Below, piece after piece: positions 1 to 64,000 of a DNA stretch of 64,000 nucleotides; the first letter of the stretch is position 1, and each line of letters begins with the position of its first letter. The translations under genes and the position numbers were made by a program. The notes under the pieces were generated by a model. The model ran no database searches. It had not been told where the DNA came from and saw only the letters and a list, made by a program, of their open reading frames with translations. The stretch comes from Spironucleus salmonicida (lineage: Eukaryota): assembly GCF_000497125.1 (NCBI RefSeq), contig NC_090600.1, positions 310,001 to 374,000 of the forward strand, written 5' to 3'.

Positions 1-632
1 TTCCAGCTTCTGTTAAGCTTCATAATAACTTAAAATCAACATCAGATATAACTCAACTAATTAATGATCTTAAAGACCTTAATTTAGAGCGCCAACAAAG
101 AGATACATGGACATCACTTGACCACTAAAATTTTGTCATTGGTTTAGCAAAGTTTGGTACTAAAACTAACCTCATTTTAGACTTTGTTGGAACTAAGACA
201 CGAAGATAAATTTAATCTCATTTGCAAAAATATGAGATTAAACTTAAACGTACTATCTAAATATCCACTTAATCAAAAATAATTAAGCTCCCAGTAACTT
301 TTTTGAATACTTTTATACAACAACTAAAAGAATGGAGAATTGAATATGAACTTAATTGCACCCCAGAAACTAGATCAATTCTATTATAAGATTAAATTAA
401 CGAAGAATATTTTTGTGAATCAACAGTTACGCTCAAAATAAGTTCAACACTATCTGCTCCAATTTAAATATAAATATTATAAACAGCTAAACCTGCAGTT
501 AAAATGTATATCAAATTATAAGATCTCCAAGATCCTGTTATTTTTACTAGCCATTATGCTTGTGAATAAACTGGTGTTTCTTAAAGGGAACTAGCAATCG
601 CTTGTTGCTGTTTGTATTTCTAAATAAAGTGA
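1..632 (+). CDS. Myb-like DNA-binding protein, SHAQKYF class (5' partial)
   Basis: Code-6 frame from position 3: WTSLDHQNFVIGLAKFG...VGTKTRRQIQSHLQKY; ends AAG-TGA at 630-632. Confidence 0.8.
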
Positions 633-668
633 AAAGTGATATTTGTATATAATAGTTATTTTATAAAA

Positions 669-1352
669 ATGTAAAATTCTAAAATTTCGGATGTTACTTT
701 GATACAGTAAAGCAATATTATTCTAGGAATCTTAGATTAATGTTTTAGTATAATGCCTTAGTAATATATAAACTAATTGACTAATTTTTTAAAAGAAATT
801 CGACAATTGTATGCACTATCTATTGCTAAAGGTTAAAAACGAGAAAGTTTGATTTAATGGCATTAGAAATTAGTCAATTAATATCCTATTATGTTAAAAG
901 CTATATAATCTATAGGTAATATAGTTAGTTTATTATGCAACGAGTTTATAAAAATATAGCCTTTGTTAATTTAGTTTATCCCTTAAAAGACTGAAAATGA
1001 TTATACAAGAATGAAGTAAAGTGCATAATTAGGCAAATCTATATTTTTTTCACAAACTAATTTGCAGTAGTCTAAATAAATCTAAAACATAACATAAATA
1101 CCAATGTAAACATAGCCGAGTTAATAAAATATATAATAATCATAATAAACTATTCCTACAATCAGTAATGATAAAGAATTAGCTAAAACAGTAATAAGGT
1201 AACTTGTGGTAGGAAATAAAATGAAGATTAGTGAACTCAAAAATGTATTAAGCGAGTAATAATTGACAGATTAATTTTTTGCTACAACGGGTATTTAGAT
1301 AAGTTAATCAATCAAAAAGGAAGTTGGTAGATTAATTGGTTGTGATATTTGA
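669..1352 (+). CDS. hypothetical Gln-rich protein
   Basis: ATG after A-rich leader, open 227 codons under code 6, TGA stop; no recognisable motif. Confidence 0.55.
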
Positions 1353-2355
1353 ATATAATATAATACTAATTAAATCTGTAACTGTAAACATGTACAACTC
1401 TATGTTTATTTTATTTTAATAGTGTGTGACTACTTCTTGAATATATTTATATAAAGTAAACTTTAAGTTGTCAGAAATATATTATATTATAACTCTCTGG
1501 TAGAATAGATTTTCTAATCAAATTTCTGCATTCATATCTCAATATATTAGTCTGTTTACTATGCAATTATTTAGTAGGTATATGAAGAATGACAGAAGGA
1601 ATTTAAGAACTAATTGAGTTATTAGCAAACAGCCAAATAACTGATTTAAATGTTATTAGTACAGTAAATAGTTCAAATATTATCAATCGAGCATCAAAAT
1701 TGTAATAGAGACCACGGGGGTGGACGGATAAGTAAAAACGAAATATGGTTATTGCAGTTTAAGAATTAGGATATAATTTATAGGAGATTTAAGGCAAATA
1801 CTTCAAAGAGATGACTTTATAACAGCTGAAGAATTAATATTTTTATATGAAGAAAAATAATCTTTTAGATTGATTTAAAATGATAATATTTTTCTCACTT
1901 ATTTAATAAGAATTATTGATATATTTAAATACTACATGTGTTATAAAGTATTACAAAGAGTAAAAGAATTTGAAAATACAATTCATAAATTGTAAAAATA
2001 TTCATTAGAATCAGCAAATTAAACTAACTTAATGAGTATAAAACAACAAGAATAATCTTATAAAAGTTAATATGGGATAACAGCTAGACCTACAAGTTTT
2101 TAAATAAATATACATTACCGTATATTTAAGACAAGTATATTTTAAAAAGTATGATAGAATATATAAAGTATAAATATATTGAACTTGAAAAGTTATTCCA
2201 GCAAATTATATAATTTACATTAATTTGTCAGTTTGAGATGCTCAACTTATTGGTACTATTTATTACTATATATAATTTTAAATTGCATATATTTAATCAT
2301 TTTTATTATAAATTACTTAGATTATATATTATATTTAAGATATATTAATCATAAA

Positions 2356-2730
2356 ATGAGAAGCAAACTGAAATTTGGATCTTCTCTTGGATTAGCATTA
2401 TAGAGCATATAACCATTTTCTGCACATTAATCAGCAAGAGTATTAACTGAAACATAGAAATTGTAGAATGTTCAAGTGGAATCAATATAAACTGAATAAT
2501 TATTGATACCGACCTTTAATGACAGTTATAGTATCTCTTCTCAATTATTTCTTGATGAAGATAAACTATAAATCTGTAGAATATATTAATTCAAGGATAA
2601 AGTTAAAGATGTAAACAAAGAACTACGAAAAAATCTTAAAAAATTATAATACATTACTTCAATATACAAAAAAGAATAAATATAGTTAAATAAAATGTTA
2701 ATTGAATCAATGTAAATATTAAAAAAGTGA
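2356..2730 (+). CDS. hypothetical protein
   Basis: AAAATG start, 124 aa open in code 6, stop within AGTGA. Confidence 0.55.
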
Positions 2731-3171
2731 TATAGTATTTTATAGTTATGAGATATCAAATGTTTTTCATAATAATAGATTTTAACAATTATTAAACAAA
2801 ACTTTGAAAATTTACTAGAATACATAGTACGCTAAATTTAAAAGATAACCAAAATTATTAATTTTGTTGTAATTTTTACTATATAAATATCATGGTACTG
2901 CTATTTTTAGGTCAAAACGTCAATTTTTGTTTTTAATTGAAATCTATCGTTAAAAATTAAATCTTACTAAACCATATAGTTTAAATTTATTATTTTATAA
3001 AATAAAAATCAGTTTAATTTTACTTGATAATATTGATTCAGTGAGTAACGTTAAGTTTACATTTTTGAAATAAGTATATGTTAATGAAAACACAATCTTT
3101 TTCAGACTTACTGTATAAAAATTTATAAAATATTATTATATATGAACAAATAGGAATTTGAGAAGATATCA

Positions 3172-3939
3172 TCACTCATTTTCAATTTTTTCAATTAGCT
3201 CGAAAACAGCTTGTTTCTCTTCTTTTGAAGTCGAAAATTTTTCATACTCAACAACTTGAATAGCCAACTCCTTTGCAGTTTAACCATCTTCATCAACCTA
3301 CTTTACCAAACTCTTAATTCTTAAAGCAGTAGTTTCTATCATTTCTTTGCTTAGTTCAAGGTTTTCAAACTTGTCAGGGTTAGAAAATATGTTGTAAATC
3401 TACTCCATATACTTCTACCTTCCGAAATATCCACAGTTACTTAATACATTCATTCCATCTGCAGACTATACTATTATTTCCTTTGGGAAAATTTGACTAT
3501 CAAACACCCAGTTAAAACCGACTTCAGAGTTGACTGATATGGCAAAAAGAGAAGCATTTTAACCTATTGTATTAGTAGAGTTAATAAGTGCTTATTTATC
3601 TTAAATAAACTACAATATTTCAGGTTATTCTCTAGCAATAGCAATGAACGTGACCGAAGAATCAGATGCAAGCACGTATTTTAAATTAACATTTTTACAG
3701 TGGATAACAGTTTACTCAATTATATTTAAATTTATTTCGTGTTCAAACAGAAATTTAAACACCTCTAGTTAACCATAATATGCAGCGTACATTAATCCTG
3801 TGAAATTAGGAAATACGCCATCTGCAGCTTATCTAGGATCTCTCCTTTTAATATTTTTAACATGAGATTTAATAAATTCAATTTCACCCTGCGCACATTT
3901 CTAAAACCATGAATTATCTTGACGGCAAATTGCGAACAT
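3172..3939 (-). CDS. ankyrin repeat protein
   Basis: FTGLMYAAYYGQLEVFKFLFEHE ankyrin motif; 255 aa; stop within AGTGA. Confidence 0.75.
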
Positions 3940-4097
3940 TATAAGATGTAATAATAATTATATATTATATATCAATAAAATCATATGAAAAGTATGCGAT
4001 TTATTGGGCTAATAATATATAATATTGTTAATTTATATTAAGTTATTTCATTTTATTAATCTCAAAATAAAAATCAATAAAATAATACTAATATAAG

Positions 4098-4490
4098 TCA
4101 ATCAAAGTTTAAAATACTATAAGAATGAACTAACATAGCATCCAACTTAGTTTCTGATTTTTAATGGTAGATCTAAAGGATATTTAACTGTACTTAAAAA
4201 TTTTTTAGCATTGTTATTTTTCTGCTTATTTTTTATGTGCATACTTCCAGGTTACATTGTTTAAGTGTAAACTCATCTGCAAAACTCTCATATGATATGT
4301 TATACCTTTCAGTAAAATTTGCTAAGTTGAGGTTATCGTGATTAATAGATTCAATTGCTATTTTTATTTTTTGAAGTCTTATATGAAGCGATGTCACTAA
4401 AATGTTTTACAATGCCGGTATTTTTAGGACAGTTACGGGAAGGTTGAAATTAATAATCTATGCATTTTTAATTTACAAGCTTATGAACAT
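4098..4490 (-). CDS. hypothetical protein
   Basis: 130-aa open frame in code 6, ATG to TGA; no motif. Confidence 0.4.
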
Positions 4491-5116
4491 TATGATAATA
4501 ATAAATTTATTAAAAACTGATTTTAATAAACCGTAGAATTTTTATTTATCTATCCTAAAATATATTCATATATACTCAAATTTTAAAATTAGAAACACTA
4601 TTAGTATCAACTGAGTACAGCAGAATATTTTAATATTTAATTAAAAATATAGTATATAGTATTTGGTATTTAACGACCAATATCATAAAAACATATTATT
4701 GTATTCAAATAACTGAAAGAAAATTGTTATTAAACTCTCGATATCAAATCAAAGTTAATATTGATTATTATACTAATTTGAATAACAATATTACATATTT
4801 TTATCAAAATGTTATTAATGAAGATTATTTTAATCGACAATGTTCATTTCACATACAATATGTTAATTTCTACAAAATAAAATAACAAGCATAAAGAAGC
4901 TTATAATAGGTGACCATATAATATTAATAGTTGTAGAACTTAACTTGAAGTTCTTAAAAGGATAATGTTAGTAAGTATTTAATTTACTCATATACTGAAT
5001 GTATTTATTGGAAACTAAACTAGTGAAAGCAATTCTTTAATTAATGGAAGTTAGTCAATTGATATTAAAGTTTTATTTAATATTTATATTTTAATATAAG
5101 TATATTTATACTTGCA

Positions 5117-6460
5117 ATGGAAATTTAATGTAAGGATCCAAGAAAACATTATTTAACAATCATTCGTAGCTGCCAACTTACTACCTCCTAAATTGAGTTA
5201 CTTTTACAGATTATAAACAAACCAAATTATTAAGATTTAATTATTAGTTTCGTCCTAAATTATATTACACAACGCGGTGATAAAAATTTAATTATTCACA
5301 CTTATTTTTTTCTAAAATTTACTAATACTCAAGTATAGATCTTGGCGAGACTTATTTCTTACTTTCCTTTAGTATTTACTGGAGAAATACTAGCAACTCT
5401 TTATTAAGATTCTGGTTATTATGCAGATAAATAAAAATAAACTAGTTTCAGTCATCATTTATTATTATAAGCTAGTAATTATTAAAGATAATGCTTACTA
5501 TCATAATCTTTTTAACCTGATAAGTACTGGATGAAATTTATTTCTACATTAAAATAGTTTAAATAAGTTCAAAAAATAAATAAAAAGAAGCCTAATAATT
5601 AGCTAGATATAGATTAAACATAATTTAAGTAGCAATAACTACCTTACCATGTTGTATAATTAGAATAGTTAAAACTGGATGCAATCCTTTGCTAACTGTG
5701 TTATGATGTTTATTATTAAAAAGATTTAAACCAAAATGTTATCATGAAGAATTTTCTAGAAAAAGCATATAAACCTAGATTTTAAGCATTTATACAATAA
5801 AAAATAATGTACGTATGCATTAGTGGTACTTGGCATCTAGCAGACACTGTTGCAGATGCAGATTCATAGCCTGTATAAATGATATTAAACGATTAAAAGG
5901 TTTATGTGCATCAAGGATTTTTATAGGTATCATAATTTATTCATGACTAATTAATGATATTAACACCATATTTAATTGCCAATAAACATATTGATGAGGT
6001 TATATTTACTGGTCATTCATAAGGTGCAGCTGCGTCATTTATACTTCAGTAAATGTTTATAATGAGGTTTCCTTAGTTAAAAACATAGTGTATTGGATTT
6101 GGTACTCCACCATTTGTTAGTAAAGGATTTATTTTGAATAGCACTCAGCCAAATCGAACGTATATTAACAATAATGATTGCATATCTAGGGCTGGAATTC
6201 TTTATCAATATATTAATGAAATTAGGAAAGCATATCCTGGTTTTTAGACAGAATAATATTCTGAATTTGTTGAAGAAAATTATGGATACGATGATGATTT
6301 TTATACTCCAGGTGATATTTATTGGCTGAAAGACAACAATATTGTCCCAATAACTAGATATGGGGTTTTTATTTAAGTTGACTCGTTTTTGAATTTTAAA
6401 GACCATCGATTAGAATATTATATTGAAAATATTAAAAAGTAAATATCAAACATCAAATGA
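5117..6460 (+). CDS. lipase class 3 family protein
   Basis: VHQGF, IFTGHSQGAA nucleophile elbow (Q encoded by TAA), GFGTPP, NNNDCISR, DH; 447 aa. Confidence 0.85.
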
Positions 6461-6507
6461 GTGTATAATATAAATTATATCAAAAGTTCATATAATAATA
6501 TTACTCC

Positions 6508-8892
<2,385 letters not shown>

Positions 8893-9074
8893 TTTTACAT
8901 AATTAGTAAGGCCTTCACGATATAATATGTTAATATAAATAGTGAGACTGTAAAAAATTAAGTACATATTAAATAATAATTATAGGATAATTTGTTAGGT
9001 CCAAGTATGGGTAAAATAAAAATTATGTTATTATATATTTAATATTATATGATATAAACTTTCCTATTCTGGGA

Positions 9075-9530
9075 ATGTTGGCTTTCGATTCATTATCTCC
9101 ACCTGTTTATTCTGAAGATTCTCTACTAAGCATAACTGATATGGAACCTATAGATGTATCAGGACTCTTCTAACAACAAGTGTAGATATAATTGACAAAG
9201 CTAACATAACTGAGATACAAATAACCAAAAAAAGATTTAATTTCTACAGCCAATCCTCATTTCTATAAAATGATGGAATCCCATTCTGCAATATATTCTG
9301 CGTTTTATTTTTTAACTAGAAAAGGTCTTTGTTTTGTTCCTAAATAGATTTTAGACTAACTCTCAATCTAAACAACCAAAACTAATATTCTTTAAGTTTA
9401 AGAATAACGTATTTTAATTTATATTAATGATAGAAAGGAGGCTGAGAGGAAGCTTATTATTAGAGAGATCTTATAAGAACCTAATTTAAGCACCAGCTGG
9501 GTGGAAAGACTTTAAAAAATGATCAAGTGA
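9075..9530 (+). CDS. hypothetical protein
   Basis: 151-aa open frame in code 6 ending AAG-TGA; start uncertain. Confidence 0.4.
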
Positions 9531-9755
9531 GTTTATTAATTTTGCTAGCTAAGTTTCAAATTACTAAAGTTGTAACTCCATTTAGTGAAGCTAATGGTAA
9601 TGATTCTTAGATAAGATTAACTGCATCACACTAAAGGGAGTGAAAATATAATATTATAATTTTAATATAATATTGATATTATTATTAAATTAAATAAATT
9701 ATATTGGTTTAATATTAGACTAATAATATTATAAACTTTATAATAAATAAATGCA

Positions 9756-10862
9756 TCAATCTAGTCCATTCAGATTGCTAATAAACCCAATATTAACTGT
9801 CTAATCCATCGCACCCCATCCAATTAAACCTTATTTTTCTCTATTCCAGCTGATACTTTGCACTGTCTAACTTGTAACAACGGCTTCTGCGCATAACTTA
9901 ACATTTCCACCTACACCAACTTCCCCCTTATCAGTTTTTCTAACTCTTTCTTTAGGATAATTATACTTACACAAACCAATTTTGCTACCGGCAGTTGCTA
10001 AAAATGTATCTCTATTAAATGGATTAGATTTAACTTACCAAACGGTACTGGAGTCTGCCCAAGGTTTAAAATCAGTAATAGGTGTATTTTCGTTGAGAAC
10101 TGCTAAATCCATAGTATATGTGTGACCTTCTAATGTGCCGATATATAATTTATTGAGCTTGGTATCTTGTCTATCAAAATCTAGACTGCAAATTCCATTA
10201 GAAAAATGATGTTCATAAGCAACTTTCATCATTCGCAAATCTATCATCTTTAAATCTCCGGAATCAAATCCAGTTGCCAAGTATCTATCAGAGGTGCTAG
10301 TAGCCCCACCTAAAGCAACACTCCAGCATTCTGGTGTGATTTTCATTACTTTATCTTAGTCAACGCGAATTCTAACCTAAGAGTCCTCATCTGAGCCAAA
10401 AACTAAAACGGGATCTTTCATTCTAGTATCCCACAATTTTACTAGCCCGTCTGCACCACCAGTAGCAATTTCTGGTGCACCAGTCTATTAAACATTCTTA
10501 CCACCAATTCCATCAACACAATGCACAATAGCATTATGAGCTTTTTATTAGAAAACAGGCTTAGACAGATTTTCAACATCATAAACAAATAAGTTTCCAT
10601 CATGATCCCCCGTTGCGAAATGGCGTTAAGGGGTTATTGAAGCGCCAAACGATACACATTTCAATGCTGATTATTTTTCATGTTATGTTATTTTTGTTAG
10701 TTTTTAATCATCAAACCCCCAAACTGTGATTTAACCTGTGCCTTTAGGTGCCATACCAACTGAAAGAAAACGAGCAGATTGAGGTATCCAAGAAGAACCA
10801 TATATAGTATAATTAGTAGGAGCTGAATAGAGCTATAATATTTATGGATCAAGTGCAGTCAT
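9756..10862 (-). CDS. WDR92: WD40 repeat protein WDR92/Monad (dynein assembly factor)
   Basis: N-term PQILQ..NYTIYGSSWIPQSARFLSVGMAPKGTG and CWSVALG..ATGFDSGDLKMIDLR..NGICSLDFDR resemble the WDR92 pattern; 368 aa. Confidence 0.85.
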
Positions 10863-10977
10863 ATTTAAGGAAAGGATAAATTTATTTGAAAACTTACTTT
10901 TATATTATATAATAATCATATATTTCTGATAACAATTAATATTATTATTATATATAGTCTAATAAAACTAAAGCTAA

Positions 10978-11283
10978 ATGATCAAAAACACAAGCGGGAA
11001 AACACTTAAAACTTGCAAATAACTAAGAATTTGTCCTTCTGAAAGGCAAATAATTCCACAAAAGTTTCACATCAAAATGATATCTGTACTACAAAACAAC
11101 ATTATCAAAAAGTTGGCTGATTCGACCTATCTAAACTTTAAAGAGCAAAACACGTTTATACGAGCCACTTTGGAACAGCTGAAAACCAGAATTCGGCGCA
11201 TGGAAACGTGCGCGGCCATATGTGAGCAGAACATTAATGTTATGAACGCCGCCAGTTAGCACTTAGTTTCTTAGTTTGATTGA
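10978..11283 (+). CDS. hypothetical protein
   Basis: 101-aa frame containing track ORF 11077-11259; TGA stop. Confidence 0.55.
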
Positions 11284-11323
11284 GTTATGTCTTAATATTT
11301 AATTGAATACCAAATCCGCCAAA

Positions 11324-11950
11324 ATGCGATCTTTCGCGAATCCCACGAACCAGTCGTCTATTCAGCTGTTCGACTCGTACCAGGCAATGAACGACGCCGC
11401 GAAGTACAGGGAAAGGCTATACTCGCAAAATCCTCCAAATTCGGAAGGGTACTCGCCCAGTGCGATGACAGTTAAAACGCAACAGCCACCTAAAAATGCT
11501 ATAAGAACATGCCCCACTTGTGGCTGCAATGGCCACTGCGCAAAGGAGGAAATACGGCCTGCTATAAGTGTGGAAAATGACGGAAAAGCTGCTGTTGTAT
11601 AGTACACAAATTTGTATCAATCTCCAGAGCCTGCGGGGGAGCGGCAGGAGCCGATTGAAGAGCCCCACCCATCTCTGCGGCACCGCCTGTACGCGGCGTT
11701 CGCACACGAGATCTTCAGCGACCAGGCGCGCGTGGAGTTCGCCCAGGCCCTGGACAGTCGCGAGCGGCTCACCTGCTACGACCTGGTGCTGCTGTTGCGG
11801 CTCTTCGTGGACCAGCTGCAGATGCTGGCGCTGGTGCACCTGTTCCGCGCGAACCTGGCGGACTTCGACGCGCAGTGGTTCCAGCTCGTCGGCTGCTTCC
11901 GGCGCCAGCACTTCAAGGACGTGTTCATGCGCGACTTCGGGCTGCGCTGA
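11324..11950 (+). CDS. hypothetical protein (CxxCxC motif; GC-rich 3' half)
   Basis: Track ORFs 11303-11602 and 11612-11950 are in frame and join through TAG=Gln; C-rich leader CCGCCAAAATG. Confidence 0.65.
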
Positions 11951-11969
11951 GGGGCGTGAAGTGCAGAAC

Positions 11970-12416
11970 TCACTCATTATTCGCGGGCGAGGTGGGCTGG
12001 AACGCGAACCTGGACGTGGGCGCCTTGTGCTTCTGGAGCGACTTGAGGGAGACGGGCTCCTTCTGCACCGCTCTAGTCTCCTGCGGCACCTCGGGATCGC
12101 TGGACGTGCTTGCGGCGCTCCTGGGCGCGGGCCGCTGGCTCTGCACCAGAGGCACGTTCTCGCCGCGCAGGCGCTCGATCTCGTCCATGGTGACGTACCT
12201 GAAGAAGGGCCCGCTGGTCTGCAGCCGGACGTAGCCAGCACGGTGCTTCATGGAGCAGTAGATGTTGTACACAACGAGCGGAAGACACACTGCCATCACG
12301 CCGCCGGCGATGATGTAGACCAGGGTGGTCCAGGTAAGGTTCCCCGGGCAGACTGACTAGTCGTTCACGATCACGCACGTTTTCATGCACAGCTTCGTGC
12401 AGTCATCTGATAGCAT
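11970..12416 (-). CDS. small single-pass membrane protein with four-Cys N-terminus (distant paralogue of cassette gene 1)
   Basis: MLSDDCTKLCMKTCVIVNDQSVCPGNLTW-TM-KHRAGYVRLQTSGPFFRYV; 148 aa; GAG-TGA stop. Confidence 0.7.
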
Positions 12417-12552
12417 TTTAACTACTATTAAATATTATAATGTTATATTAATGAATAAAAATAGAAATTTCTATAGCTTAATATTTATAGTATGTTTTTT
12501 ATTAGTACATCATTTTAAAATTGTAAAAATATAAAATTACACTTTAACTATA

Positions 12553-12918
12553 TCACTTAATTCCTAGAATTATTTTAACGATTTATTTTACATCAATACG
12601 AAGATGAAAATATGTTGAAATAAAATCTAAAGTTATTATAATTCCAGAGATAATAATTAAAGCAATAAACGCAAATAATGACATCTGAACTGTAAATTGC
12701 ATTAAAATATCAAATTTAATAGAATATTTCAACGCTACTGTTGATATATAGATTAGTAAACCCATGCAAAATAGAATTTATGATTTGTAAAATAGTTAAA
12801 ATTCTTTTGTTTCCTGAAAGTCTTATAAAGCATACTCCATTTTAGTAGAAGTAGATTCAATGATATCAGGTAATTACTCTAATTAAGGGATTAGAATGCT
12901 CATATTGGCTTAATTCAT
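12553..12918 (-). CDS. small transmembrane protein
   Basis: 121 aa with two hydrophobic stretches; AAG-TGA stop. Confidence 0.5.
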
Positions 12919-13234
12919 TTTTATTTTTCTACTAAATTATTCATATTATATAATATATATAATTAACGTTATATTAATTACTACAATATTTTGTTCATGT
13001 TCATATTAATCTGCTATTATTTATATTCTAATTCTAATTTTAACTACATTTAATAAGCTATTTCTTCACTAATTCGATGAAACTATGCTGACTTATGGAA
13101 TTCACTAAAACTAAACATAACATAATCACGAACCTCCTTGCCACAAACTAAGCATCTATTGAAATTGTTATTATTTAATTATGTCAAATTTATTAATATA
13201 TTATCCCATATTATAATATATTTTCATTCCTAAA

Positions 13235-14494
13235 ATGTCTCTTTTCGAAACTATTATTTTACCAGACCAGATCAAGGAAAATCTAAAATAACTTAAGTAT
13301 AACACATTTTTGCCTATATAAGATCAAGTTGTGAATATAATTTAAGGGTCTAATCATAATATATTAATCCAATCTCCTTGTGGGTCAGGAAAAACACTCG
13401 CTTGTGTTCTCCCAGCTTTACAATAATTAAATTAAAATCCATTTACTATTATTTTGGCACCAACCCCTGAATTATCTATTTAACACGCAAAATATATCAA
13501 AAAGCTCACATAGAAAACGTCAGCCACTGTACATGTAAATGAGCAGCTCTCGGACCTTAACTCTCCATTATCACTACTTTTTATGAATCTTCTCCCAAAA
13601 AATCCACACTTCTTAATTTCGACACCTAGAAACTTCTTATTCTCATACTTAAAGCATAAAAACGAATCGCAGTCACCAAATTCTACATTAATATTCCCTA
13701 AAACGTTGATTTTTGATGAAGCAGATGAAATTCTCTAAAATCACATAATAATTACAATCTGCAAAAACCTCCAAATCCGCCCCCAAACACCCCTCGATTT
13801 AATGACTAAAAAGTGCGTCCCGCGCTTAATTTTCTGTTCTGCCAGTCTTCTTTCCAAGTTCCCACTTTTAAACGCCACACGCGCGGCACCTGGAATACAA
13901 ATAATTAATGATAAGTCCACTTGCAGACAGCTGGTTTCGACTGTAGATGCAGACTTCATGATTTCAATTTTAATTAGAAATTCCATTCCTTTGCCTGGTA
14001 TTGTCATTTTCGACGATTTGCTTACTCTCAAAACGGCGTTTGCGCGAATAGTTTCGTTCACGAAAACTCAACGCTTGAAATTTGCTGTAATTTGTATCAT
14101 TAAAGGTATGGATTTTAACTTTGACAATGCCGTTATTAGGAGCAAAATGCCTGAAAATATACCATAAAAATGTATAATAATGTGTTTAAGTGAAAATGTT
14201 CGTGGCGTAGATTTGGGATTTTAGTGTGCTATTTCGTTTGTGTAAACTGTGGATGATGCTTAGCACTCGTGTGGACGAGCTGGAAGAGGGGAATCTGGTG
14301 GAATTCGTATTTTTTGTGTCCAGGAAGAAAATTTAGAGAAATTTGAAGGTGTTGAAGGAGAGCGTCTTGATTAGGATGTTATAGGGGATTAACTGACGTT
14401 CTTTAGTAAAAATTTAGGTCAGGTTGTGTTAAAAAGAGCTCCAGAAGAGCCTGATGAATAGTTGGAATTTGAGGAATTACTGAATGATAATTGA
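13235..14494 (+). CDS. divergent DEAD-box RNA helicase
   Basis: Q motif PIQ, QSPCGSGKT, LAPTPEL, IFDEAD, SAS, RGVDL, HSCGRAGR; 419 aa. Confidence 0.85.
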
Positions 14495-14533
14495 TTATTA
14501 TATTTTAATAAACTGTAACTTGTTTGATTTAAT

Positions 14534-16297
14534 ATGGAGGATCTTACTTCATTTTTGTTGAAGGAGTAGGATATCAGTTAACCTAAAGAGTTACTGTACT
14601 ACTTGAACCTATTAAATGAGGTTATTTAAACATTTTGTTGTTAGGAGTAGTTACATACTTTGCTGTTAGAGTAGTTTGATATCAACAAAGAAATTTATTT
14701 ACCAGAATTTTAAGTATTCGAAGATGAAAAGCAGTAGTGGATTGAAATATTTTAGACTATTACTCGAAAGACACTAAGTGTGGATGTATTAATGAATAAA
14801 GGGGCTAGAATACTTGCGTCATTCCTCGAGTCAGCTAGGCCTATCAGATAATAGATTTTAGTTATGTGTGTTAAGCTGATACATAAAGCGTCCTTTTAGT
14901 AGCCATTCATCTCTTCTAAATAATTTTATGAAGAGGTTAGTGCGGTAGGAAGTCTTCCAGAATCAATAACTAATGAAAGAATTGTGACAAGAAGGTATGC
15001 ACTATTAATAAAACTTATGATTAAGTTTAGAGCCAATAAAAGTAACGATGACATTCTAATAAAAAGATGTTAAGAGGAAAATATTGTTTACTAAAAAGAT
15101 TTATTAATTATATTAAGTAAAAAATATTAATTAGATGTACAGCAAATATCAGACATTTTTACTAATGATCCTTCAAAATTTATTCTCGCAGATTACTATG
15201 GGTTCCATTTGGCTTGTATAAAAGCAGCTGAATAAAGTGAATAGTAAATATAAGTACAACCAACCGTAATTGTCCCACCATTAAAAAATATAAATTAAAA
15301 AGAAACATAAAAGATACATCCAGAAGATATTGAGATGGTAAATACTAATTATGATCCAGAAGTTATAGATTTTGAGGATTTAAGCCTTAGTGAAGATCAC
15401 CATGATGCTGATATTTCTGAAAATGAGCCAAAAGACAATGAAATAGATATATAACCTATTCTTCCTTCTCTTCCTACTATTGTATTAGATGAAGAAATTA
15501 TAGTAGTAGAAGCTGAGAAATGCCATCTTCCTGAATTTACTGACTTGGAAGAATTTTTAGCTAAAATTAAAATGGATCAATCAGAATTTGAAAACTTATT
15601 ATATGAGACTGATCTTATTCTATCTCTTAACAATATGTAACTTTCGAAAGTTATATAAGAACATATTAGAAATAATTTTATATATTAACCAGATAATAAA
15701 TATTTTAAAAAATCCGCAGAAATTCCTTTAGAATACGAGGAAATATCGTATTATCTGAATAATGATAACAGTTTGCTACCATAATTATCTTCATTGCTAC
15801 CATTACGAACGACATTATTAAATTTCATCACTCATTCTTTTTCATAAAAACTTTATTTACAATCTCTTGAATTTAATGCTTTTTTGCGTTAATTTTTTGA
15901 TGAAGGAATGATGTAAAACCTATTAGCCTTCAGAAAAACTGTTTCAGTTTAATAAGATTAAGTTTCTTTTATTTCATCCGAATTAAATGCCTAGATTTTG
16001 ATAAGATTAGCTTAATATTATGAATTTATCCACTCTGAACATATATAGCCCATTGAGGTATTAATTAAAATCTGCTAGTTTGCTAAGGCTCAAAATTCTC
16101 ATATTCAATACATAAAATATAGTGGCCCTATTTACAAAATAACAAAAATTGTTTAAGAGTTTCCTAGACTTAAAGAAATTGGACTTAGTGGTGAAAAATT
16201 TTAAGCAGTTAAATCAGCATTTTAATTAATGCAAGTTGGTCTTTAGGTTACTGGTATTAGAACTATTGTTCAGGATATTTTAGACGAATAAATCTGA
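14534..16297 (+). CDS. hypothetical protein with acidic central region
   Basis: ATG and TGA in same frame, 587 aa in code 6. Confidence 0.65.
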
Positions 16298-16814
16298 ATT
16301 TAATTTATCACTTAAATCCTTGATGTTATTCGGTTAAAATTATAACACTAGTAATCTTTCTTATAACTAGTAGTATAAAGAAAAATTTATTAGAATTGAG
16401 GAATATTAATAATAATGTTAAATTGTAATCAACTATTAACCAAATTAATGATACTAAGTAAAACTTACTATAATGTATGTATGGAGGATGAAGTCCCGAA
16501 TAATCTAGCTAATATTTAAACTATCTTGGGTGTTCTCTTAATTTCTATACATAATCTCGATATAAATAAAAGAATTTAGATTTTTGTAATAATATTTATA
16601 CTAGTAATTTTATATAAAATACTTATTGACTAAAATTAAAAAATATTTTTAAGATAATATTTTATACCGTCGGCAATTTTATTGAGAATGCATATTAATA
16701 ATATTAAATGTATATATTTTAAGAGCTACCTTGATATATTAATAATATAATTTATCAAAATATATTTATTAAACTATATATTTATATCTGTATAATAAAG
16801 TTTTATTATAACAA

Positions 16815-17879
16815 ATGAAAAACGTCGAATCAGATGCTCTTATTTAAAAATTCCCTGATATTATTAGTCTAGAGACAGTAGTACATTACTTAGACAAATC
16901 TAAAAAATTACTGGAGAACGTTAGAGATTCTAAAAAATATAACATGACTCATATTATTAATGAATATCCTAAATCTGGTTACATTATAGATAAATTTCAT
17001 TTTGAAAATATATATAAAGCAGAATTTGAGTAGCCTAATATCACAGCTTAATAATCTATTTAATACTCATGGTAAGCTAAACAAATTATATCGTAATATG
17101 AAATATTTGTTAAGAATACTTTTTAAAATATTAAAAGATTCTCTCTTTTATTATCTTAACGAAAATATCTATAATTTTTACATGATAACTTCATTAGAAA
17201 AGTTAAATATTCAACAGTTCCAGGCCGTTTAATTATCATGTCAACAAATAATAATAAAATAACCACATTATAAGGACCAGCAGGTACTGTATAGTAATTT
17301 TATTAAGCACATTGTTTTTCATGCATAGCAGACTAAGGAAGTACTATTTTTGTTGGTTTTGCAAGTTCTGAAAGTCAAAATTACATATTTGAAAATAGGG
17401 AATCAACTATTTAAGTATTAGAAACTGTTTAATCCTATACAATAGATGAAACAACTTCGTTTTTCAATGAATTAAAAGAAAGACATAAAAATGTAGATTA
17501 CACTAATTTTTAAGATGTGAAATAGATTCTAGCATTGGTGCTTTCAGAAAATTATACATTTGAATAATAGACGATATAGGCATTAGCTACATTGAAAAAG
17601 TTATAATTTCTTTATCCTATTAAACGATTTTAATAATCAATTGATGAATTGGAAAATATAACTAAAGATAATACTATTTATGAATTGTATTTAAAATTGT
17701 AATAGGTGATAACCAGAATCAAAAATTATATTCATAATTCTAATTTAGAACGGTTTTCAAAAGGCTTACAAGAATTAGATTTAAGAGAGGACTATATGAG
17801 ATTTTTACAATCAAAGTAGATTCATGTTGTTCAATATGATCCTGTAACAATTTTTCATCAAGCAAAAGCTTTAAAATGA
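16815..17879 (+). CDS. hypothetical protein
   Basis: 354-aa open frame in code 6. Confidence 0.6.
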
Positions 17880-17929
17880 GTTTTTTATTTCCATATAATA
17901 ATATATGCCTTTCCTCAAACCACTTCATA

Positions 17930-18955
17930 ATGAACTTTGTTGATCCATCTGATATTCGCCCTATACTAGTCCTTTCAGCTTTATCATCTAAGCCCGTATC
18001 AATTAAATCATCAACTTAATTTTCTATTCAAGAATAATAGTTCCTTAACATTGTTTCTGCTCTGACTTCTAATTCAACTTCGAAGTTATAGAACAATGCT
18101 CACTATATAGATTTTATTCCTGGAATGCCATAAGGAGGTACATACAAGTTTAATGTTGACAATATAGCATTTATCGCTGAATATTTATTATTGCTTTGTC
18201 CATTTTGTAAATTTTCATCTGAAATTGAATTAACAGGAGAGATCATTTCGAACTAGGTTAGCTCAATTTTCTATATTAAAGAAGTGCTCGCTCATCATTT
18301 GAAATATTTCAACAATGGAGAAGATTTTGTTGATATTAAAATAGGATAAAATTCAACTAAGTTAATTTTTAAAACAGTTCAAAAATTTAATACTGTTGCA
18401 TTCACCTAAATATCACCAGTTAAATCTATTCAGGGAACCGCCGTCTATTAAAATGTCCCAAAATAACTTTCCAATCGGGTAATTACCTCATCTAAATAAA
18501 TTTTATTGCCTTTTACTTCTGATGTTTCAGTAGCTTAATTTCTATCTAAAAGTTAAAGCTAATCACTAGGCTTATTTCTATTTGCAGAAATGGAAAATGG
18601 CGGTCGTGTAGGTGGAGAGTTTTTCTTTGAAAGTAACTTAGAGCCTGAAGATATAGGTAAAATAGCTGCACAACTTTTACTGCGAGAAATTGAAGGAAAT
18701 GGTGCTATAGATGCAAATGCATAAGCCGTAATTTTAATGGCACTCGCCATGTCTGAGGGCCTTGTCAGTGTTGTCAGATTTTAAGATTTATGTGATCTCA
18801 GTATTGAGCTAATGAGAACTGTATTCGAAATTTTAGGAGTCATTTTCTAGGTAGAAAACTATGAAATTCTAGGTGAAAATGGAATTGTTGTTAAAGGTGT
18901 GGAAATTGTGGTCAGAGGTAGTGGTATGGTTAATGTTACGAAAAGAGGATTCTGA
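17930..18955 (+). CDS. RCL1: RNA 3'-terminal phosphate cyclase-like protein (ribosome biogenesis)
   Basis: IRPILVLSALSSKPVSI N-terminus, PEDIGKIAAQLLLREI, C-terminal GSGMVNVTK; 341 aa. Confidence 0.7.
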
Positions 18956-19034
18956 TTTTTTGTATTTATATTTTGCTTACCATAATATTCATAACTTTTC
19001 CAGGTCATGAACCCCTAAAGCATTCAAAAAATTC

Positions 19035-20000
19035 TCAGTCGACACCCCCTAATATCCTCCCATTTACACTATTCGCGTCCTAGTAGTACAAAAACCTCTA
19101 AATTAGACTCCCCTGACCCCGTTTTGCGCAGAAATTCGAATCCATGCACATTTCGGCCGTCCAGCGCGTCTCAGAATCGCAGTCTAAACAACCCAAAATA
19201 AGCTCTTTGAAATCGCTGTCATCGCTCACATTTTGCAGGATTTCGCGAAGTTTCTCGCCCTTTTCCCAGCCACTTTCGAGCAGAATTTTGGGCCAATCGG
19301 CCGACTGCTCCAGCGCCAAAACGCCCTCAAACGGGCCCAGAATTGCATTTTGCTGCGTAATGAGCTCAATTTCGGAGCTCGCCGTAAAGAGCGGCCGGCC
19401 GGCGACAAGCTCAAAAACGATGAGGCCGGCAGAAAAAACGTCTACTTTTTCGTTGAATTTTGCCGACAGCAGAGACTCTGGCGCACGGTAAATCCTCGTG
19501 CCACAGTTGTTGGTCTGCTCGAAATCGGAGGTTGCCTGGCCGAAATCAGCGATTTGGAGGACCCCTGTGCGTGAAATCATAATGTTCGAGGGCTTGATGT
19601 CTCGGTGGGCGGTGTGCCTGCTGTTGATGGCGTTAATTCCGCAAAAAACCTAGTGCATTATCGTTTGGACGACTCTGAGAGGCAGCTGCGGGAACATAAT
19701 GTTTTGGAGAGAAACTGGGTGGTACTGCATGATGATATAAGTATAATTCTCGTCAGCAAAGGAGTCAAGAAGTCTAATGACATTTTGGTTCGTGCAGTTC
19801 TGCATTTATTAGATTTCGAGGTCGGGGTCTGCGCCAATGGGGTTTCTGTCCGTCTGCTCTTTGTAGGAAACTTGCTTGATAGCAACTGTCTGGATTGGCT
19901 TCTGGTTCAAAATATCGCGCTAGACTGCACGAGAGACAATACCAAACGCTCCATTTGCAATTTACTATAAATCAGTATAACAGTATTTTTCGGATTGCAT
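19035..20000 (-). CDS. CMGC/CDK-like Ser/Thr kinase
   Basis: IANGAFGIV, VAIK, HRDIKPSN, IADFG, GTRIYRAPE, DVFSAGLI..LF..SEIE; 321 aa. Confidence 0.85.
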
Positions 20001-20161
20001 TTTTTAAATGATGAAAATTAAATGTCAATAATATATGAAATTATGAAATTAATATTATGAATAATTAAATATTTTACTTGTATAATAATGATATATTATG
20101 AGTCGTATACCAAAATAATATTATAATAATATATATAATTTTAACGCTAATAATTAGTAAA

Positions 20162-20764
20162 ATGCTATTATTAGTTTTTTCAAGGATATGCGGTGATTTA
20201 TCCTGTGAAGATACATTATGTTCAAAGGAAAATACTTGTTTAGTGTTCAATGATATCAGTTTGTGTAAGTAGTCATGTGGTTTTCCTTCATTCTGTAAAA
20301 TTTAATAAATATAAGTTTAAGATATTACTTTTAATGCATTCTGTATTTTTCTAGATTCAGGAAAAATATTTGCTATTTCTACTGCTATTTTTGTATTTTT
20401 AGCTATTGTATCAGCTGATATCTTTCTAGTTATTTATTGTCGGCGTATAAACAAACATTCAGATGTTGTAGATAATGGAGGAGTCGATGATTTTGAAGGT
20501 ATCACCCGTATAGAAATAAAACGTAAAAATGTACACTTTGGTAATGTGAGAGGTGCTATTGAAGCTGAAATAGCAGGAATTCATATAGTCGAAGAAAAAG
20601 AACGTGAAAGGGATGAGGTTAATAGGAATGGTATTATGATGTTACGAGATGCATTGGTTGAATAAGCTATAGCCGAACGTAGAAATGAGTTTGAAAGAGG
20701 ATTAGTCCGTACAATTGAAAGTAAAATTAGTATTTTTGAAGAAAAAATCTTAAGATATGTTTGA
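20162..20764 (+). CDS. single-pass membrane protein with small Cys-containing ectodomain
   Basis: MLLLVF leader, seven Cys, TM IFAISTAIFVFLAIVSADIFLVIYC then RR and charged tail; 200 aa. Confidence 0.65.
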
Positions 20765-21600
20765 CAAAAACTATTAATACTTAAGTTCTGTGTAAAGGTA
20801 GTATTAAACAACTGCTTTTGAGACTTATTTTTACAACAATATTACAGTTTTATCATATCATACCATACAAATAGTCATCTCATCGTTAGTGGATGTGACT
20901 CTTTTATTTAATACATAAACTTAAAGAATGACTATTATCTAATAGCAATTTTTCATAAATTTCTTGCTTATTATAAGCTATTTTCATGCATTATAATAAT
21001 TAATTTTATCATAATTAGTCTAGTTACTTACTATAATATTGCAAATAACATCAAAATTGTAATGTATTAAAATAATTACTATATATGGTAATTTTTAATA
21101 TATAAATATAATTTTGCTATAAACTACTCTTTTAACTAGAAAAAATAAATTTAGTAGAAATGGTATACATTTATTTAATATCTATAAGGAATCTCATAAG
21201 ATAATATTAGGAAACTAAAATAATTTTTAAGTACTCTTCATATATTTAAACCCAATCAATTGATTAAATATTTTACATATTTCCAAAATATCATATTATT
21301 ATATCTTAATTATTATAAAAGTTATAAATAAATATATAAAATATAAATATATTAACATATTTAAATATGTTATGTTTTTAGTTTTATCAATAATTATATT
21401 ATTATTAATATGTGTAAATTGACGTCAATGAATATATAAAATTATAGATAATTATTATCTAATATATTAAAAAATAAAATTTTCCATATACGATAATATA
21501 CATTATAATTTTAATATTTAAGAAATTCCATAAACTAGCTACCATCTACTAATTTTTAGTTACAATAAATATTAAGATAGTTTAGTTGGATTAATATAAA

Positions 21601-23168
21601 ATGATGATTATTCTGCAAGACGAAATTCACTGCTTTGATGAGGATTCCTCCCTAATTGGAAGACTCTAAATATCCCAGTTTTATATGCATCTTTCTCCTA
21701 CAAAAAACTAAACATTACACTGCTTAGCTTTTAATAATACCATATCCATAGCCACACTGCATTATGTTTAAGATGGAACCGTTTAAAGCTTATCAACAGA
21801 CTTTACATATCAAAGTGGGATACCATTGGAAATAACCTTTAATGATGTCAAAACGGCGTAGTTCAACTTCATGACAGAGTTTTCTATAATATCATATGAA
21901 ATTGTCTTAGGAAAAGAGCTATCCGTCCCAGGTACTTTTAGCTTAATTTAACACACTATGGTTAACACATCAAATTGCTGGAATAACGTAACTCTTGTGT
22001 ACAACCGCTCCAGAAACTCATACCTGAGTATTAACGCAGCCCGAACGACTGCCAGATCAGCACACCCGTCGTGGAGTTCCAGTACCAGGTAAACAGCACT
22101 TGGATTTCCATCCCCATCGCCCCAAACTCATCGTCGCCAGACACCTACTACAAGCTCCCCTTCGTGCACCTGGACACCCACAACTACCAAATTTTCGCAG
22201 AAACGTCGTCTGCAGATATTTAATAATCACTATTAAGTTTCTTCAAATAGTTTCAGAAAGATCGCCAGTTGAAGATGAGACTTTCACTAAACTATACGTA
22301 ATCTGGTTCGAGTCTTAGCTAATAAATCTTTGGAGAGGTAACATAGATATAGACAGATACAAATAACTGTATCACTGATCTAAATCTAATAACCATAGTA
22401 ACATCGACGTCCATCTCAAACATAGCTGATCTTTCAACCTTGGTAATATGTATTAGCAGCAGCTTTATCATGGCAACAAGTGTATTTTAGAAAACGTAAT
22501 AGATAAAACAAGAGACAACAAATGGTTTCGCAGCGAGAACAGGGATTGTATTCTATTTCGATGTTGATAATATGTCTTTATTGACGCAAAATTTAACTGG
22601 GCAAACTTAATAACTATTTATAAGCTTTTATGACTCAAACCAGGATATTATTTCAGAGTAAACAATTGAATATGCACCCATTCAGTCCTGTTTTTATAAA
22701 ATTATTACTTAAGTAAGCTTCAAGGATACTTGCATAATCGTATTCCCAACTTTGACCCCGGAGTGCTTAGATAAATACAAAGATGGAGTGCTAACCTAGC
22801 AGCAGGAGGTTTTGTAAATGACGTCCGACACACAGTCAAGAATTCAATTCTAAGTATATAAGAAGAGGTTAGTAATCTAGAATAAGAGCTTTTTTACTGA
22901 GTGCTTTAGTGAAGCTGATACGATTGAAGATAGCCAATTTCCATTCTTTCCTGGAGACTACCATGTCCGGTAAAAGGGTTTTATACAAGAGCTTAAAAAA
23001 TCATTTATAACGCGTATTTTTATTACTAACGAGTACGACTATCAGCTTAGTCTGAATGTCATAGTAGACCAAAAAAGTATTATTTTGATTTACTTTTGGA
23101 TAATCATAAGCTTGATAACTATCGTTGCAGTGGTAGCAACAAGTGTACTTGCATTAAGATAGTAATGA
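21601..23168 (+). pseudogene. type I membrane protein gene with one frameshift near 22040 (pseudogene or base-call error)
   Basis: 5' frame from ATG 21601 and 3' frame ending in TM segment plus TGA 23166-23168 differ by one base; switch at about 22035-22041. Confidence 0.55.
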
Positions 23169-24360
23169 AGTAAATGAGATACTGGAGTGATGCTCTACAT
23201 ATCTAATGTCAATCTATTTTTGCATATTATTATTTTTTCAAATTTCATATATGATTATTTATTTAAAATAAAAATATAAGCAACATAAACTATACAGGCA
23301 GTATGCTGCTAGCATAGATCAAATGTACCTGTTTAGTATCAAGCAAGGTTCTATTACTCGTTTGAGTATATCGGCAATAAGGTGTGGTAAATCGTGGTAA
23401 TGGTTAGTAACACGGCGCATCGAGTATAAGTATGACGCATAAAATATAATATAGGAAATATCGTAAAATAGAAATAGTAGTCAGCAAAACGCATCCATCC
23501 ACCATTTTAACTAGACAAGTAGACTCAAGTATAATATATAGCATTTTATATAAAATATTATTAACTCCTCTAAAATGCCTTTATATAAAATATTTCGGCG
23601 GCAATAGAGATAATTAGATTATATGCCACTTGCTCCCCATTGCTTAAATAATAACTATACTAACATCATACTATATTTTTGGTGATATACTGGATTACGA
23701 ATTGTTCATTAAGTTTTAAAGTTAAGCATCTATTTAGATATTTAGCGAAATTGTAAGTTTATAATGGACGTGTTTTAGTATGTATATAGATTGCCTTACG
23801 CGTTATCAATATATTTATAAGTATGCATTTATTTGTTGATATTGTTTCATGTAGAATTTCTCTAATCTTCACGAAATATATTTTAGTCTTATAAATGCAG
23901 AACTTTATACTTTCTTTAATTATATCATATAGTTTTAGTCAGATTTTTAGGTGATAGGCGTAACCTGGGCAACACTCGCACTACCTCGACTTAGTGTTTT
24001 GAATATATTACGCTCCGCAATATACTTTTTGCAATATTAGAGAAGTGTAGAGGTTATTCAATCAGATATTTGGATAAGCACTTCATTTGTAACATAAACT
24101 AATTCAATATGCATCTACTAAATAATTAGTATTTTCGAAACTCAAAAATTTAGTTTATTAATACTATATTAACATATAGTTTAGTTTTGGTAGTTTGAGT
24201 AAAAGGTTTGCCTCTATAACTGATATTTACTAAAGATTTATATATTTGTATAATTGATATTAATATAGTAGTTTTAATCTTTATAAAATCAAAAAAATAA
24301 TGTTTAATATTTAATATTTTGGGTTTAATATTACATCTTTTTGCTCCTGTTCATTTTAAA

Positions 24361-25821
24361 ATGTCGGGTTTTCAATGTCCCACAAATCCATGTCCTGCTG
24401 GAACTGTTTGTCCAACCCGAGATAGCCTCAATCCTGAAATTTGCTAAAGTTGCAGATAATATAACTGTGATAAATGCAGCATTTCCAATATGGATACATG
24501 TCAGTAATGCAGTTCGGGGTACTACAAGAGCGGGGACAACTGCCGGGTCTGCAAAACTGGCTGCAAAACGTGCGCCAACGATATAGACTGCACGTCGTGC
24601 TCCGCGGGCTACCATTTCACCGGAATCTCATGCATACGTTGCTCCAGCCACTGTGAGGACTGCTTTGACTCAGTAAAATGCAGTGTATGTGCCACTGGGT
24701 ACTTCCACAACGACTAGTTCATGTGCTCCGCCTGTAGCAGTGGGTGCAGCAAATGTTCGGATGCCAGGACGTGCTCGGAGTGCCAGGCCGGGTACGTCCT
24801 CGGCGGAAGTGCCTGTGTAGCGTGCCCTTCCAACTGCCTCACCTGCTCGTCTGCTGGAGTCTGCGCCAAGTGCTAGGCGGCCTTCGTACTGAAGGAATAA
24901 CAATGCTAGGCCTGCCCCAGCAATTGCGAGGTTTGCTCTGATTCATCCATCTGCACTTCATGCAAAAGTGGAAATTATTTGGAAGCAGGTAAATGCACTA
25001 TGTGCACTGAAAACTGCCTTGGATGCGTATCAGCCGCCGCTTGCGGTCTTTGCCAGCCAGGATTTGACCTCCAAAACGGCAAATGTGGTAAGAACGAGTG
25101 CAATAGTTTCAATCCGTGCGCACCCAAAAAGTTCTGCAATACCAACAGCCCCCCAAATGCATGCCAGAGCTGCAAGGACGGATGTGCCTCATGCATAAGC
25201 GCAGCATCTTGCTCGTCATGTCCAGGTGGTGCCTTTTTAGAAAGTGGTGAATGCAAGGCCTGCACAGATGGTTGCGATGTCTGTTCTGATAAAGATATCT
25301 GCACCGAGTGCAAGGATGGGTACGACCTTAGCCCTGCCAAAAAATGCTCGAAACTGCAATGCTCTAACAGCAAGCCTTGCCCCCAGAGCTTTTACTGTTC
25401 CAGCGAGGGCTCGGGGAGCGTGTGCGAGAAATGCTAAAAGGACTGCGCGTTCTGCAGCAGCGCGACGAAATGCGATCAGTGCGTCGATGGGATGTTTGTT
25501 GACAGCAACAAGTGCTCCAGCTGCCCCAGGAACTGCTAATACTGCTCGGACGCTAACACATGCACGGACTGCTATCCTACTTTCCAGAGCATCGGCGGTC
25601 TGTGCATTCCAACCCAGAACAATTCGAACGCCGGGTCCATTGTTGGGATTGTGGTCGGTGTCGTGGCTGCTATCGGCCTGGTAGCTGGCGCAGGCGCGTA
25701 CTTCATAGTCAAGAAGAGAAAGCAGGCAGTCGTGTCCCCGCCTAAGGACGATGAAATAAAGCATGCCAATCTATAAATGTTATAGGAATAAAATATTATT
25801 TTATAAAAGAGGTAATAGTGA
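24361..25821 (+). CDS. cysteine-rich membrane protein (CxxC repeats, VSP/CRMP-like)
   Basis: Continuous CxxC-rich frame MSGFQCPTNPC..., TM IVGIVVGVVAAIGLVAGAGAYFIV then KKRK and longer tail; 486 aa. Confidence 0.9.
24375..25770. repeat. 1.4 kb inverted repeat, partner 62279-63674
   Basis: Colinear reverse-complement match (paired coordinates sum to 88049). Confidence 0.9.
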
Positions 25822-27269
25822 TGCATTTGCTAAGATTATCACTTTGTAAAGCAAGCTGAAGAATAGTTAATGTGCAAGTAGAAAGTATATTGTTATTTTA
25901 TTCATAGGGAAATTATTATAGATAAGGATATAGTATACAACTGAGATAGATTTTATTTTCGTTCCTAATTGAGCTGGTAACACCTAGTTGGTCATTATGC
26001 AGATTTAGACTCGGTCAACTATTTCTCTTATTCAGCATGGGTTATCAGAATATGCAGATGTGTTAAATGTTTACAGTTCCTCCATTAATATGGGAAATTC
26101 GGATTCAATTGGTATAAATAATAGGTGTTCCAAGCTAATTTATTATCATGTTGCGCTTAGCATCAGCAATGGATAATTGTCGTTATAACTATATTTAGCA
26201 TTTGAAGCAGTATAAACTCATTCATTAATGCTCGCTAATTTCTATAGTTCAACCATATCTTTAGTTTTATTATCAAACTAGTTCCAACAAATAATATTAT
26301 TTATGAGATTATAACTAGGTTTCCAAATTGTTTATTAACTTGAATTTATTAAAGCAAATAATATGAATAAGTGCAGGCACCGTAATATATAATTGAAATT
26401 ATAAAAATCAGGTAGTAGCTAGATTATTATTCTAAAATTTTAACATATTTCATTGTCACTATTAATTTGAAATTTATATGTAGAACTGAATTTGTAATAT
26501 GTTAAAAATTAGTCATTGTATTAAAATTTTAATTTATGTGTATTTTAATTATTTATAGATTTGTTTAGATTATCTTCTTAAATTTCATTTTTAGTACATT
26601 TATATTGTATAAATATATTATACTAGTTTTTTAAACAATAATTATTAACGAAATATCATGTACTTTTTATTCATAAAAATTCCTTATTTAGATATAATAA
26701 CACATTAGGATATTTCATGGTATATATATATCAGAAGCCATTATCATCCTTACATTCAATAATTTTCAACTGTATACTAAATGAGTTATTTGATACTACA
26801 ATTACTCAAATTTTAATTATTTTTGCGTATAGTCATATCATATGGATATAAATAATTTGATATAAAATTAAACAACTTTTATTTTTCTAGTAAGTTATTT
26901 ATAAGATTATTTGACCAATTAAGGAGTTTTAGGTAAACAAATAGGCAATGTCCATTTTTTCTATATTATTTTTATTTTAAACTTTTTAATGAACTCTACT
27001 TAAAAACATGAATAATAATTCATATTATTATAAATAAAAAATGTCATATTTTAATCATTGCAGAAATAAGCTAAATATTTTAAGTTTGAACAATACTATA
27101 ATTATAATAAATTTATTTTATTATTATTACAACGATTTTGAAGGATATTCAAGGTAGAACTAGTATAAACCTCAATCTAAAAGTATCAATAATTTATTAA
27201 GAATCTATGAGTCTTACTATCTTAATAATTTCAATAAAATTAAAGTAATATGGTCAGTTTCTATATTAA

Positions 27270-28400
27270 AAATTGGAAATTATTGTGGTCCTAACATTGT
27301 ACCGGTATCACTGTACTGTAAAGAAACCTATTCAATTTACATAATATTATACGAAACCATTTACACAGATAACTAAAACACTTTCTGTAGAAACTACGCA
27401 GGTTTCTTAGTTGTAAAGACAACATATTTTAAATGTATTGTCACGAGTATATTGGATTATCATTTAAATTGTCTTCTGGGAATTAATCTCGTGAAATAGA
27501 AATATTTACCGAACAATAATAACTGATAAAATATATACTATTGTGAGAATCGCCTACTACCAACAATAGGGAACTTACCTTATTCTGTTGATTTAAATTA
27601 AATTGAGTTTATAATGAAATTAAAGCATCAGTTTTCCTGTCATTTCTGCTGGGTATTCATTACATTATCTATGATAGAGAATTCAATACTCAGAGATACC
27701 AGAACATAAAACAAAAGGTTTACAAAAAGAGTGTAGTTTATATTTTTCTTGCAGAGCAGTTTTTAATTTCCAAAAAGTTTGTATTTAGCAAGAATTATAT
27801 GATGCCAGATGTTGGAGCTGCTATAAATATCAATTTTACAACAAAATTATATGAAACTGTTGAACTGAGTTCAATATTCCCTTAGAAACACGAAAATATT
27901 AATATGCTTCATACTTATAGAAGTATATTTATACCTAAAGTCAATTCTAATTAATATTTCTTACAATGCAAATTATATGTTAGAAGTTATATTGAAAAAG
28001 TAATTAGTATTCCATAAATACCAGAAATAAAAACAACGACGGTAAAATACGTAATAGAGCTTGAAAAAATATAACAATATTTAGCTCGGGGAATTGCACT
28101 TGCAGTAATAATGCTTATGTTACAAGATAACATTGATGGTTATTAATTTGCTACTTATAATGGTGAGTTTCTATTATAATGAATGAAATATCATGGTAAA
28201 AGAAATCGCTAAATCTTGATAGTTTAATATAGCAAATTTAGAAGAGTTGACGTATGGATAGTCAAAAATTCGTGTAATTCTAGGTGTTGGAATGAAGGAA
28301 TACTTTATATACAATATGGAATCAACTCTTTATGCCTTAAATAATATGCATTTGTTAGTATTTCTAAGAATTATAGGCAAAAACTTAGTATTTATATTGA
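27270..28400 (+). pseudogene. decayed papain-family (cathepsin-like) cysteine protease
   Basis: VDVWIVKNSCNSRCWNEGILYIQYGINSLCL resembles WIVKNSWG..WGE.GY; in-frame TGA at 28180; no intact CGSCWAF seen; boundaries approximate. Confidence 0.45.
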
Positions 28401-29303
28401 TACTGCCACTACACCTTATAAACTTAAAATAAACGATACAGGTTTAGATAGTGATGACTCTACCTAAGTGTCAATATAATCCTAGGTTGTATCCAAAATT
28501 TTAATAAAATTACTTTAATTTATCTCCTTATATTGTCAGTATATTGATATTAGGGGTAATATTAAATATTACTATCCAAAAAAATAATTAACCTATTTAT
28601 TTTGATAAACTACAGTAGTCATTATAACCTGTTTTAACCTAGATAATGGGATAATGTAATCTCATAATAATATAAAATAGACTTATTATTATTAATGCAT
28701 CAGGTTTAATATAAATTCTTAAAGATTCCTTATTAATCCTTTGCTATAATTAAAAATTACTCTACGATTTTATCACTAGATTTATTATGTGAAACAAATT
28801 ATAGAATAAATTCATTAATGTTAACTAAACAAGTGTATAGAAATTATTTCATTTCGTTATTAGTTATTAGAATAATTATATATTAAAATTATATATTATT
28901 TTAATATTAGGAAATTGAAAAAATAGAATTGTTTGCATTTACTGAATATTGGTTTATCATTTTAAATTATCAAATAGATATTATTACTTGATATAATATA
29001 TCAATAATAGTTATAAATTAAATGATATTATATAAACCCTGTTAACAATATTTATCTGCTATTCTAATTAAAGGAGATTTCATTAACTAATTAAGGAAAA
29101 ATATCATTATATTATCATTTACAGTTATTATCTAGAGATTAAATTTTGCAAAAATAGGAGCATCTGTTTCATTCTATCTAATTTCCGCGATTTTGATAAA
29201 TTTTTATCGGATAATAATTTAATATGTCCAATAACAGTAAATATTCTAATTGGAATCCAATTTTGATCTTTTTCTTTGTAGAGAGTAGTTTTCCACCTAT
29301 AGC

Positions 29304-30820
29304 TCACATTTCATTAATATCAATTTTTACTCTCCCAACTTTTTTTATTCTTGGCTTTCTAATGCAAAATATGGAAGGTAAGGAAATAACGAAACCCAAA
29401 ACTATGCAACCTCCCATAATACTGAACTGATAGACCAATAGTTTTAACTCTATTGAATAATTGAAAGTAGGCTCAAATGAATCAAAATATCCTCCATTTT
29501 TTGTTAAAATTAAAATTCTATAATCATATGCTGCATTTATACTATCTATTATTTTATTAGATACATATTTTAGTTACACTTTTAATTATCGTGAAAGGAT
29601 AAAATTCTATTAAATAACAGCAACAGAATTATCAAAAAAATAATCTAACGGGCTCTCATAGGTTAGCACTATTAAAATTGCAGATTAAGAGACAATTTCA
29701 CATGTCCCAATTGCTTGAATAACAATAAGTTTATCAATTAATACCATCGTAGAGTTCTAATAACAGCTATTCTGGATGGCAAAATCATCAAATATTAATC
29801 TTGTTATTGGAATTTTAGCATTATCCAGAAATACAAAACTTACACTTACTATACCAGGTTTTTATGTAATTTTTACACAATCACTAAATGGAACCTCAGA
29901 TTCCTTGAAAGTTAACTCATTCATGTTTGCTGCGAAATATCCCATTAATTCAATATTTTCTTAGACAGAATATGATGTTAAATCAGCTACAAATTAACAT
30001 TAACCTTGGTTTATAACAATATATATTATCATAGTAGTCGAGTTATTTACTAGTTATGTGAAATATTCACTTTACCTAACTTTAAGAAAAATAGCAGTCA
30101 AAAAACCAGTAAAACCTTCAATTTATCCTGGAGAAGGTTAATTTCTATATCGTAAAATAGTTGTACTGATTTATCCTGATGTTACAATTCCAGCTTAACC
30201 AATCAGACAATTTAAGGTTATTTGCTTAATCCCTGTAATATATAGAATTGGAGATAAATCAGCATTATTAAAGTTTATTGTAAGTTAAAATTTATCTAAA
30301 TCAACTATTGGTTACTCTGAATATTAAATTAGGAATGAATTTTCATAATTTTAAACACAAAGTGTGGCATTAGTCACATATATTGAAGTAAATGTAGTAG
30401 GAAACTTTGTAGTAGCAGTAAATGTTGTTTAATTATAATAAACACTAAAATCATTGAAAATAGTTTTAGTCTTAAATCTTATTAATGTTATTTACTAAAT
30501 TTATAATAAAAATATGTGGCTATAGCTTCGTATCTTCATTATAGCTCCAGATAATGTTAAATAGCTATCTATTTTAGGTATATTAATAACAATTTATGTA
30601 GTTGTATGATAAGAATAATTTGTAACAACGGTCTAAATATCTATAGTACTATCAGTGAAAAAAGTTAAACTTATACCGCTGATGGAAATATCTCACATTC
30701 TTAGCTTCCCAGTGAACTAAGACTAATAATGATAGCATTCTCCATTTACGATACTTCCATTGAAGTTTACTCGCTATAACATTAGTTTAGCAATGTGAAA
30801 GCCCCAAATAATGTTATCAT
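29304..30820 (-). pseudogene. type I membrane protein gene with frameshift in an A6 run at 30658-30663
   Basis: Hydrophobic leader, about 500-aa frame, C-terminal TM and basic tail; one extra base in the homopolymer restores the frame. Confidence 0.55.
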
Positions 30821-32204
30821 TTTAAAATAAAAAATAATACCATAAATTGGTATAAACAAGTTCTTACTTTACTTTGATTAAAAATTCAATACTAATACTA
30901 TTCATAATCATTGTTTTATAACAATATATACAATAATTTAATGTGAAATACTATTATTGATTAATCTTAATATTTAAATATTGTTATTTTATAAAATCCG
31001 ACGTTCATTGAATAATATCATAATATCTTTACTACCATATATGAGTATATTTATTGAGTAAAGTATTAATCGAACAATTTAGATAGTTTCACTAAAATAT
31101 CAAAAATTCATTTTTAGATGATATGTGAGATTCATATTTTATTATTTTAAATATCTGACTTGTTGCCATTATATTTTATTTGTTAGTCATAATACTAGTA
31201 CATATTTTACATTATGTAAAATATAATTTACTATTACCTATTAATTTAGTTAGTTATTAGCAGTATGGATATTATATTCATATGATTAGTTTGAATTTAT
31301 AATATATGTAATCATATACTATAAATATTTATAATATTAGATATTATTATTTAAAGATAATCTTAATCTCTAATTTTAATAGCATCTATGAATACTAAAT
31401 AAAATTTTCGTATTTTTATATCTCAGCTATAGTTAGCCAAACATCAGAATTAATGAAAACAATATTTATTTTATATTATAGTTTCAATTTAAAAACATAA
31501 TGGCTTTTATAAATAATATTAATAGCTAAAATATTTTAAAATACATGTATGTTCGTTAATAATAAGTAAATATGAATGATATTTATCTTTAAAGCGTTAT
31601 GGTTAAAAATTAATTAAGTATATAATACTATCATAGATTATAATTTTTAATAACTGAATGATGGGCCAATAATGAATGAATTATTAATGTAATATTTCAT
31701 TATTATTTTACTTCAATAATATTAGAAAATGATCATTATCACTAAAATTAAAGATCTAACTCGCATAAATAATAGTCAAATAGAATATTTTCTACTGTGT
31801 TTATTATGTAAATAAGTAAATTAATTTTACAACAAAATCCTTAACACTAATTAGATAGAAGTTATACAGGACCTCGATTTACAAACTAATTTATTTCTGG
31901 AAATACATTTTAAAAACTGCAAGAACCTTAGGAAGCTAAATATTTTGCAAGCAATATATATTACCTCGATCTACGGTTCAATAAAATACTAGAGAATATA
32001 CATCTTTATAAAACGAACAGTATCAACTTCAAACGAAAGGTTAAATAACAGAATATTGATATCTTAGCGTGAAATATCCAGTAGGAATTTGTAGAATTTG
32101 CTAGCTTGAGGCTATAGGATTATACAGATTGCACTGTAGAATATTGATCACCAAAATATGTTAAAGAAGTCAGTTACTGAAAAATAAGTCGCAAATGAAT
32201 GAAC

Positions 32205-32981
32205 TCACTCCACCATTATTTAGGTAGACTTGGATTCCATATTATCGTAGTAAGCTAGCAAGAGGCGGTCAAATAGGTCACAGTGTGAGTATTCGAAAGT
32301 TTCATGTCCAAAGTATATTTTATTCGCATGCAGCAATCCCCTGCTAGTGCTAGTAATGAATACACAGTCCGCCGCTTAAATATCCTATATAGTGAATTTC
32401 ATCCGTTTTAGATCAATACCTAGCTCTTAACATATGCTTAGTACGGAATTTCTAACATTTCCACCAAGGACATCTTGGTCCCCAGCAGTTTAAATAGTGT
32501 TCCCCAAAATAATAAAGCAGTTACTGCTCAGACCTTCAGTTACAAACCCATCCTAGTGCATTAAAACTTCGTCAATATCAGAGGTGATAAACTGTTCCAG
32601 ACTTTGTCTTTTAACGCACCAGTTAACAGATTTTATCTACGGGTCTGCTCTCGCGGCCTCCATTAGGATAAAGTTTGAGGATAACTTTGCAGCTGGCAAG
32701 GATTCTGCAAAAAAGTCGAGATGGTTACCAACTGACATACAGTATATTCTGATGTCGGCCGGAAAGTTCTACAGAAATACATTGGCCGCGGCCATAATCT
32801 GCTTGCACGCCATTGGGCGAGTAAGCTCCCCAGACACCAACCTGCACAGGTGCACCTCTAGCTCTGGAATCATGGTTCTTGAGAGCGTGCGCAGCGTGGT
32901 AAATGTAATGTCCTTGTACAAAGTAAGCACGTCATGCCCCTTCAACTGAGACACGGTGAGTTATCCATCTTTCAGGTACAT
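32205..32981 (-). CDS. PLP-dependent aminotransferase class IV (BCAT/D-amino-acid aminotransferase/ADC-lyase fold), copy 1
   Basis: HLCRL, PQIKSVN (PLP Lys), DGFVTEGLSSNCF, VLGGNVR, AADCVFITSTSRG; 258 aa. Confidence 0.85.
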
Positions 32982-33042
32982 TAATTAAATATACTTATAT
33001 ATTAAATTATCCACATCAGATTATTTATCATCTCGGTTATCT

Positions 33043-33651
33043 TCAAAGACGAGGTTACGCGCCAGAACGCAGCCGGAACGCGTCCACGGCCTCGCGCACC
33101 CCTTCATAGTTCAAGTCCTTTCCGTGCCTGAAAAACTACCGAAACAGGCACTCGAAGCTCTTGAACATGCTCCGGAGCACTTCCACCTCAGCTTTTCGCT
33201 CCAACTCCTCGCAAATCCGCGCCATTTGCAGCGATTCAAGTACGAAACTGGAAAGGAGCGGTACCGTTTTTGGAGTGGAACTGGGCATTCTAACCGAGTT
33301 GACGGCGATGAGCTCCTTTTGAATTTGCTGTTTTTAGTTTTGCAGTCGCTAAATCTCGATCTTCAGCACCTTGTTTTCGGTGGCCAGCGAGGTCAAGAAG
33401 GCGCTAATTTCCTGTATTTCTTGCGATTGAAAATAAGGGGCTGAGTGGGGAGAATCGAGCGGTTGCTGCTAGTTGAGGTTGAAAAACCGAATTGTAGCGA
33501 TGGCCTCGGAAATGCTGAACAGCTCTGGTTCTGGCATGGACGTAACCTGATAAATCTTTTTAATCGATTCGGTAATGAGCGATACCTAATTTGACCTGGC
33601 AGCTAAAATTCTGGCCTGATCGGAGAGCGGCAGGAGCGGTAGCATGTCCAT
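33043..33651 (-). CDS. hypothetical coiled-coil protein, copy 1
   Basis: 202-aa frame in code 6, MDMLPLLPLS... Confidence 0.65.
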
Positions 33652-33705
33652 TTGTATTCTTTTTATATTTATATATAAATGTGATACTATAGCCACTTCA
33701 ATAAA

Positions 33706-36606
33706 ATGGATCTTTTGAAATAAGCGAATGATTTGGTCTAGGTAGTGAAGTCTGGCGCATGCGCCAAACCGATCTATGCGGATGAAGTTAATTTTATGTG
33801 CGACACCTGCGCTGGCTCCACCTCGGTTTTCTGCCCTTCGTGCTTCTACAACGGAGATCACCTAAATCACGATTACAGACTATCAATGAACTTGGTGGGA
33901 CTCTGTGATTGTGGCGATGAGTCTTCGTATATTTAAGAATCTTGTTGTTCAAACCATCCTCTAGTATAAGTTAGCATTTTTGATGGTGTAACTTTCGATT
34001 CGTTTTCAGAAGTATTCGACTTGCTGGTTTAGTTCTAAAGTTTCTTGCAAGAGCCTTAAGAAGATCAAACTCGATAGATTTACGATATGTGTGAGCAGTC
34101 CCCTATACTTCTTAGGATTATAGTTTTCACTCTGTTTTTCCAAAAGTAGCAGAAATAATTTTTGTTCAATAATATTAATAACATTGATATTCTCCTAGAC
34201 GTAATAAATTAGAATAACTTTGCGAACCATCTTCTAGTTAAGCTTGAAAGCTTTGTTTTTGTAGATTTGCTAACGTAGGACTTCTATTTCCGCGTGTTCT
34301 CAGTGTTACTGTTCTCCCATAATTTAGAACAATTGATAATATGGCCGAACAGAGCAATTTAGATGATGTCAGTTTAAATCCTAACGGAACCAAAAACATA
34401 AATTTATGTTGCACAATTCAAAATTTATTCTAGGTTACTCAGATTTATGAGAGAAAAAATATAGCTTAAAAGCTAGCTGGACGGGAAACTTCTACAGGTG
34501 ACAGATCTGTTCTACCAGTTTCAGTAAATATCACAGCCACACCAAGTCAAGTACCTATTTATCTACGATCATGAGCTTTTTGAAGAAATCTTGAGGTTTC
34601 ATGAGGTAGTAAACTTCTATGGGAAGATTAACCCAGATGACTGTGGGGAGAACTTCAATACGTTTTTATAGGAGGTTAATATTTATGTATATTACATTAA
34701 ATTTATCATAGGACCGTTTTACGCGATTTGCAACTACTCAGACTTAGAGATCGGTAGTACAGATGTAATTTTAAGCAGGTAACATATAAAAGGGGACGTC
34801 CGAAGCTAGTGTAGCATTAATACTAATTTCTACTAATCTGTAAATTTTTAACTAGCGGTCGAGATGGTAAGTGTTCAAATTAAGTTTAGCTAAATGCAAA
34901 CAAACTACTTCTTGCTTTTCCCATAATAGTTTATATAAATTTTTATTACTAACTAGATTTATAGACTAAACCTAGACAAAGCAGAATATTTTAGCATGTT
35001 GGCATCTAAGTTAAATATACCGTTAACCGATTTAATAGACCAACTTCTCCAGGATCCATATATTTTCTTAATTTTCAAATAGCAAATTCTATCATAGACA
35101 TGCTTTAAGAAACATATCTATGAGCTTGGCATAGCAGTTAACTTTTGCGCTAATGACTCATTTTTTAGCAACCACTGGTTCAAAATAGTTAACTTCGTCC
35201 AATTTGCTATTCCTTTAGCCGGTAAAAACTACTTCAAGGATAACAACTTGATTAAGCTAGAGATCCTGAATTAGATTCTATTTAATATCAATATTCTTGA
35301 CGAGGAGCTATTTTTACGAATTTTCTTATCTCTACAGTTCGTCTAAATATAGAATGCAAAATTATCAGGAATTTTGGATAAAACCGGGTTCAGACGCAAT
35401 CTTGTCTTAGATGCTGCCAGAGAAATATTCAATACTGAACCTAACCCAAAAAAGCTTAAATCAGCAGTAGTGAAGCTAAAAACTTCTTCATTCGTTGAGC
35501 CTTCGATGAGCTCAAATCCAGATGCAATATGGCAAAGGATGGAAGATGCTGATGTACTAGGACGGATGTTTGTAGACAATTTGGGCGGTAATAATTGTGA
35601 GCATTTGGTAGATTAGTCATTTCTATAATTCCTGGAAAGTAATTATATTAATGCTAATTTTAGTGCTAAAATAACTATATTGCGTATATTTTAGTTAAAA
35701 AGATACAAGAGCCCAGTATATATTAACTAAAGTGATTAACGACTTATTAGGCTTGAATAGAGATTTTTTACGTCTGTAGAGGTTAAAATTTAGAAGGTTT
35801 CATTATACTAGCGTATGTCAAAATTAAAAGCTCGTCCACCTACAAATACCCTTATGGGTGTACCTGAATTAAGGGTATCACATACCCCGTGCGCAGTTTG
35901 CCATGATAATATGGTAAATCATGTGTAATTTTTGAGTATTAAACCATAATAGATAGGAGTATCGGTAGGTTTATGCGGACATTTATGTCATTAAGAATGC
36001 GCATCTGGGCTCACTGCTTGCCCTATATGTGGGATGTTGATCACATGCTTACTTGGTATAGAATAATAGGAAATAGGAGTGTTTTCTACTTTCTCTGAAT
36101 ATTTTACATCTAAACGTGATTAGATTATCGATTTCTACTAGTTTTTTGCTAACTGTGGTGATGTGGACTAAAATTTTAAGACACGTGTATTAGTACGAGC
36201 AGAATACATTATGGATCAAATTACACTTAAATTAGGTAATCCATTAAATTCTATAAAATTTTAAACTTCAGATTAATACAAATTTTTCGCTAATATATTC
36301 ATGAACACTCTTACTTAATAAGTGCAGTAATTTTAGACCTATATTTGTAGTGCTTGCTCTAATCTTACAAAGCCTGATCTTAATTTTTGCCTTGGATGTG
36401 GAAGCATTCTATGTGGATCGTGTCGCTGTCAAAGTTGTAATCGTGACGTTATTTGGTAGGTTGTCAATGGATTTATTACTACTGGTGGGAGATAATTCCC
36501 AGCCCCATATCGAGACTAATTTGGTTAAGTTGGCGGAGTTCAAGGAGGTGAAAGAAGATTGGATCTAGAAATGGTAGCAGCCTTAATATAAGAAATGATA
36601 GAGTGA
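33706..36606 (+). CDS. UBR-box/RING E3 ubiquitin ligase (N-recognin, UBR1/2/3-like)
   Basis: N-term CAKPI..CDTC..FCPSCF..H..H..CDCGD UBR box; RING CAVC..CGHLCH.EC..CPIC; C-term Cys cluster and PYRDQFG; 966 aa. Confidence 0.85.
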
Positions 36607-36892
36607 TCTTTATAGAATATCATAATTTTTAGCTAACAATTTACTATTTATCTAGTATAAAATATTACAATCATAGATAGATTGATATCATAGATAACCT
36701 TAAATATTTAATATTATCTAAAGATTGTCGAATTATTCATTTATTGTTTCATATTTTTTAATAGATTCGTATACTTAAATCTAATATTATCTTAAAATTC
36801 TATTATCTTTAACTAGTAATATTTTTGTATATACAGCCAAAATACAGTAAATGATAGTGATAAATTTTAATATATATATTTAACTTTATAAA

Positions 36893-37342
36893 ATGTCATT
36901 CACTACTATGGATAGATGTTAATCTTAATGTCTCACTACCTGCTATAAGCATTTTAATTTATATCGATGTAGATATAATCTAACGTATTCTTAGCTTGTT
37001 TTTTACTTATTCTATGCAGCTATTATGTTGGTTGTCATTGGAGGAATGATTTATGCACACCATGTTTATAAGTTACGTCAAGGTTTCCGGAAGGAGAAGA
37101 ATGGGCCCTGCTGCTTCCGCTACGTGCGGGACGAGCACCGCCAGGAGATGCGCCAGGTGGTGTACGTCGAGGACGGCTACGGCAACCTCACGGAGGTCGG
37201 CCACGACTACGTCCTCGTGCCGCAGCGGACCCGCCAGCCGGAGCTGGTACCGCCGCCCCCGGCGCCCATCATGGCTGACATCCAGCCCCCGCAGGAGTAC
37301 CAGCAGCCCAAGGTGGTCCCGAACACCGCGCCGCAGTTCTGA
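36893..37342 (+). CDS. cassette gene 1, copy A: 149-aa four-Cys single-pass membrane protein
   Basis: MSFTTMDRCQSQCLTTCYKHFNLYRCRYNLTY-TM-RQGFRKEKNGPCCFRYV...PPPP tail. Confidence 0.8.
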
Positions 37343-37422
37343 GTGAGCGGGGTCGGACGGAGTGATTTCAGTTTCCACATTACACCTGCATCCCGGCCCG
37401 AAATATGCAGGTTTCCCCCGCA

Positions 37423-37431
37423 CCACAAATG
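37423..37431 (+). promoter_or_regulatory. C-rich start-proximal motif CCACAAATG
   Basis: Same motif at 37820-37828 (+) and CCACAAAATG at 38325-38334 (-). Confidence 0.5.
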
Positions 37432-37785
37432 CAAGTAGTCGCCGTCACCTGCTCCGCCTGCGGCTTCCTGTCCAACGAGAAGCCCGGCGTCGCCACCTGC
37501 GCCTTCTGCGGTTCCGCCGACGTGGCCGAGGTCCCCACCGAGGCGCCCCTCTCCCACGACAGGGAGTTCCTGGAGCTGTGCAGCGCGAAGTTCGGCAAGA
37601 GCTACGCCAGCCTCAAGCAGATCTCGGACGAGTTCGCCTTCGACGAGACCTTCATCCACCTCACCATCAAGAACGCCGAGCTGTGGCAGTACTGCCTCGA
37701 GCAGCCCACCTTCGAGGCGCTCCTGGACCTCTGCGGTGCCAACCAGCACAAGAGAGGCCCCGCGATCTGCCCCGGGCCCCAGTGA
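37429..37785 (+). CDS. cassette gene 2, copy A: small zinc-ribbon-like protein
   Basis: CSAC..CAFC pair; strong GC3 bias; CCACAAATG start; CAG-TGA stop; 118 aa. Confidence 0.7.
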   Translation: MQVVAVTCSACGFLSNEKPGVATCAFCGSADVAEVPTEAPLSHDREFLELCSAKFGKSYASLKQISDEFAFDETFIHLTIKNAELWQYCLEQPTFEALLDLCGANQHKRGPAICPGPQ

Positions 37786-37825
37786 TCTGTCTCCCCACTG
37801 ACGCGCGGTGCCCGCCACTCCACAA

Positions 37826-38032
37826 ATGGGAGCCTGCGCCCAGGACGACTTCGTCCCCGCTGCCATCATCCAGCACGAGTACGCGGCCTACGACTTCGCC
37901 CAGAACTCCGCCGCCTCCCTGGTGAGCGAGCGTCAGGCCCAGAGCCGCGCAGGACTGTCCCTGAGCATGGCACGGGCCCTGGTGGAGGAGGAGCAGCCAG
38001 ACGTCCACGCGGAGTGGGACCTAATCGAGTGA
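37826..38032 (+). CDS. cassette gene 3, copy A: 68-aa protein with MGAC N-terminus (possible acylation signal)
   Basis: CCACAAATG start, GC3 bias, GAG-TGA stop. Confidence 0.6.
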   Translation: MGACAQDDFVPAAIIQHEYAAYDFAQNSAASLVSERQAQSRAGLSLSMARALVEEEQPDVHAEWDLIE

Positions 38033-38051
38033 TATCGCCAAATAGAGAGTC

Positions 38052-38327
38052 TCACTGGTCGAACCGGCCCAGCCTCTTCAGGTAGAAGTACTGGTTCTTG
38101 ATCTACACGCGCGTCATCTCCGGGAAGTCGCTGCGCTGGATCTGCTTCAGGTCGTAGCCGTGTTTCCGCACGGAGTGCACGAGGCGCTGCTTCATCTGGA
38201 AGGTCCAGAGGTTGTAGTCCTGCCGCAAGAAGGCGTGGTGGCTAGGGACCTCCTGGTTGTGGTCTGCCATGTCGTAGACATCCTGGGTGCCGAGTATAAG
38301 GATGAGCTGGTTTATGACGCTATCCAT
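38052..38327 (-). CDS. cassette gene 4, copy A: small single-repeat Myb/SANT protein
   Basis: WTFQMKQRLVHSVRKHGYDLKQIQRSDFPEMTRVQIKNQYFYL; 91 aa. Confidence 0.7.
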
Positions 38328-39424
38328 TTTGTGGAAATGGTATCCCGATACTGCTATATAACGGGATATCGGCACTAATACCAGATTGGAACGCACTGAT
38401 AGTTCCAGCTTAATTTTTACTTTGTCCTGAATATGTGTATAATATCAGTACTGTAAGTTAGAGGTAACTTTCGAAACCATCGTATCATATGTATACCGCT
38501 AAGTATTAGTCTGTAGTTGATTCCAGATTTTGTGTTCTATATGTTTACAGCTGGCCCCGCGTGTATGCGGAACTATCTCAAAATATACAAATTCTGTCCA
38601 CTCCAATCTAGGCTCCAGAGCATAGCACGCATCCCCGCATCAAAATAACCTGTTTTTGTGGTTTACGTGTGTGGTTTAATTTAAGTTTTATGAGACAGTG
38701 TGCTGTGTTTAAGGAGCTGCAGAGGGGGGGGGCATAGTCTGACACACTAGAAGCAGCTCAGTTCAGGTTTTTGTACTTTGGAAATTTGTTTTATTGGTGG
38801 AGTAACTGATAGATGACAGCGTAAACCACATCTTATAATATATAGGAAGCCAAGTTAAAACTCAGAAAACGATTACCAATTAATATACAGCTAAATTTAG
38901 AATTTCTGTTTTAACTTTAAATACAATTGACTGCAATTATTTATATACATATAACTTTTATCTATTTTTGGGAAACTGTCTTAATCTATGTTTAAGTCCG
39001 AGATTTTATTATGTTTAAAAATTGTTTGAGTACTCTTAACCATTTTATTATTGTATAATATTCATTTAAATCAGTTTATGAGTGTTCTGAATTATATGAA
39101 AGTGCCAAGGTAAGCAGCCTTATTTCTTGTAAGAAACTTTGGACACTTAAGTCTCGACAATGGATAATCATCCTAGGAGAACCAAAATATTTTTTAATTC
39201 TAGATTAGGATCATGCGGCCAATTCCAGTAATAGCTGCAATGCAGGTGCCTTCGTATTCGTGGAGATATCTGTTGACTCGCTTGCAATGCAGCCACAAGC
39301 ACATGAGTTCACTTCATACCTGTGTATCCAATCCGTACTTGCGTGTTAAAGCATTTTAAATATTTTGTTGGGGTGGTTCGAATTTTGGTGGAAAATTAAA
39401 AATATATTCATATACCTTTACTTA

Positions 39425-40306
39425 TCACTTCTTGCCCTTCTTAATGAAGTAGTAGGCAAGGCCGCCTCCCACGGCTCCGATCACTGCCACTACGCCAACT
39501 ATGATACCAACGATGACCCCAGTGCCGGTGCTCACCTTGTCTACAACCTCAGGCTCAGCTTCAGCTTCGGCAGGCCAGCATTTAAATCCGCGCATTTCGA
39601 ACCCTGAGATGCAAATCGTGCACGACCCATCCTTATCCATCTAGTGGTTGGGCATGCAAGAGCCGCATTTCTAAGTATCTTCCGCACATGTGGCACAATT
39701 TTGAGAGTTTCCACATTTACAATCTGAGGTGAGGCCTGGGGCGCAAGCGGTAGCAGTTCCGTCCTTGCAGTACTAACCATTTGATAGAAGACTACACCTA
39801 GCTGTACAGGTTCCGTTAATTGTTGTAACGCTATCCTCGTCGCCACTGCAGAAATAGCAAAAATCTTGTGTCTCGCATGCGTCACATTGCAATTTGCAAG
39901 GCGTACATATCTTTGCTGCTACATCACAATATTGCGCCCCTTGCTCTTGTATGCATTCCTTATTGCTGTTGCATGTTTTCATACATTTGTTGGTGCTAGT
40001 GTTCAAAACGTAGCCTTCCACACATTTCTGGCAGGCGTCCTAGCTTTTGCAGTCTATGCAACCCTTCATGCATTTCTTGCAGGTATTGTCCTTCAGATAA
40101 GTGCCAGCGAAGCACGTAGTACAAAGAGGTCCATTACATTATGTACAATTATCTGTTTATTAGTTATCTGTGCAGGAACAGCCTTGACCGAAAACTATTT
40201 ACCCGGGGCATGCCAAACAATTAGCGGAAGTATCATCAGTGGCAGGGCAGTAGAAGCCAGCCTTGCATTTGTTCTCTCTCTTTTGGCAGGTTCCTGATTC
40301 CGCCAT
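39425..40306 (-). CDS. cysteine-rich membrane protein 1 (CRMP1), copy 1
   Basis: CxxC repeats, TM VIVGIIVGVVAVIGAVGGGLAYYFI, terminal KKGKK; 293 aa. Confidence 0.9.
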
Positions 40307-41770
40307 TATGGAAAGCGTAAGATTTAGTATTATAGCTCGGGATTCATTATACTACTTTTTTTAAGATTTCTCTACTATAATTAGATGTATATACTGTATT
40401 TTTGGTATAATTGAAAAATGCTACAATATTCAAATTTTAGTAACTTATATTAATAGTATATTATCCAATTGCTACTTTCAGTTATAGTAATTATACTCAG
40501 ATGAATACTTATTTTAAAAGTAAAAGGAGTTCAGATTATTTAGTTTTTGCACATTGTTAGTATTTAGTTCTTTTCATAGATGTTGGTTTTAGTTATCAAA
40601 AATATTATTGATTATGAATTGTATATAAGTATTTATTAATTTAACTAACTTAGATGTAATATTTACTTATATATTTAATATTGTATAAAGTTATTAGCTA
40701 TTAATTTACAATCTAAAGTAATCAAACAAAATAAAGTAGACAGTTTTTTTATTAAACAAAATGATTATATATTATGATTACAATAGCAAATTCTCATTTT
40801 CAAATTTATAAATTTTCATGGATTTAGTTGAAGGCTTTTATAATAAAATTGTGCGCATTTTTTTCTCATTAAATCTAAAACTTTTTCATTGAATAATAGA
40901 AATATATTTCACTTGGGTTAATGTTTAAAGACCATATCTAAATAATCCAATAAATTAACATTATATTTTTATATATTTTATAATTGTATAATAGCTTGAT
41001 TTCATCATTTATCTTTTTTAACCAGTACAGATAAATATAAACAATGTAATATTCCATTAATAGAATCCATAAGATTGTATATTATTTATTAAAGAGAGGA
41101 GCTAATTTTACTAATAAAGAATATTAATATTTTCAACATATCATCAATTATTTTATAAACTGGTTATGCCAGATAAAACTTATGACATGTTTCAAAGCTA
41201 AATTTTATAAATTATCACAATAAAATATTCTAATTAATCATATTTTTTCATTACAAACAAAGGAACTCCATAACATATTTAATCTATTCCTCACTCTGCA
41301 TCATTTTTAAAATATTTTACAAATCATTAAGTAATATGATTCATAGAACAAATAATCGTAATGGCATATTCAGATCAATTCACCTCTACTGAATGTTATA
41401 TTATATCTTCAAAACTTATCATAATAGTAAAAGATTTATAATATTTCAAGTTTTATACCAGTATAAAATAATATTGAAACATATAAAGTGAAATATTTAT
41501 AATACTTCTAAAAATAATTTAAAAAATACTATAATATCTTTAAATTTCATAATATTTTCAGTTTATTCAAGAGTAAAACAATTTAAAATGAATTCTCTTC
41601 ATCGTTCCTTAGTATAATATAATCATAATCCTAATATGATAACTCCTTTGAATAACATATTTTGCATGACTTATCTCGTCATATCTTACTATCATATACA
41701 TATAAAAGTATATTAATTAAAAATTAATTTAATATAATATATATTTATAGAAATATTTATTCCGCAAAAA

Positions 41771-44629
41771 ATGTCATTTCCGGAAGTTTAATCAACACCT
41801 GCAACAATAACATAAATTTGTTATCCAGATACTACATTCATTCAAGGAAATATAAATTAGTCAGGAGATGGTCCATGTACAGTTTAGTTTAATTCAGGAA
41901 CGCTTTTCCATGGAGCTTTACGTAATTTTCAGCTCAGTTCAAATCTTAGTATTATGGAGTCGGGGCCATCAATTATTTTATCATAATTTAACCCACTTCC
42001 ACAAGGGTAGTCTCTAATAGCATTTTCAGATGGCAGCATTTTCTAAGGTAATGTAGAAAATGGTTATGCTGTAGGGTTTGGCTCAGCATATCAAGCAACG
42101 TCAGAAATTTACTATTCTGGAAATTTCTAATCTGGTATGGCTGATGGTTTTGGTTGCGCCGTTCAGGGGGATTTTAAGGACCAAAATAATATTGAATCGG
42201 TATATTTAGGATGGTTCTAGGATGGTGAACCTCATGGACGAGGAATTTCACTTGGAATTGACGGCGAGGGTCTTACAATGTTCAACCGCTTCGAAGGCTA
42301 CTTTATTCAAGGAATCAGAAATGGCTCAGGCACTATTGTACTTGGATCAGGTGAGTGGCTTATCGGTTAATTTATTAACGATGAAAAAGATGGTGTTTTC
42401 CTTTACATTTCAGAATAGGGTGAAATTGAGCTTAGATATTATTTCAAAGACATTATGAAACTTTCGTACAAATCCGAAAACTACTACATCGACAAGCCAT
42501 AAGAGCTCAAATTTGTTGTTATGCAAAATGAAGATTCAAAAATTGAGCTTTACAATGAATATGTGGCATATTTCAAGTTTTTAGAAAGTACAAATTTGCC
42601 TGGAAAATCCTCGTAGAGCCAAAGAATTCATATAATTCCTATTATAGATACTATATGGAGATTCTGTCGACGCATCACAATACCATTAAGAGTGGGTCTT
42701 ATCACCGATTCTCGTGTTTGTACTCCTATAATTTCTGAGCAGATTGCGGAGATTGCACGAAATTTAACTAAATTAGACGTTTGTTAGGTTTTAAAATAAA
42801 CACAATAAAGCCAAGAAATGATCAACTTTTTCAAAGTCGTTGAAAGTATAAAATCGTGTATTATTGGGAACTATGAAATTTTGAAGTTTTTGTTTCAGTT
42901 TTTTAGAGCTCGAGATTTAATAACATTTGGTGAGTAAGCTAAATCAGTCTATATAAATCAGTTTCTTGAGGAAGTGGAAAAATACATTGAAGATGAACGT
43001 ATTAAAATGGTGAAAGAGGATATAATTTTACCATAATAAAACTAAATATAAACTGAGAATTCACTCATTGATAATATTCATTCTGGAGAGAATTCAATGG
43101 AATGGAAAGATACTACAAAAGTAGAAGAAACTGATGCAAACTAGACAATTACACTGGATTTAAACCACGAAACTATAGAAAATATTGTCGATTTGGTAGA
43201 AGATGCACCTTAAGCTGGTAAAATGGATAAAATTAAATCTTTATTAAAGGTATCTTAAATTTTACCTTTATCAAATTCTGGTAAAGATAATGAACTAATT
43301 AACACTGTTATCTCACTACTTGATCAAAATTTAGTGGTTTCTCATTAAAATATTAAATAAATGGTTTTTGATATTGCTGCTTTTACGGAATAATTAGACC
43401 TTATTCAGCCATAAGACGAGTTTATTGATTTATTAATCGACTAGTTTTCAAAGCAATCTGATAGTTATTAAACTACTATTTAATTCGATATTTAAACTCT
43501 TTTTTCATAGTCAATTACTGATTCTAATTTCACCCAATTTATAGCATTTTTGCTTAATCTTTATTAGGTTTTTGATCATGATAATCCAATTGTATTTATG
43601 ACTGAGGTTATTTACCCTTACGTAAAGCATAATCTGTCAAAACTTATTAAAGCACTGGAAACTGATAATTTTGCATTAAGTTTACTGTTTGATCCTACAG
43701 ATTAATTTTATATTGATATAATGAAGTAGAAATCTCAATCAAAGAAACGTAGAACTGATCTCGATGATGATAGTTAGAGTACTATTTCAAAATAATTCTC
43801 TAGTAACAGCAAGGCTAGCAAGTTCATGAGCAGCACTGGCAGCAAGGCAGCAGTTCCAAAGATTCTTTTGCGAGATGCAAGTAATATGTTGAATGAACAA
43901 GAATAGAGTATTTTTAGATGTCAAAAATTAAGTGGAAAACTGGTTAAATTAATGTAGATTAATTAAGAATATTAGTCAAAATTTGTGTTCCCATACTTAA
44001 TAAATGAAACCCTTGAAACCATAATAAATAATAAATTTGGACTTAGTATCTCATAATATTTATAATTAGATTAACTAACGTTAACTGAATTTTTATTCAA
44101 CTATTTTGAGTAGTTTAATGAAGTTTTCGGCTTCCCTAAAATTTCAGAGGAAATAGATTTTTATTTCAGAGTTTTAGGTCCATTTTTCGTTAAATTTGCA
44201 AGAGCTGATGGCTCATGGTTTTTAGAGGAAAATACTTATATAAGTGATAAAGGTCAATATCTTATTGAAAAGATACTGTCTTTCCACGTCAATCAGCAGG
44301 TGTTAACAGCTATTTTAGCATGTTGTTTATTAAAAACAGATAAAATCAATAAGTAGAAGCCGGTTGTAGATCCTAATGATACAACAGGTGATTTGGATAA
44401 TAACTCAGTTGTATCAGAAAATTCAAATGATAGTAATATGGATAGTATCAATTCTTTTAATTCATTTGCAGAAAGCGGGCATTCCACAAGAAGTCAAGCC
44501 GAATAGAAAAAGGTAGAAGGTGAGAAGCAAAAATTATTTTAGGTAGATTCAAAGAAATTCGATGAAGGAAATTGCTATAACGTAATTGGTTTGTTCTTAT
44601 AAGGTATTTTGCAGCTTTTTAATAAGTGA
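41771..44629 (+). CDS. MORN-repeat protein (possibly radial-spoke RSPH10-like)
   Basis: YSGNFQSGMADGFG, YLGWFQDGEPHGRG, FEGYFIQGIRNGSG repeats; 952 aa. Confidence 0.75.
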
Positions 44630-44652
44630 ACAATTTGTTAAATTATATGTAA

Positions 44653-46470
44653 TCACTCGTCGTTTTCTAACTCTTTAATTTTTGTTAATGACTATAAAAT
44701 TTGATCTTCCAGTTAATCTTATAAATTTAATTATTACTAATCCTACTAGCAGCTTATAATATTTGTAATCTATGGTAATATAATATGAGGTGAAGTTACT
44801 ATATTATGATTAGATATAACAGGTCCTGATGAACGCTTTCGGGATTTAATTTTTTCAATTAGCTTCATTAATTTTTATATAATTAACTCCTGCTCTACTA
44901 TATCTAGTTCACTAGAATATTTTTTTTATAATTTTCTACAAATCTACTATATGGTTTTAATCTTATTAGAAACAGAAAACGCTTTTAAAACACTTTGTAA
45001 ATCAGAACTAGAGAATGTAATACTCTACTGGGAATTTTGATTAGAAGAAAAAACTTTTTATACAATAACTGAATCCAGTGAGACAGGTAGAAATCTTTAT
45101 TAAAAATATTCCATATCTGTTTAACTGAAAATAAGTACATCTTATTTTAACTTGTTTAACTTAACTGTTTCATGGGCTTTATTATATAACTTTAATTGAA
45201 ATTGTAGTTAAGTAATCTATTACTGTATGTTATTAATTTAATCTTCGCTATAATAACTCCTATCAATATAAGGAATAATATCAATTTCATATGGAACAAC
45301 AGATGAATTTTCAATAAAAATAGTAGCCAAATCATGACATTATATTTTTGGACTAGGTAACTAAGATGCAACTCTTTGATCTGAAATCGAAATTGTTTCA
45401 TCCTCAATTCTAATATTGCTGACTTTTTATGAAAATAATAGATCAACATCATTTTACGAAATTATAAATTAGCTTTATCCTGGATTAAGTAAATTAATAG
45501 AATATATCTATCCATTTACAAAAACTTCAACCTTACCTATGTGAAGTTCTTATTAATTATAGTTAGTAAAAACTTCTTCTGCTATGAATTTATTTGATAT
45601 ATCCCAAATATTATAACAGCAAAAAAACGCGACTTCTTCATGTTTATAGCTAACTTTATCGAGAATTAAATATTTAATTTCTTCTGCTTATTCATATTTA
45701 AATGAAGAAAACGTTATGGTCAAGAATGTATTTCCATAACTTACCTGTGTATGAATGGCTTTTTCGTATTTCTAATAAGGCAAAATAGAATATATAGCAT
45801 GTTAAATAGGCCAAGTATGGCATAACTAATGTATATGGTCATAATTCTGCTACCTAATATAACTCACAGCTTCAATTTAGAGATTTTCTAAACAAAAAGG
45901 TTATGTAATAATATAACCCTATTTCCCTATATTAGCTTCAAATAATACAATTTTAAAACCATGATGAATGCCTAATATTCTAAATATTTTTTAAGATGGC
46001 AATTCTGCTTCAACAAACAGGGAAACAGAATTATTCTTGAATTCCTGAACCTTTTGTACGTTTCCTGTAAGCACTATCCCATCAGACTCAGATTCATACT
46101 AATACTCTTAAAATGGGATTATATTTGGAATATTAACATGAATAAACTGATTTTAAACATCCATACTCTCTTCCTAAAGCAGCTCTATAAAAATCTCAAC
46201 GGGACACCGAAAAAGATCTGTTATATGCACACCTTGGCACAATTAGCTAGAAACCTTTTATAGCTCCTTGACAACGATGAACTAGGCCTACTGATATGGC
46301 GAGTCGAGCGACAGCTTGAAATTGAAATACTCTAACTAGCATTTGCGTAGAATCGGAATATACTGATAAGCATACGACGACGAAGAATAAATAACCACAA
46401 CCAAATGCGTAGCCTGCGTGTACTCCTGCAGGTAGATCTGCTTCAAATCGATTTCATAATTATACCGCAT
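44653..46470 (-). CDS. hypothetical protein
   Basis: ATG 46470 and GAG-TGA in same frame; 605 aa. Confidence 0.6.
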
Positions 46471-46530
46471 TTTAAACCAAAAATACATATTATTATACAT
46501 TATATATATATTATTTTTTCCGCTTCAAAA

Positions 46531-47205
46531 ATGTTCAAAGGTTGTTTCAAGCCGAAAACGAACACACAACAAGTAGACCCCAATCTAGACCCCACCACCC
46601 TAGAATTTGACGAAAATTTCGCCAAAAACACCGCAAAAATTGACAATTTCGACGCTAAAATTTCTGAGTTCAAAACGGCCGAAAGCGCCGATTTCGAGAG
46701 CCTGAAAATGCAGTTCGAGTCGGCGCAGATCGAACTGCAGACGGCCCGCGAGACCATCAGAAGCCAGCAGCTGGACTTGGCGCAGGCCGCTGAAAATGCT
46801 GCAGAGGCACCGGTTCAGATCGATTAATTGGTGTATAATAATGACATTTTGGCAGAACAGAATTAGTAGGAAATGGAGCGGCTGCGGAGCGATAATGCAC
46901 GGCTTTAGGAGGCCGTTGCAGAGCTTCAGGCGGTTCATGAGGTTCAGGTCAACTAAAATGAGCAGGAATCGCACAATGAGCAGCTTCTGTAAGAAGGCAC
47001 GCAGAACGACTTGGAGTACACAAAAGCAAACTTGCAGCTCTCTGAGCATGCGTATGTAGCGTCTAACATCGATTCTGACATTTAGAAGACACTTTAATAC
47101 AACAATAAATCTGCGGTTAAAATTTTGCAGCTGGAGCAGCATCTGCAAGATTTAGAACATAATATGACTTGTCAGGCGGCGTTATTAGATTCTGATGACG
47201 AGTGA
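46531..47205 (+). CDS. coiled-coil protein
   Basis: MFKGCFKPK..., E/Q/L-rich heptads; GAG-TGA stop; 224 aa. Confidence 0.7.
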
Positions 47206-47337
47206 GTAGTAGGTTTTGTTCAATAGTTAAGTTAATTGTTGGTATTTAGTGGAGCTTATAATTGCAACACAAATTGTGTTATTTATACTTATATAGCATA
47301 TTCAACAAATAAATGGATAAAATTTTGCACAAATCCT

Positions 47338-48651
47338 TCACTCGCACATAACCTTGACATTTTCAACCTCAGTGAAGCCCACGCCCGCACTGATCGCCTT
47401 CAATAGGCCGGCGTTGAATTTTTTCTGGATATCGATGTCCTTGCAGCCGATACTACCATAGTACTTGCCCTGGCTTGGGCTGAAAAGGCGAATCTCTACC
47501 CCCTCGATTCTTACCAAAAATTTGTGCATGACAACGCTGATCTGAGTGTCCGACACTCCTCTAAGAGCTGCGCACACGGCTGCCAGCGCTCCCTTAGGTG
47601 ATTTTACGTTTGGCATGGCGAACGCCTTCTTCACATCAAAGCCGATAACATCGTTCTTGGGAGGTACCTTGAGAGCAAAGTCACAGAAGGGGCATGAGTC
47701 TGGGGACTGCTGCACTGGTTGAGAGTCGATCTTCAGAATCTTATGAAGCGTTTCTAACTCCTTCTGCTTGTTCTAGTCTGGTCTAAACGGAACGACCAGG
47801 GTACCAGTCGTAATTTCACCCTTTTCGCTGTCCACCTGGGCGTATTTCTGGAAGAAGGTACTATCGAATATCTCCTCTATGGTAGCACGCTTCTCGGGAT
47901 CCTTGACTAGGATAGAGGAGATCAGGTTCCGGGCCTCCTGGGTGAAGAACTCCGGATACTGGTAGTTGCAGGTCCTCGCGTTCTCGAAGATCTCACGCAC
48001 GTCGGTGCCGTTGAATGGGAACTTGAAAGCCAGCATTGTGAAGAGAAGAATACCTAGACTCCAGATATCTGCCCGCCGACCGTCGTACTTCTCAGCGTCG
48101 GCGACCTCAGGGGCGATGTAGTGCGGGGAACCGCAGGTCGTCTTGCACGTGAAGAAAGTCTTGTCCGGGGAATTGGACACCGCCCCGAGCCCGAAATCAG
48201 CAACGTACACTTTCGAATCGTCGGCAAGGAGCACATTCTCGAACTTGAGATCTCGATGCTAGATGCCCAGCTGGTGAAAGTAGCGCACCGTGGCAGCAAT
48301 CTGTGTGAAATAAAGTGCAGCTAGCGCTTCAGGCAGGGGTGCCCTAATCGACTGCAGAAGCTCACCCCTGGGGATGAAGTCCATAACGAGCATGAACCTA
48401 GAGGAGTTCTGCAGGATATTATACAGATGAACTGTATTCGGGTGCTTTAGCGCCTGCATGATGGCTATCTCACGTTGCAAGCGCTGCAGCGCAGTTTCAG
48501 ATAGAGACTGGCGCTTGATGACCTTCATAGCGTACTTGAGCCCTGTATTCTCGTCAGTTACCAAATATACCTTCGCATAAGTTCCTTTGCCTAACTGCTC
48601 GCCAATAATGTAATTTTGCACCTTTTTCGGAGCATCTTCCACTTAAGTCAT
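47338..48651 (-). CDS. CAMK/CAMKL (SNF1/AMPK-related) kinase
   Basis: LGKGTYAKV, HRDLKFEN, ADFG, TCGSPHYIAPE..YDG..DIWSLG; three track ORFs join through TAG=Gln; 437 aa. Confidence 0.9.
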
Positions 48652-48750
48652 TTTGTGAGAGCGGACGTGAATTGTAAATCTATATAGTAAAATATTAAAA
48701 ATTTAGATTGTAAATAAGATTCAACATTATAATGAATAATTATGTTAGCA

Positions 48751-49116
48751 TCACTCTGCTGCAATTGCGTCAATTTCGACTAAAGCATCCATGGGAAGCT
48801 TGGCAACTTCTACGCAGATTCTTGCCGGCTTATGATCGCCAAAAGCTTCAGCATAAATTGCATTTACTGCAGCAAAATCAGATATATTCTTGAGCATGAC
48901 CTGGGTCTTGGCAACCTTAGACATAGAGCTTCCAGCAACCTCTAATATACCTTTTAAGTTATTTAAGGCATTTTTGGTCTGCTCTTCAACAGTGGCGCCG
49001 AGCGCACCATCCTTTACTCCTAACTGTCCGGATACAAAGATCAAACCATTAGCCTTGCAGGCAGGAGAATAAGGACCGAGGCATTTAGCGGGAGTTTGGA
49101 TGCACTGAACTGGCAT
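48751..49116 (-). CDS. ridA: RidA/YjgF/UK114 enamine-imine deaminase
   Basis: GPYS..IFVSGQL..EQT..N..F..VN..Y..F...PAR..V..LP..LVEIDAIA; 121 aa. Confidence 0.92.
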   Translation of the reverse strand: MPVQCIQTPAKCLGPYSPACKANGLIFVSGQLGVKDGALGATVEEQTKNALNNLKGILEVAGSSMSKVAKTQVMLKNISDFAAVNAIYAEAFGDHKPARICVEVAKLPMDALVEIDAIAAE

Positions 49117-49654
49117 TTTTTGATGGAATGGCAATTTAGATTTATGGAATATTTCTTTATATATTTAATTGTTAACTAATTTTATTTGTGAATTATAAAA
49201 TCCGATGATTAATTTATTATTCAGAAAATTATATTAAATTCATCTTGCATGTACTCTTAATTAAGCACCTGGATTTTGAAAATAATATCAAACAAATATA
49301 TATAAGATTAATATTTATTTTATTCTAAATTCTAATATAATAATTTTTTATAGATATAATTATAGAGGAACTTTACTTTAAGTATATGCTTTTATTCAAT
49401 GTAATAAGTCATCTGAACATTTCCGCACTAACATTATTTTCCGTATTTTCAGCAATAAAATTTCTATTTAAAAATAATAAATATTTCATATAAATATAAT
49501 TAAGATTTAGTGTTTATTATTTTGTGGTTTGTATAATGTTTTCTTAGTTTTTATATTACTAATATATTCGTATAAACAAATTTATCTAACATAAATCGCT
49601 TTACATATATGGGGATACAATAAATTTTAAAATTTAATATTCTTGCACTTCCCT

Positions 49655-49948
49655 ATGGACTACTTGACGATTATTCATACATGCGACTCAAATGCAATGG
49701 ATTGTTTGGATTTTTCGTATCAATAACCAGTGTCTTAAAGCAAAAGCCAAACAAGCATTAAAGCACGCAAAAAAAGAGACAAGTGGTCAGTATATGAAGA
49801 AGTTTGCTTGTTGACAATTTTGTAGAAAGATGAAACTAAAACATGGCGCAAAGTAGCTGAAGAATTAAGCAAGTAAACAAAATGTCCAATGAAAACGGCA
49901 TCATAAATAAGTTAACATTGGCGTAGAGTTCTTAAACCAATATGGTGA
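49655..49948 (+). CDS. small Myb-domain protein
   Basis: KWSVYEEVCLL...TWRKVAEEL...KTASQISQHWRRVLKP, three regularly spaced Trp; 97 aa. Confidence 0.75.
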
Positions 49949-50367
49949 ACATATTCTTTATTATATCATAGAATGCTTTAAATACTTAAGTAAAGACTTT
50001 GGTATTATATCGTTAAATTTAAATTTTATTTCTTCTGACAAATAAAAAATCATCCGGAATTTTATGGAAATCAATTAAAAGAAACTACTAATATAACTTA
50101 ATATTAACTTATTCATAATTATTATGATAATTATAATTTCTTATAGATACGGTAGAGAGATATATAAACTATATTTTTTATCGTGTATATTCTTACTAAT
50201 ACTCTTAAATAATCTTTTAAATTGGACATGTGTTATGACACATAATATATAAGTAATATAACTATTATTAAAGTGAAAATTTGTTTTTGTATATATTAAT
50301 ATTATTTATTATATAAAAAATTTATATATAGAAATATAAATTAATATATAACATTAGTTTAATAAAA

Positions 50368-50817
50368 ATGACATTTTAATCACTAGCAGTGTGTTAGGGA
50401 TAGTGTCTGACTAGTTGCTATTCGTATCTCATCTATTACCGCTGTACATACAACTTAACCTACACGCAGTTGGTATTCTACCTGCTGTACGTGGGGATCC
50501 TCCTGATTTCCGTCGGCACCCTCGTGCGGGTGTACGGCACGTACAAGCGCAGGCAGGGCTTCCGGAAGGAGAAGAATGGGCCCTGCTGCTTCCGCTACGT
50601 GCGGGACGAGCACCGCTAGGAGATGCGCCAGGTGGTGTACGTCGAGGACGGCTACGGCAACCTCACGGAGGTCGGCCACGACTACGTCCTCGTGCCGCAG
50701 CGGACCCGCCAGCCGGAGCTGGTACCGCCGCCCCCGGCGCCCATCATGGCTGACATCCAGCCCCCGCAGGAGTACCAGCAGCCCAAGGTGGTCCCGAACA
50801 CCGCGCCGCAGTTCTGA
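50368..50817 (+). CDS. cassette gene 1, copy B
   Basis: MTFQSLAVCQGQCLTSCYSYLIYYRCTYNLTY-TM-shared tail; 149 aa. Confidence 0.8.
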
Positions 50818-50903
50818 GTGAGCGGGGTCGGACGGAGTGATTTCAGTTTCCACATTACACCTGCATCCCGGCCCGAAATATGCAGGTTTCCCCCGCACCA
50901 CAA

Positions 50904-51260
50904 ATGCAAGTAGTCGCCGTCACCTGCTCCGCCTGCGGCTTCCTGTCCAACGAGAAGCCCGGCGTCGCCACCTGCGCCTTCTGCGGTTCCGCCGACGTGG
51001 CCGAGGTCCCCACCGAGGCGCCCCTCTCCCACGACAGGGAGTTCCTGGAGCTGTGCAGCGCGAAGTTCGGCAAGAGCTACGCCAGCCTCAAGCAGATCTC
51101 GGACGAGTTCGCCTTCGACGAGACCTTCATCCACCTCACCATCAAGAACGCCGAGCTGTGGCAGTACTGCCTCGAGCAGCCCACCTTCGAGGCGCTCCTG
51201 GACCTCTGCGGTGCCAACCAGCACAAGAGAGGCCCCGCGATCTGCCCCGGGCCCCAGTGA
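50904..51260 (+). CDS. cassette gene 2, copy B
   Basis: Same protein as 37429-37785. Confidence 0.7.
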   Translation: MQVVAVTCSACGFLSNEKPGVATCAFCGSADVAEVPTEAPLSHDREFLELCSAKFGKSYASLKQISDEFAFDETFIHLTIKNAELWQYCLEQPTFEALLDLCGANQHKRGPAICPGPQ

Positions 51261-51300
51261 TCTGTCTCCCCACTGACGCGCGGTGCCCGCCACTCCACAA

Positions 51301-51507
51301 ATGGGAGCCTGCGCCCAGGACGACTTCGTCCCCGCTGCCATCATCCAGCACGAGTACGCGGCCTACGACTTCGCCCAGAACTCCGCCGCCTCCCTGGTGA
51401 GCGAGCGTCAGGCCCAGAGCCGCGCAGGACTGTCCCTGAGCATGGCACGGGCCCTGGTGGAGGAGGAGCAGCCGGACGTCCACGCGGAGTGGGACCTAAT
51501 CGAGTGA
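51301..51507 (+). CDS. cassette gene 3, copy B
   Basis: Same protein as 37826-38032. Confidence 0.6.
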   Translation: MGACAQDDFVPAAIIQHEYAAYDFAQNSAASLVSERQAQSRAGLSLSMARALVEEEQPDVHAEWDLIE

Positions 51508-51526
51508 TATCGCCAAATAGAGAGTC

Positions 51527-51620
51527 TCACTGGTCGAACCGGCCCAGCCTCTTCAGGTAGAAGTACTGAGTTTTAAATTACAAAAGTCATACTCAAAAAG
51601 AAAGTACTCACTATCATATA
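51527..51620 (-). pseudogene. decayed remnant of cassette Myb gene 4
   Basis: Last 13 codons and stop identical to gene 4; beyond 51568 AT-rich FLSMTF-QFKT aligns to FPEMTRVQIKN with a frameshift. Confidence 0.5.
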
Positions 51621-52125
51621 ATAATATTTGCGATTTTTAAGTAGAATCAATGTTATAAAATCTTATGAATTGAATACATGTAACTATTATATTATAATGG
51701 TATAACTAACCTTAACCATTGTTAATGTATCTAATACTTTTTATAAGAATAAATCTCTATTTTTATATTCTCTTTCTAAACTAAAATAATTTTCTGAACT
51801 AGGATTATAAGAAAATAACTTTCAGATGTAAATATCGAATAATAATTAGAATCGATTTTCTACCACTCGTAGAGTGCCTAAACTTCAGCATGTAAAACAT
51901 CAAAGACTTTAAATAGACCTTAACTTGCAGTAGGACCTTAATATTCTCTAATTAATTGGATAACCTTTTGACACATTATTATTCCCTTTAAAATCATAGG
52001 TAAAGACTCATTATTTAGATGCCGTAATTCTCAGAAGAATAAAGAAAATTAGAGAACAGCATGCTCGCACATCCTTCAAATTTATTACATAAGGAAGCAC
52101 ATCCCATTCTAACTGAACATACTGC

Positions 52126-52566
52126 ATGTACCCTAATGTCTAGAATTATCTGGGTCTTATCTTTAAAAACAATGAATTTTCTGATTAGGGTTCATTGACG
52201 GTTACCTCTGTTGATGAGAACAGACTCGCAACGTTTAGTGGAATATTTCCGAGCGCTCTTAAAATTACTGACTTGAGTACTAATTAGCTAAAAATCCTTA
52301 ACACTAATTAGATAGAAGTTATACAGGACCTCGATTTACAAACTAATTTATTTCTGGAAATACATTTTAAAAACTGCAAGAACCTTAGGAAGCTAAATAT
52401 TTTGCAAGCAATATATATTACCTCGATCTACGGTTCAATAAAATACTAGAGAATATACATCTTTATAAAACGAACAGTATCAACTTCAAACGAAAGGTTA
52501 AATAACAGAATATTGATATCTTAGCGTGAAATATCCAGTAGGAATTTGTAGAATTTGCTAGCTTGA
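52126..52566 (+). pseudogene. leucine-rich-repeat protein fragment
   Basis: LKITDLSTNQL, IQDLDLQTNLF, LRKLNI; further LRR-like YYLDLRFNK in another frame; upstream TGA interruptions. Confidence 0.45.
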
Positions 52567-52661
52567 GGCTATAGGATTATACAGATTGCACTGTAGAATA
52601 TTGATCACCAAAATATGTTAAAGAAGTCAGTTACTGAAAAATAAGTCGCAAATGAATGAAC

Positions 52662-53438
52662 TCACTCCACCATTATTTAGGTAGACTTGGATTCCATATT
52701 ATCGTAGTAAGCTAGCAAGAGGCGGTCAAATAGGTCACAGTGTGAGTATTCGAAAGTTTCATGTCCAAAGTATATTTTATTCGCATGCAGCAATCCCCTG
52801 CTAGTGCTAGTAATGAATACACAGTCCGCCGCTTAAATATCCTATATAGTGAATTTCATCCGTTTTAGATCAATACCTAGCTCTTAACATATGCTTAGTA
52901 CGGAATTTCTAACATTTCCACCAAGGACATCTTGGTCCCCAGCAGTTTAAATAGTGTTCCCCAAAATAATAAAGCAGTTACTGCTCAGACCTTCAGTTAC
53001 AAACCCATCCTAGTGCATTAAAACTTCGTCAATATCAGAGGTGATAAACTGTTCCAGACTTTGTCTTTTAACGCACCAGTTAACAGATTTTATCTACGGG
53101 TCTGCTCTCGCGGCCTCCATTAGGATAAAGTTTGAGGATAACTTTGCAGCTGGCAAGGATTCTGCAAAAAAGTCGAGATGGTTACCAACTGACATACAGT
53201 ATATTCTGATGTCGGCCGGAAAGTTCTACAGAAATACATTGGCCGCGGCCATAATCTGCTTGCACGCCATTGGGCGAGTAAGCTCCCCAGACACCAACCT
53301 GCACAGGTGCACCTCTAGCTCTGGAATCATGGTTCTTGAGAGCGTGCGCAGCGTGGTAAATGTAATGTCCTTGTACAAAGTAAGCACGTCATGCCCCTTC
53401 AACTGAGACACGGTGAGTTATCCATCTTTCAGGTACAT
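52662..53438 (-). CDS. aminotransferase class IV, copy 2
   Basis: Duplicate of 32205-32981. Confidence 0.85.
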
Positions 53439-53499
53439 TAATTAAATATACTTATATATTAAATTATCCACATCAGATTATTTATCATCTCGGTTATCT

Positions 53500-54108
53500 T
53501 CAAAGACGAGGTTACGCGCCAGAACGCAGCCGGAACGCGTCCACGGCCTCGCGCACCCCTTCATAGTTCAAGTCCTTTCCGTGCCTGAAAAACTACCGAA
53601 ACAGGCACTCGAAGCTCTTGAACATGCTCCGGAGCACTTCCACCTCAGCTTTTCGCTCCAACTCCTCGCAAATCCGCGCCATTTGCAGCGATTCAAGTAC
53701 GAAACTGGAAAGGAGCGGTACCGTTTTTGGAGTGGAACTGGGCATTCTAACCGAGTTGACGGCGATGAGCTCCTTTTGAATTTGCTGTTTTTAGTTTTGC
53801 AGTCGCTAAATCTCGATCTTCAGCACCTTGTTTTCGGTGGCCAGCGAGGTCAAGAAGGCGCTAATTTCCTGTATTTCTTGCGATTGAAAATAAGGGGCTG
53901 AGTGGGGAGAATCGAGCGGTTGCTGCTAGTTGAGGTTGAAAAACCGAATTGTAGCGATGGCCTCGGAAATGCTGAACAGCTCTGGTTCTGGCATGGACGT
54001 AACCTGATAAATCTTTTTAATCGATTCGGTAATGAGCGATACCTAATTTGACCTGGCAGCTAAAATTCTGGCCTGATCGGAGAGCGGCAGGAGCGGTAGC
54101 ATGTCCAT
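53500..54108 (-). CDS. hypothetical coiled-coil protein, copy 2
   Basis: Duplicate of 33043-33651. Confidence 0.65.
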
Positions 54109-54162
54109 TTGTATTCTTTTTATATTTATATATAAATGTGATACTATAGCCACTTCAATAAA

Positions 54163-55983
54163 ATGGATCTTTTGAAATAAGCGAATGATTTGGTCTAGGT
54201 AGTGAAGTCTGGCGCATGCGCCAAACCGATCTATGCGGATGAAGTTAATTTTATGTGCGACACCTGCGCTGGCTCCACCTCGGTTTTCTGCCCTTCGTGC
54301 TTCTACAACGGAGATCACCTAAATCACGATTACAGACTATCAATGAACTTGGTGGGACTCTGTGATTGTGGCGATGAGTCTTCGTATATTTAAGAATCTT
54401 GTTGTTCAAACCATCCTCTAGTATAAGTTAGCATTTTTGATGGTGTAACTTTCGATTCGTTTTCAGAAGTATTCGACTTGCTGGTTTAGTTCTAAAGTTT
54501 CTTGCAAGAGCCTTAAGAAGATCAAACTCGATAGATTTACGATATGTGTGAGCAGTCCCCTATACTTCTTAGGATTATAGTTTTCACTCTGTTTTTCCAA
54601 AAGTAGCAGAAATAATTTTTGTTCAATAATATTAATAACATTGATATTCTCCTAGACGTAATAAATTAGAATAACTTTGCGAACCATCTTCTAGTTAAGC
54701 TTGAAAGTTTTGTTTTTGTAGATTTGCTAACGTAGGACTTCTATTTCCGCGTGTTCTCAGTGTTACTGTTCTCCCATAATTTAGAACAATTGATAATATG
54801 GCCGAACAGAGCAATTTAGATGATGTCAGTTTAAATCCTAACGGAACCAAAAACATAAATTTATGTTGCACAATTCAAAATTTATTCTAGGTTACTCAGA
54901 TTTATGAGAGAAAAAATATAGCTTAAAAGCTAGCTGGACGGGAAACTTCTACAGGTGACAGATCTGTTCTACCAGTTTCAGTAAATATCACAGCCACACC
55001 AAGTCAAGTACCTATTTATCTACGATCATGAGCTTTTTGAAGAAATCTTGAGGTTTCATGAGGTAGTAAACTTCTATGGGAAGATTAACCCAGATGACTG
55101 TGGGGAGAACTTCAATACGTTTTTATAGGAGGTTAATATTTATGTATATTACATTAAATTTATCATAGGACCGTTTTACGCGATTTGCAACTACTCAGAC
55201 TTAGAGATCGGTAGTACAGATGTAATTTTAAGCAGGTAACATATAAAAGGGGACGTCCGAAGCTAGTGTAGCATTAATACTAATTTCTACTAATCTGTAA
55301 ATTTTTAACTAGCGGTCGAGATGGTAAGTGTTCAAATTAAGTTTAGCTAAATGCAAACAAACTACTTCTTGCTTTTCCCATAATAGTTTATATAAATTTT
55401 TATTACTAACTAGATTTATAGACTAAACCTAGACAAAGCAGAATATTTTAGCATGTTGGCATCTAAGTTAAATATACCGTTAACCGATTTAATAGACCAA
55501 CTTCTCCAGGATCCATATATTTTCTTAATTTTCAAATAGCAAATTCTATCATAGACATGCTTTAAGAAACATATCTATGAGCTTGGCATAGCAGTTAACT
55601 TTTGCGCTAATGACTCATTTTTTAGCAACCACTGGTTCAAAATAGTTAACTTCGTCCAATTTGCTATTCCTTTAGCCGGTAAAAACTACTTCAAGGATAA
55701 CAACTTGATTAAGCTAGAAATCCTGAATTAGATTCTATTTAATATCAATATTCTTGACGAGGAGCTATTTTTGCGAATTTTCTTATCTCTACAGTTCGTC
55801 TAAATATAGGATGCAAAATTATCAGGAATTTTGGATAAAACCGGGTTCAGACGCAATCTTGTCTTAGATGCTGCCAGAGAAATATTCAATACTGAACCTA
55901 ACCCAAAAAAGCTTAAATCAGCAGTAGTCAAACTAAAAACTTCTTCGTTCGTTGAGCCTTCGATGATATAGACTCTATGTTGA
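54163..55983 (+). pseudogene. 3'-truncated UBR-box E3 ligase copy lacking the RING
   Basis: Matches 33706 gene to ...VEPSM, then IQTLC-TGA; 606 aa. Confidence 0.75.
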
Positions 55984-56046
55984 ATACATCAAAGTATAGG
56001 GGAATTATAGTATATTTATTTTTTGGGTGTAAGGATGGCATAGCCT

Positions 56047-56916
56047 TGGGCGCAGGCTCCCATTTGTGGAGTGGCGGGCACCGCGCGTCAGTGGGGAGAC
56101 AGATCACTGGGGCCCGGGGCAGATCGCGGGGCCTCTCTTGTGCTGGTTGGCACCGCAGAGGTCCAGGAGCGCCTCGAAGGTGGGCTGCTCGAGGCAGTAC
56201 TGCCACAGCTCGGCGTTCTTGATGGTGAGGTGGATGAAGGTCTCGTCGAAGGCGAACTCGTCCGAGATCTGCTTGAGGCTGGCGTAGCTCTTGCCGAACT
56301 TCGCGCTGCACAGCTCCAGGAACTCCCTGTCGTGGGAGAGGGGCGCCTCGGTGGGGACCTCGGCCACGTCGGCGGAACCGCAGAAGGCGCAGGTGGCGAC
56401 GCCGGGCTTCTCGTTGGACAGGAAGCCGCAGGCGGAGCAGGTGACGGCGACTACTTGCATTTGTGGTGCGGGGGAAACCTGCATATTTCGGGCCGGGATG
56501 CAGGTGTAATGTGGAAACTGAAATCACTCCGTCCGACCCCGCTCACTCAGAACTGCGGCGCGGTGTTCGGGACCACCTTGGGCTGCTGGTACTCCTGCGG
56601 GGGCTGGATGTCAGCCATGATGGGCGCCGGGGGCGGCGGTACCAGCTCCGGCTGGCGGGTCCGCTGCGGCACGAGGACGTAGTCGTGGCCGACCTCCGTG
56701 AGGTTGCCGTAGCCGTCCTCGACGTACACCACCTGGCGCATCTCCTAGCGGTGCTCGTCCCGCACGTAGCGGAAGCAGCAGGGCCCATTCTTCTCCTTCC
56801 GGAAGCCCTGCCTGCGCTTGTACGTGCCGTACACCCGCACGAGGGTGCCGACGGAAATCAGGAGGATCCCCACGTACAGCAGGTAGAATACCAGCTGCGT
56901 GTAGGTTAAGTTGTAT
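56047..56916. repeat. GC-rich cassette tract C (inverted)
   Basis: Reverse complement of 50448-51317. Confidence 0.92.
56104..56460 (-). CDS. cassette gene 2, copy C
   Basis: Same protein as 37429-37785. Confidence 0.7.
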   Translation of the reverse strand: MQVVAVTCSACGFLSNEKPGVATCAFCGSADVAEVPTEAPLSHDREFLELCSAKFGKSYASLKQISDEFAFDETFIHLTIKNAELWQYCLEQPTFEALLDLCGANQHKRGPAICPGPQ

Positions 56917-56996
56917 CTACATCCATAAAAAGGAGTTTATTAAAAGCAATATGTAAGGCATTGCAATTGGCACCTACTTATTGAAGCAAATGACAT
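56547..56996 (-). CDS. cassette gene 1, copy C
   Basis: MSFASISRCQLQCLTYCFQQTPFYGCRYNLTY-TM-shared tail; 149 aa. Confidence 0.8.
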
Positions 56997-58016
56997 TTTT
57001 TATTCTATTTTTATCAATATAGATAAAGGATTTTATTCAATATATACATATAATCATTATTCAATTATATTAGTTCATACCATTATCTAATATCAAATAA
57101 ACAAGTATACGACTATAGTTTCTATAATATACTAAATAAAAATAAATAAATATTAAATTTATATAGTTTTTGCCGATTCTTTATATTTGAAAATTAAAGA
57201 AAAAGTTAAATAATTGTATAAATAAGTATTCCTTTTTAAATTTTAAAAAATCAATTTGTATAAAAAATTCACTAGACCATTCTTTAAATCTCATAACCGA
57301 TTAACAACACATATAATTAATATAAATATATTATTTATGTAACCTTCTGTGGAAACTCTAATTTACTGCTACGATATTAAATTAACAATAAATAAAATAT
57401 TTAATATAAATGAAATATGACTAATATTCATTATTCAACATTTTTGATAATTTTGTTATTTTATAAACTTGATAGGTATAATATTAAAATATGTAATATT
57501 AATAAATAAAATATAAATATGTAAAGCTACTACTTTCTCAAGCATAATAATATGTGATAAAATAAGATAAACTATCAATTAAAGTTGATAATTTTGTAAA
57601 GATAGTCTCTATGTATGGTTCCCCAGAAAATAAAATAAGTACTGCTCATTAATATTATATAAAATTATTATATTGTATCTAATATTTTATATTGATAAAG
57701 CTATTTATTAAGGAAAGAATGACACTTTAATAACTTTATAATTTTTATTAACATATATAATTAGCATCTAGTGTTATATATAAATAATTAAATATTTTTA
57801 ATATAGTTCTAAGTAAGTTCTTAAAAATATGAGTAAAATAATAATCATATGGTATTTAGAAAATGTAGATGTTAAACGTTAGACTTCGGTTATTTTTCTT
57901 GTCTCGTTAATAGAAAATAATTTTTTCATATATATTTTATATAAACAAAAACAAAGAGAGTATATACGATTTGTGTTAACAATTACAATAGTATCTGCAC
58001 TAATTTATGATTTATA

Positions 58017-58484
58017 ATGAATTATTTAGCAAAAATAATATGTTCATCTATAGAAAGATGTCAATCTTTCTATATTACTAGTTGTTATTAAAACTTTCCA
58101 TATTATCGATGGTAGCATAATATTCTAGTTACTTAGCATTCACGATATCTTGTTTATGTTGCAATTTTATTAATATATATTGGTAGCTTAATTCAGACAT
58201 ATAGTATCTATAGACTCAGGCAGGGCTTCCGGAAGGAGAAGAATGGGCCCTGCTGCTTCCGCTACGTGCGGGACGAGCACCGCCAGGAGATGCGCCAGGT
58301 GGTGTACGTCGAGGACGGCTACGGCAACCTCACGGAGGTCGGCCACGACTACGTCCTCGTGCCGCAGCGGACCCGCCAGCCGGAGCTGGTACCGCCGCCC
58401 CCGGCGCCCATCATGGCTGACATCCAGCCCCCGCAGGAGTACCAGCAGCCCAAGGTGGTCCCGAACACCGCGCCGCAGTTCTGA
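58017..58484 (+). CDS. cassette gene 1, copy D (degenerate N-terminus)
   Basis: Homologous start position 58035 is ATA, in-frame ATG at 58017; ERCQSFYITSCYQNFPYYRWQHN has lost Cys2 and Cys4; shared tail intact. Confidence 0.55.
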
Positions 58485-58570
58485 GTGAGCGGGGTCGGAC
58501 GGAGTGATTTCAGTTTCCACATTACACCTGCATCCCGGCCCGAAATATGCAGGTTTCCCCCGCACCACAA

Positions 58571-58927
58571 ATGCAAGTAGTCGCCGTCACCTGCTCCGCC
58601 TGCGGCTTCCTGTCCAACGAGAAGCCCGGCGTCGCCACCTGCGCCTTCTGCGGTTCCGCCGACGTGGCCGAGGTCCCCACCGAGGCGCCCCTCTCCCACG
58701 ACAGGGAGTTCCTGGAGCTGTGCAGCGCGAAGTTCGGCAAGAGCTACGCCAGCCTCAAGCAGATCTCGGACGAGTTCGCCTTCGACGAGACCTTCATCCA
58801 CCTCACCATCAAGAACGCCGAGCTGTGGCAGTACTGCCTCGAGCAGCCCACCTTCGAGGCGCTCCTGGACCTCTGCGGTGCCAACCAGCACAAGAGAGGC
58901 CCCGCGATCTGCCCCGGGCCCCAGTGA
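58571..58927 (+). CDS. cassette gene 2, copy D
   Basis: Same protein as 37429-37785. Confidence 0.7.
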   Translation: MQVVAVTCSACGFLSNEKPGVATCAFCGSADVAEVPTEAPLSHDREFLELCSAKFGKSYASLKQISDEFAFDETFIHLTIKNAELWQYCLEQPTFEALLDLCGANQHKRGPAICPGPQ

Positions 58928-58967
58928 TCTGTCTCCCCACTGACGCGCGGTGCCCGCCACTCCACAA

Positions 58968-59174
58968 ATGGGAGCCTGCGCCCAGGACGACTTCGTCCCC
59001 GCTGCCATCATCCAGCACGAGTACGCGGCCTACGACTTCGCCCAGAACTCCGCCGCCTCCCTGGTGAGCGAGCGTCAGGCCCAGAGCCGCGCAGGACTGT
59101 CCCTGAGCATGGCACGGGCCCTGGTGGAGGAGGAGCAGCCGGACGTCCACGCGGAGTGGGACCTAATCGAGTGA
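58968..59174 (+). CDS. cassette gene 3, copy D
   Basis: Same protein as 37826-38032. Confidence 0.6.
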   Translation: MGACAQDDFVPAAIIQHEYAAYDFAQNSAASLVSERQAQSRAGLSLSMARALVEEEQPDVHAEWDLIE

Positions 59175-59193
59175 TATCGCCAAATAGAGAGTC

Positions 59194-59469
59194 TCACTGG
59201 TCGAACCGGCCCAGCCTCTTCAGGTAGAAGTACTGGTTCTTGATCTACACGCGCGTCATCTCCGGGAAGTCGCTGCGCTGGATCTGCTTCAGGTCGTAGC
59301 CGTGTTTCCGCACGGAGTGCACGAGGCGCTGCTTCATCTGGAAGGTCCAGAGGTTGTAGTCCTGCCGCAAGAAGGCGTGGTGGCTAGGGACCTCCTGGTT
59401 GTGGTCTGCCATGTCGTAGACATCCTGGGTGCCGAGTATAAGGATGAGCTGGTTTATGACGCTATCCAT
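59194..59469 (-). CDS. cassette gene 4 (Myb/SANT), copy D
   Basis: Duplicate of 38052-38327. Confidence 0.7.
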
Positions 59470-60568
59470 TTTGTGGAAATGGTATCCCGATACTGCTATA
59501 TAACGGGATATCGGCACTAATACCAGATTGGAACGCACTGATAGTTCCAGCTTAATTTTTACTTTGTCCTGAATATGTGTATAATATCAGTACTGTAAGT
59601 TAGAAGTAACTTTCGAAACCGTCGTATCATATGTATACCGCTAAGTATTATTCTGTAGTTGATTCCAGATTTTGTGTTCTATATGTTTACAGCTGGCCCC
59701 GCGTGTATGCGGAACTATCTCAAAATATACAAATTCTGTCCACTCCAATCTAGGCTCCAGAGCATAGCACGCATCCCCGCATCAAAATAACCTGTTTTTG
59801 TGGTTTACGTGTGTGGTTTAATTTAAGTTTTATGAGACAGTGTGCTGTGTTTAAGGAGCTGCAGAGGGGGGGGGGGCATAGTCTGACACACTAGAAGCAG
59901 CTCAGTTCAGGTTTTTGTACTTTGGAAATTTGTTTTATTGGTGGAGTAACTGATAGATGACAGCGTAAACCACATCTTATAATATATAGGAAGCCAAGTT
60001 AAAACTCAGAAAACGATTACCAATTAATATACAGCTAAATTTAGAATTTCTGTTTTAACTTTAAATACAATTGACTGCAATTATTTATATACATATAACT
60101 TTTATCTATTTTTGGGAAACTGTCTTAATCTATGTTTAAGTCCGAGATTTTATTATGTTTAAAAATTGTTTGAGTACTCTTAACCATTTTATTATTGTAT
60201 AACATTCATATAAATCAGTTTATGAGTGTTCTGAATTATATGAAAGTGCCAAGGTAAGCAGCCTTATTTCTTGTAAGAAACTTTGGACACTTAAGTCTCG
60301 ACAATGGATAATCATCCTAGGAGAACCAAAATATTTTTTAATTCTAGATTAGGATCATGCGGCCAATTCCAGTAATAGCTGCAATGCAGGTGCCTTCGTA
60401 TTCGTGGAGATATCTGTTGACTCGCTTGCAATGCAGCCACAAGCACATGAGTTCACTTCATACCTGTGTATCCAATCCGTACTTGCGTGTTAAAGCATTT
60501 TAAATATTTTGTTGGGGTGGTTCGAATTTTGGTGGAAAATTAAAAATATATTCATATACCTTTACTTA

Positions 60569-61450
60569 TCACTTCTTGCCCTTCTTAATGAAGTAGTAGG
60601 CAAGGCCGCCTCCCACGGCTCCGATCACTGCCACTACGCCAACTATGATACCAACGATGACCCCAGTGCCGGTGCTCACCTTGTCTACAACCTCAGGCTC
60701 AGCTTCAGCTTCGGCAGGCCAGCATTTAAATCCGCGCATTTCGAACCCTGAGATGCAAATCGTGCACGACCCATCCTTATCCATCTAGTGGTTGGGCATG
60801 CAAGAGCCGCATTTCTAAGTATCTTCCGCACATGTGGCACAATTTTGAGAGTTTCCACATTTACAATCTGAGGTGAGGCCTGGGGCGCAAGCGGTAGCAG
60901 TTCCGTCCTTGCAGTACTAACCATTTGATAGAAGACTACACCTAGCTGTACAGGTTCCGTTAATTGTTGTAACGCTATCCTCGTCGCCACTGCAGAAATA
61001 GCAAAAATCTTGTGTCTCGCATGCGTCACATTGCAATTTGCAAGTCTTACATATCTTTGCTGCTACATCACAATATTGCGCCCCTTGCTCTTGTATGCAT
61101 TCCTTATTGCTGTTGCATGTTTTCATACATTTGTTGGTGCTAGTGTTCAAAACGTAGCCTTCCACACATTTCTGGCAGGCGTCCTAGCTTTTGCAGTCTA
61201 TGCAACCCTTCATGCATTTCTTGCAGGTATTGTCCTTCAGATAAGTGCCAGCGAAGCACGTAGTACAAAGAGGTCCATTACATTATGTACAATTATCTGT
61301 TTATTAGTTATCTGTGCAGGAACAGCCTTGACCGAAAACTATTTACCCGGGGCATGCCAAACAATTAGCGGAAGTATCATCAGTGGCAGGGCAGTAGAAG
61401 CCAGCCTTGCATTTGTTCTCTCTCTTTTGGCAGGTTCCTGATTCCGCCAT
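60569..61450 (-). CDS. CRMP1, copy 2
   Basis: Duplicate of 39425-40306 with ICTPCK changed to ICKTCK; KKGKK end. Confidence 0.9.
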
Positions 61451-62218
61451 TATGGAAAGCGTAAGATTTAGTATTATAGCTCGGGATTCATTATACTACT
61501 TTTTTTAAGATTTCTCTACTATAATTAGATATATATACTGTATTTTTGGTATAATTGAAAAATGCTACAATATTCAAATTTTAGTTACTTATATTAATAG
61601 TATATTATCCAATTGCTACTTTCAGTTATAGTAATTATACTCAGATGAATACTTATTTTAAAAGTAAAAGGAGTTCAGATTATTTAGTTCTTGCACATTG
61701 TTAGTATTTAGTTCTTTTCATAGATGTTGGTTTTAGTTATCAAAAATATATATCATTATTTATTAATTTTTAGTGGGATTTATCTAAATACTTACTTTTG
61801 TGATTTATCAGCTTAGTTATTAGAATTATTAACACATTTAATATTAATTAATATCGATCTCTATTTCAAGATACCAAGAAATTATAATTAATGTAATTAA
61901 TATTACTCATCTGCTATCAATTTGTTCTTATTTATAGTTTTATACTTAAAAATCATGTTATTTAGATTTAAACTTATTTCTTTTGAACAGAAACATTGCA
62001 AAATTTAGTTGTAAGCTTACATTTAATAAAGATAAATAATCGTTTAAGAATAGTAAAGAATTTATTATTTGTCCTAAGTTATATATTTATATTAGTAAGA
62101 CTTTATAAATATAGAGATATGCATAGATAGAATTTAGGCTATGATCTCTATTGGATGATGTTTTAAGAAATAATTATCATTAATATATTAATAATTTAAC
62201 CTAAGAATATATTAGTTT

Positions 62219-63688
62219 TCAATAATATAAATCATTATAGATTTTATTATTTTCCATAGAACTTATTAGTACCTAGAAATTGGCGTGCTTTATTTCATCG
62301 TCCTTAGGCGGGGACACGACTGCCTGCTTTCTCTTCTTGACTATGAAGTACGCGCCTGCGCCAGCTACCAGGCCGATAGCAGCCACGACGCCGACCACAA
62401 TCCCAACAATGGACCCGGTGTTCGAATTGTTCTGGGTTGGAATGCACAGACCGCCGGTGCTCTGGAAAGTAGGATAGCAGTGCGTGCATGTGTTAGCGTC
62501 CGGGCAGTATTAGCAGTTCCTGGGGCAGCTGGAGCACTTGCTGCTGTCAACAAACATCCCGTCGACGCACTGATCGCATTGCATCGCGCTGCTGCAGAAC
62601 GCGCAGTCCTTTTAGCATTTCTCGCACACGCTCCCCGAGCCCTCGCTGGAACAGTAAAAGCTCTGGGGGCAAGGCTTGCTGTTAGAGCATTGCAGTTTCG
62701 AGCATTTTTTGGCAGGGCTAAGGTCGTACCCATCCTTGCACTCGGTGCAGATATCTTTATCAGAACAGACATCGCAACCTTCTGTGCAGGCCTTGCAGTC
62801 ACCACTTTCTAAAAAGGCGCCACCTTGACATGACGAGCAAGATGCTGCGCTTATGCATGAGGCACACCCGTCCTTGCAGCTCTGGCATGTATTTAGGGGG
62901 CTGTTGGTATTGCAGAACTTTTTGGGTGCGCACGGATTGAAACTATTGCACTCGTTCTTAACACATTTGTCGTTTTGGAGGTCAAATCCTGGCTGGCAAA
63001 GACCGCAAGCGGCGGCTGATATGCATCCAAGGCAGTTTTCAGTGCACATAGTGCATTTACCTGCTTCCAAATAATTTCCACTTTTGCATGAAGTGCAGAT
63101 GGATGAATCAGAGCAAACCTCGCAATTGCTGGGGCAGGCCTAGCATTGTTATTCCTTCAGTACGAAGGCCGCCTAGCACTTGGCGCAGACTCCAGCAGAC
63201 GAGCAGGTGAGGCAGTTGGAAGGGCACGCTACACAGGCACTTCCGCCGAGGACGTACCCGGCCTGGCACTCCGAGCACGTCCTGGCATCCGAACATTTGC
63301 TGCACCCACTGCTACAGGCGGAGCACATGAACTAGTCGTTGTGGAAGTACCCAGTGGCACATACACTGCATTTTACTGAGTCAAAGCAGTCCTCACAGTG
63401 GCTGGAGCAACGTATGCATGAGATTCCGGTGAAATGGTAGCCCGCGGAGCACGACGTGCAGTCTATATCGTTGGCGCACGTTTTGCAGCCAGTTTTGCAG
63501 ACCCGGCAGTTGTCCCCGCTCTTGTAGTACCCCGAACTGCATTACTGACATGTATCCATATTGGAAATGCTGCATTTATCACAGTTATATTATCTGCAAC
63601 TTTAGCAAATTTCAGGATTGAGGCTATCTCGGGTTGGACAAACAGTTCCAGCAGGACATAGATTTGTGGGACATATAAATTTCTACAT
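62219..63688 (-). CDS. cysteine-rich membrane protein, inverted paralogue of 24361-25821
   Basis: MQKFICPTNLC... CxxC repeats, TM, KKRK; distinct first 5 and last about 20 codons; 489 aa. Confidence 0.88.
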
Positions 63689-64000
63689 TTATAACCTTGG
63701 TAATCGGAACTAAAGTTTTAACCATAAAAATAGTGGCATGCAAATAAATATACTATATTTTATAAAATAAACATTATTACTTAATATTTTGTTTATTATA
63801 AATTCAAATGTAATTTTTATATGTAAATTGCTATAGCTACATTATAATTCTATTTAATAATATACTTCAAATATGTACTTAAGCCTTATTGGATGAATGT
63901 GAAACTAATTTGTATAGTTCGTGTAAATTAAATTCAATAATTTTATTCGCGAATAATTTGTTGAAATTTAAAATAATAAGGCGCGTTAATAGTTAATGAC

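Follow-up and report, generated by a model that had tools for sequence, protein, structure and literature searches.

Do four small genes with different N-terminal heads and one common tail form a system for generating surface diversity? The original prediction was that they do, with diversifying heads joined to a homogenised tail. We examined the window, by which we mean the whole 64-kb stretch of DNA analysed. As had been claimed, the four 450-nt gene bodies are colinear and free of indels; their DNA alignment is gap-free from the ATG onwards. Translated with NCBI table 6, in which TAA and TAG encode glutamine, all four stretches yield 149 residues followed by TGA. The head sequences, and their C-x3-C-x3-C-x8-C scaffold, also read as first given. 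Copy 4 is indeed degenerate. Its head lacks Cys2, Cys4 and the NLT motif, and its homologous start codon is ATA (58035) where the other three copies have ATG. Features of the locus are listed in Table 1.

Table 1. Positions of the family members, the repeated tract and neighbouring genes within the window.
Feature	Product	Position	Strand	Remarks
Copy 1	P0001, 149 aa	36893..37342	+	AT-rich head and TM segment with GC3 0.14-0.32, then 0.93 from codon ~62
Copy 2	P0002	50368..50817	+	GC3 up from codon ~17; TM segment and tail GC3 0.93-0.97; codon 84 TAG (Q)
Copy 3	P0003	56547..56996	-	Head AT-rich to codon ~27, thereafter as copy 2; codon 84 TAG
Copy 4	Database model P0005, 155 aa	58017..58484	+	Model starts at an ATG 6 codons upstream
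Fifth family member	148 aa	11970..12416	-	Same C-x3-C-x3-C-x8-C..NLT head and TM segment; tail divergent
Tract copy 1		37079..40615	+	GC3-rich to ~38330, then AT-rich spacer and CRMP-like gene
Tract copy 2		50443..51568	+	As copy 3 from 50443; as copies 1 and 4 from ~50550
Tract copy 3, inverted		56047..56921	-	Breaks off after the first 17 nt of the 68-aa ORF
Tract copy 4		58217..61759	+	99.49% identity to tract copy 1
126-aa ORF	126 aa, two CxxC pairs	37405..37785	+	GC3 0.92; ends in AGTGA
126-aa ORF, identical copies	126 aa	50880-51260 (+), 56104-56484 (-), 58547-58927 (+)		
68-aa ORF	68 aa	37826..38032	+	GC3 0.87; ends in AGTGA
Myb/SANT-like ORF	88 aa	38061..38327	-	Weak Pfam match (E 0.0012); GC3 0.91; in-frame TAG
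CRMP-like gene		39425-40306	-	Within tract copy 1
Flanking 3.7-kb duplication		31834..35509		Equals 52291-55966 at 99.8%

At codon 84, copies 1 and 4 have CAG and copies 2 and 3 have TAG; the T form of this codon is also present in RNA-like runs. Together with a CRMP-like neighbour that matches Pfam VSP, this speaks for a hexamitid diplomonad in which TAA and TAG are read as glutamine, most probably S. salmonicida. Values of GC3 are frame-specific, rising to 0.96-1.0 in the tail, the 126-aa ORF and the Myb-like ORF. Copies 1-3 begin with AAAATG. The sequence AGTGA lies at, or 1 nt after, the ends of the four tail genes, three other tract ORFs and the fifth family member. Start signals of the AAAATG type and AGTGA gene ends are described for S. 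salmonicida in passages of PMC3916229. Together, the frame-specific GC3 and these signals indicate that the frames of the tract and of the family are coding.

The family extends beyond the four copies. A hidden Markov model of head plus TM segment, searched against the window, returned the four copies and a fifth locus with E values of 1e-27 to 1e-33; the next match had an E value of 0.035. This fifth member matches the four-copy family at full length, has a GC3 of 0.87 throughout and is present once in the window. The sixth member, P0007 (SS50377_24751), is an unlinked S. salmonicida paralogue. It gives separate, colinear matches for head plus TM segment (44% identity, E 1e-13) and for tail (34% identity, E 2e-7). 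Hence, the union of head and tail is ancestral. The members share a layout in which a 30-residue N-terminal mini-domain with four cysteines is followed by a single TM helix, then by basic juxtamembrane residues that often include a Cys-Cys pair, and finally by a disordered Pro/Gln-rich tail.

When 1.84 billion representatives were searched with a profile, two matches and no relatives outside S. salmonicida were found. Word-seeded searches of 5.8 billion proteins gave three and then five clusters, all of them the window's own or source-named S. salmonicida. The family is a small, species-restricted set of ~148-residue membrane proteins with six members so far, five in the window. It is also undescribed, as the original prediction supposed. 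The source names are solely 'hypothetical protein', 'Uncharacterized protein' and 'Transmembrane protein', and a literature search found the members' identifiers in no paper. The head model, with the codon-position data below, bears out that the genes are real and related, and that they encode small single-pass membrane proteins with a four-cysteine N-terminal head.

We next consider the tail. Residues 62-149 (88 residues) are identical in all four copies and, to this extent, the tail is constant as described. Homogenisation as a trait of the protein was not supported. Besides the tail, the identical tract takes in up to four downstream genes as well as non-coding DNA, and has abrupt, non-homologous ends. 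Shared identity begins in-frame at the TM/tail junction, or at codon ~26 in copies 2 and 3. The latter two are identical from about 50443/56921 and so have their TM segments in common. Downstream of the genes, the tract reaches 0.76-3.5 kb, across three further genes, at 99.5-100% identity. Positions 37079-37842 are common to all four copies (3 variable columns of 764) and 37843-38093 to three (1 of 251), while 37079-40615 equals 58221-61759 at 99.49% (3540 columns). Junctions with unrelated AT-rich DNA at the 3' side are abrupt, at 37842, 38093 and ~40605. The scarcity of variable columns and the abrupt 3' junctions indicate that the copying was recent.

At the 5' side, the edges are staggered. 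In copies 1 and 4, GC3 switches at codons ~62 and ~60, respectively, and in copy 3 at codon 28; in copy 2 the rise starts from codon ~17. In copies 1 and 4 the TM segments escaped conversion, and similar residues are encoded there by AT-ending codons. Judged from the sequence, the identical tails are the product of a tract with a GC3 of ~0.9 that was recently copied, by gene conversion or segmental duplication. Breakpoints of segmental duplication or partial concerted evolution inside paralogues are known in general and, for this genome, near-identical multi-gene tracts that are GC-richer than the remaining sequence fit the picture given in passages of PMC9509377. What differs from those passages is the position of the edge: here it lies in-frame inside four old paralogues, and GC3 goes from ~0.2 to ~0.95 within a few codons.

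The tract carries other genes. No relatives of the 126-aa ORF were found. The 68-aa ORF is present in tract copies 2 and 4 as well as 1, and only its first 17 nt are kept in copy 3. The Myb/SANT-like ORF is complete in tract copies 1 and 4 only; tract copy 2 stops abruptly inside the 3' end of this gene. CRMP-like genes lie at 24361-25821 and within tract copy 1, and both have duplicates. Two genes lie in the flanking 3.7-kb duplication. One encodes a class IV aminotransferase; the other, a UBR-box gene, is represented by its 5' part and is truncated in the second copy. Genes of this duplication are not GC-rich (GC3 of 0.49 and 0.35). This, and the GC-richness of the single-copy fifth member, indicates that duplication is not the cause of GC-richness here. 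The 3.7-kb duplication and the tract shared by copies 1 and 4 both exceed the published limits for a self-match (at least 2 kb at 95% identity or more). The tracts of copies 2 and 3 (1015 and 764-875 nt) fall below the 2-kb threshold.

Such a tract could be foreign or mobile, a viral, transposon or laterally transferred sequence that was inserted into AT-rich host ORFs on four occasions and made accidental fusions. Its composition would fit, with a GC content of 57-69% and a GC3 of 0.87-0.97, compared with 0.31-0.64 in eight other genes of the window. The same is true of its sharp edges, its several copies, some truncated, and its ORFs without relatives elsewhere. We consider this origin very unlikely. 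The tract tail is homologous to the tails of P0007 and the fifth member, and the heads are homologous too, so that the fusion is ancestral. The tract also uses in-frame TAG for glutamine, has AGTGA gene ends like its host and stops at three differing 3' ends. Pfam found no transposase, reverse transcriptase or integrase, and a search for terminal repeats, inverted or direct, revealed none besides the tract copies themselves. Moreover, GC-rich segments with high-GC3 native genes are known in this organism and, in the part of PMC1805757 that concerns them, were judged not to be lateral transfers. Accidental fusion to a mobile element is largely refuted by the colinear homology of the tails.

The heads were predicted to be diversifying. 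Among copies 1-3, pN is 0.24-0.29 and pS is 0.71-0.91; for the copy 4 head pN is 0.38-0.41. Head differences in the three pairs among copies 1-3 fall at 54 of 99 third positions and at 62 of 198 first and second positions (chi-square p ~2e-4, the three pairs not being independent). Thus, pN is well below pS, synonymous sites are saturated and the codon-position asymmetry agrees. We conclude that the heads are old paralogues under purifying selection, contrary to the prediction. Identity among these three heads is 18-19 of 33 residues, roughly the same distance as to the unlinked P0007. As far as their sequences go, the heads do not appear to show a diversity-generating system. The NLT sequon is only ~5 residues ahead of the TM helix. 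Oligosaccharyltransferase follows a minimum distance rule of ~12-14 residues. Hence, by its position, the sequon is probably too near the membrane to be glycosylated.

These data bear on a modular receptor system, in which one signalling tail carries ectodomain heads that selection keeps different, conversion is selectively stopped at the TM/tail junction and expression is perhaps clonally exclusive. Several features are as this model would have them. The cysteine scaffold is conserved and the variation is at positions between cysteines. The tract 5' ends of copies 1 and 4 lie within ~10 nt of each other, and the first 16 codons are outside all four tracts. The neighbourhood also contains duplicated CRMP/VSP-like genes, and passages of PMC9509377 link such regions to gene conversion. 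We nevertheless think the model improbable. The differences between heads are old, not recently generated, and one head, that of copy 4, is decaying. The identity crosses intergenic DNA and unrelated genes to random end points. Furthermore, only six members emerged from the two database searches, and the fifth and sixth carry divergent tails of their own.

Exclusive expression can be considered using assembled sequencing runs. In all three RNA-like runs, contigs starting at 50383, 50386 or 50395 and ending at 51568 join head 2, tail and tract. A further RNA-like contig, 56867-57018 (run X5), covers head 3 and 22 nt upstream of its ATG. The contigs are unstranded and the RNA nature of the runs is a guess; in a DNA run, 28 of 30 bins have cover, among them the AT-rich spacers that are bare in the three RNA-like runs. 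Contigs for heads 2 and 3 occur in one RNA-like run, together with both the TAG and the CAG tail variants. This argues against exclusive expression, at bulk level only.

The contigs also bear on whether the genes are artefacts, being either chance ORFs that arise with TGA as the sole stop or assembly chimeras of unique heads with a collapsed repeat. Under table 6 the window has 71 ORFs of at least 200 aa, many of them spurious. The repeat is near-identical and, at the copy 3 and 4 junctions, short-read DNA contigs enter by 26-30 nt where bridging needs 31; a DNA contig spans 56785-58246. Yet head 2 is bridged into the tail by hundreds of nucleotides in all three RNA-like runs, and independent family members exist elsewhere. 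The homology of the heads, their conserved cysteine scaffold and their low pN relative to pS also speak against chance ORFs. An artefact is therefore extremely unlikely.

The reading that we favour, and judge reasonably probable, is that old paralogues underwent a recent copying-over of their 3' halves and downstream genes, and have an N-out, adaptor-type function. The heads of the four genes would have diverged long ago and then been held by purifying selection. A GC3-rich tract would lately have been copied between loci, via gene conversion or break-induced or segmental duplication. Each copied tract would have been anchored at one end in homologous coding sequence, and would have stopped at the other without homology, at arbitrary distances of 0.76, 1.0 and 3.5 kb downstream. 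In this way the tract would have overwritten the 3' half of each gene plus neighbouring genes. For copy 3, the native GC-rich donor was most likely copy 2, since its GC3-rich codons extend upstream of the point where their identity starts. Tract copy 2 is shorter at the 3' end than copies 1 and 4, and so no single donor accounts for everything. The order and direction of the copying events are not recoverable from one window.

The near-coincident tract 5' ends of copies 1 and 4 could be caused by homology-limited conversion. Equally, they could be caused by selection against homogenisation of the heads, which would favour the original prediction. In a stronger version, AT-rich paralogues are overwritten again and again, starting at their 3' side, by a GC3-rich donor gene, and conversion is stopped, or selected against, before the ectodomain, leaving distinct heads on one signalling tail. 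We regard this as doubtful.

What might the proteins do? All six members have a single hydrophobic 19-mer (KD 1.79-2.48) within a TM segment at residues ~33-53 of ~148. Of the flanking residues, 0-2 are K or R on the N-terminal side, compared with 3-6 on the C-terminal side. Consequently, all six classify as type III single-pass proteins (N-out, without signal peptide), a topological class and not a homology family, with the orientation predicted. AlphaFold2, from an alignment of six sequences, placed helices at residues 6-12 and 32-62 and a hairpin at 17-26. The pLDDT was 88-95 over residues 1-60 (89-95 for helix 32-62) and below 50 over residues 103-149. The protein would insert N-out/C-in without a signal peptide, the small folded cysteine head would face outside or a lumen, and the tail would serve as a cytosolic docking or sorting module. 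By analogy of architecture, we infer a putative transmembrane adaptor of the Shisa/WBP1/CYYR1/VOPP1 type. Searches of Pfam, PDB sequences and Foldseek gave no match backing this function. Candidate features of the tail include a palmitoylatable Cys-Cys, a conserved YxxPhi, a poly-Pro run and a C-terminal PNTAPQF.

Shisa, WBP1, VOPP1 and CYYR1 were reportedly grouped by Pei and Grishin in 2012. Like these adaptors, the family combines a single TM helix with a short N-terminal region, Cys-rich and extracytoplasmic, and with a cytosolic tail that is Pro-rich and disordered. Unlike them, it has another cysteine spacing and no signal peptide region, the head starting at residue 1. Shisa-like profiles (CYYR1 PF10873, WBP-1 PF11669 and VOPP1) matched none of the six members at E <=10. 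The tails of Shisa-like proteins bind WW-domain ligases through PPxY/LPxY motifs. Neither PPxY nor LPxY occurs in any of the six tails, in which PPPPAP and PPQEY are present. Hence, the Shisa-like WW-ligase mechanism is not indicated. Atlas leads for two divergent members were CYYR1, WBP-1, VOPP1, shisa-4-like and influenza M2/NB, with scores of 0.76-0.87, which is chance level; 0.9 would be needed for more than a lead. The leads to CYYR1, WBP-1 and VOPP1 scored 0.76-0.83.

The influenza leads raise a different function, in which the proteins are small oligomeric channels or disulfide-linked bundles (type III, viroporin-like) and not adaptors. Influenza A M2 and influenza B NB are likewise N-out without a signal peptide, with a Cys-bearing ectodomain of ~25-30 residues, one TM helix and a cytosolic tail; they are viral, and the present family is cellular. 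Their clusters scored 0.76-0.82 in the atlas. In one of the six members, Pfam Flu_M2 (PF00599) gave an E value of 0.16, at 12.5 bits against a cut-off of 25. All of these atlas and Pfam scores are at chance level. The pore motif of the M2 TM segment is His-x3-Trp. No His or Trp occurs in the 19-residue hydrophobic cores of the six members, and the compact helix-plus-hairpin head that is predicted suits intramolecular disulfides better. Hence, we consider a channel quite unlikely and retain the adaptor-type reading.

The family is distinct from the CxxC-repeat VSP/CRMP proteins, as first proposed. The Pfam VSP profile (PF03302) matched none of the six members at E <=10 and, as a control, matched the window gene at 24361-25821 with an E value of 4e-16. 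VSP/CRMP proteins, as described in passages of PMC3916229, have hundreds of residues, many CXXC/CXC repeats, a C-terminal TM segment and a 5-residue basic tail ([KR][KR]X[KR][KR] or CRGKA). In contrast, the present proteins have four head cysteines, no CXXC, a TM segment near the N-terminus and a tail of ~90 residues. In common with VSP/CRMP, they are membrane proteins with cysteines and belong to the same organism; with CRMP they share a duplicated, conversion-prone neighbourhood.

The analysis defines an orphan family of lineage-specific, tiny and predicted N-out membrane proteins in a salmon pathogen. The reality of the genes is backed at sequence level, with RNA-like contigs for two of the heads. 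A variable head on a constant tail resembles programmed diversity; here it reflects old divergence plus very recent copying-over. The locus is a clean natural case in which codon usage flips from a GC3 of ~0.2 to ~0.95 inside single ORFs, at a conversion or duplication edge. According to passages of PMC9509377, 19.2% of the S. salmonicida genome is recently duplicated, duplicated regions have 44.7% GC compared with 30.7%, and gene conversion was suggested. The heterogeneity of GC content was unexplained as of 2007, in the relevant part of PMC1805757. If a GC3-rich donor does overwrite its paralogues and spare their ectodomains, this would provide a mechanistic handle on that heterogeneity, and would add to the surface proteins of a fish pathogen a modular family that is new and separate from VSP/CRMP. 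More generally, GC-richness can move with copied tracts in this genome instead of arising in place. This bears on the GC mosaic, and on the role proposed for gene conversion near surface-protein arrays in those passages of PMC9509377.

The four gene bodies align without a gap from start codon to stop. Hence, the original observation of colinear, indel-free genes was confirmed. The four stretches are open only with TAA and TAG as sense codons, and translation with NCBI table 6 yields 149 residues, then TGA, in each. The head, an N-terminus with the pattern C-x3-C-x3-C-x8-C, is present in copies 1-3, followed by x-YNLT, a hydrophobic segment that forms the membrane helix (TM) and the tail (residues 62-149). 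These three copies start with AAAATG. In copy 4, the homologous start codon is ATA, Cys2, Cys4 and NLT are lost, and the database model starts at an ATG six codons upstream. Tail codon 84 (37142, 50617, 56747 and 58284 in copies 1 to 4) reads CAG in copies 1 and 4, and copies 2 and 3 have TAG there. At 50617, three RNA-like sequencing runs carry the T form. This difference between paralogues inside one genome directly illustrates the use of TAG for Gln. We conclude that these are real genes, correctly observed.

Features of the gene copies, the tract that they share and a flanking duplication
Feature	Position	Size	Identity	GC3 or switch codon	Remark
Copy 1	36893-37342 (+)			GC3 switch at codon ~62	third-position map
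Copy 2	50368-50817 (+)			GC3 switch gradual, from codon ~17	third-position map
Copy 3	56547-56996 (-)			GC3 switch at codon 28	third-position map
Copy 4	58035-58484 (+)			GC3 switch at codon ~60	third-position map
Fifth member	11970-12416 (-)				previously unlisted; same head pattern
Heads				0.12-0.48	
TM, copies 1 and 4				0.32 and 0.18	
TM, copies 2 and 3				0.93	
All tails				0.93-0.97	
Eight other window genes				0.31-0.64	
Tract, copies 1 and 2	37079-38093 and 50554-51568	1015 nt	99.6%		self-BLAST
Tract, copies 1 and 3	37079-37842 and 56810-56047, inverted	764 nt	99.6%		self-BLAST
Tract, copies 1 and 4	37079-40615 and 58221-61759	3540 columns	99.49%		
Tract, copies 2 and 3	50443-51317 and 56921-56047	875 nt	99.8%		self-BLAST
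ORF with two CxxC pairs	37405-37785 and copies	126 aa		GC3-rich	tract gene
Short ORF	37826-38032 and copies	68 aa		GC3-rich	tract gene
Myb/SANT-like ORF, convergent	38061-38327 and copies	88 aa		GC3-rich	tract gene
Direct duplication	31834-35509 and 52291-55966	3.7 kb	99.8%		just upstream of copies 1 and 3

The constant tail had been taken for a property of the tail itself. This was not borne out, as self-BLAST identity runs well past the tail into a tract of near-identical DNA. Variable columns number 3 in 764 among the four tract copies and 1 in a further 251 among three. Frame-specific GC3 of 0.87-1.0 shows that the tail, 126-aa, 68-aa and Myb-like frames are coding. The tail genes and the three short tract ORFs have AGTGA at their ends, given in a portion of PMC3916229 as the stop/polyadenylation signal of the species. 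Tract copies 1 and 4 additionally hold an AT-rich spacer and a CRMP-like gene. Three tract 3' ends are abrupt joins to unrelated AT-rich DNA; copy 3 breaks off within the 68-aa ORF, after its first 17 nt, and copy 2 inside the end of the Myb-like gene. The pattern is that of recent segmental duplication or conversion of a long tract, and not the mark of selection acting on a tail. What was described as a constant tail is the place where a very recent copy-over, spanning several genes, has its in-frame edge. Had this not happened, an identity of about one third would be expected between the tails.

The 3.7-kb direct duplication contains a class IV aminotransferase gene and, of a UBR-box gene, the 5' part. 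In the second copy the UBR gene breaks off at 55966, which is 80 nt away from the end of the inverted tract copy 3, and RNA-like contigs do not stop at 55966 but follow the full-length (first) copy. The window neighbours are eukaryotic genes, for two protein kinases, a DEAD helicase, the UBR-box protein and the aminotransferase, and one Cys-rich membrane protein neighbour matches Pfam VSP (E 4e-16). Neighbours of VSP/CRMP type and the source names rule out a ciliate; as these names point to S. salmonicida, Hexamita inflata is improbable too, and we take the window to be S. salmonicida or something very closely related. Separately, a 486-aa VSP/CRMP-like gene, its TM C-terminal and its tail basic, is present as an inverted duplicate of 1.4 kb (98%) at 24359-25770 and 62279-63690.

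The stretch is present in eight sequencing runs of one organism; none is recorded as RNA, and for four of them RNA is a guess. We examined contigs on 49900-58700, which covers copies 2-4 (three of the four copies), from three RNA-like runs (X5, X6 and X7) and one DNA run (X1). The RNA-like runs leave AT-rich spacer bins uncovered and carry adapter ends at the borders of genes. Cover by the DNA run extends to 28 of 30 bins, AT-rich spacers included. All three RNA-like runs contain a contig that starts at 50383-50395 (codons 6-10 of copy 2) and passes through TM, tail and 126-aa ORF to 51568 and beyond. One RNA-like run has a contig at 56867-57018, comprising head 3 and the 22 nt before its ATG, and X5 contains both the T and the C tail variants at codon 84. 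RNA-like contig cover is absent over head 4 (58035-58220), and over head 3 in X6 and X7, an absence that carries no evidential weight. These contigs show heads joined to tail in RNA; strand, transcript ends and expression levels are not given by them. A DNA contig at 56785-58246 runs from tail 3 through head 3, the spacer and head 4 into tract 4 for 26-30 nt, showing that the copy 3-4 arrangement exists in short-read DNA. DNA contigs enter the shared tract for only 26-30 nt at the copy 3 and 4 junctions, so these junctions are not formally bridged. X1 contigs depart from the window sequence at 50267-50290 and 57339-57773, both AT-rich, with loose ends on both sides, while the 56785-58246 contig reads through; this may reflect allelic or structural variation in the spacers.

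The genes were originally proposed as a candidate diversifying surface-receptor system. Counts of head substitutions (Nei-Gojobori, table 6) give pS 0.71-0.91 against pN 0.24-0.29 in pairwise comparison of copies 1, 2 and 3 (three pairs), with no sign of ongoing diversification in a test of 33 codons and three sequences that is compatible with a few positively selected sites. Copy 4 head pN is 0.38-0.41. Among copies 1-3, differences between heads occupy 54 of 99 third positions and 62 of 198 first and second positions. For most head pairs pS is above the Jukes-Cantor limit and dN/dS is incalculable; the only pairs to yield a ratio are copies 2 and 3 (0.17) and copies 1 and 4 (0.50). Residue identity among the heads of copies 1-3 is 18-19 of 33, and copy 2 is 44% identical over head and TM to the protein of an unlinked gene, SS50377_24751 (P0007). 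Hence, the heads of copies 1-3 are no closer to each other than copy 2 is to P0007. On this basis, and with pN below pS, the variable heads are old, constrained paralogues. We consider the diversifying-receptor reading of the four genes improbable.

With the window translated in all six frames, an HMM of head and TM identified exactly five loci (E 1e-27 to 1e-33); the next match had E 0.035. The fifth member has an older database version, P0008, that differs near the C-terminus in what looks like a frameshift between assemblies. A GC-rich stretch adjoins this gene, with long ORFs on both strands (11324-11950, plus; 11105-11977, minus). The plus-strand ORF (208 aa) has the better codon-position pattern (GC3 0.72 versus 0.54), a CxxC..C..C motif and no Pfam match. 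It has no similarity to the 126-aa tract ORF (E 0.27), and the latter has no relatives beyond itself among 5.8 billion proteins. Because the two ORFs are dissimilar, they do not represent a conserved gene pair with family members.

Beyond the window, family size was taken from protein databases. Among 1.84 billion cluster representatives, a profile search found only the copy 2 protein (P0002) and P0007. Word-seeded searches of 5.8 billion proteins returned 3 clusters for a single query and 5 for the six-member profile. Every cluster was the window's own or S. salmonicida by source name. P0007, the sixth member, has 147 residues and the source names 'hypothetical protein' and 'Transmembrane protein'. 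It matches head and TM with E 1e-13 and the tail with E 2e-7 (34% identity and the same PNTAPQF ending). These matches are separate and colinear. Hence, head and GC-rich tail were already united in the ancestor, and this refutes the idea that the tract is foreign or mobile in origin. A literature search for the family protein identifiers found no paper. We conclude that these tiny type III membrane proteins form a family that is undescribed and restricted to the species.

Each of the six members has a single hydrophobic 19-mer, with 0-2 K+R before and 3-6 after it, and is therefore predicted to insert N-out/C-in with no signal peptide. AlphaFold2, given a six-sequence alignment, models residues 1-60 with pLDDT 88-95, placing a helix at 6-12, a hairpin at 17-26 and the TM helix at 32-62; the tail is disordered from residue 103. 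Sequons near a membrane helix are poorly glycosylated. Glycosylation of NLT, about 5 residues away from the helix, is therefore unlikely. Just past the TM, R62, G64, F75 and Y77 are invariant and five of the six members have Cys-Cys. The YVLV of the four copies aligns with YEAI of P0007, which we take to be a YxxPhi-type motif. We infer a small adaptor- or sorting-type membrane protein. Its mini-ectodomain, disulfide-bonded, would contact something outside or in the lumen, and the tail would recruit cytosolic factors. Complex prediction with four copies of residues 1-70 scored 0.01 (mark 0.32) and is uninformative on oligomers either way.

Foldseek against the PDB gave 39 matches, all with E of at least 3, and a PDB sequence profile search gave one (E 1.5). 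Pfam matches across all six members were at chance level, each in one member (XTBD, 0.0072; DUF4545, 0.021; DUF7315, 0.16; Flu_M2, 0.16). Language-model leads for two divergent members, with scores at chance level (0.76-0.87), were CYYR1, WBP-1, VOPP1, shisa-4-like and influenza M2/NB, all of the same architectural class. The PPxY motif is absent from the family tails. By analogy, the family perhaps works like the CYYR1/WBP-1/VOPP1/shisa-type adaptors, but it belongs to none of these families.

The window is AT-rich, with about 18-30% GC between genes, and its genes are GC-richer. Within codons 17-26, GC3 is 0.60 in copy 2 versus 0.10 in copy 3, and identity starts directly afterwards. Since copy 2 is thus GC3-rich upstream of the point where identity begins, it looks like a native GC-rich gene and the probable donor for copy 3. 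The fifth member, single-copy in the window and with an in-frame TAG, has GC3 of 0.87 along its whole length, and GC-richness is lacking in the flanking 3.7-kb duplication (GC3 0.49 and 0.35). Hence, GC-richness belongs to the copied sequence and was not made here by duplication. GC-rich segments with high-GC3 native genes are known in S. salmonicida, their cause unexplained in the part of PMC1805757 concerned. An excerpt of PMC9509377 puts duplicated regions at 44.7% GC on average versus 30.7% elsewhere and suggests gene conversion. The striking point is that a flip in codon composition inside a gene documents the movement of GC-rich tracts in the S. salmonicida genome.

Follow-up and report, generated by a model that had tools for sequence, protein, structure and literature searches.

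The DNA analysed here, a window of 64,000 nucleotides, is a duplication-prone stretch of a 1.73 Mb chromosome of Spironucleus salmonicida, a diplomonad that parasitizes fish. TAA and TAG are glutamine codons in this DNA, and translations were made with genetic code 6. As shown in Table 1, the window contains an old local family of small genes (gene 1) encoding single-pass membrane proteins with a cysteine-rich head, a transmembrane helix and a proline-rich tail. In four old, diverged copies (A–D), a very GC-rich DNA segment, nearly identical in all four and here called the tract, stands in place of the original rear half of gene 1 and runs on into further genes. The head of copy D lacks two conserved cysteines and the NLT site. 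A fifth diverged member, F, also lies inside the window, and SS50377_24751 of S. salmonicida, probably encoded on this very chromosome, is an example of a full-length, diverged and unconverted member; it aligns with B from end to end, C-terminus included, at 37% identity (E 2e-28).

Table 1. Positions and content of the gene 1 copies, tracts, passenger genes and neighbouring duplications in the window.
Feature	Position	Strand	Content
Old gene 1 paralogue F	11970..12416	-	GC-rich throughout, GC3 0.87; ~31% identity to A–D
Duplication E1, source copy	31834..35509	+	class IV aminotransferase, coiled-coil gene, first ~601 codons of 966-aa UBR-box gene
Gene 1 copy A	36893..37342	+	149 aa; Cys-rich head and transmembrane segment AT-rich, fused tail GC-rich
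Tract A	37085..40605	+	gene 1 tail, genes 2 and 3, gene 4 (-), AT-rich spacer, CRMP1 (-)
Gene 2	37405..37785	+	126 aa; CxxC...CxxC zinc-ribbon-like orphan; GC by codon position 0.60 / 0.45 / 0.93
Gene 2, identical copies	50880..51260; 56104..56484 (-); 58547..58927		
Gene 3	37826..38032	+	68-aa orphan, GC3 0.88; copies 51301..51507 and 58968..59174; 6 codons kept in C
Gene 4	38052..38327	-	91 aa, weakly Myb/SANT-like, GC3 0.91; second copy 59194..59469
CRMP1-type cysteine-rich membrane protein gene	39425..40306	-	passenger of tracts A and D; second copy 60569..61450; GC3 0.50, normal
Gene 1 copy B	50368..50817	+	149 aa
Tract B	50448..51568	+	from the GC-rich transmembrane segment of gene 1 through its tail and genes 2 and 3 to the last 13 codons of gene 4
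Duplication E2, derived copy	52291..55966	+	between B and inverted C; UBR-box gene truncated
AT-rich filler, 80 bp	55967..56046		between E2 end and truncated gene 3 of C
Tract C, inverted	56047..56916	-	from the GC-rich transmembrane segment of gene 1 through its tail and gene 2 to codon 6 of gene 3
Gene 1 copy C	56547..56996	-	149 aa
Gene 1 copy D	58017..58484	+	155 aa
Tract D	58217..61749	+	content as in A; 5' junction 10 nt upstream of that of A

The tracts measure 870, 1121 and about 3530 nt, and self-BLASTN and a four-way alignment show the four copies to be mutually 99.6–100% identical. A and D share 99.6% identity across 3529 nt, with 12 differences, one of which lies in the GC-rich core and one of which is a 2-nt length change in the G run at 38717–38725. 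The tails are too alike for a tree; their sole informative site, 37142, places A and D in one group and B and C in the other. As for the passenger genes, a protein search with gene 2 matched its own record only, a Pfam scan of 17 proteins placed genes 1–3 in no family, and genes 2 and 3 have no diverged homologue anywhere in the window at E < 0.02. Gene 4 matches Pfam Myb_DNA-bind_7 at E 0.0012, under the curated cut-off, contains one TAG read as Q, and has an AT-rich paralogue at 1589–1870 (33% identity over 94 aligned positions). The CRMP1 translation has a cysteine-rich ectodomain and a C-terminal transmembrane helix followed by KKGKK, matching the CRMP1 family definition as worded in the genome paper (PMC9509377); the gene itself has no Pfam match and resembles a nearby VSP-like gene at 24361–25821, which matches Pfam VSP at E 4e-16.

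All four tracts start in frame inside gene 1, at three different codons. B and C run together from 50448/56916, with 2 differences over the following 875 nt; D joins their sequence at 58217 and A at 37085, and in the 10-nt interval separating these two junctions A has 5 mismatches, all within the R-Q-G codons. The maximum-chi-square test places the breakpoints at aligned nucleotides 192 (A), 182 (D) and 75 (B vs C) and finds the mosaic significant in 6 of 6 pairs, the observed value being reached by 0 of 1000 column permutations; 37–94 of 75–192 sites differ to the left of the junctions, against 0–2 of 758–875 to the right. Aligned without gaps and in register, the heads show a nucleotide identity of 0.495–0.548, compared with 0.26–0.30 in shuffles (the observed value was reached by none of 2000 in any of the six pairs), and a shift of 1–6 nt in either direction leaves an identity of merely 0.18–0.34. 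Synonymous differences between the heads are saturated (pS 0.74–0.98) while pN is 0.31–0.38, and the heads have therefore evolved as coding sequence. The heads least alike are those of B and C (0.51–0.53), yet these two copies are 98–100% identical from codon 27 onward. The original prediction, that high identity begins at different codons in different copies while the heads upstream stay in register at low identity and low GC, is thus reproduced to the base, with a head identity of 0.50–0.55 and a head GC3 of 0.08–0.44, and its view that the tracts are not insertions at unrelated sites holds as well, all four starting inside gene 1 homologues. Four in-frame starts inside anciently diverged gene 1 copies require homology-directed copying onto old paralogues at the 5' side. 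The 10-nt stagger between A and D could reflect patchy mismatch repair in a single event.

The 3' ends differ too, and at the positions first reported: C stops at 56047, where gene 3, entered by 17 nt, is cut after 6 codons; B stops at 51568, with no more than the final 13 codons of gene 4; and A and D run to 40605 and 61749, respectively, 299 nt past the CRMP1 start codon. No residual homology is detectable past these ends (500-nt flanks, z −1.1 to 0.9, in 6 of 6 pairs; z −1.5 to 0.9 over the flank tests as a whole), and a low-stringency search past them gave no collinear match. Beyond 51568 in B there is neither an open frame nor continuing homology, and the gene 4 frame meets stop codons within ~20 codons upstream of the junction. 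Displaced old tails were not found either, since a family HMM run on 1226 six-frame fragments of the window finds A, B, C, D and F alone (E < 0.007). The 3' ends are not conversion endpoints: diverged homology bounds the tracts on their 5' side and does not bound them on their 3' side. The claim of homology-directed copying onto diverged loci is therefore upheld where in-register heads and breakpoints bear on it, but not as conversion within old paralogous loci, given the missing 3' homology and the truncated genes. Each tract begins in homology and ends outside it, with copying on the scale of kilobases, which is the pattern of one-ended copying; non-homologous 3' ends could equally come from later deletions or insertions in once-complete duplicates.

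The base composition changes at the same places. GC3 in the head, transmembrane segment and tail is 0.28, 0.27 and 0.94 in A, 0.44, 0.86 and 0.97 in B, 0.24, 0.86 and 0.97 in C, and 0.08, 0.22 and 0.97 in D, so that the step from 0.08–0.44 to 0.86–0.97 falls exactly at every 5' junction, inside intact reading frames. The GC-rich core, a cassette composed of the gene 1 tail and the small genes 2–4, has 66% GC against 34% for the whole window; its two core intergenic spacers, 102 nt in total, have 56% and 68% GC, and the part past gene 4 that only A and D carry is of ordinary composition (23–47% GC). A GC-rich donor had been predicted with its GC-richness left unexplained, and such a composition is observed directly.

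A second, unrelated duplication, which the original prediction does not mention, lies beside the tracts: 31834–35509 equals 52291–55966 over 3676 bp at 99.8% identity. The UBR-box gene at E1 runs on intact to 36606, and the 3' end of C lies 80 bp from the end of E2; the 80-bp filler between them has no source in the window, its best match being 16 nt. E1 and E2 differ at 7 sites, 1 of 3428 in the interior and 6 in the last 248 (Fisher P 6e-7). In the CRMP pair G1/G2, inverted repeats 36.5 kb apart, 1 of 652 sites differs and then 20 of 744 (P 6e-5). Between A and D, 1 of 1246 core sites differs against 11 of 2275 beyond the core, a marginal contrast (binomial P 0.04, Fisher P 0.07). Judging from the interior and edge differences of E1/E2 and G1/G2, homogenisation is probably ongoing in the region.

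It is proposed, with a probability of roughly 60%, that the locus, in its duplication-prone region, arose by repeated one-ended, homology-initiated copying resembling break-induced replication and has since been undergoing homogenisation. An end broken or stalled inside one gene 1 paralogue would invade a second paralogue where the gene is conserved, copy rightwards for 0.9–3.5 kb and finish without homology, in the manner of break-induced replication or template switching; three or four such events at the least would have taken place, each with its own start codon and stopping point, and later ordinary conversion within the shared sequence would hold the copies at 99.6% identity or above. B and C reach furthest at the 5' side and least far at the 3' side, A and D the reverse, so no present copy can have been the sole donor, in agreement with the repeated events originally predicted; none of the surviving copies covers the combined extent of the tracts, and the history therefore calls for three or four events at the least, unless a donor has been lost. 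Break-induced replication, which the prediction had named as an alternative, fits better than classical two-ended conversion. The genome paper gives 19.2% of the S. salmonicida genome as duplicated at 95% identity or more, with a GC content of 44.7% in duplicated regions and 30.7% elsewhere (PMC9509377). It has also been reported that Ku-dependent end joining is absent in metamonads and alternative end joining also in parasitic diplomonads (PMC8516963); on that account homology-based repair is the expected route. If, as that report has it, diplomonads are without all end joining, the sealing of a one-ended copy at a non-homologous site is hard to explain.

The main reading of the original prediction was classical two-ended interlocus gene conversion, in which four old loci with the whole cassette (genes 1–4) were overwritten by tracts of varied length. 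The 5' junctions do sit in old homology, gene 4 has an old AT-rich paralogue, and the five codons past the end of B (LQFKT vs VQIKN) are faintly gene 4-like; however, homology stops at every 3' end, the gene 4 frame of B is soon interrupted by stops, gene 3 of C gives way after 6 codons to the 80-bp filler and then to an unrelated, truncated gene, and genes 2 and 3 have no diverged homologue in the window at E < 0.02, which makes this version quite improbable. Nor is it likely that one or two larger block duplications with secondary rearrangement account for the locus, for example by the copying of E1 and A as a unit to give E2 and D, with unequal crossing-over of direct or inverted paralogues producing the chimeric gene 1 copies, and with later deletions, or inversions involving the inverted arms B/C and G1/G2, producing the 3' ends. 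Order and orientation are indeed alike, E1 being followed by A as E2 is by D, the divergences are similar (7/3676 for E and 12/3529 for the A/D tract), and B and C are 875-bp inverted repeats 4.7 kb apart that flank E2, so that B/C or G1/G2 could drive inversions. Against this, what separates E2 from D is a tract copy in inverted orientation with two old heads, each unique, and not a copy of 35510–37084; simple unequal crossing-over would duplicate the entire interval between paralogues, which is not seen; and the GC-rich transmembrane segment occurs in B and C and is absent from A and D, so B and C cannot derive from the present A or D.

An assembly or polishing artefact, with repeats collapsed, chimerically joined or homogenised by short-read polishing, is very unlikely: the published assembly was short-read polished, and the genome paper mentions hand-checking of its two largest duplications alone (PMC9509377), and the A/D length change does fall in a G run, but the repeats of 0.9–3.7 kb are far below long-read length, copy-specific variants remain, and error would hardly produce four distinct heads that are all in frame and each preceded by an upstream region of its own. 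A mobile GC-rich cassette targeting gene 1 (a transposon, an integrase-driven element or foreign DNA) might be suspected from the sharp composition contrast and from the orphan status of genes 2 and 3. Target-site duplications are absent at the tracts, where the best flanking direct repeat is at most 4 nt, and terminal inverted repeats are absent in the six copies tested, E1 and E2 included (7–17 of 40 nt matching), in accordance with the original observation on both; no transposase, integrase or reverse-transcriptase domain turned up among the 17 proteins scanned against Pfam. The three different 5' junctions, each in frame with homologous sequence, the native families of genes 1 and 4, the TAG read as a sense codon in gene 4, and the 2007 survey, by whose account the high-GC3 genes of the species are mostly not recent transfers (PMC1805757), leave such a cassette with hardly any probability.

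The underlying process is ordinary recombination between gene copies, of a kind already known. In interlocus (ectopic) gene conversion and concerted evolution, dispersed paralogues show sharp identity boundaries. The present locus shares with that system near-identical tracts in anciently diverged homologous genes with a significant mosaic, and neighbouring E and G duplications that are more diverged at their edges than in their interiors; unlike there, the tracts are flanked by homology on one side, with truncated genes and unrelated sequence on the other. Break-induced replication and microhomology-mediated template switching yield complex segmental duplications, which the locus resembles in its one homologous junction and kilobase copying, inverted segment, short filler, co-duplicated nearby block (E2) and non-homologous far ends, although the events here are fixed in the genome and not observed happening. 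In antigenic-variation systems, segmental gene conversion acts in surface-protein gene families of parasites; here, too, chimeric surface-protein genes have come from copying between family members in a CRMP/VSP-like neighbourhood, but the variable heads stay while the invariant tail is copied, CRMP1 is a mere passenger, and no expression site or silent archive is evident at the locus. With four old genes, one pasted tail, three start points and three non-homologous stop points, the locus is a clean, base-resolved case, and it points to copying that has been recurrent and, probably, largely one-ended. Recombination between paralogues is routine, and the 2022 genome authors had already suggested gene conversion near CRMPs (PMC9509377); the case may inform how a fish parasite reportedly without end joining reshapes its surface-protein gene neighbourhoods.

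The composition step at the junctions ties the extreme-GC3 gene class to duplicated, exchanged sequence. GC-biased gene conversion is known to enrich multigene families in GC, and the enrichment seen here likewise seems confined to recurrently exchanged sequence, in third positions and the two short core spacers; the two-copy A/D part past gene 4, however, is ordinary in composition. GC-biased conversion acting on recurrently exchanged sequence is the favoured candidate cause; a GC-rich donor pasted onto AT-rich recipients would give a GC step with or without it. The S. salmonicida genes with GC3s near 1 have been unexplained since 2007 and are described as a genome-scale pattern (PMC9509377, PMC1805757, PMC2874811). 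The tracts resemble the GC-rich duplicated regions of those accounts in being duplicated, in adjoining CRMP genes and in their GC3 of 0.88–0.97 against a genome background of ~0.2–0.4, and differ in that the GC3 step is codon-resolved within single ORFs, at recombination junctions; no prior description of such a step coinciding with recombination junctions was found in the open-access full-text literature. A tentative idea, possible but on the doubtful side, is that the GC3-near-1 genes and GC-rich islands of the species are made and spread by strongly GC-biased ectopic recombination, in an organism that, reportedly without end joining, would repair its breaks from paralogues. If true, the window would catch this process at codon resolution, with GC3 passing from ~0.2 to ~0.95 where paralogue copying began, and a weaker step of like kind would stand at the edge of the second duplication inside the UBR-box gene, where GC3 falls from 0.41 in the duplicated part to 0.26 in unique sequence (Fisher P 1e-6) and the second positions run in the opposite direction, at 0.24 and 0.36 (P 7e-5).

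As shown in the table below, self-BLASTN of the window defined three repeat families. The tract, present as copies A to D, runs from the rear of gene 1 (a small membrane-protein gene) through gene 2 and gene 3 to gene 4 on the minus strand, and only in A and D does it extend further, into an AT-rich spacer and then a CRMP1-type (cysteine-rich membrane protein) gene on the minus strand. The gene 1 protein (149–155 aa) consists of a Cys-rich head containing an NLT site, a single transmembrane helix and a tail rich in proline; gene 2 encodes 126 aa with a CxxC...CxxC arrangement, and its Atlas look-alikes, all with scores <0.8 and TM <0.5, provide zinc-ribbon leads only; gene 3 encodes 68 aa; and gene 4 encodes 91 aa, with one TAG read as Q and a sub-threshold Myb-like match. 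GC3 is 0.88–0.94 in the four small genes vs 0.25–0.64 in the other genes of the window, and codon-position GC indicates that all four are genuinely coding.

Repeat families and paralogues located in the window
Feature	Position	Strand or orientation	Details
A = D	37079–40605 = 58221–61749	direct	3529 nt, 99.6%, self-BLASTN
A = B	B at 50554–51568	direct	1015 nt, self-BLASTN
A = C	C at 56810–56047	inverted	764 nt, self-BLASTN
B = C	50443–51317 = 56921–56047	inverted	875 nt, self-BLASTN
E1 = E2	31834–35509 = 52291–55966		3676 nt, 99.8%, self-BLASTN
G1 = G2	24359–25770 = 63690–62279	inverted	1412 nt, 98.1%; CRMP/VSP-like gene
F, fifth gene 1 member	11970–12416	minus	GC-rich throughout, GC3 0.87
Gene 4 paralogue	1589–1870		AT-rich, GC3 0.27; 33% identical over 94 aligned positions

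A reading under table 11 gave ORF fragments only and was rejected; in-frame TAA and TAG occur within obvious coding sequence, and code 6, in which both specify glutamine, was therefore used for all later translation. The mean GC of the window is 34%, and its genes are richer in GC than the AT-rich DNA between them. Among 17 candidate proteins scanned against Pfam were protein kinases, an L-PSP endoribonuclease, a class IV aminotransferase, a UBR-box protein and a Giardia VSP-type cysteine-rich protein (E 4e-16). Neither tRNA genes nor Rfam matches were found, and the tandem repeats in 30000–64000 are only trivial AT-rich ones, so the junctions are not marked by an RNA gene or an array.

The original prediction held that high identity begins at a different codon in different tract copies, and a four-way alignment of the copies resolves these staggered 5′ starts to the base. 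Identity between B and C starts at 50448/56916, at the YNLT codons; D joins the B/C sequence at 58217, and A joins at 37085. Between the D and A junctions, A differs at 5 of 10 nt, all of them in the conserved R-Q-G codons, and donor-type bases are present in D and absent from A. In a maximum-chi-square scan, the breakpoints fell at nt 192, 182 and 75 of the alignment, with the observed value reached in 0/1000 permutations for all six pairs.

Upstream of the junctions, the gene 1 heads do align in register at low identity, as had been proposed: gapless nucleotide identity is 0.495–0.548 vs 0.26–0.30 in shuffled sequence (reached by 0/2000 shuffles in 6/6 pairs), register zero alone stands out across offsets of −6 to +6 nt, and protein-level Smith–Waterman comparison gives z = 9–28. 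Stringent local DNA alignment was too insensitive, with z between 0.1 and 4.6 for the 75-nt heads and between −0.4 and 0.6 for the transmembrane segments, and was dropped for the in-register identity and protein-level tests. Synonymous differences between heads are saturated (pS 0.74–0.98) while nonsynonymous differences are 0.31–0.38, which indicates that the heads are old and evolved as coding sequence. The D head (58017–58216) no longer has the NLT site, two of the conserved cysteines or a start codon at the aligned position, an upstream ATG being used; its GC3 of 0.08 is the lowest of the four heads, an intact common tail is attached to it, and it may be decaying.

The 3′ ends differ as predicted: C stops at 56047, 17 nt into gene 3, B at 51568, where the last 13 codons of gene 4 are kept, and A/D at 40605/61749. 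In B, stop codons interrupt the gene 4 frame ~20 codons upstream of its junction; in C, gene 3 ends after MGACAQ and is followed by an 80-bp filler, for which no source was found in the window, and then by the end of E2. Terminal inverted repeats and target-site duplications were not found at the tracts, which agrees with the first description. Homology outside the tracts is restricted to the gene 1 heads: it is lacking over 300 nt before each of the four start codons (z −1.0 to 0.3) and over 500 nt past each of the four 3′ ends (z −1.1 to 0.9), in 6/6 pairs each, and the flanks of B and C do not resemble the sequence with which A continues (z −0.6 and −1.5). A long comparison of the B flank with the A continuation gave z 2.2, reached by 13/300 shuffles, and was set aside, since it resolved into low-complexity AT-rich matches dispersed over both strands. 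A–D, the gene 1 paralogue F and three database relatives were used to build a family HMM, which, run on all 1226 six-frame fragments, detected A, B, C, D and F only (next best E 0.007), which indicates that the old tails were replaced, not displaced. A candidate gene 1 relic beyond the end of D (62041–62214, lenient tblastn E 0.003) was missed by this HMM and rejected.

Because the in-frame 5′ junctions lie in old homology, homologous recombination is required and insertion at unrelated sites is excluded, as the original prediction had argued. Its proposal of conversion over old paralogues holds for the 5′ side but is not supported on the 3′ side, where the ends are non-homologous, so the tracts lack the two-sided homology by which gene conversion within old paralogous loci is defined. 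One-ended copying, which would have been initiated by homology and followed by conversion within the common sequence, fits better than two-ended gene conversion. Alternatively, the copies could have been complete duplicates that were truncated afterwards. No present copy covers everything that the tracts cover together: B and C have the furthest 5′ reach and the earliest stop, A and D the reverse. This implies a minimum of three or four events, or else a donor that is now lost; at the single informative site, 37142, A groups with D and B with C. With regard to repair, a published survey of repair genes (PMC8516963) reports Ku-dependent end joining as missing from metamonads and alternative end joining as missing, in addition, from parasitic diplomonads. 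This reported absence makes paralogue-templated repair plausible, and it does not account for how the non-homologous ends would be sealed in the one-ended copying that is preferred here.

The base composition changes together with these junctions. GC3 is 0.08–0.44 in the heads, 0.22–0.27 in the A/D transmembrane segments, 0.86 in the B/C transmembrane segments and 0.94–0.97 in the tail, and the step coincides exactly with the recombination junctions, inside intact genes. The GC-rich block spans from the junction to the gene 4 start codon: the four-copy core has 66% GC, the three-copy part 64% and the remainder of gene 4 57%. Beyond it GC is lower, at 35% for the spacer, 47% for CRMP1 and 23% for the tract end. 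The two short core spacers have 56% and 68% GC, exceeding the intergenic mean of 25.4% stated in PMC3916229. It has been reported, in PMC1805757 and PMC2874811, that a minority of S. salmonicida genes lie in GC-rich regions with GC3s near 1, that S. barkhanus orthologues do not share this pattern, and that it is not easily explained by mutation or selection. Translational selection is an unlikely source of the high GC3, since highly expressed genes are described in PMC1805757 as centring on GC3s ~0.4 and GC is high in the core spacers as well. The GC3 steps are compatible with GC-biased conversion; equally, pasting of a pre-existing GC-rich donor would yield the same steps. In the UBR-box gene (33706–36606), GC3 is 0.41 (247/601) in the duplicated part vs 0.26 (94/365) in the unique part (P 1e-6), a step at the edge of repeat E with the same sign as that of gene 1 but weaker; first positions show no difference between the two parts and second positions differ oppositely to third, so the composition of the UBR-box protein also shifts along the gene.

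According to the 2022 assembly paper (PMC9509377), GC is 44.7% in duplicated regions vs 30.7% elsewhere, and its authors suggested gene conversion near CRMPs; the genome is already known as rich in GC-elevated duplications. Ectopic recombination among paralogues and their segmental duplication are known processes, of which the locus is a well-resolved case. In open-access full texts, no description of codon-resolved GC3 steps at junctions was found for diplomonads.

A word-indexed protein search with gene 1 returned three clusters only, all encoded in the window, and the sole match of the gene 2 protein was itself; on this evidence, the searched protein database has no further annotated copy with the gene 1 tail. 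When 1.84 billion representatives were searched with a profile, 8 matches at E ≤0.001 resulted, including a near-copy of F, two short relatives and SS50377_24751, a hypothetical protein of Spironucleus salmonicida per NCBI and a diverged member of the gene 1 family. SS50377_24751 matches B along its entire length (37% identity, E 2e-28) and has the same PNTAPQF end; it illustrates the form of an unconverted member and shows that the tail is part of the ancestral architecture. F lies in a GC-rich island at 11300–12420 (48–71% GC in 100-nt windows, falling abruptly to 17% at ~12400), which also contains a convergent 208-aa ORF (GC3 0.72). The database protein P0005 equals F apart from a frame-shifted stretch near the C-terminus, and could be a second F copy or an older assembly version. 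The AT-rich paralogue of gene 4 indicates that gene 4 comes from a native family. An old AT-rich cassette near 1.5–4.5 kb was rejected; beyond the gene 4 paralogue, the gene 2 match at 3884–4291 failed (reached by 2/500 shuffles in 60 comparisons; BLASTP E 0.58).

Repeat families E and G were absent from the original prediction. E contains the aminotransferase and a coiled-coil gene, together with ~601 codons from the start of the UBR-box gene, which is intact through E1 and truncated in E2; E2 sits between B and the inverted C. E1 and E2 differ at 1/3428 interior sites vs 6 of the last 248 (Fisher P 6e-7), which suggests an older duplication with a re-homogenised interior. G1 and G2 differ at 1/652 sites (24375–25026) and then at 20/744 (25027–25770; Fisher P 6e-5), with high identity from a few codons past the start codon to near the stop. 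A and D differ at 1/1246 core sites vs 11/2275 outside it, a contrast that is only marginal (P 0.04 in a binomial test, P 0.07 in Fisher's test). The divergence patterns of E, G and A/D show layered exchange. A G run at 38717–38725 (A) and 59860–59870 (D) differs by 2 nt in length, either a genuine slippage difference or an assembly homopolymer error. The inverted repeats of B and C are 4.7 kb apart, and this palindrome-like unit could flip via recombination; G1 and G2, inverted repeats 36.5 kb apart, could invert the whole intervening region.
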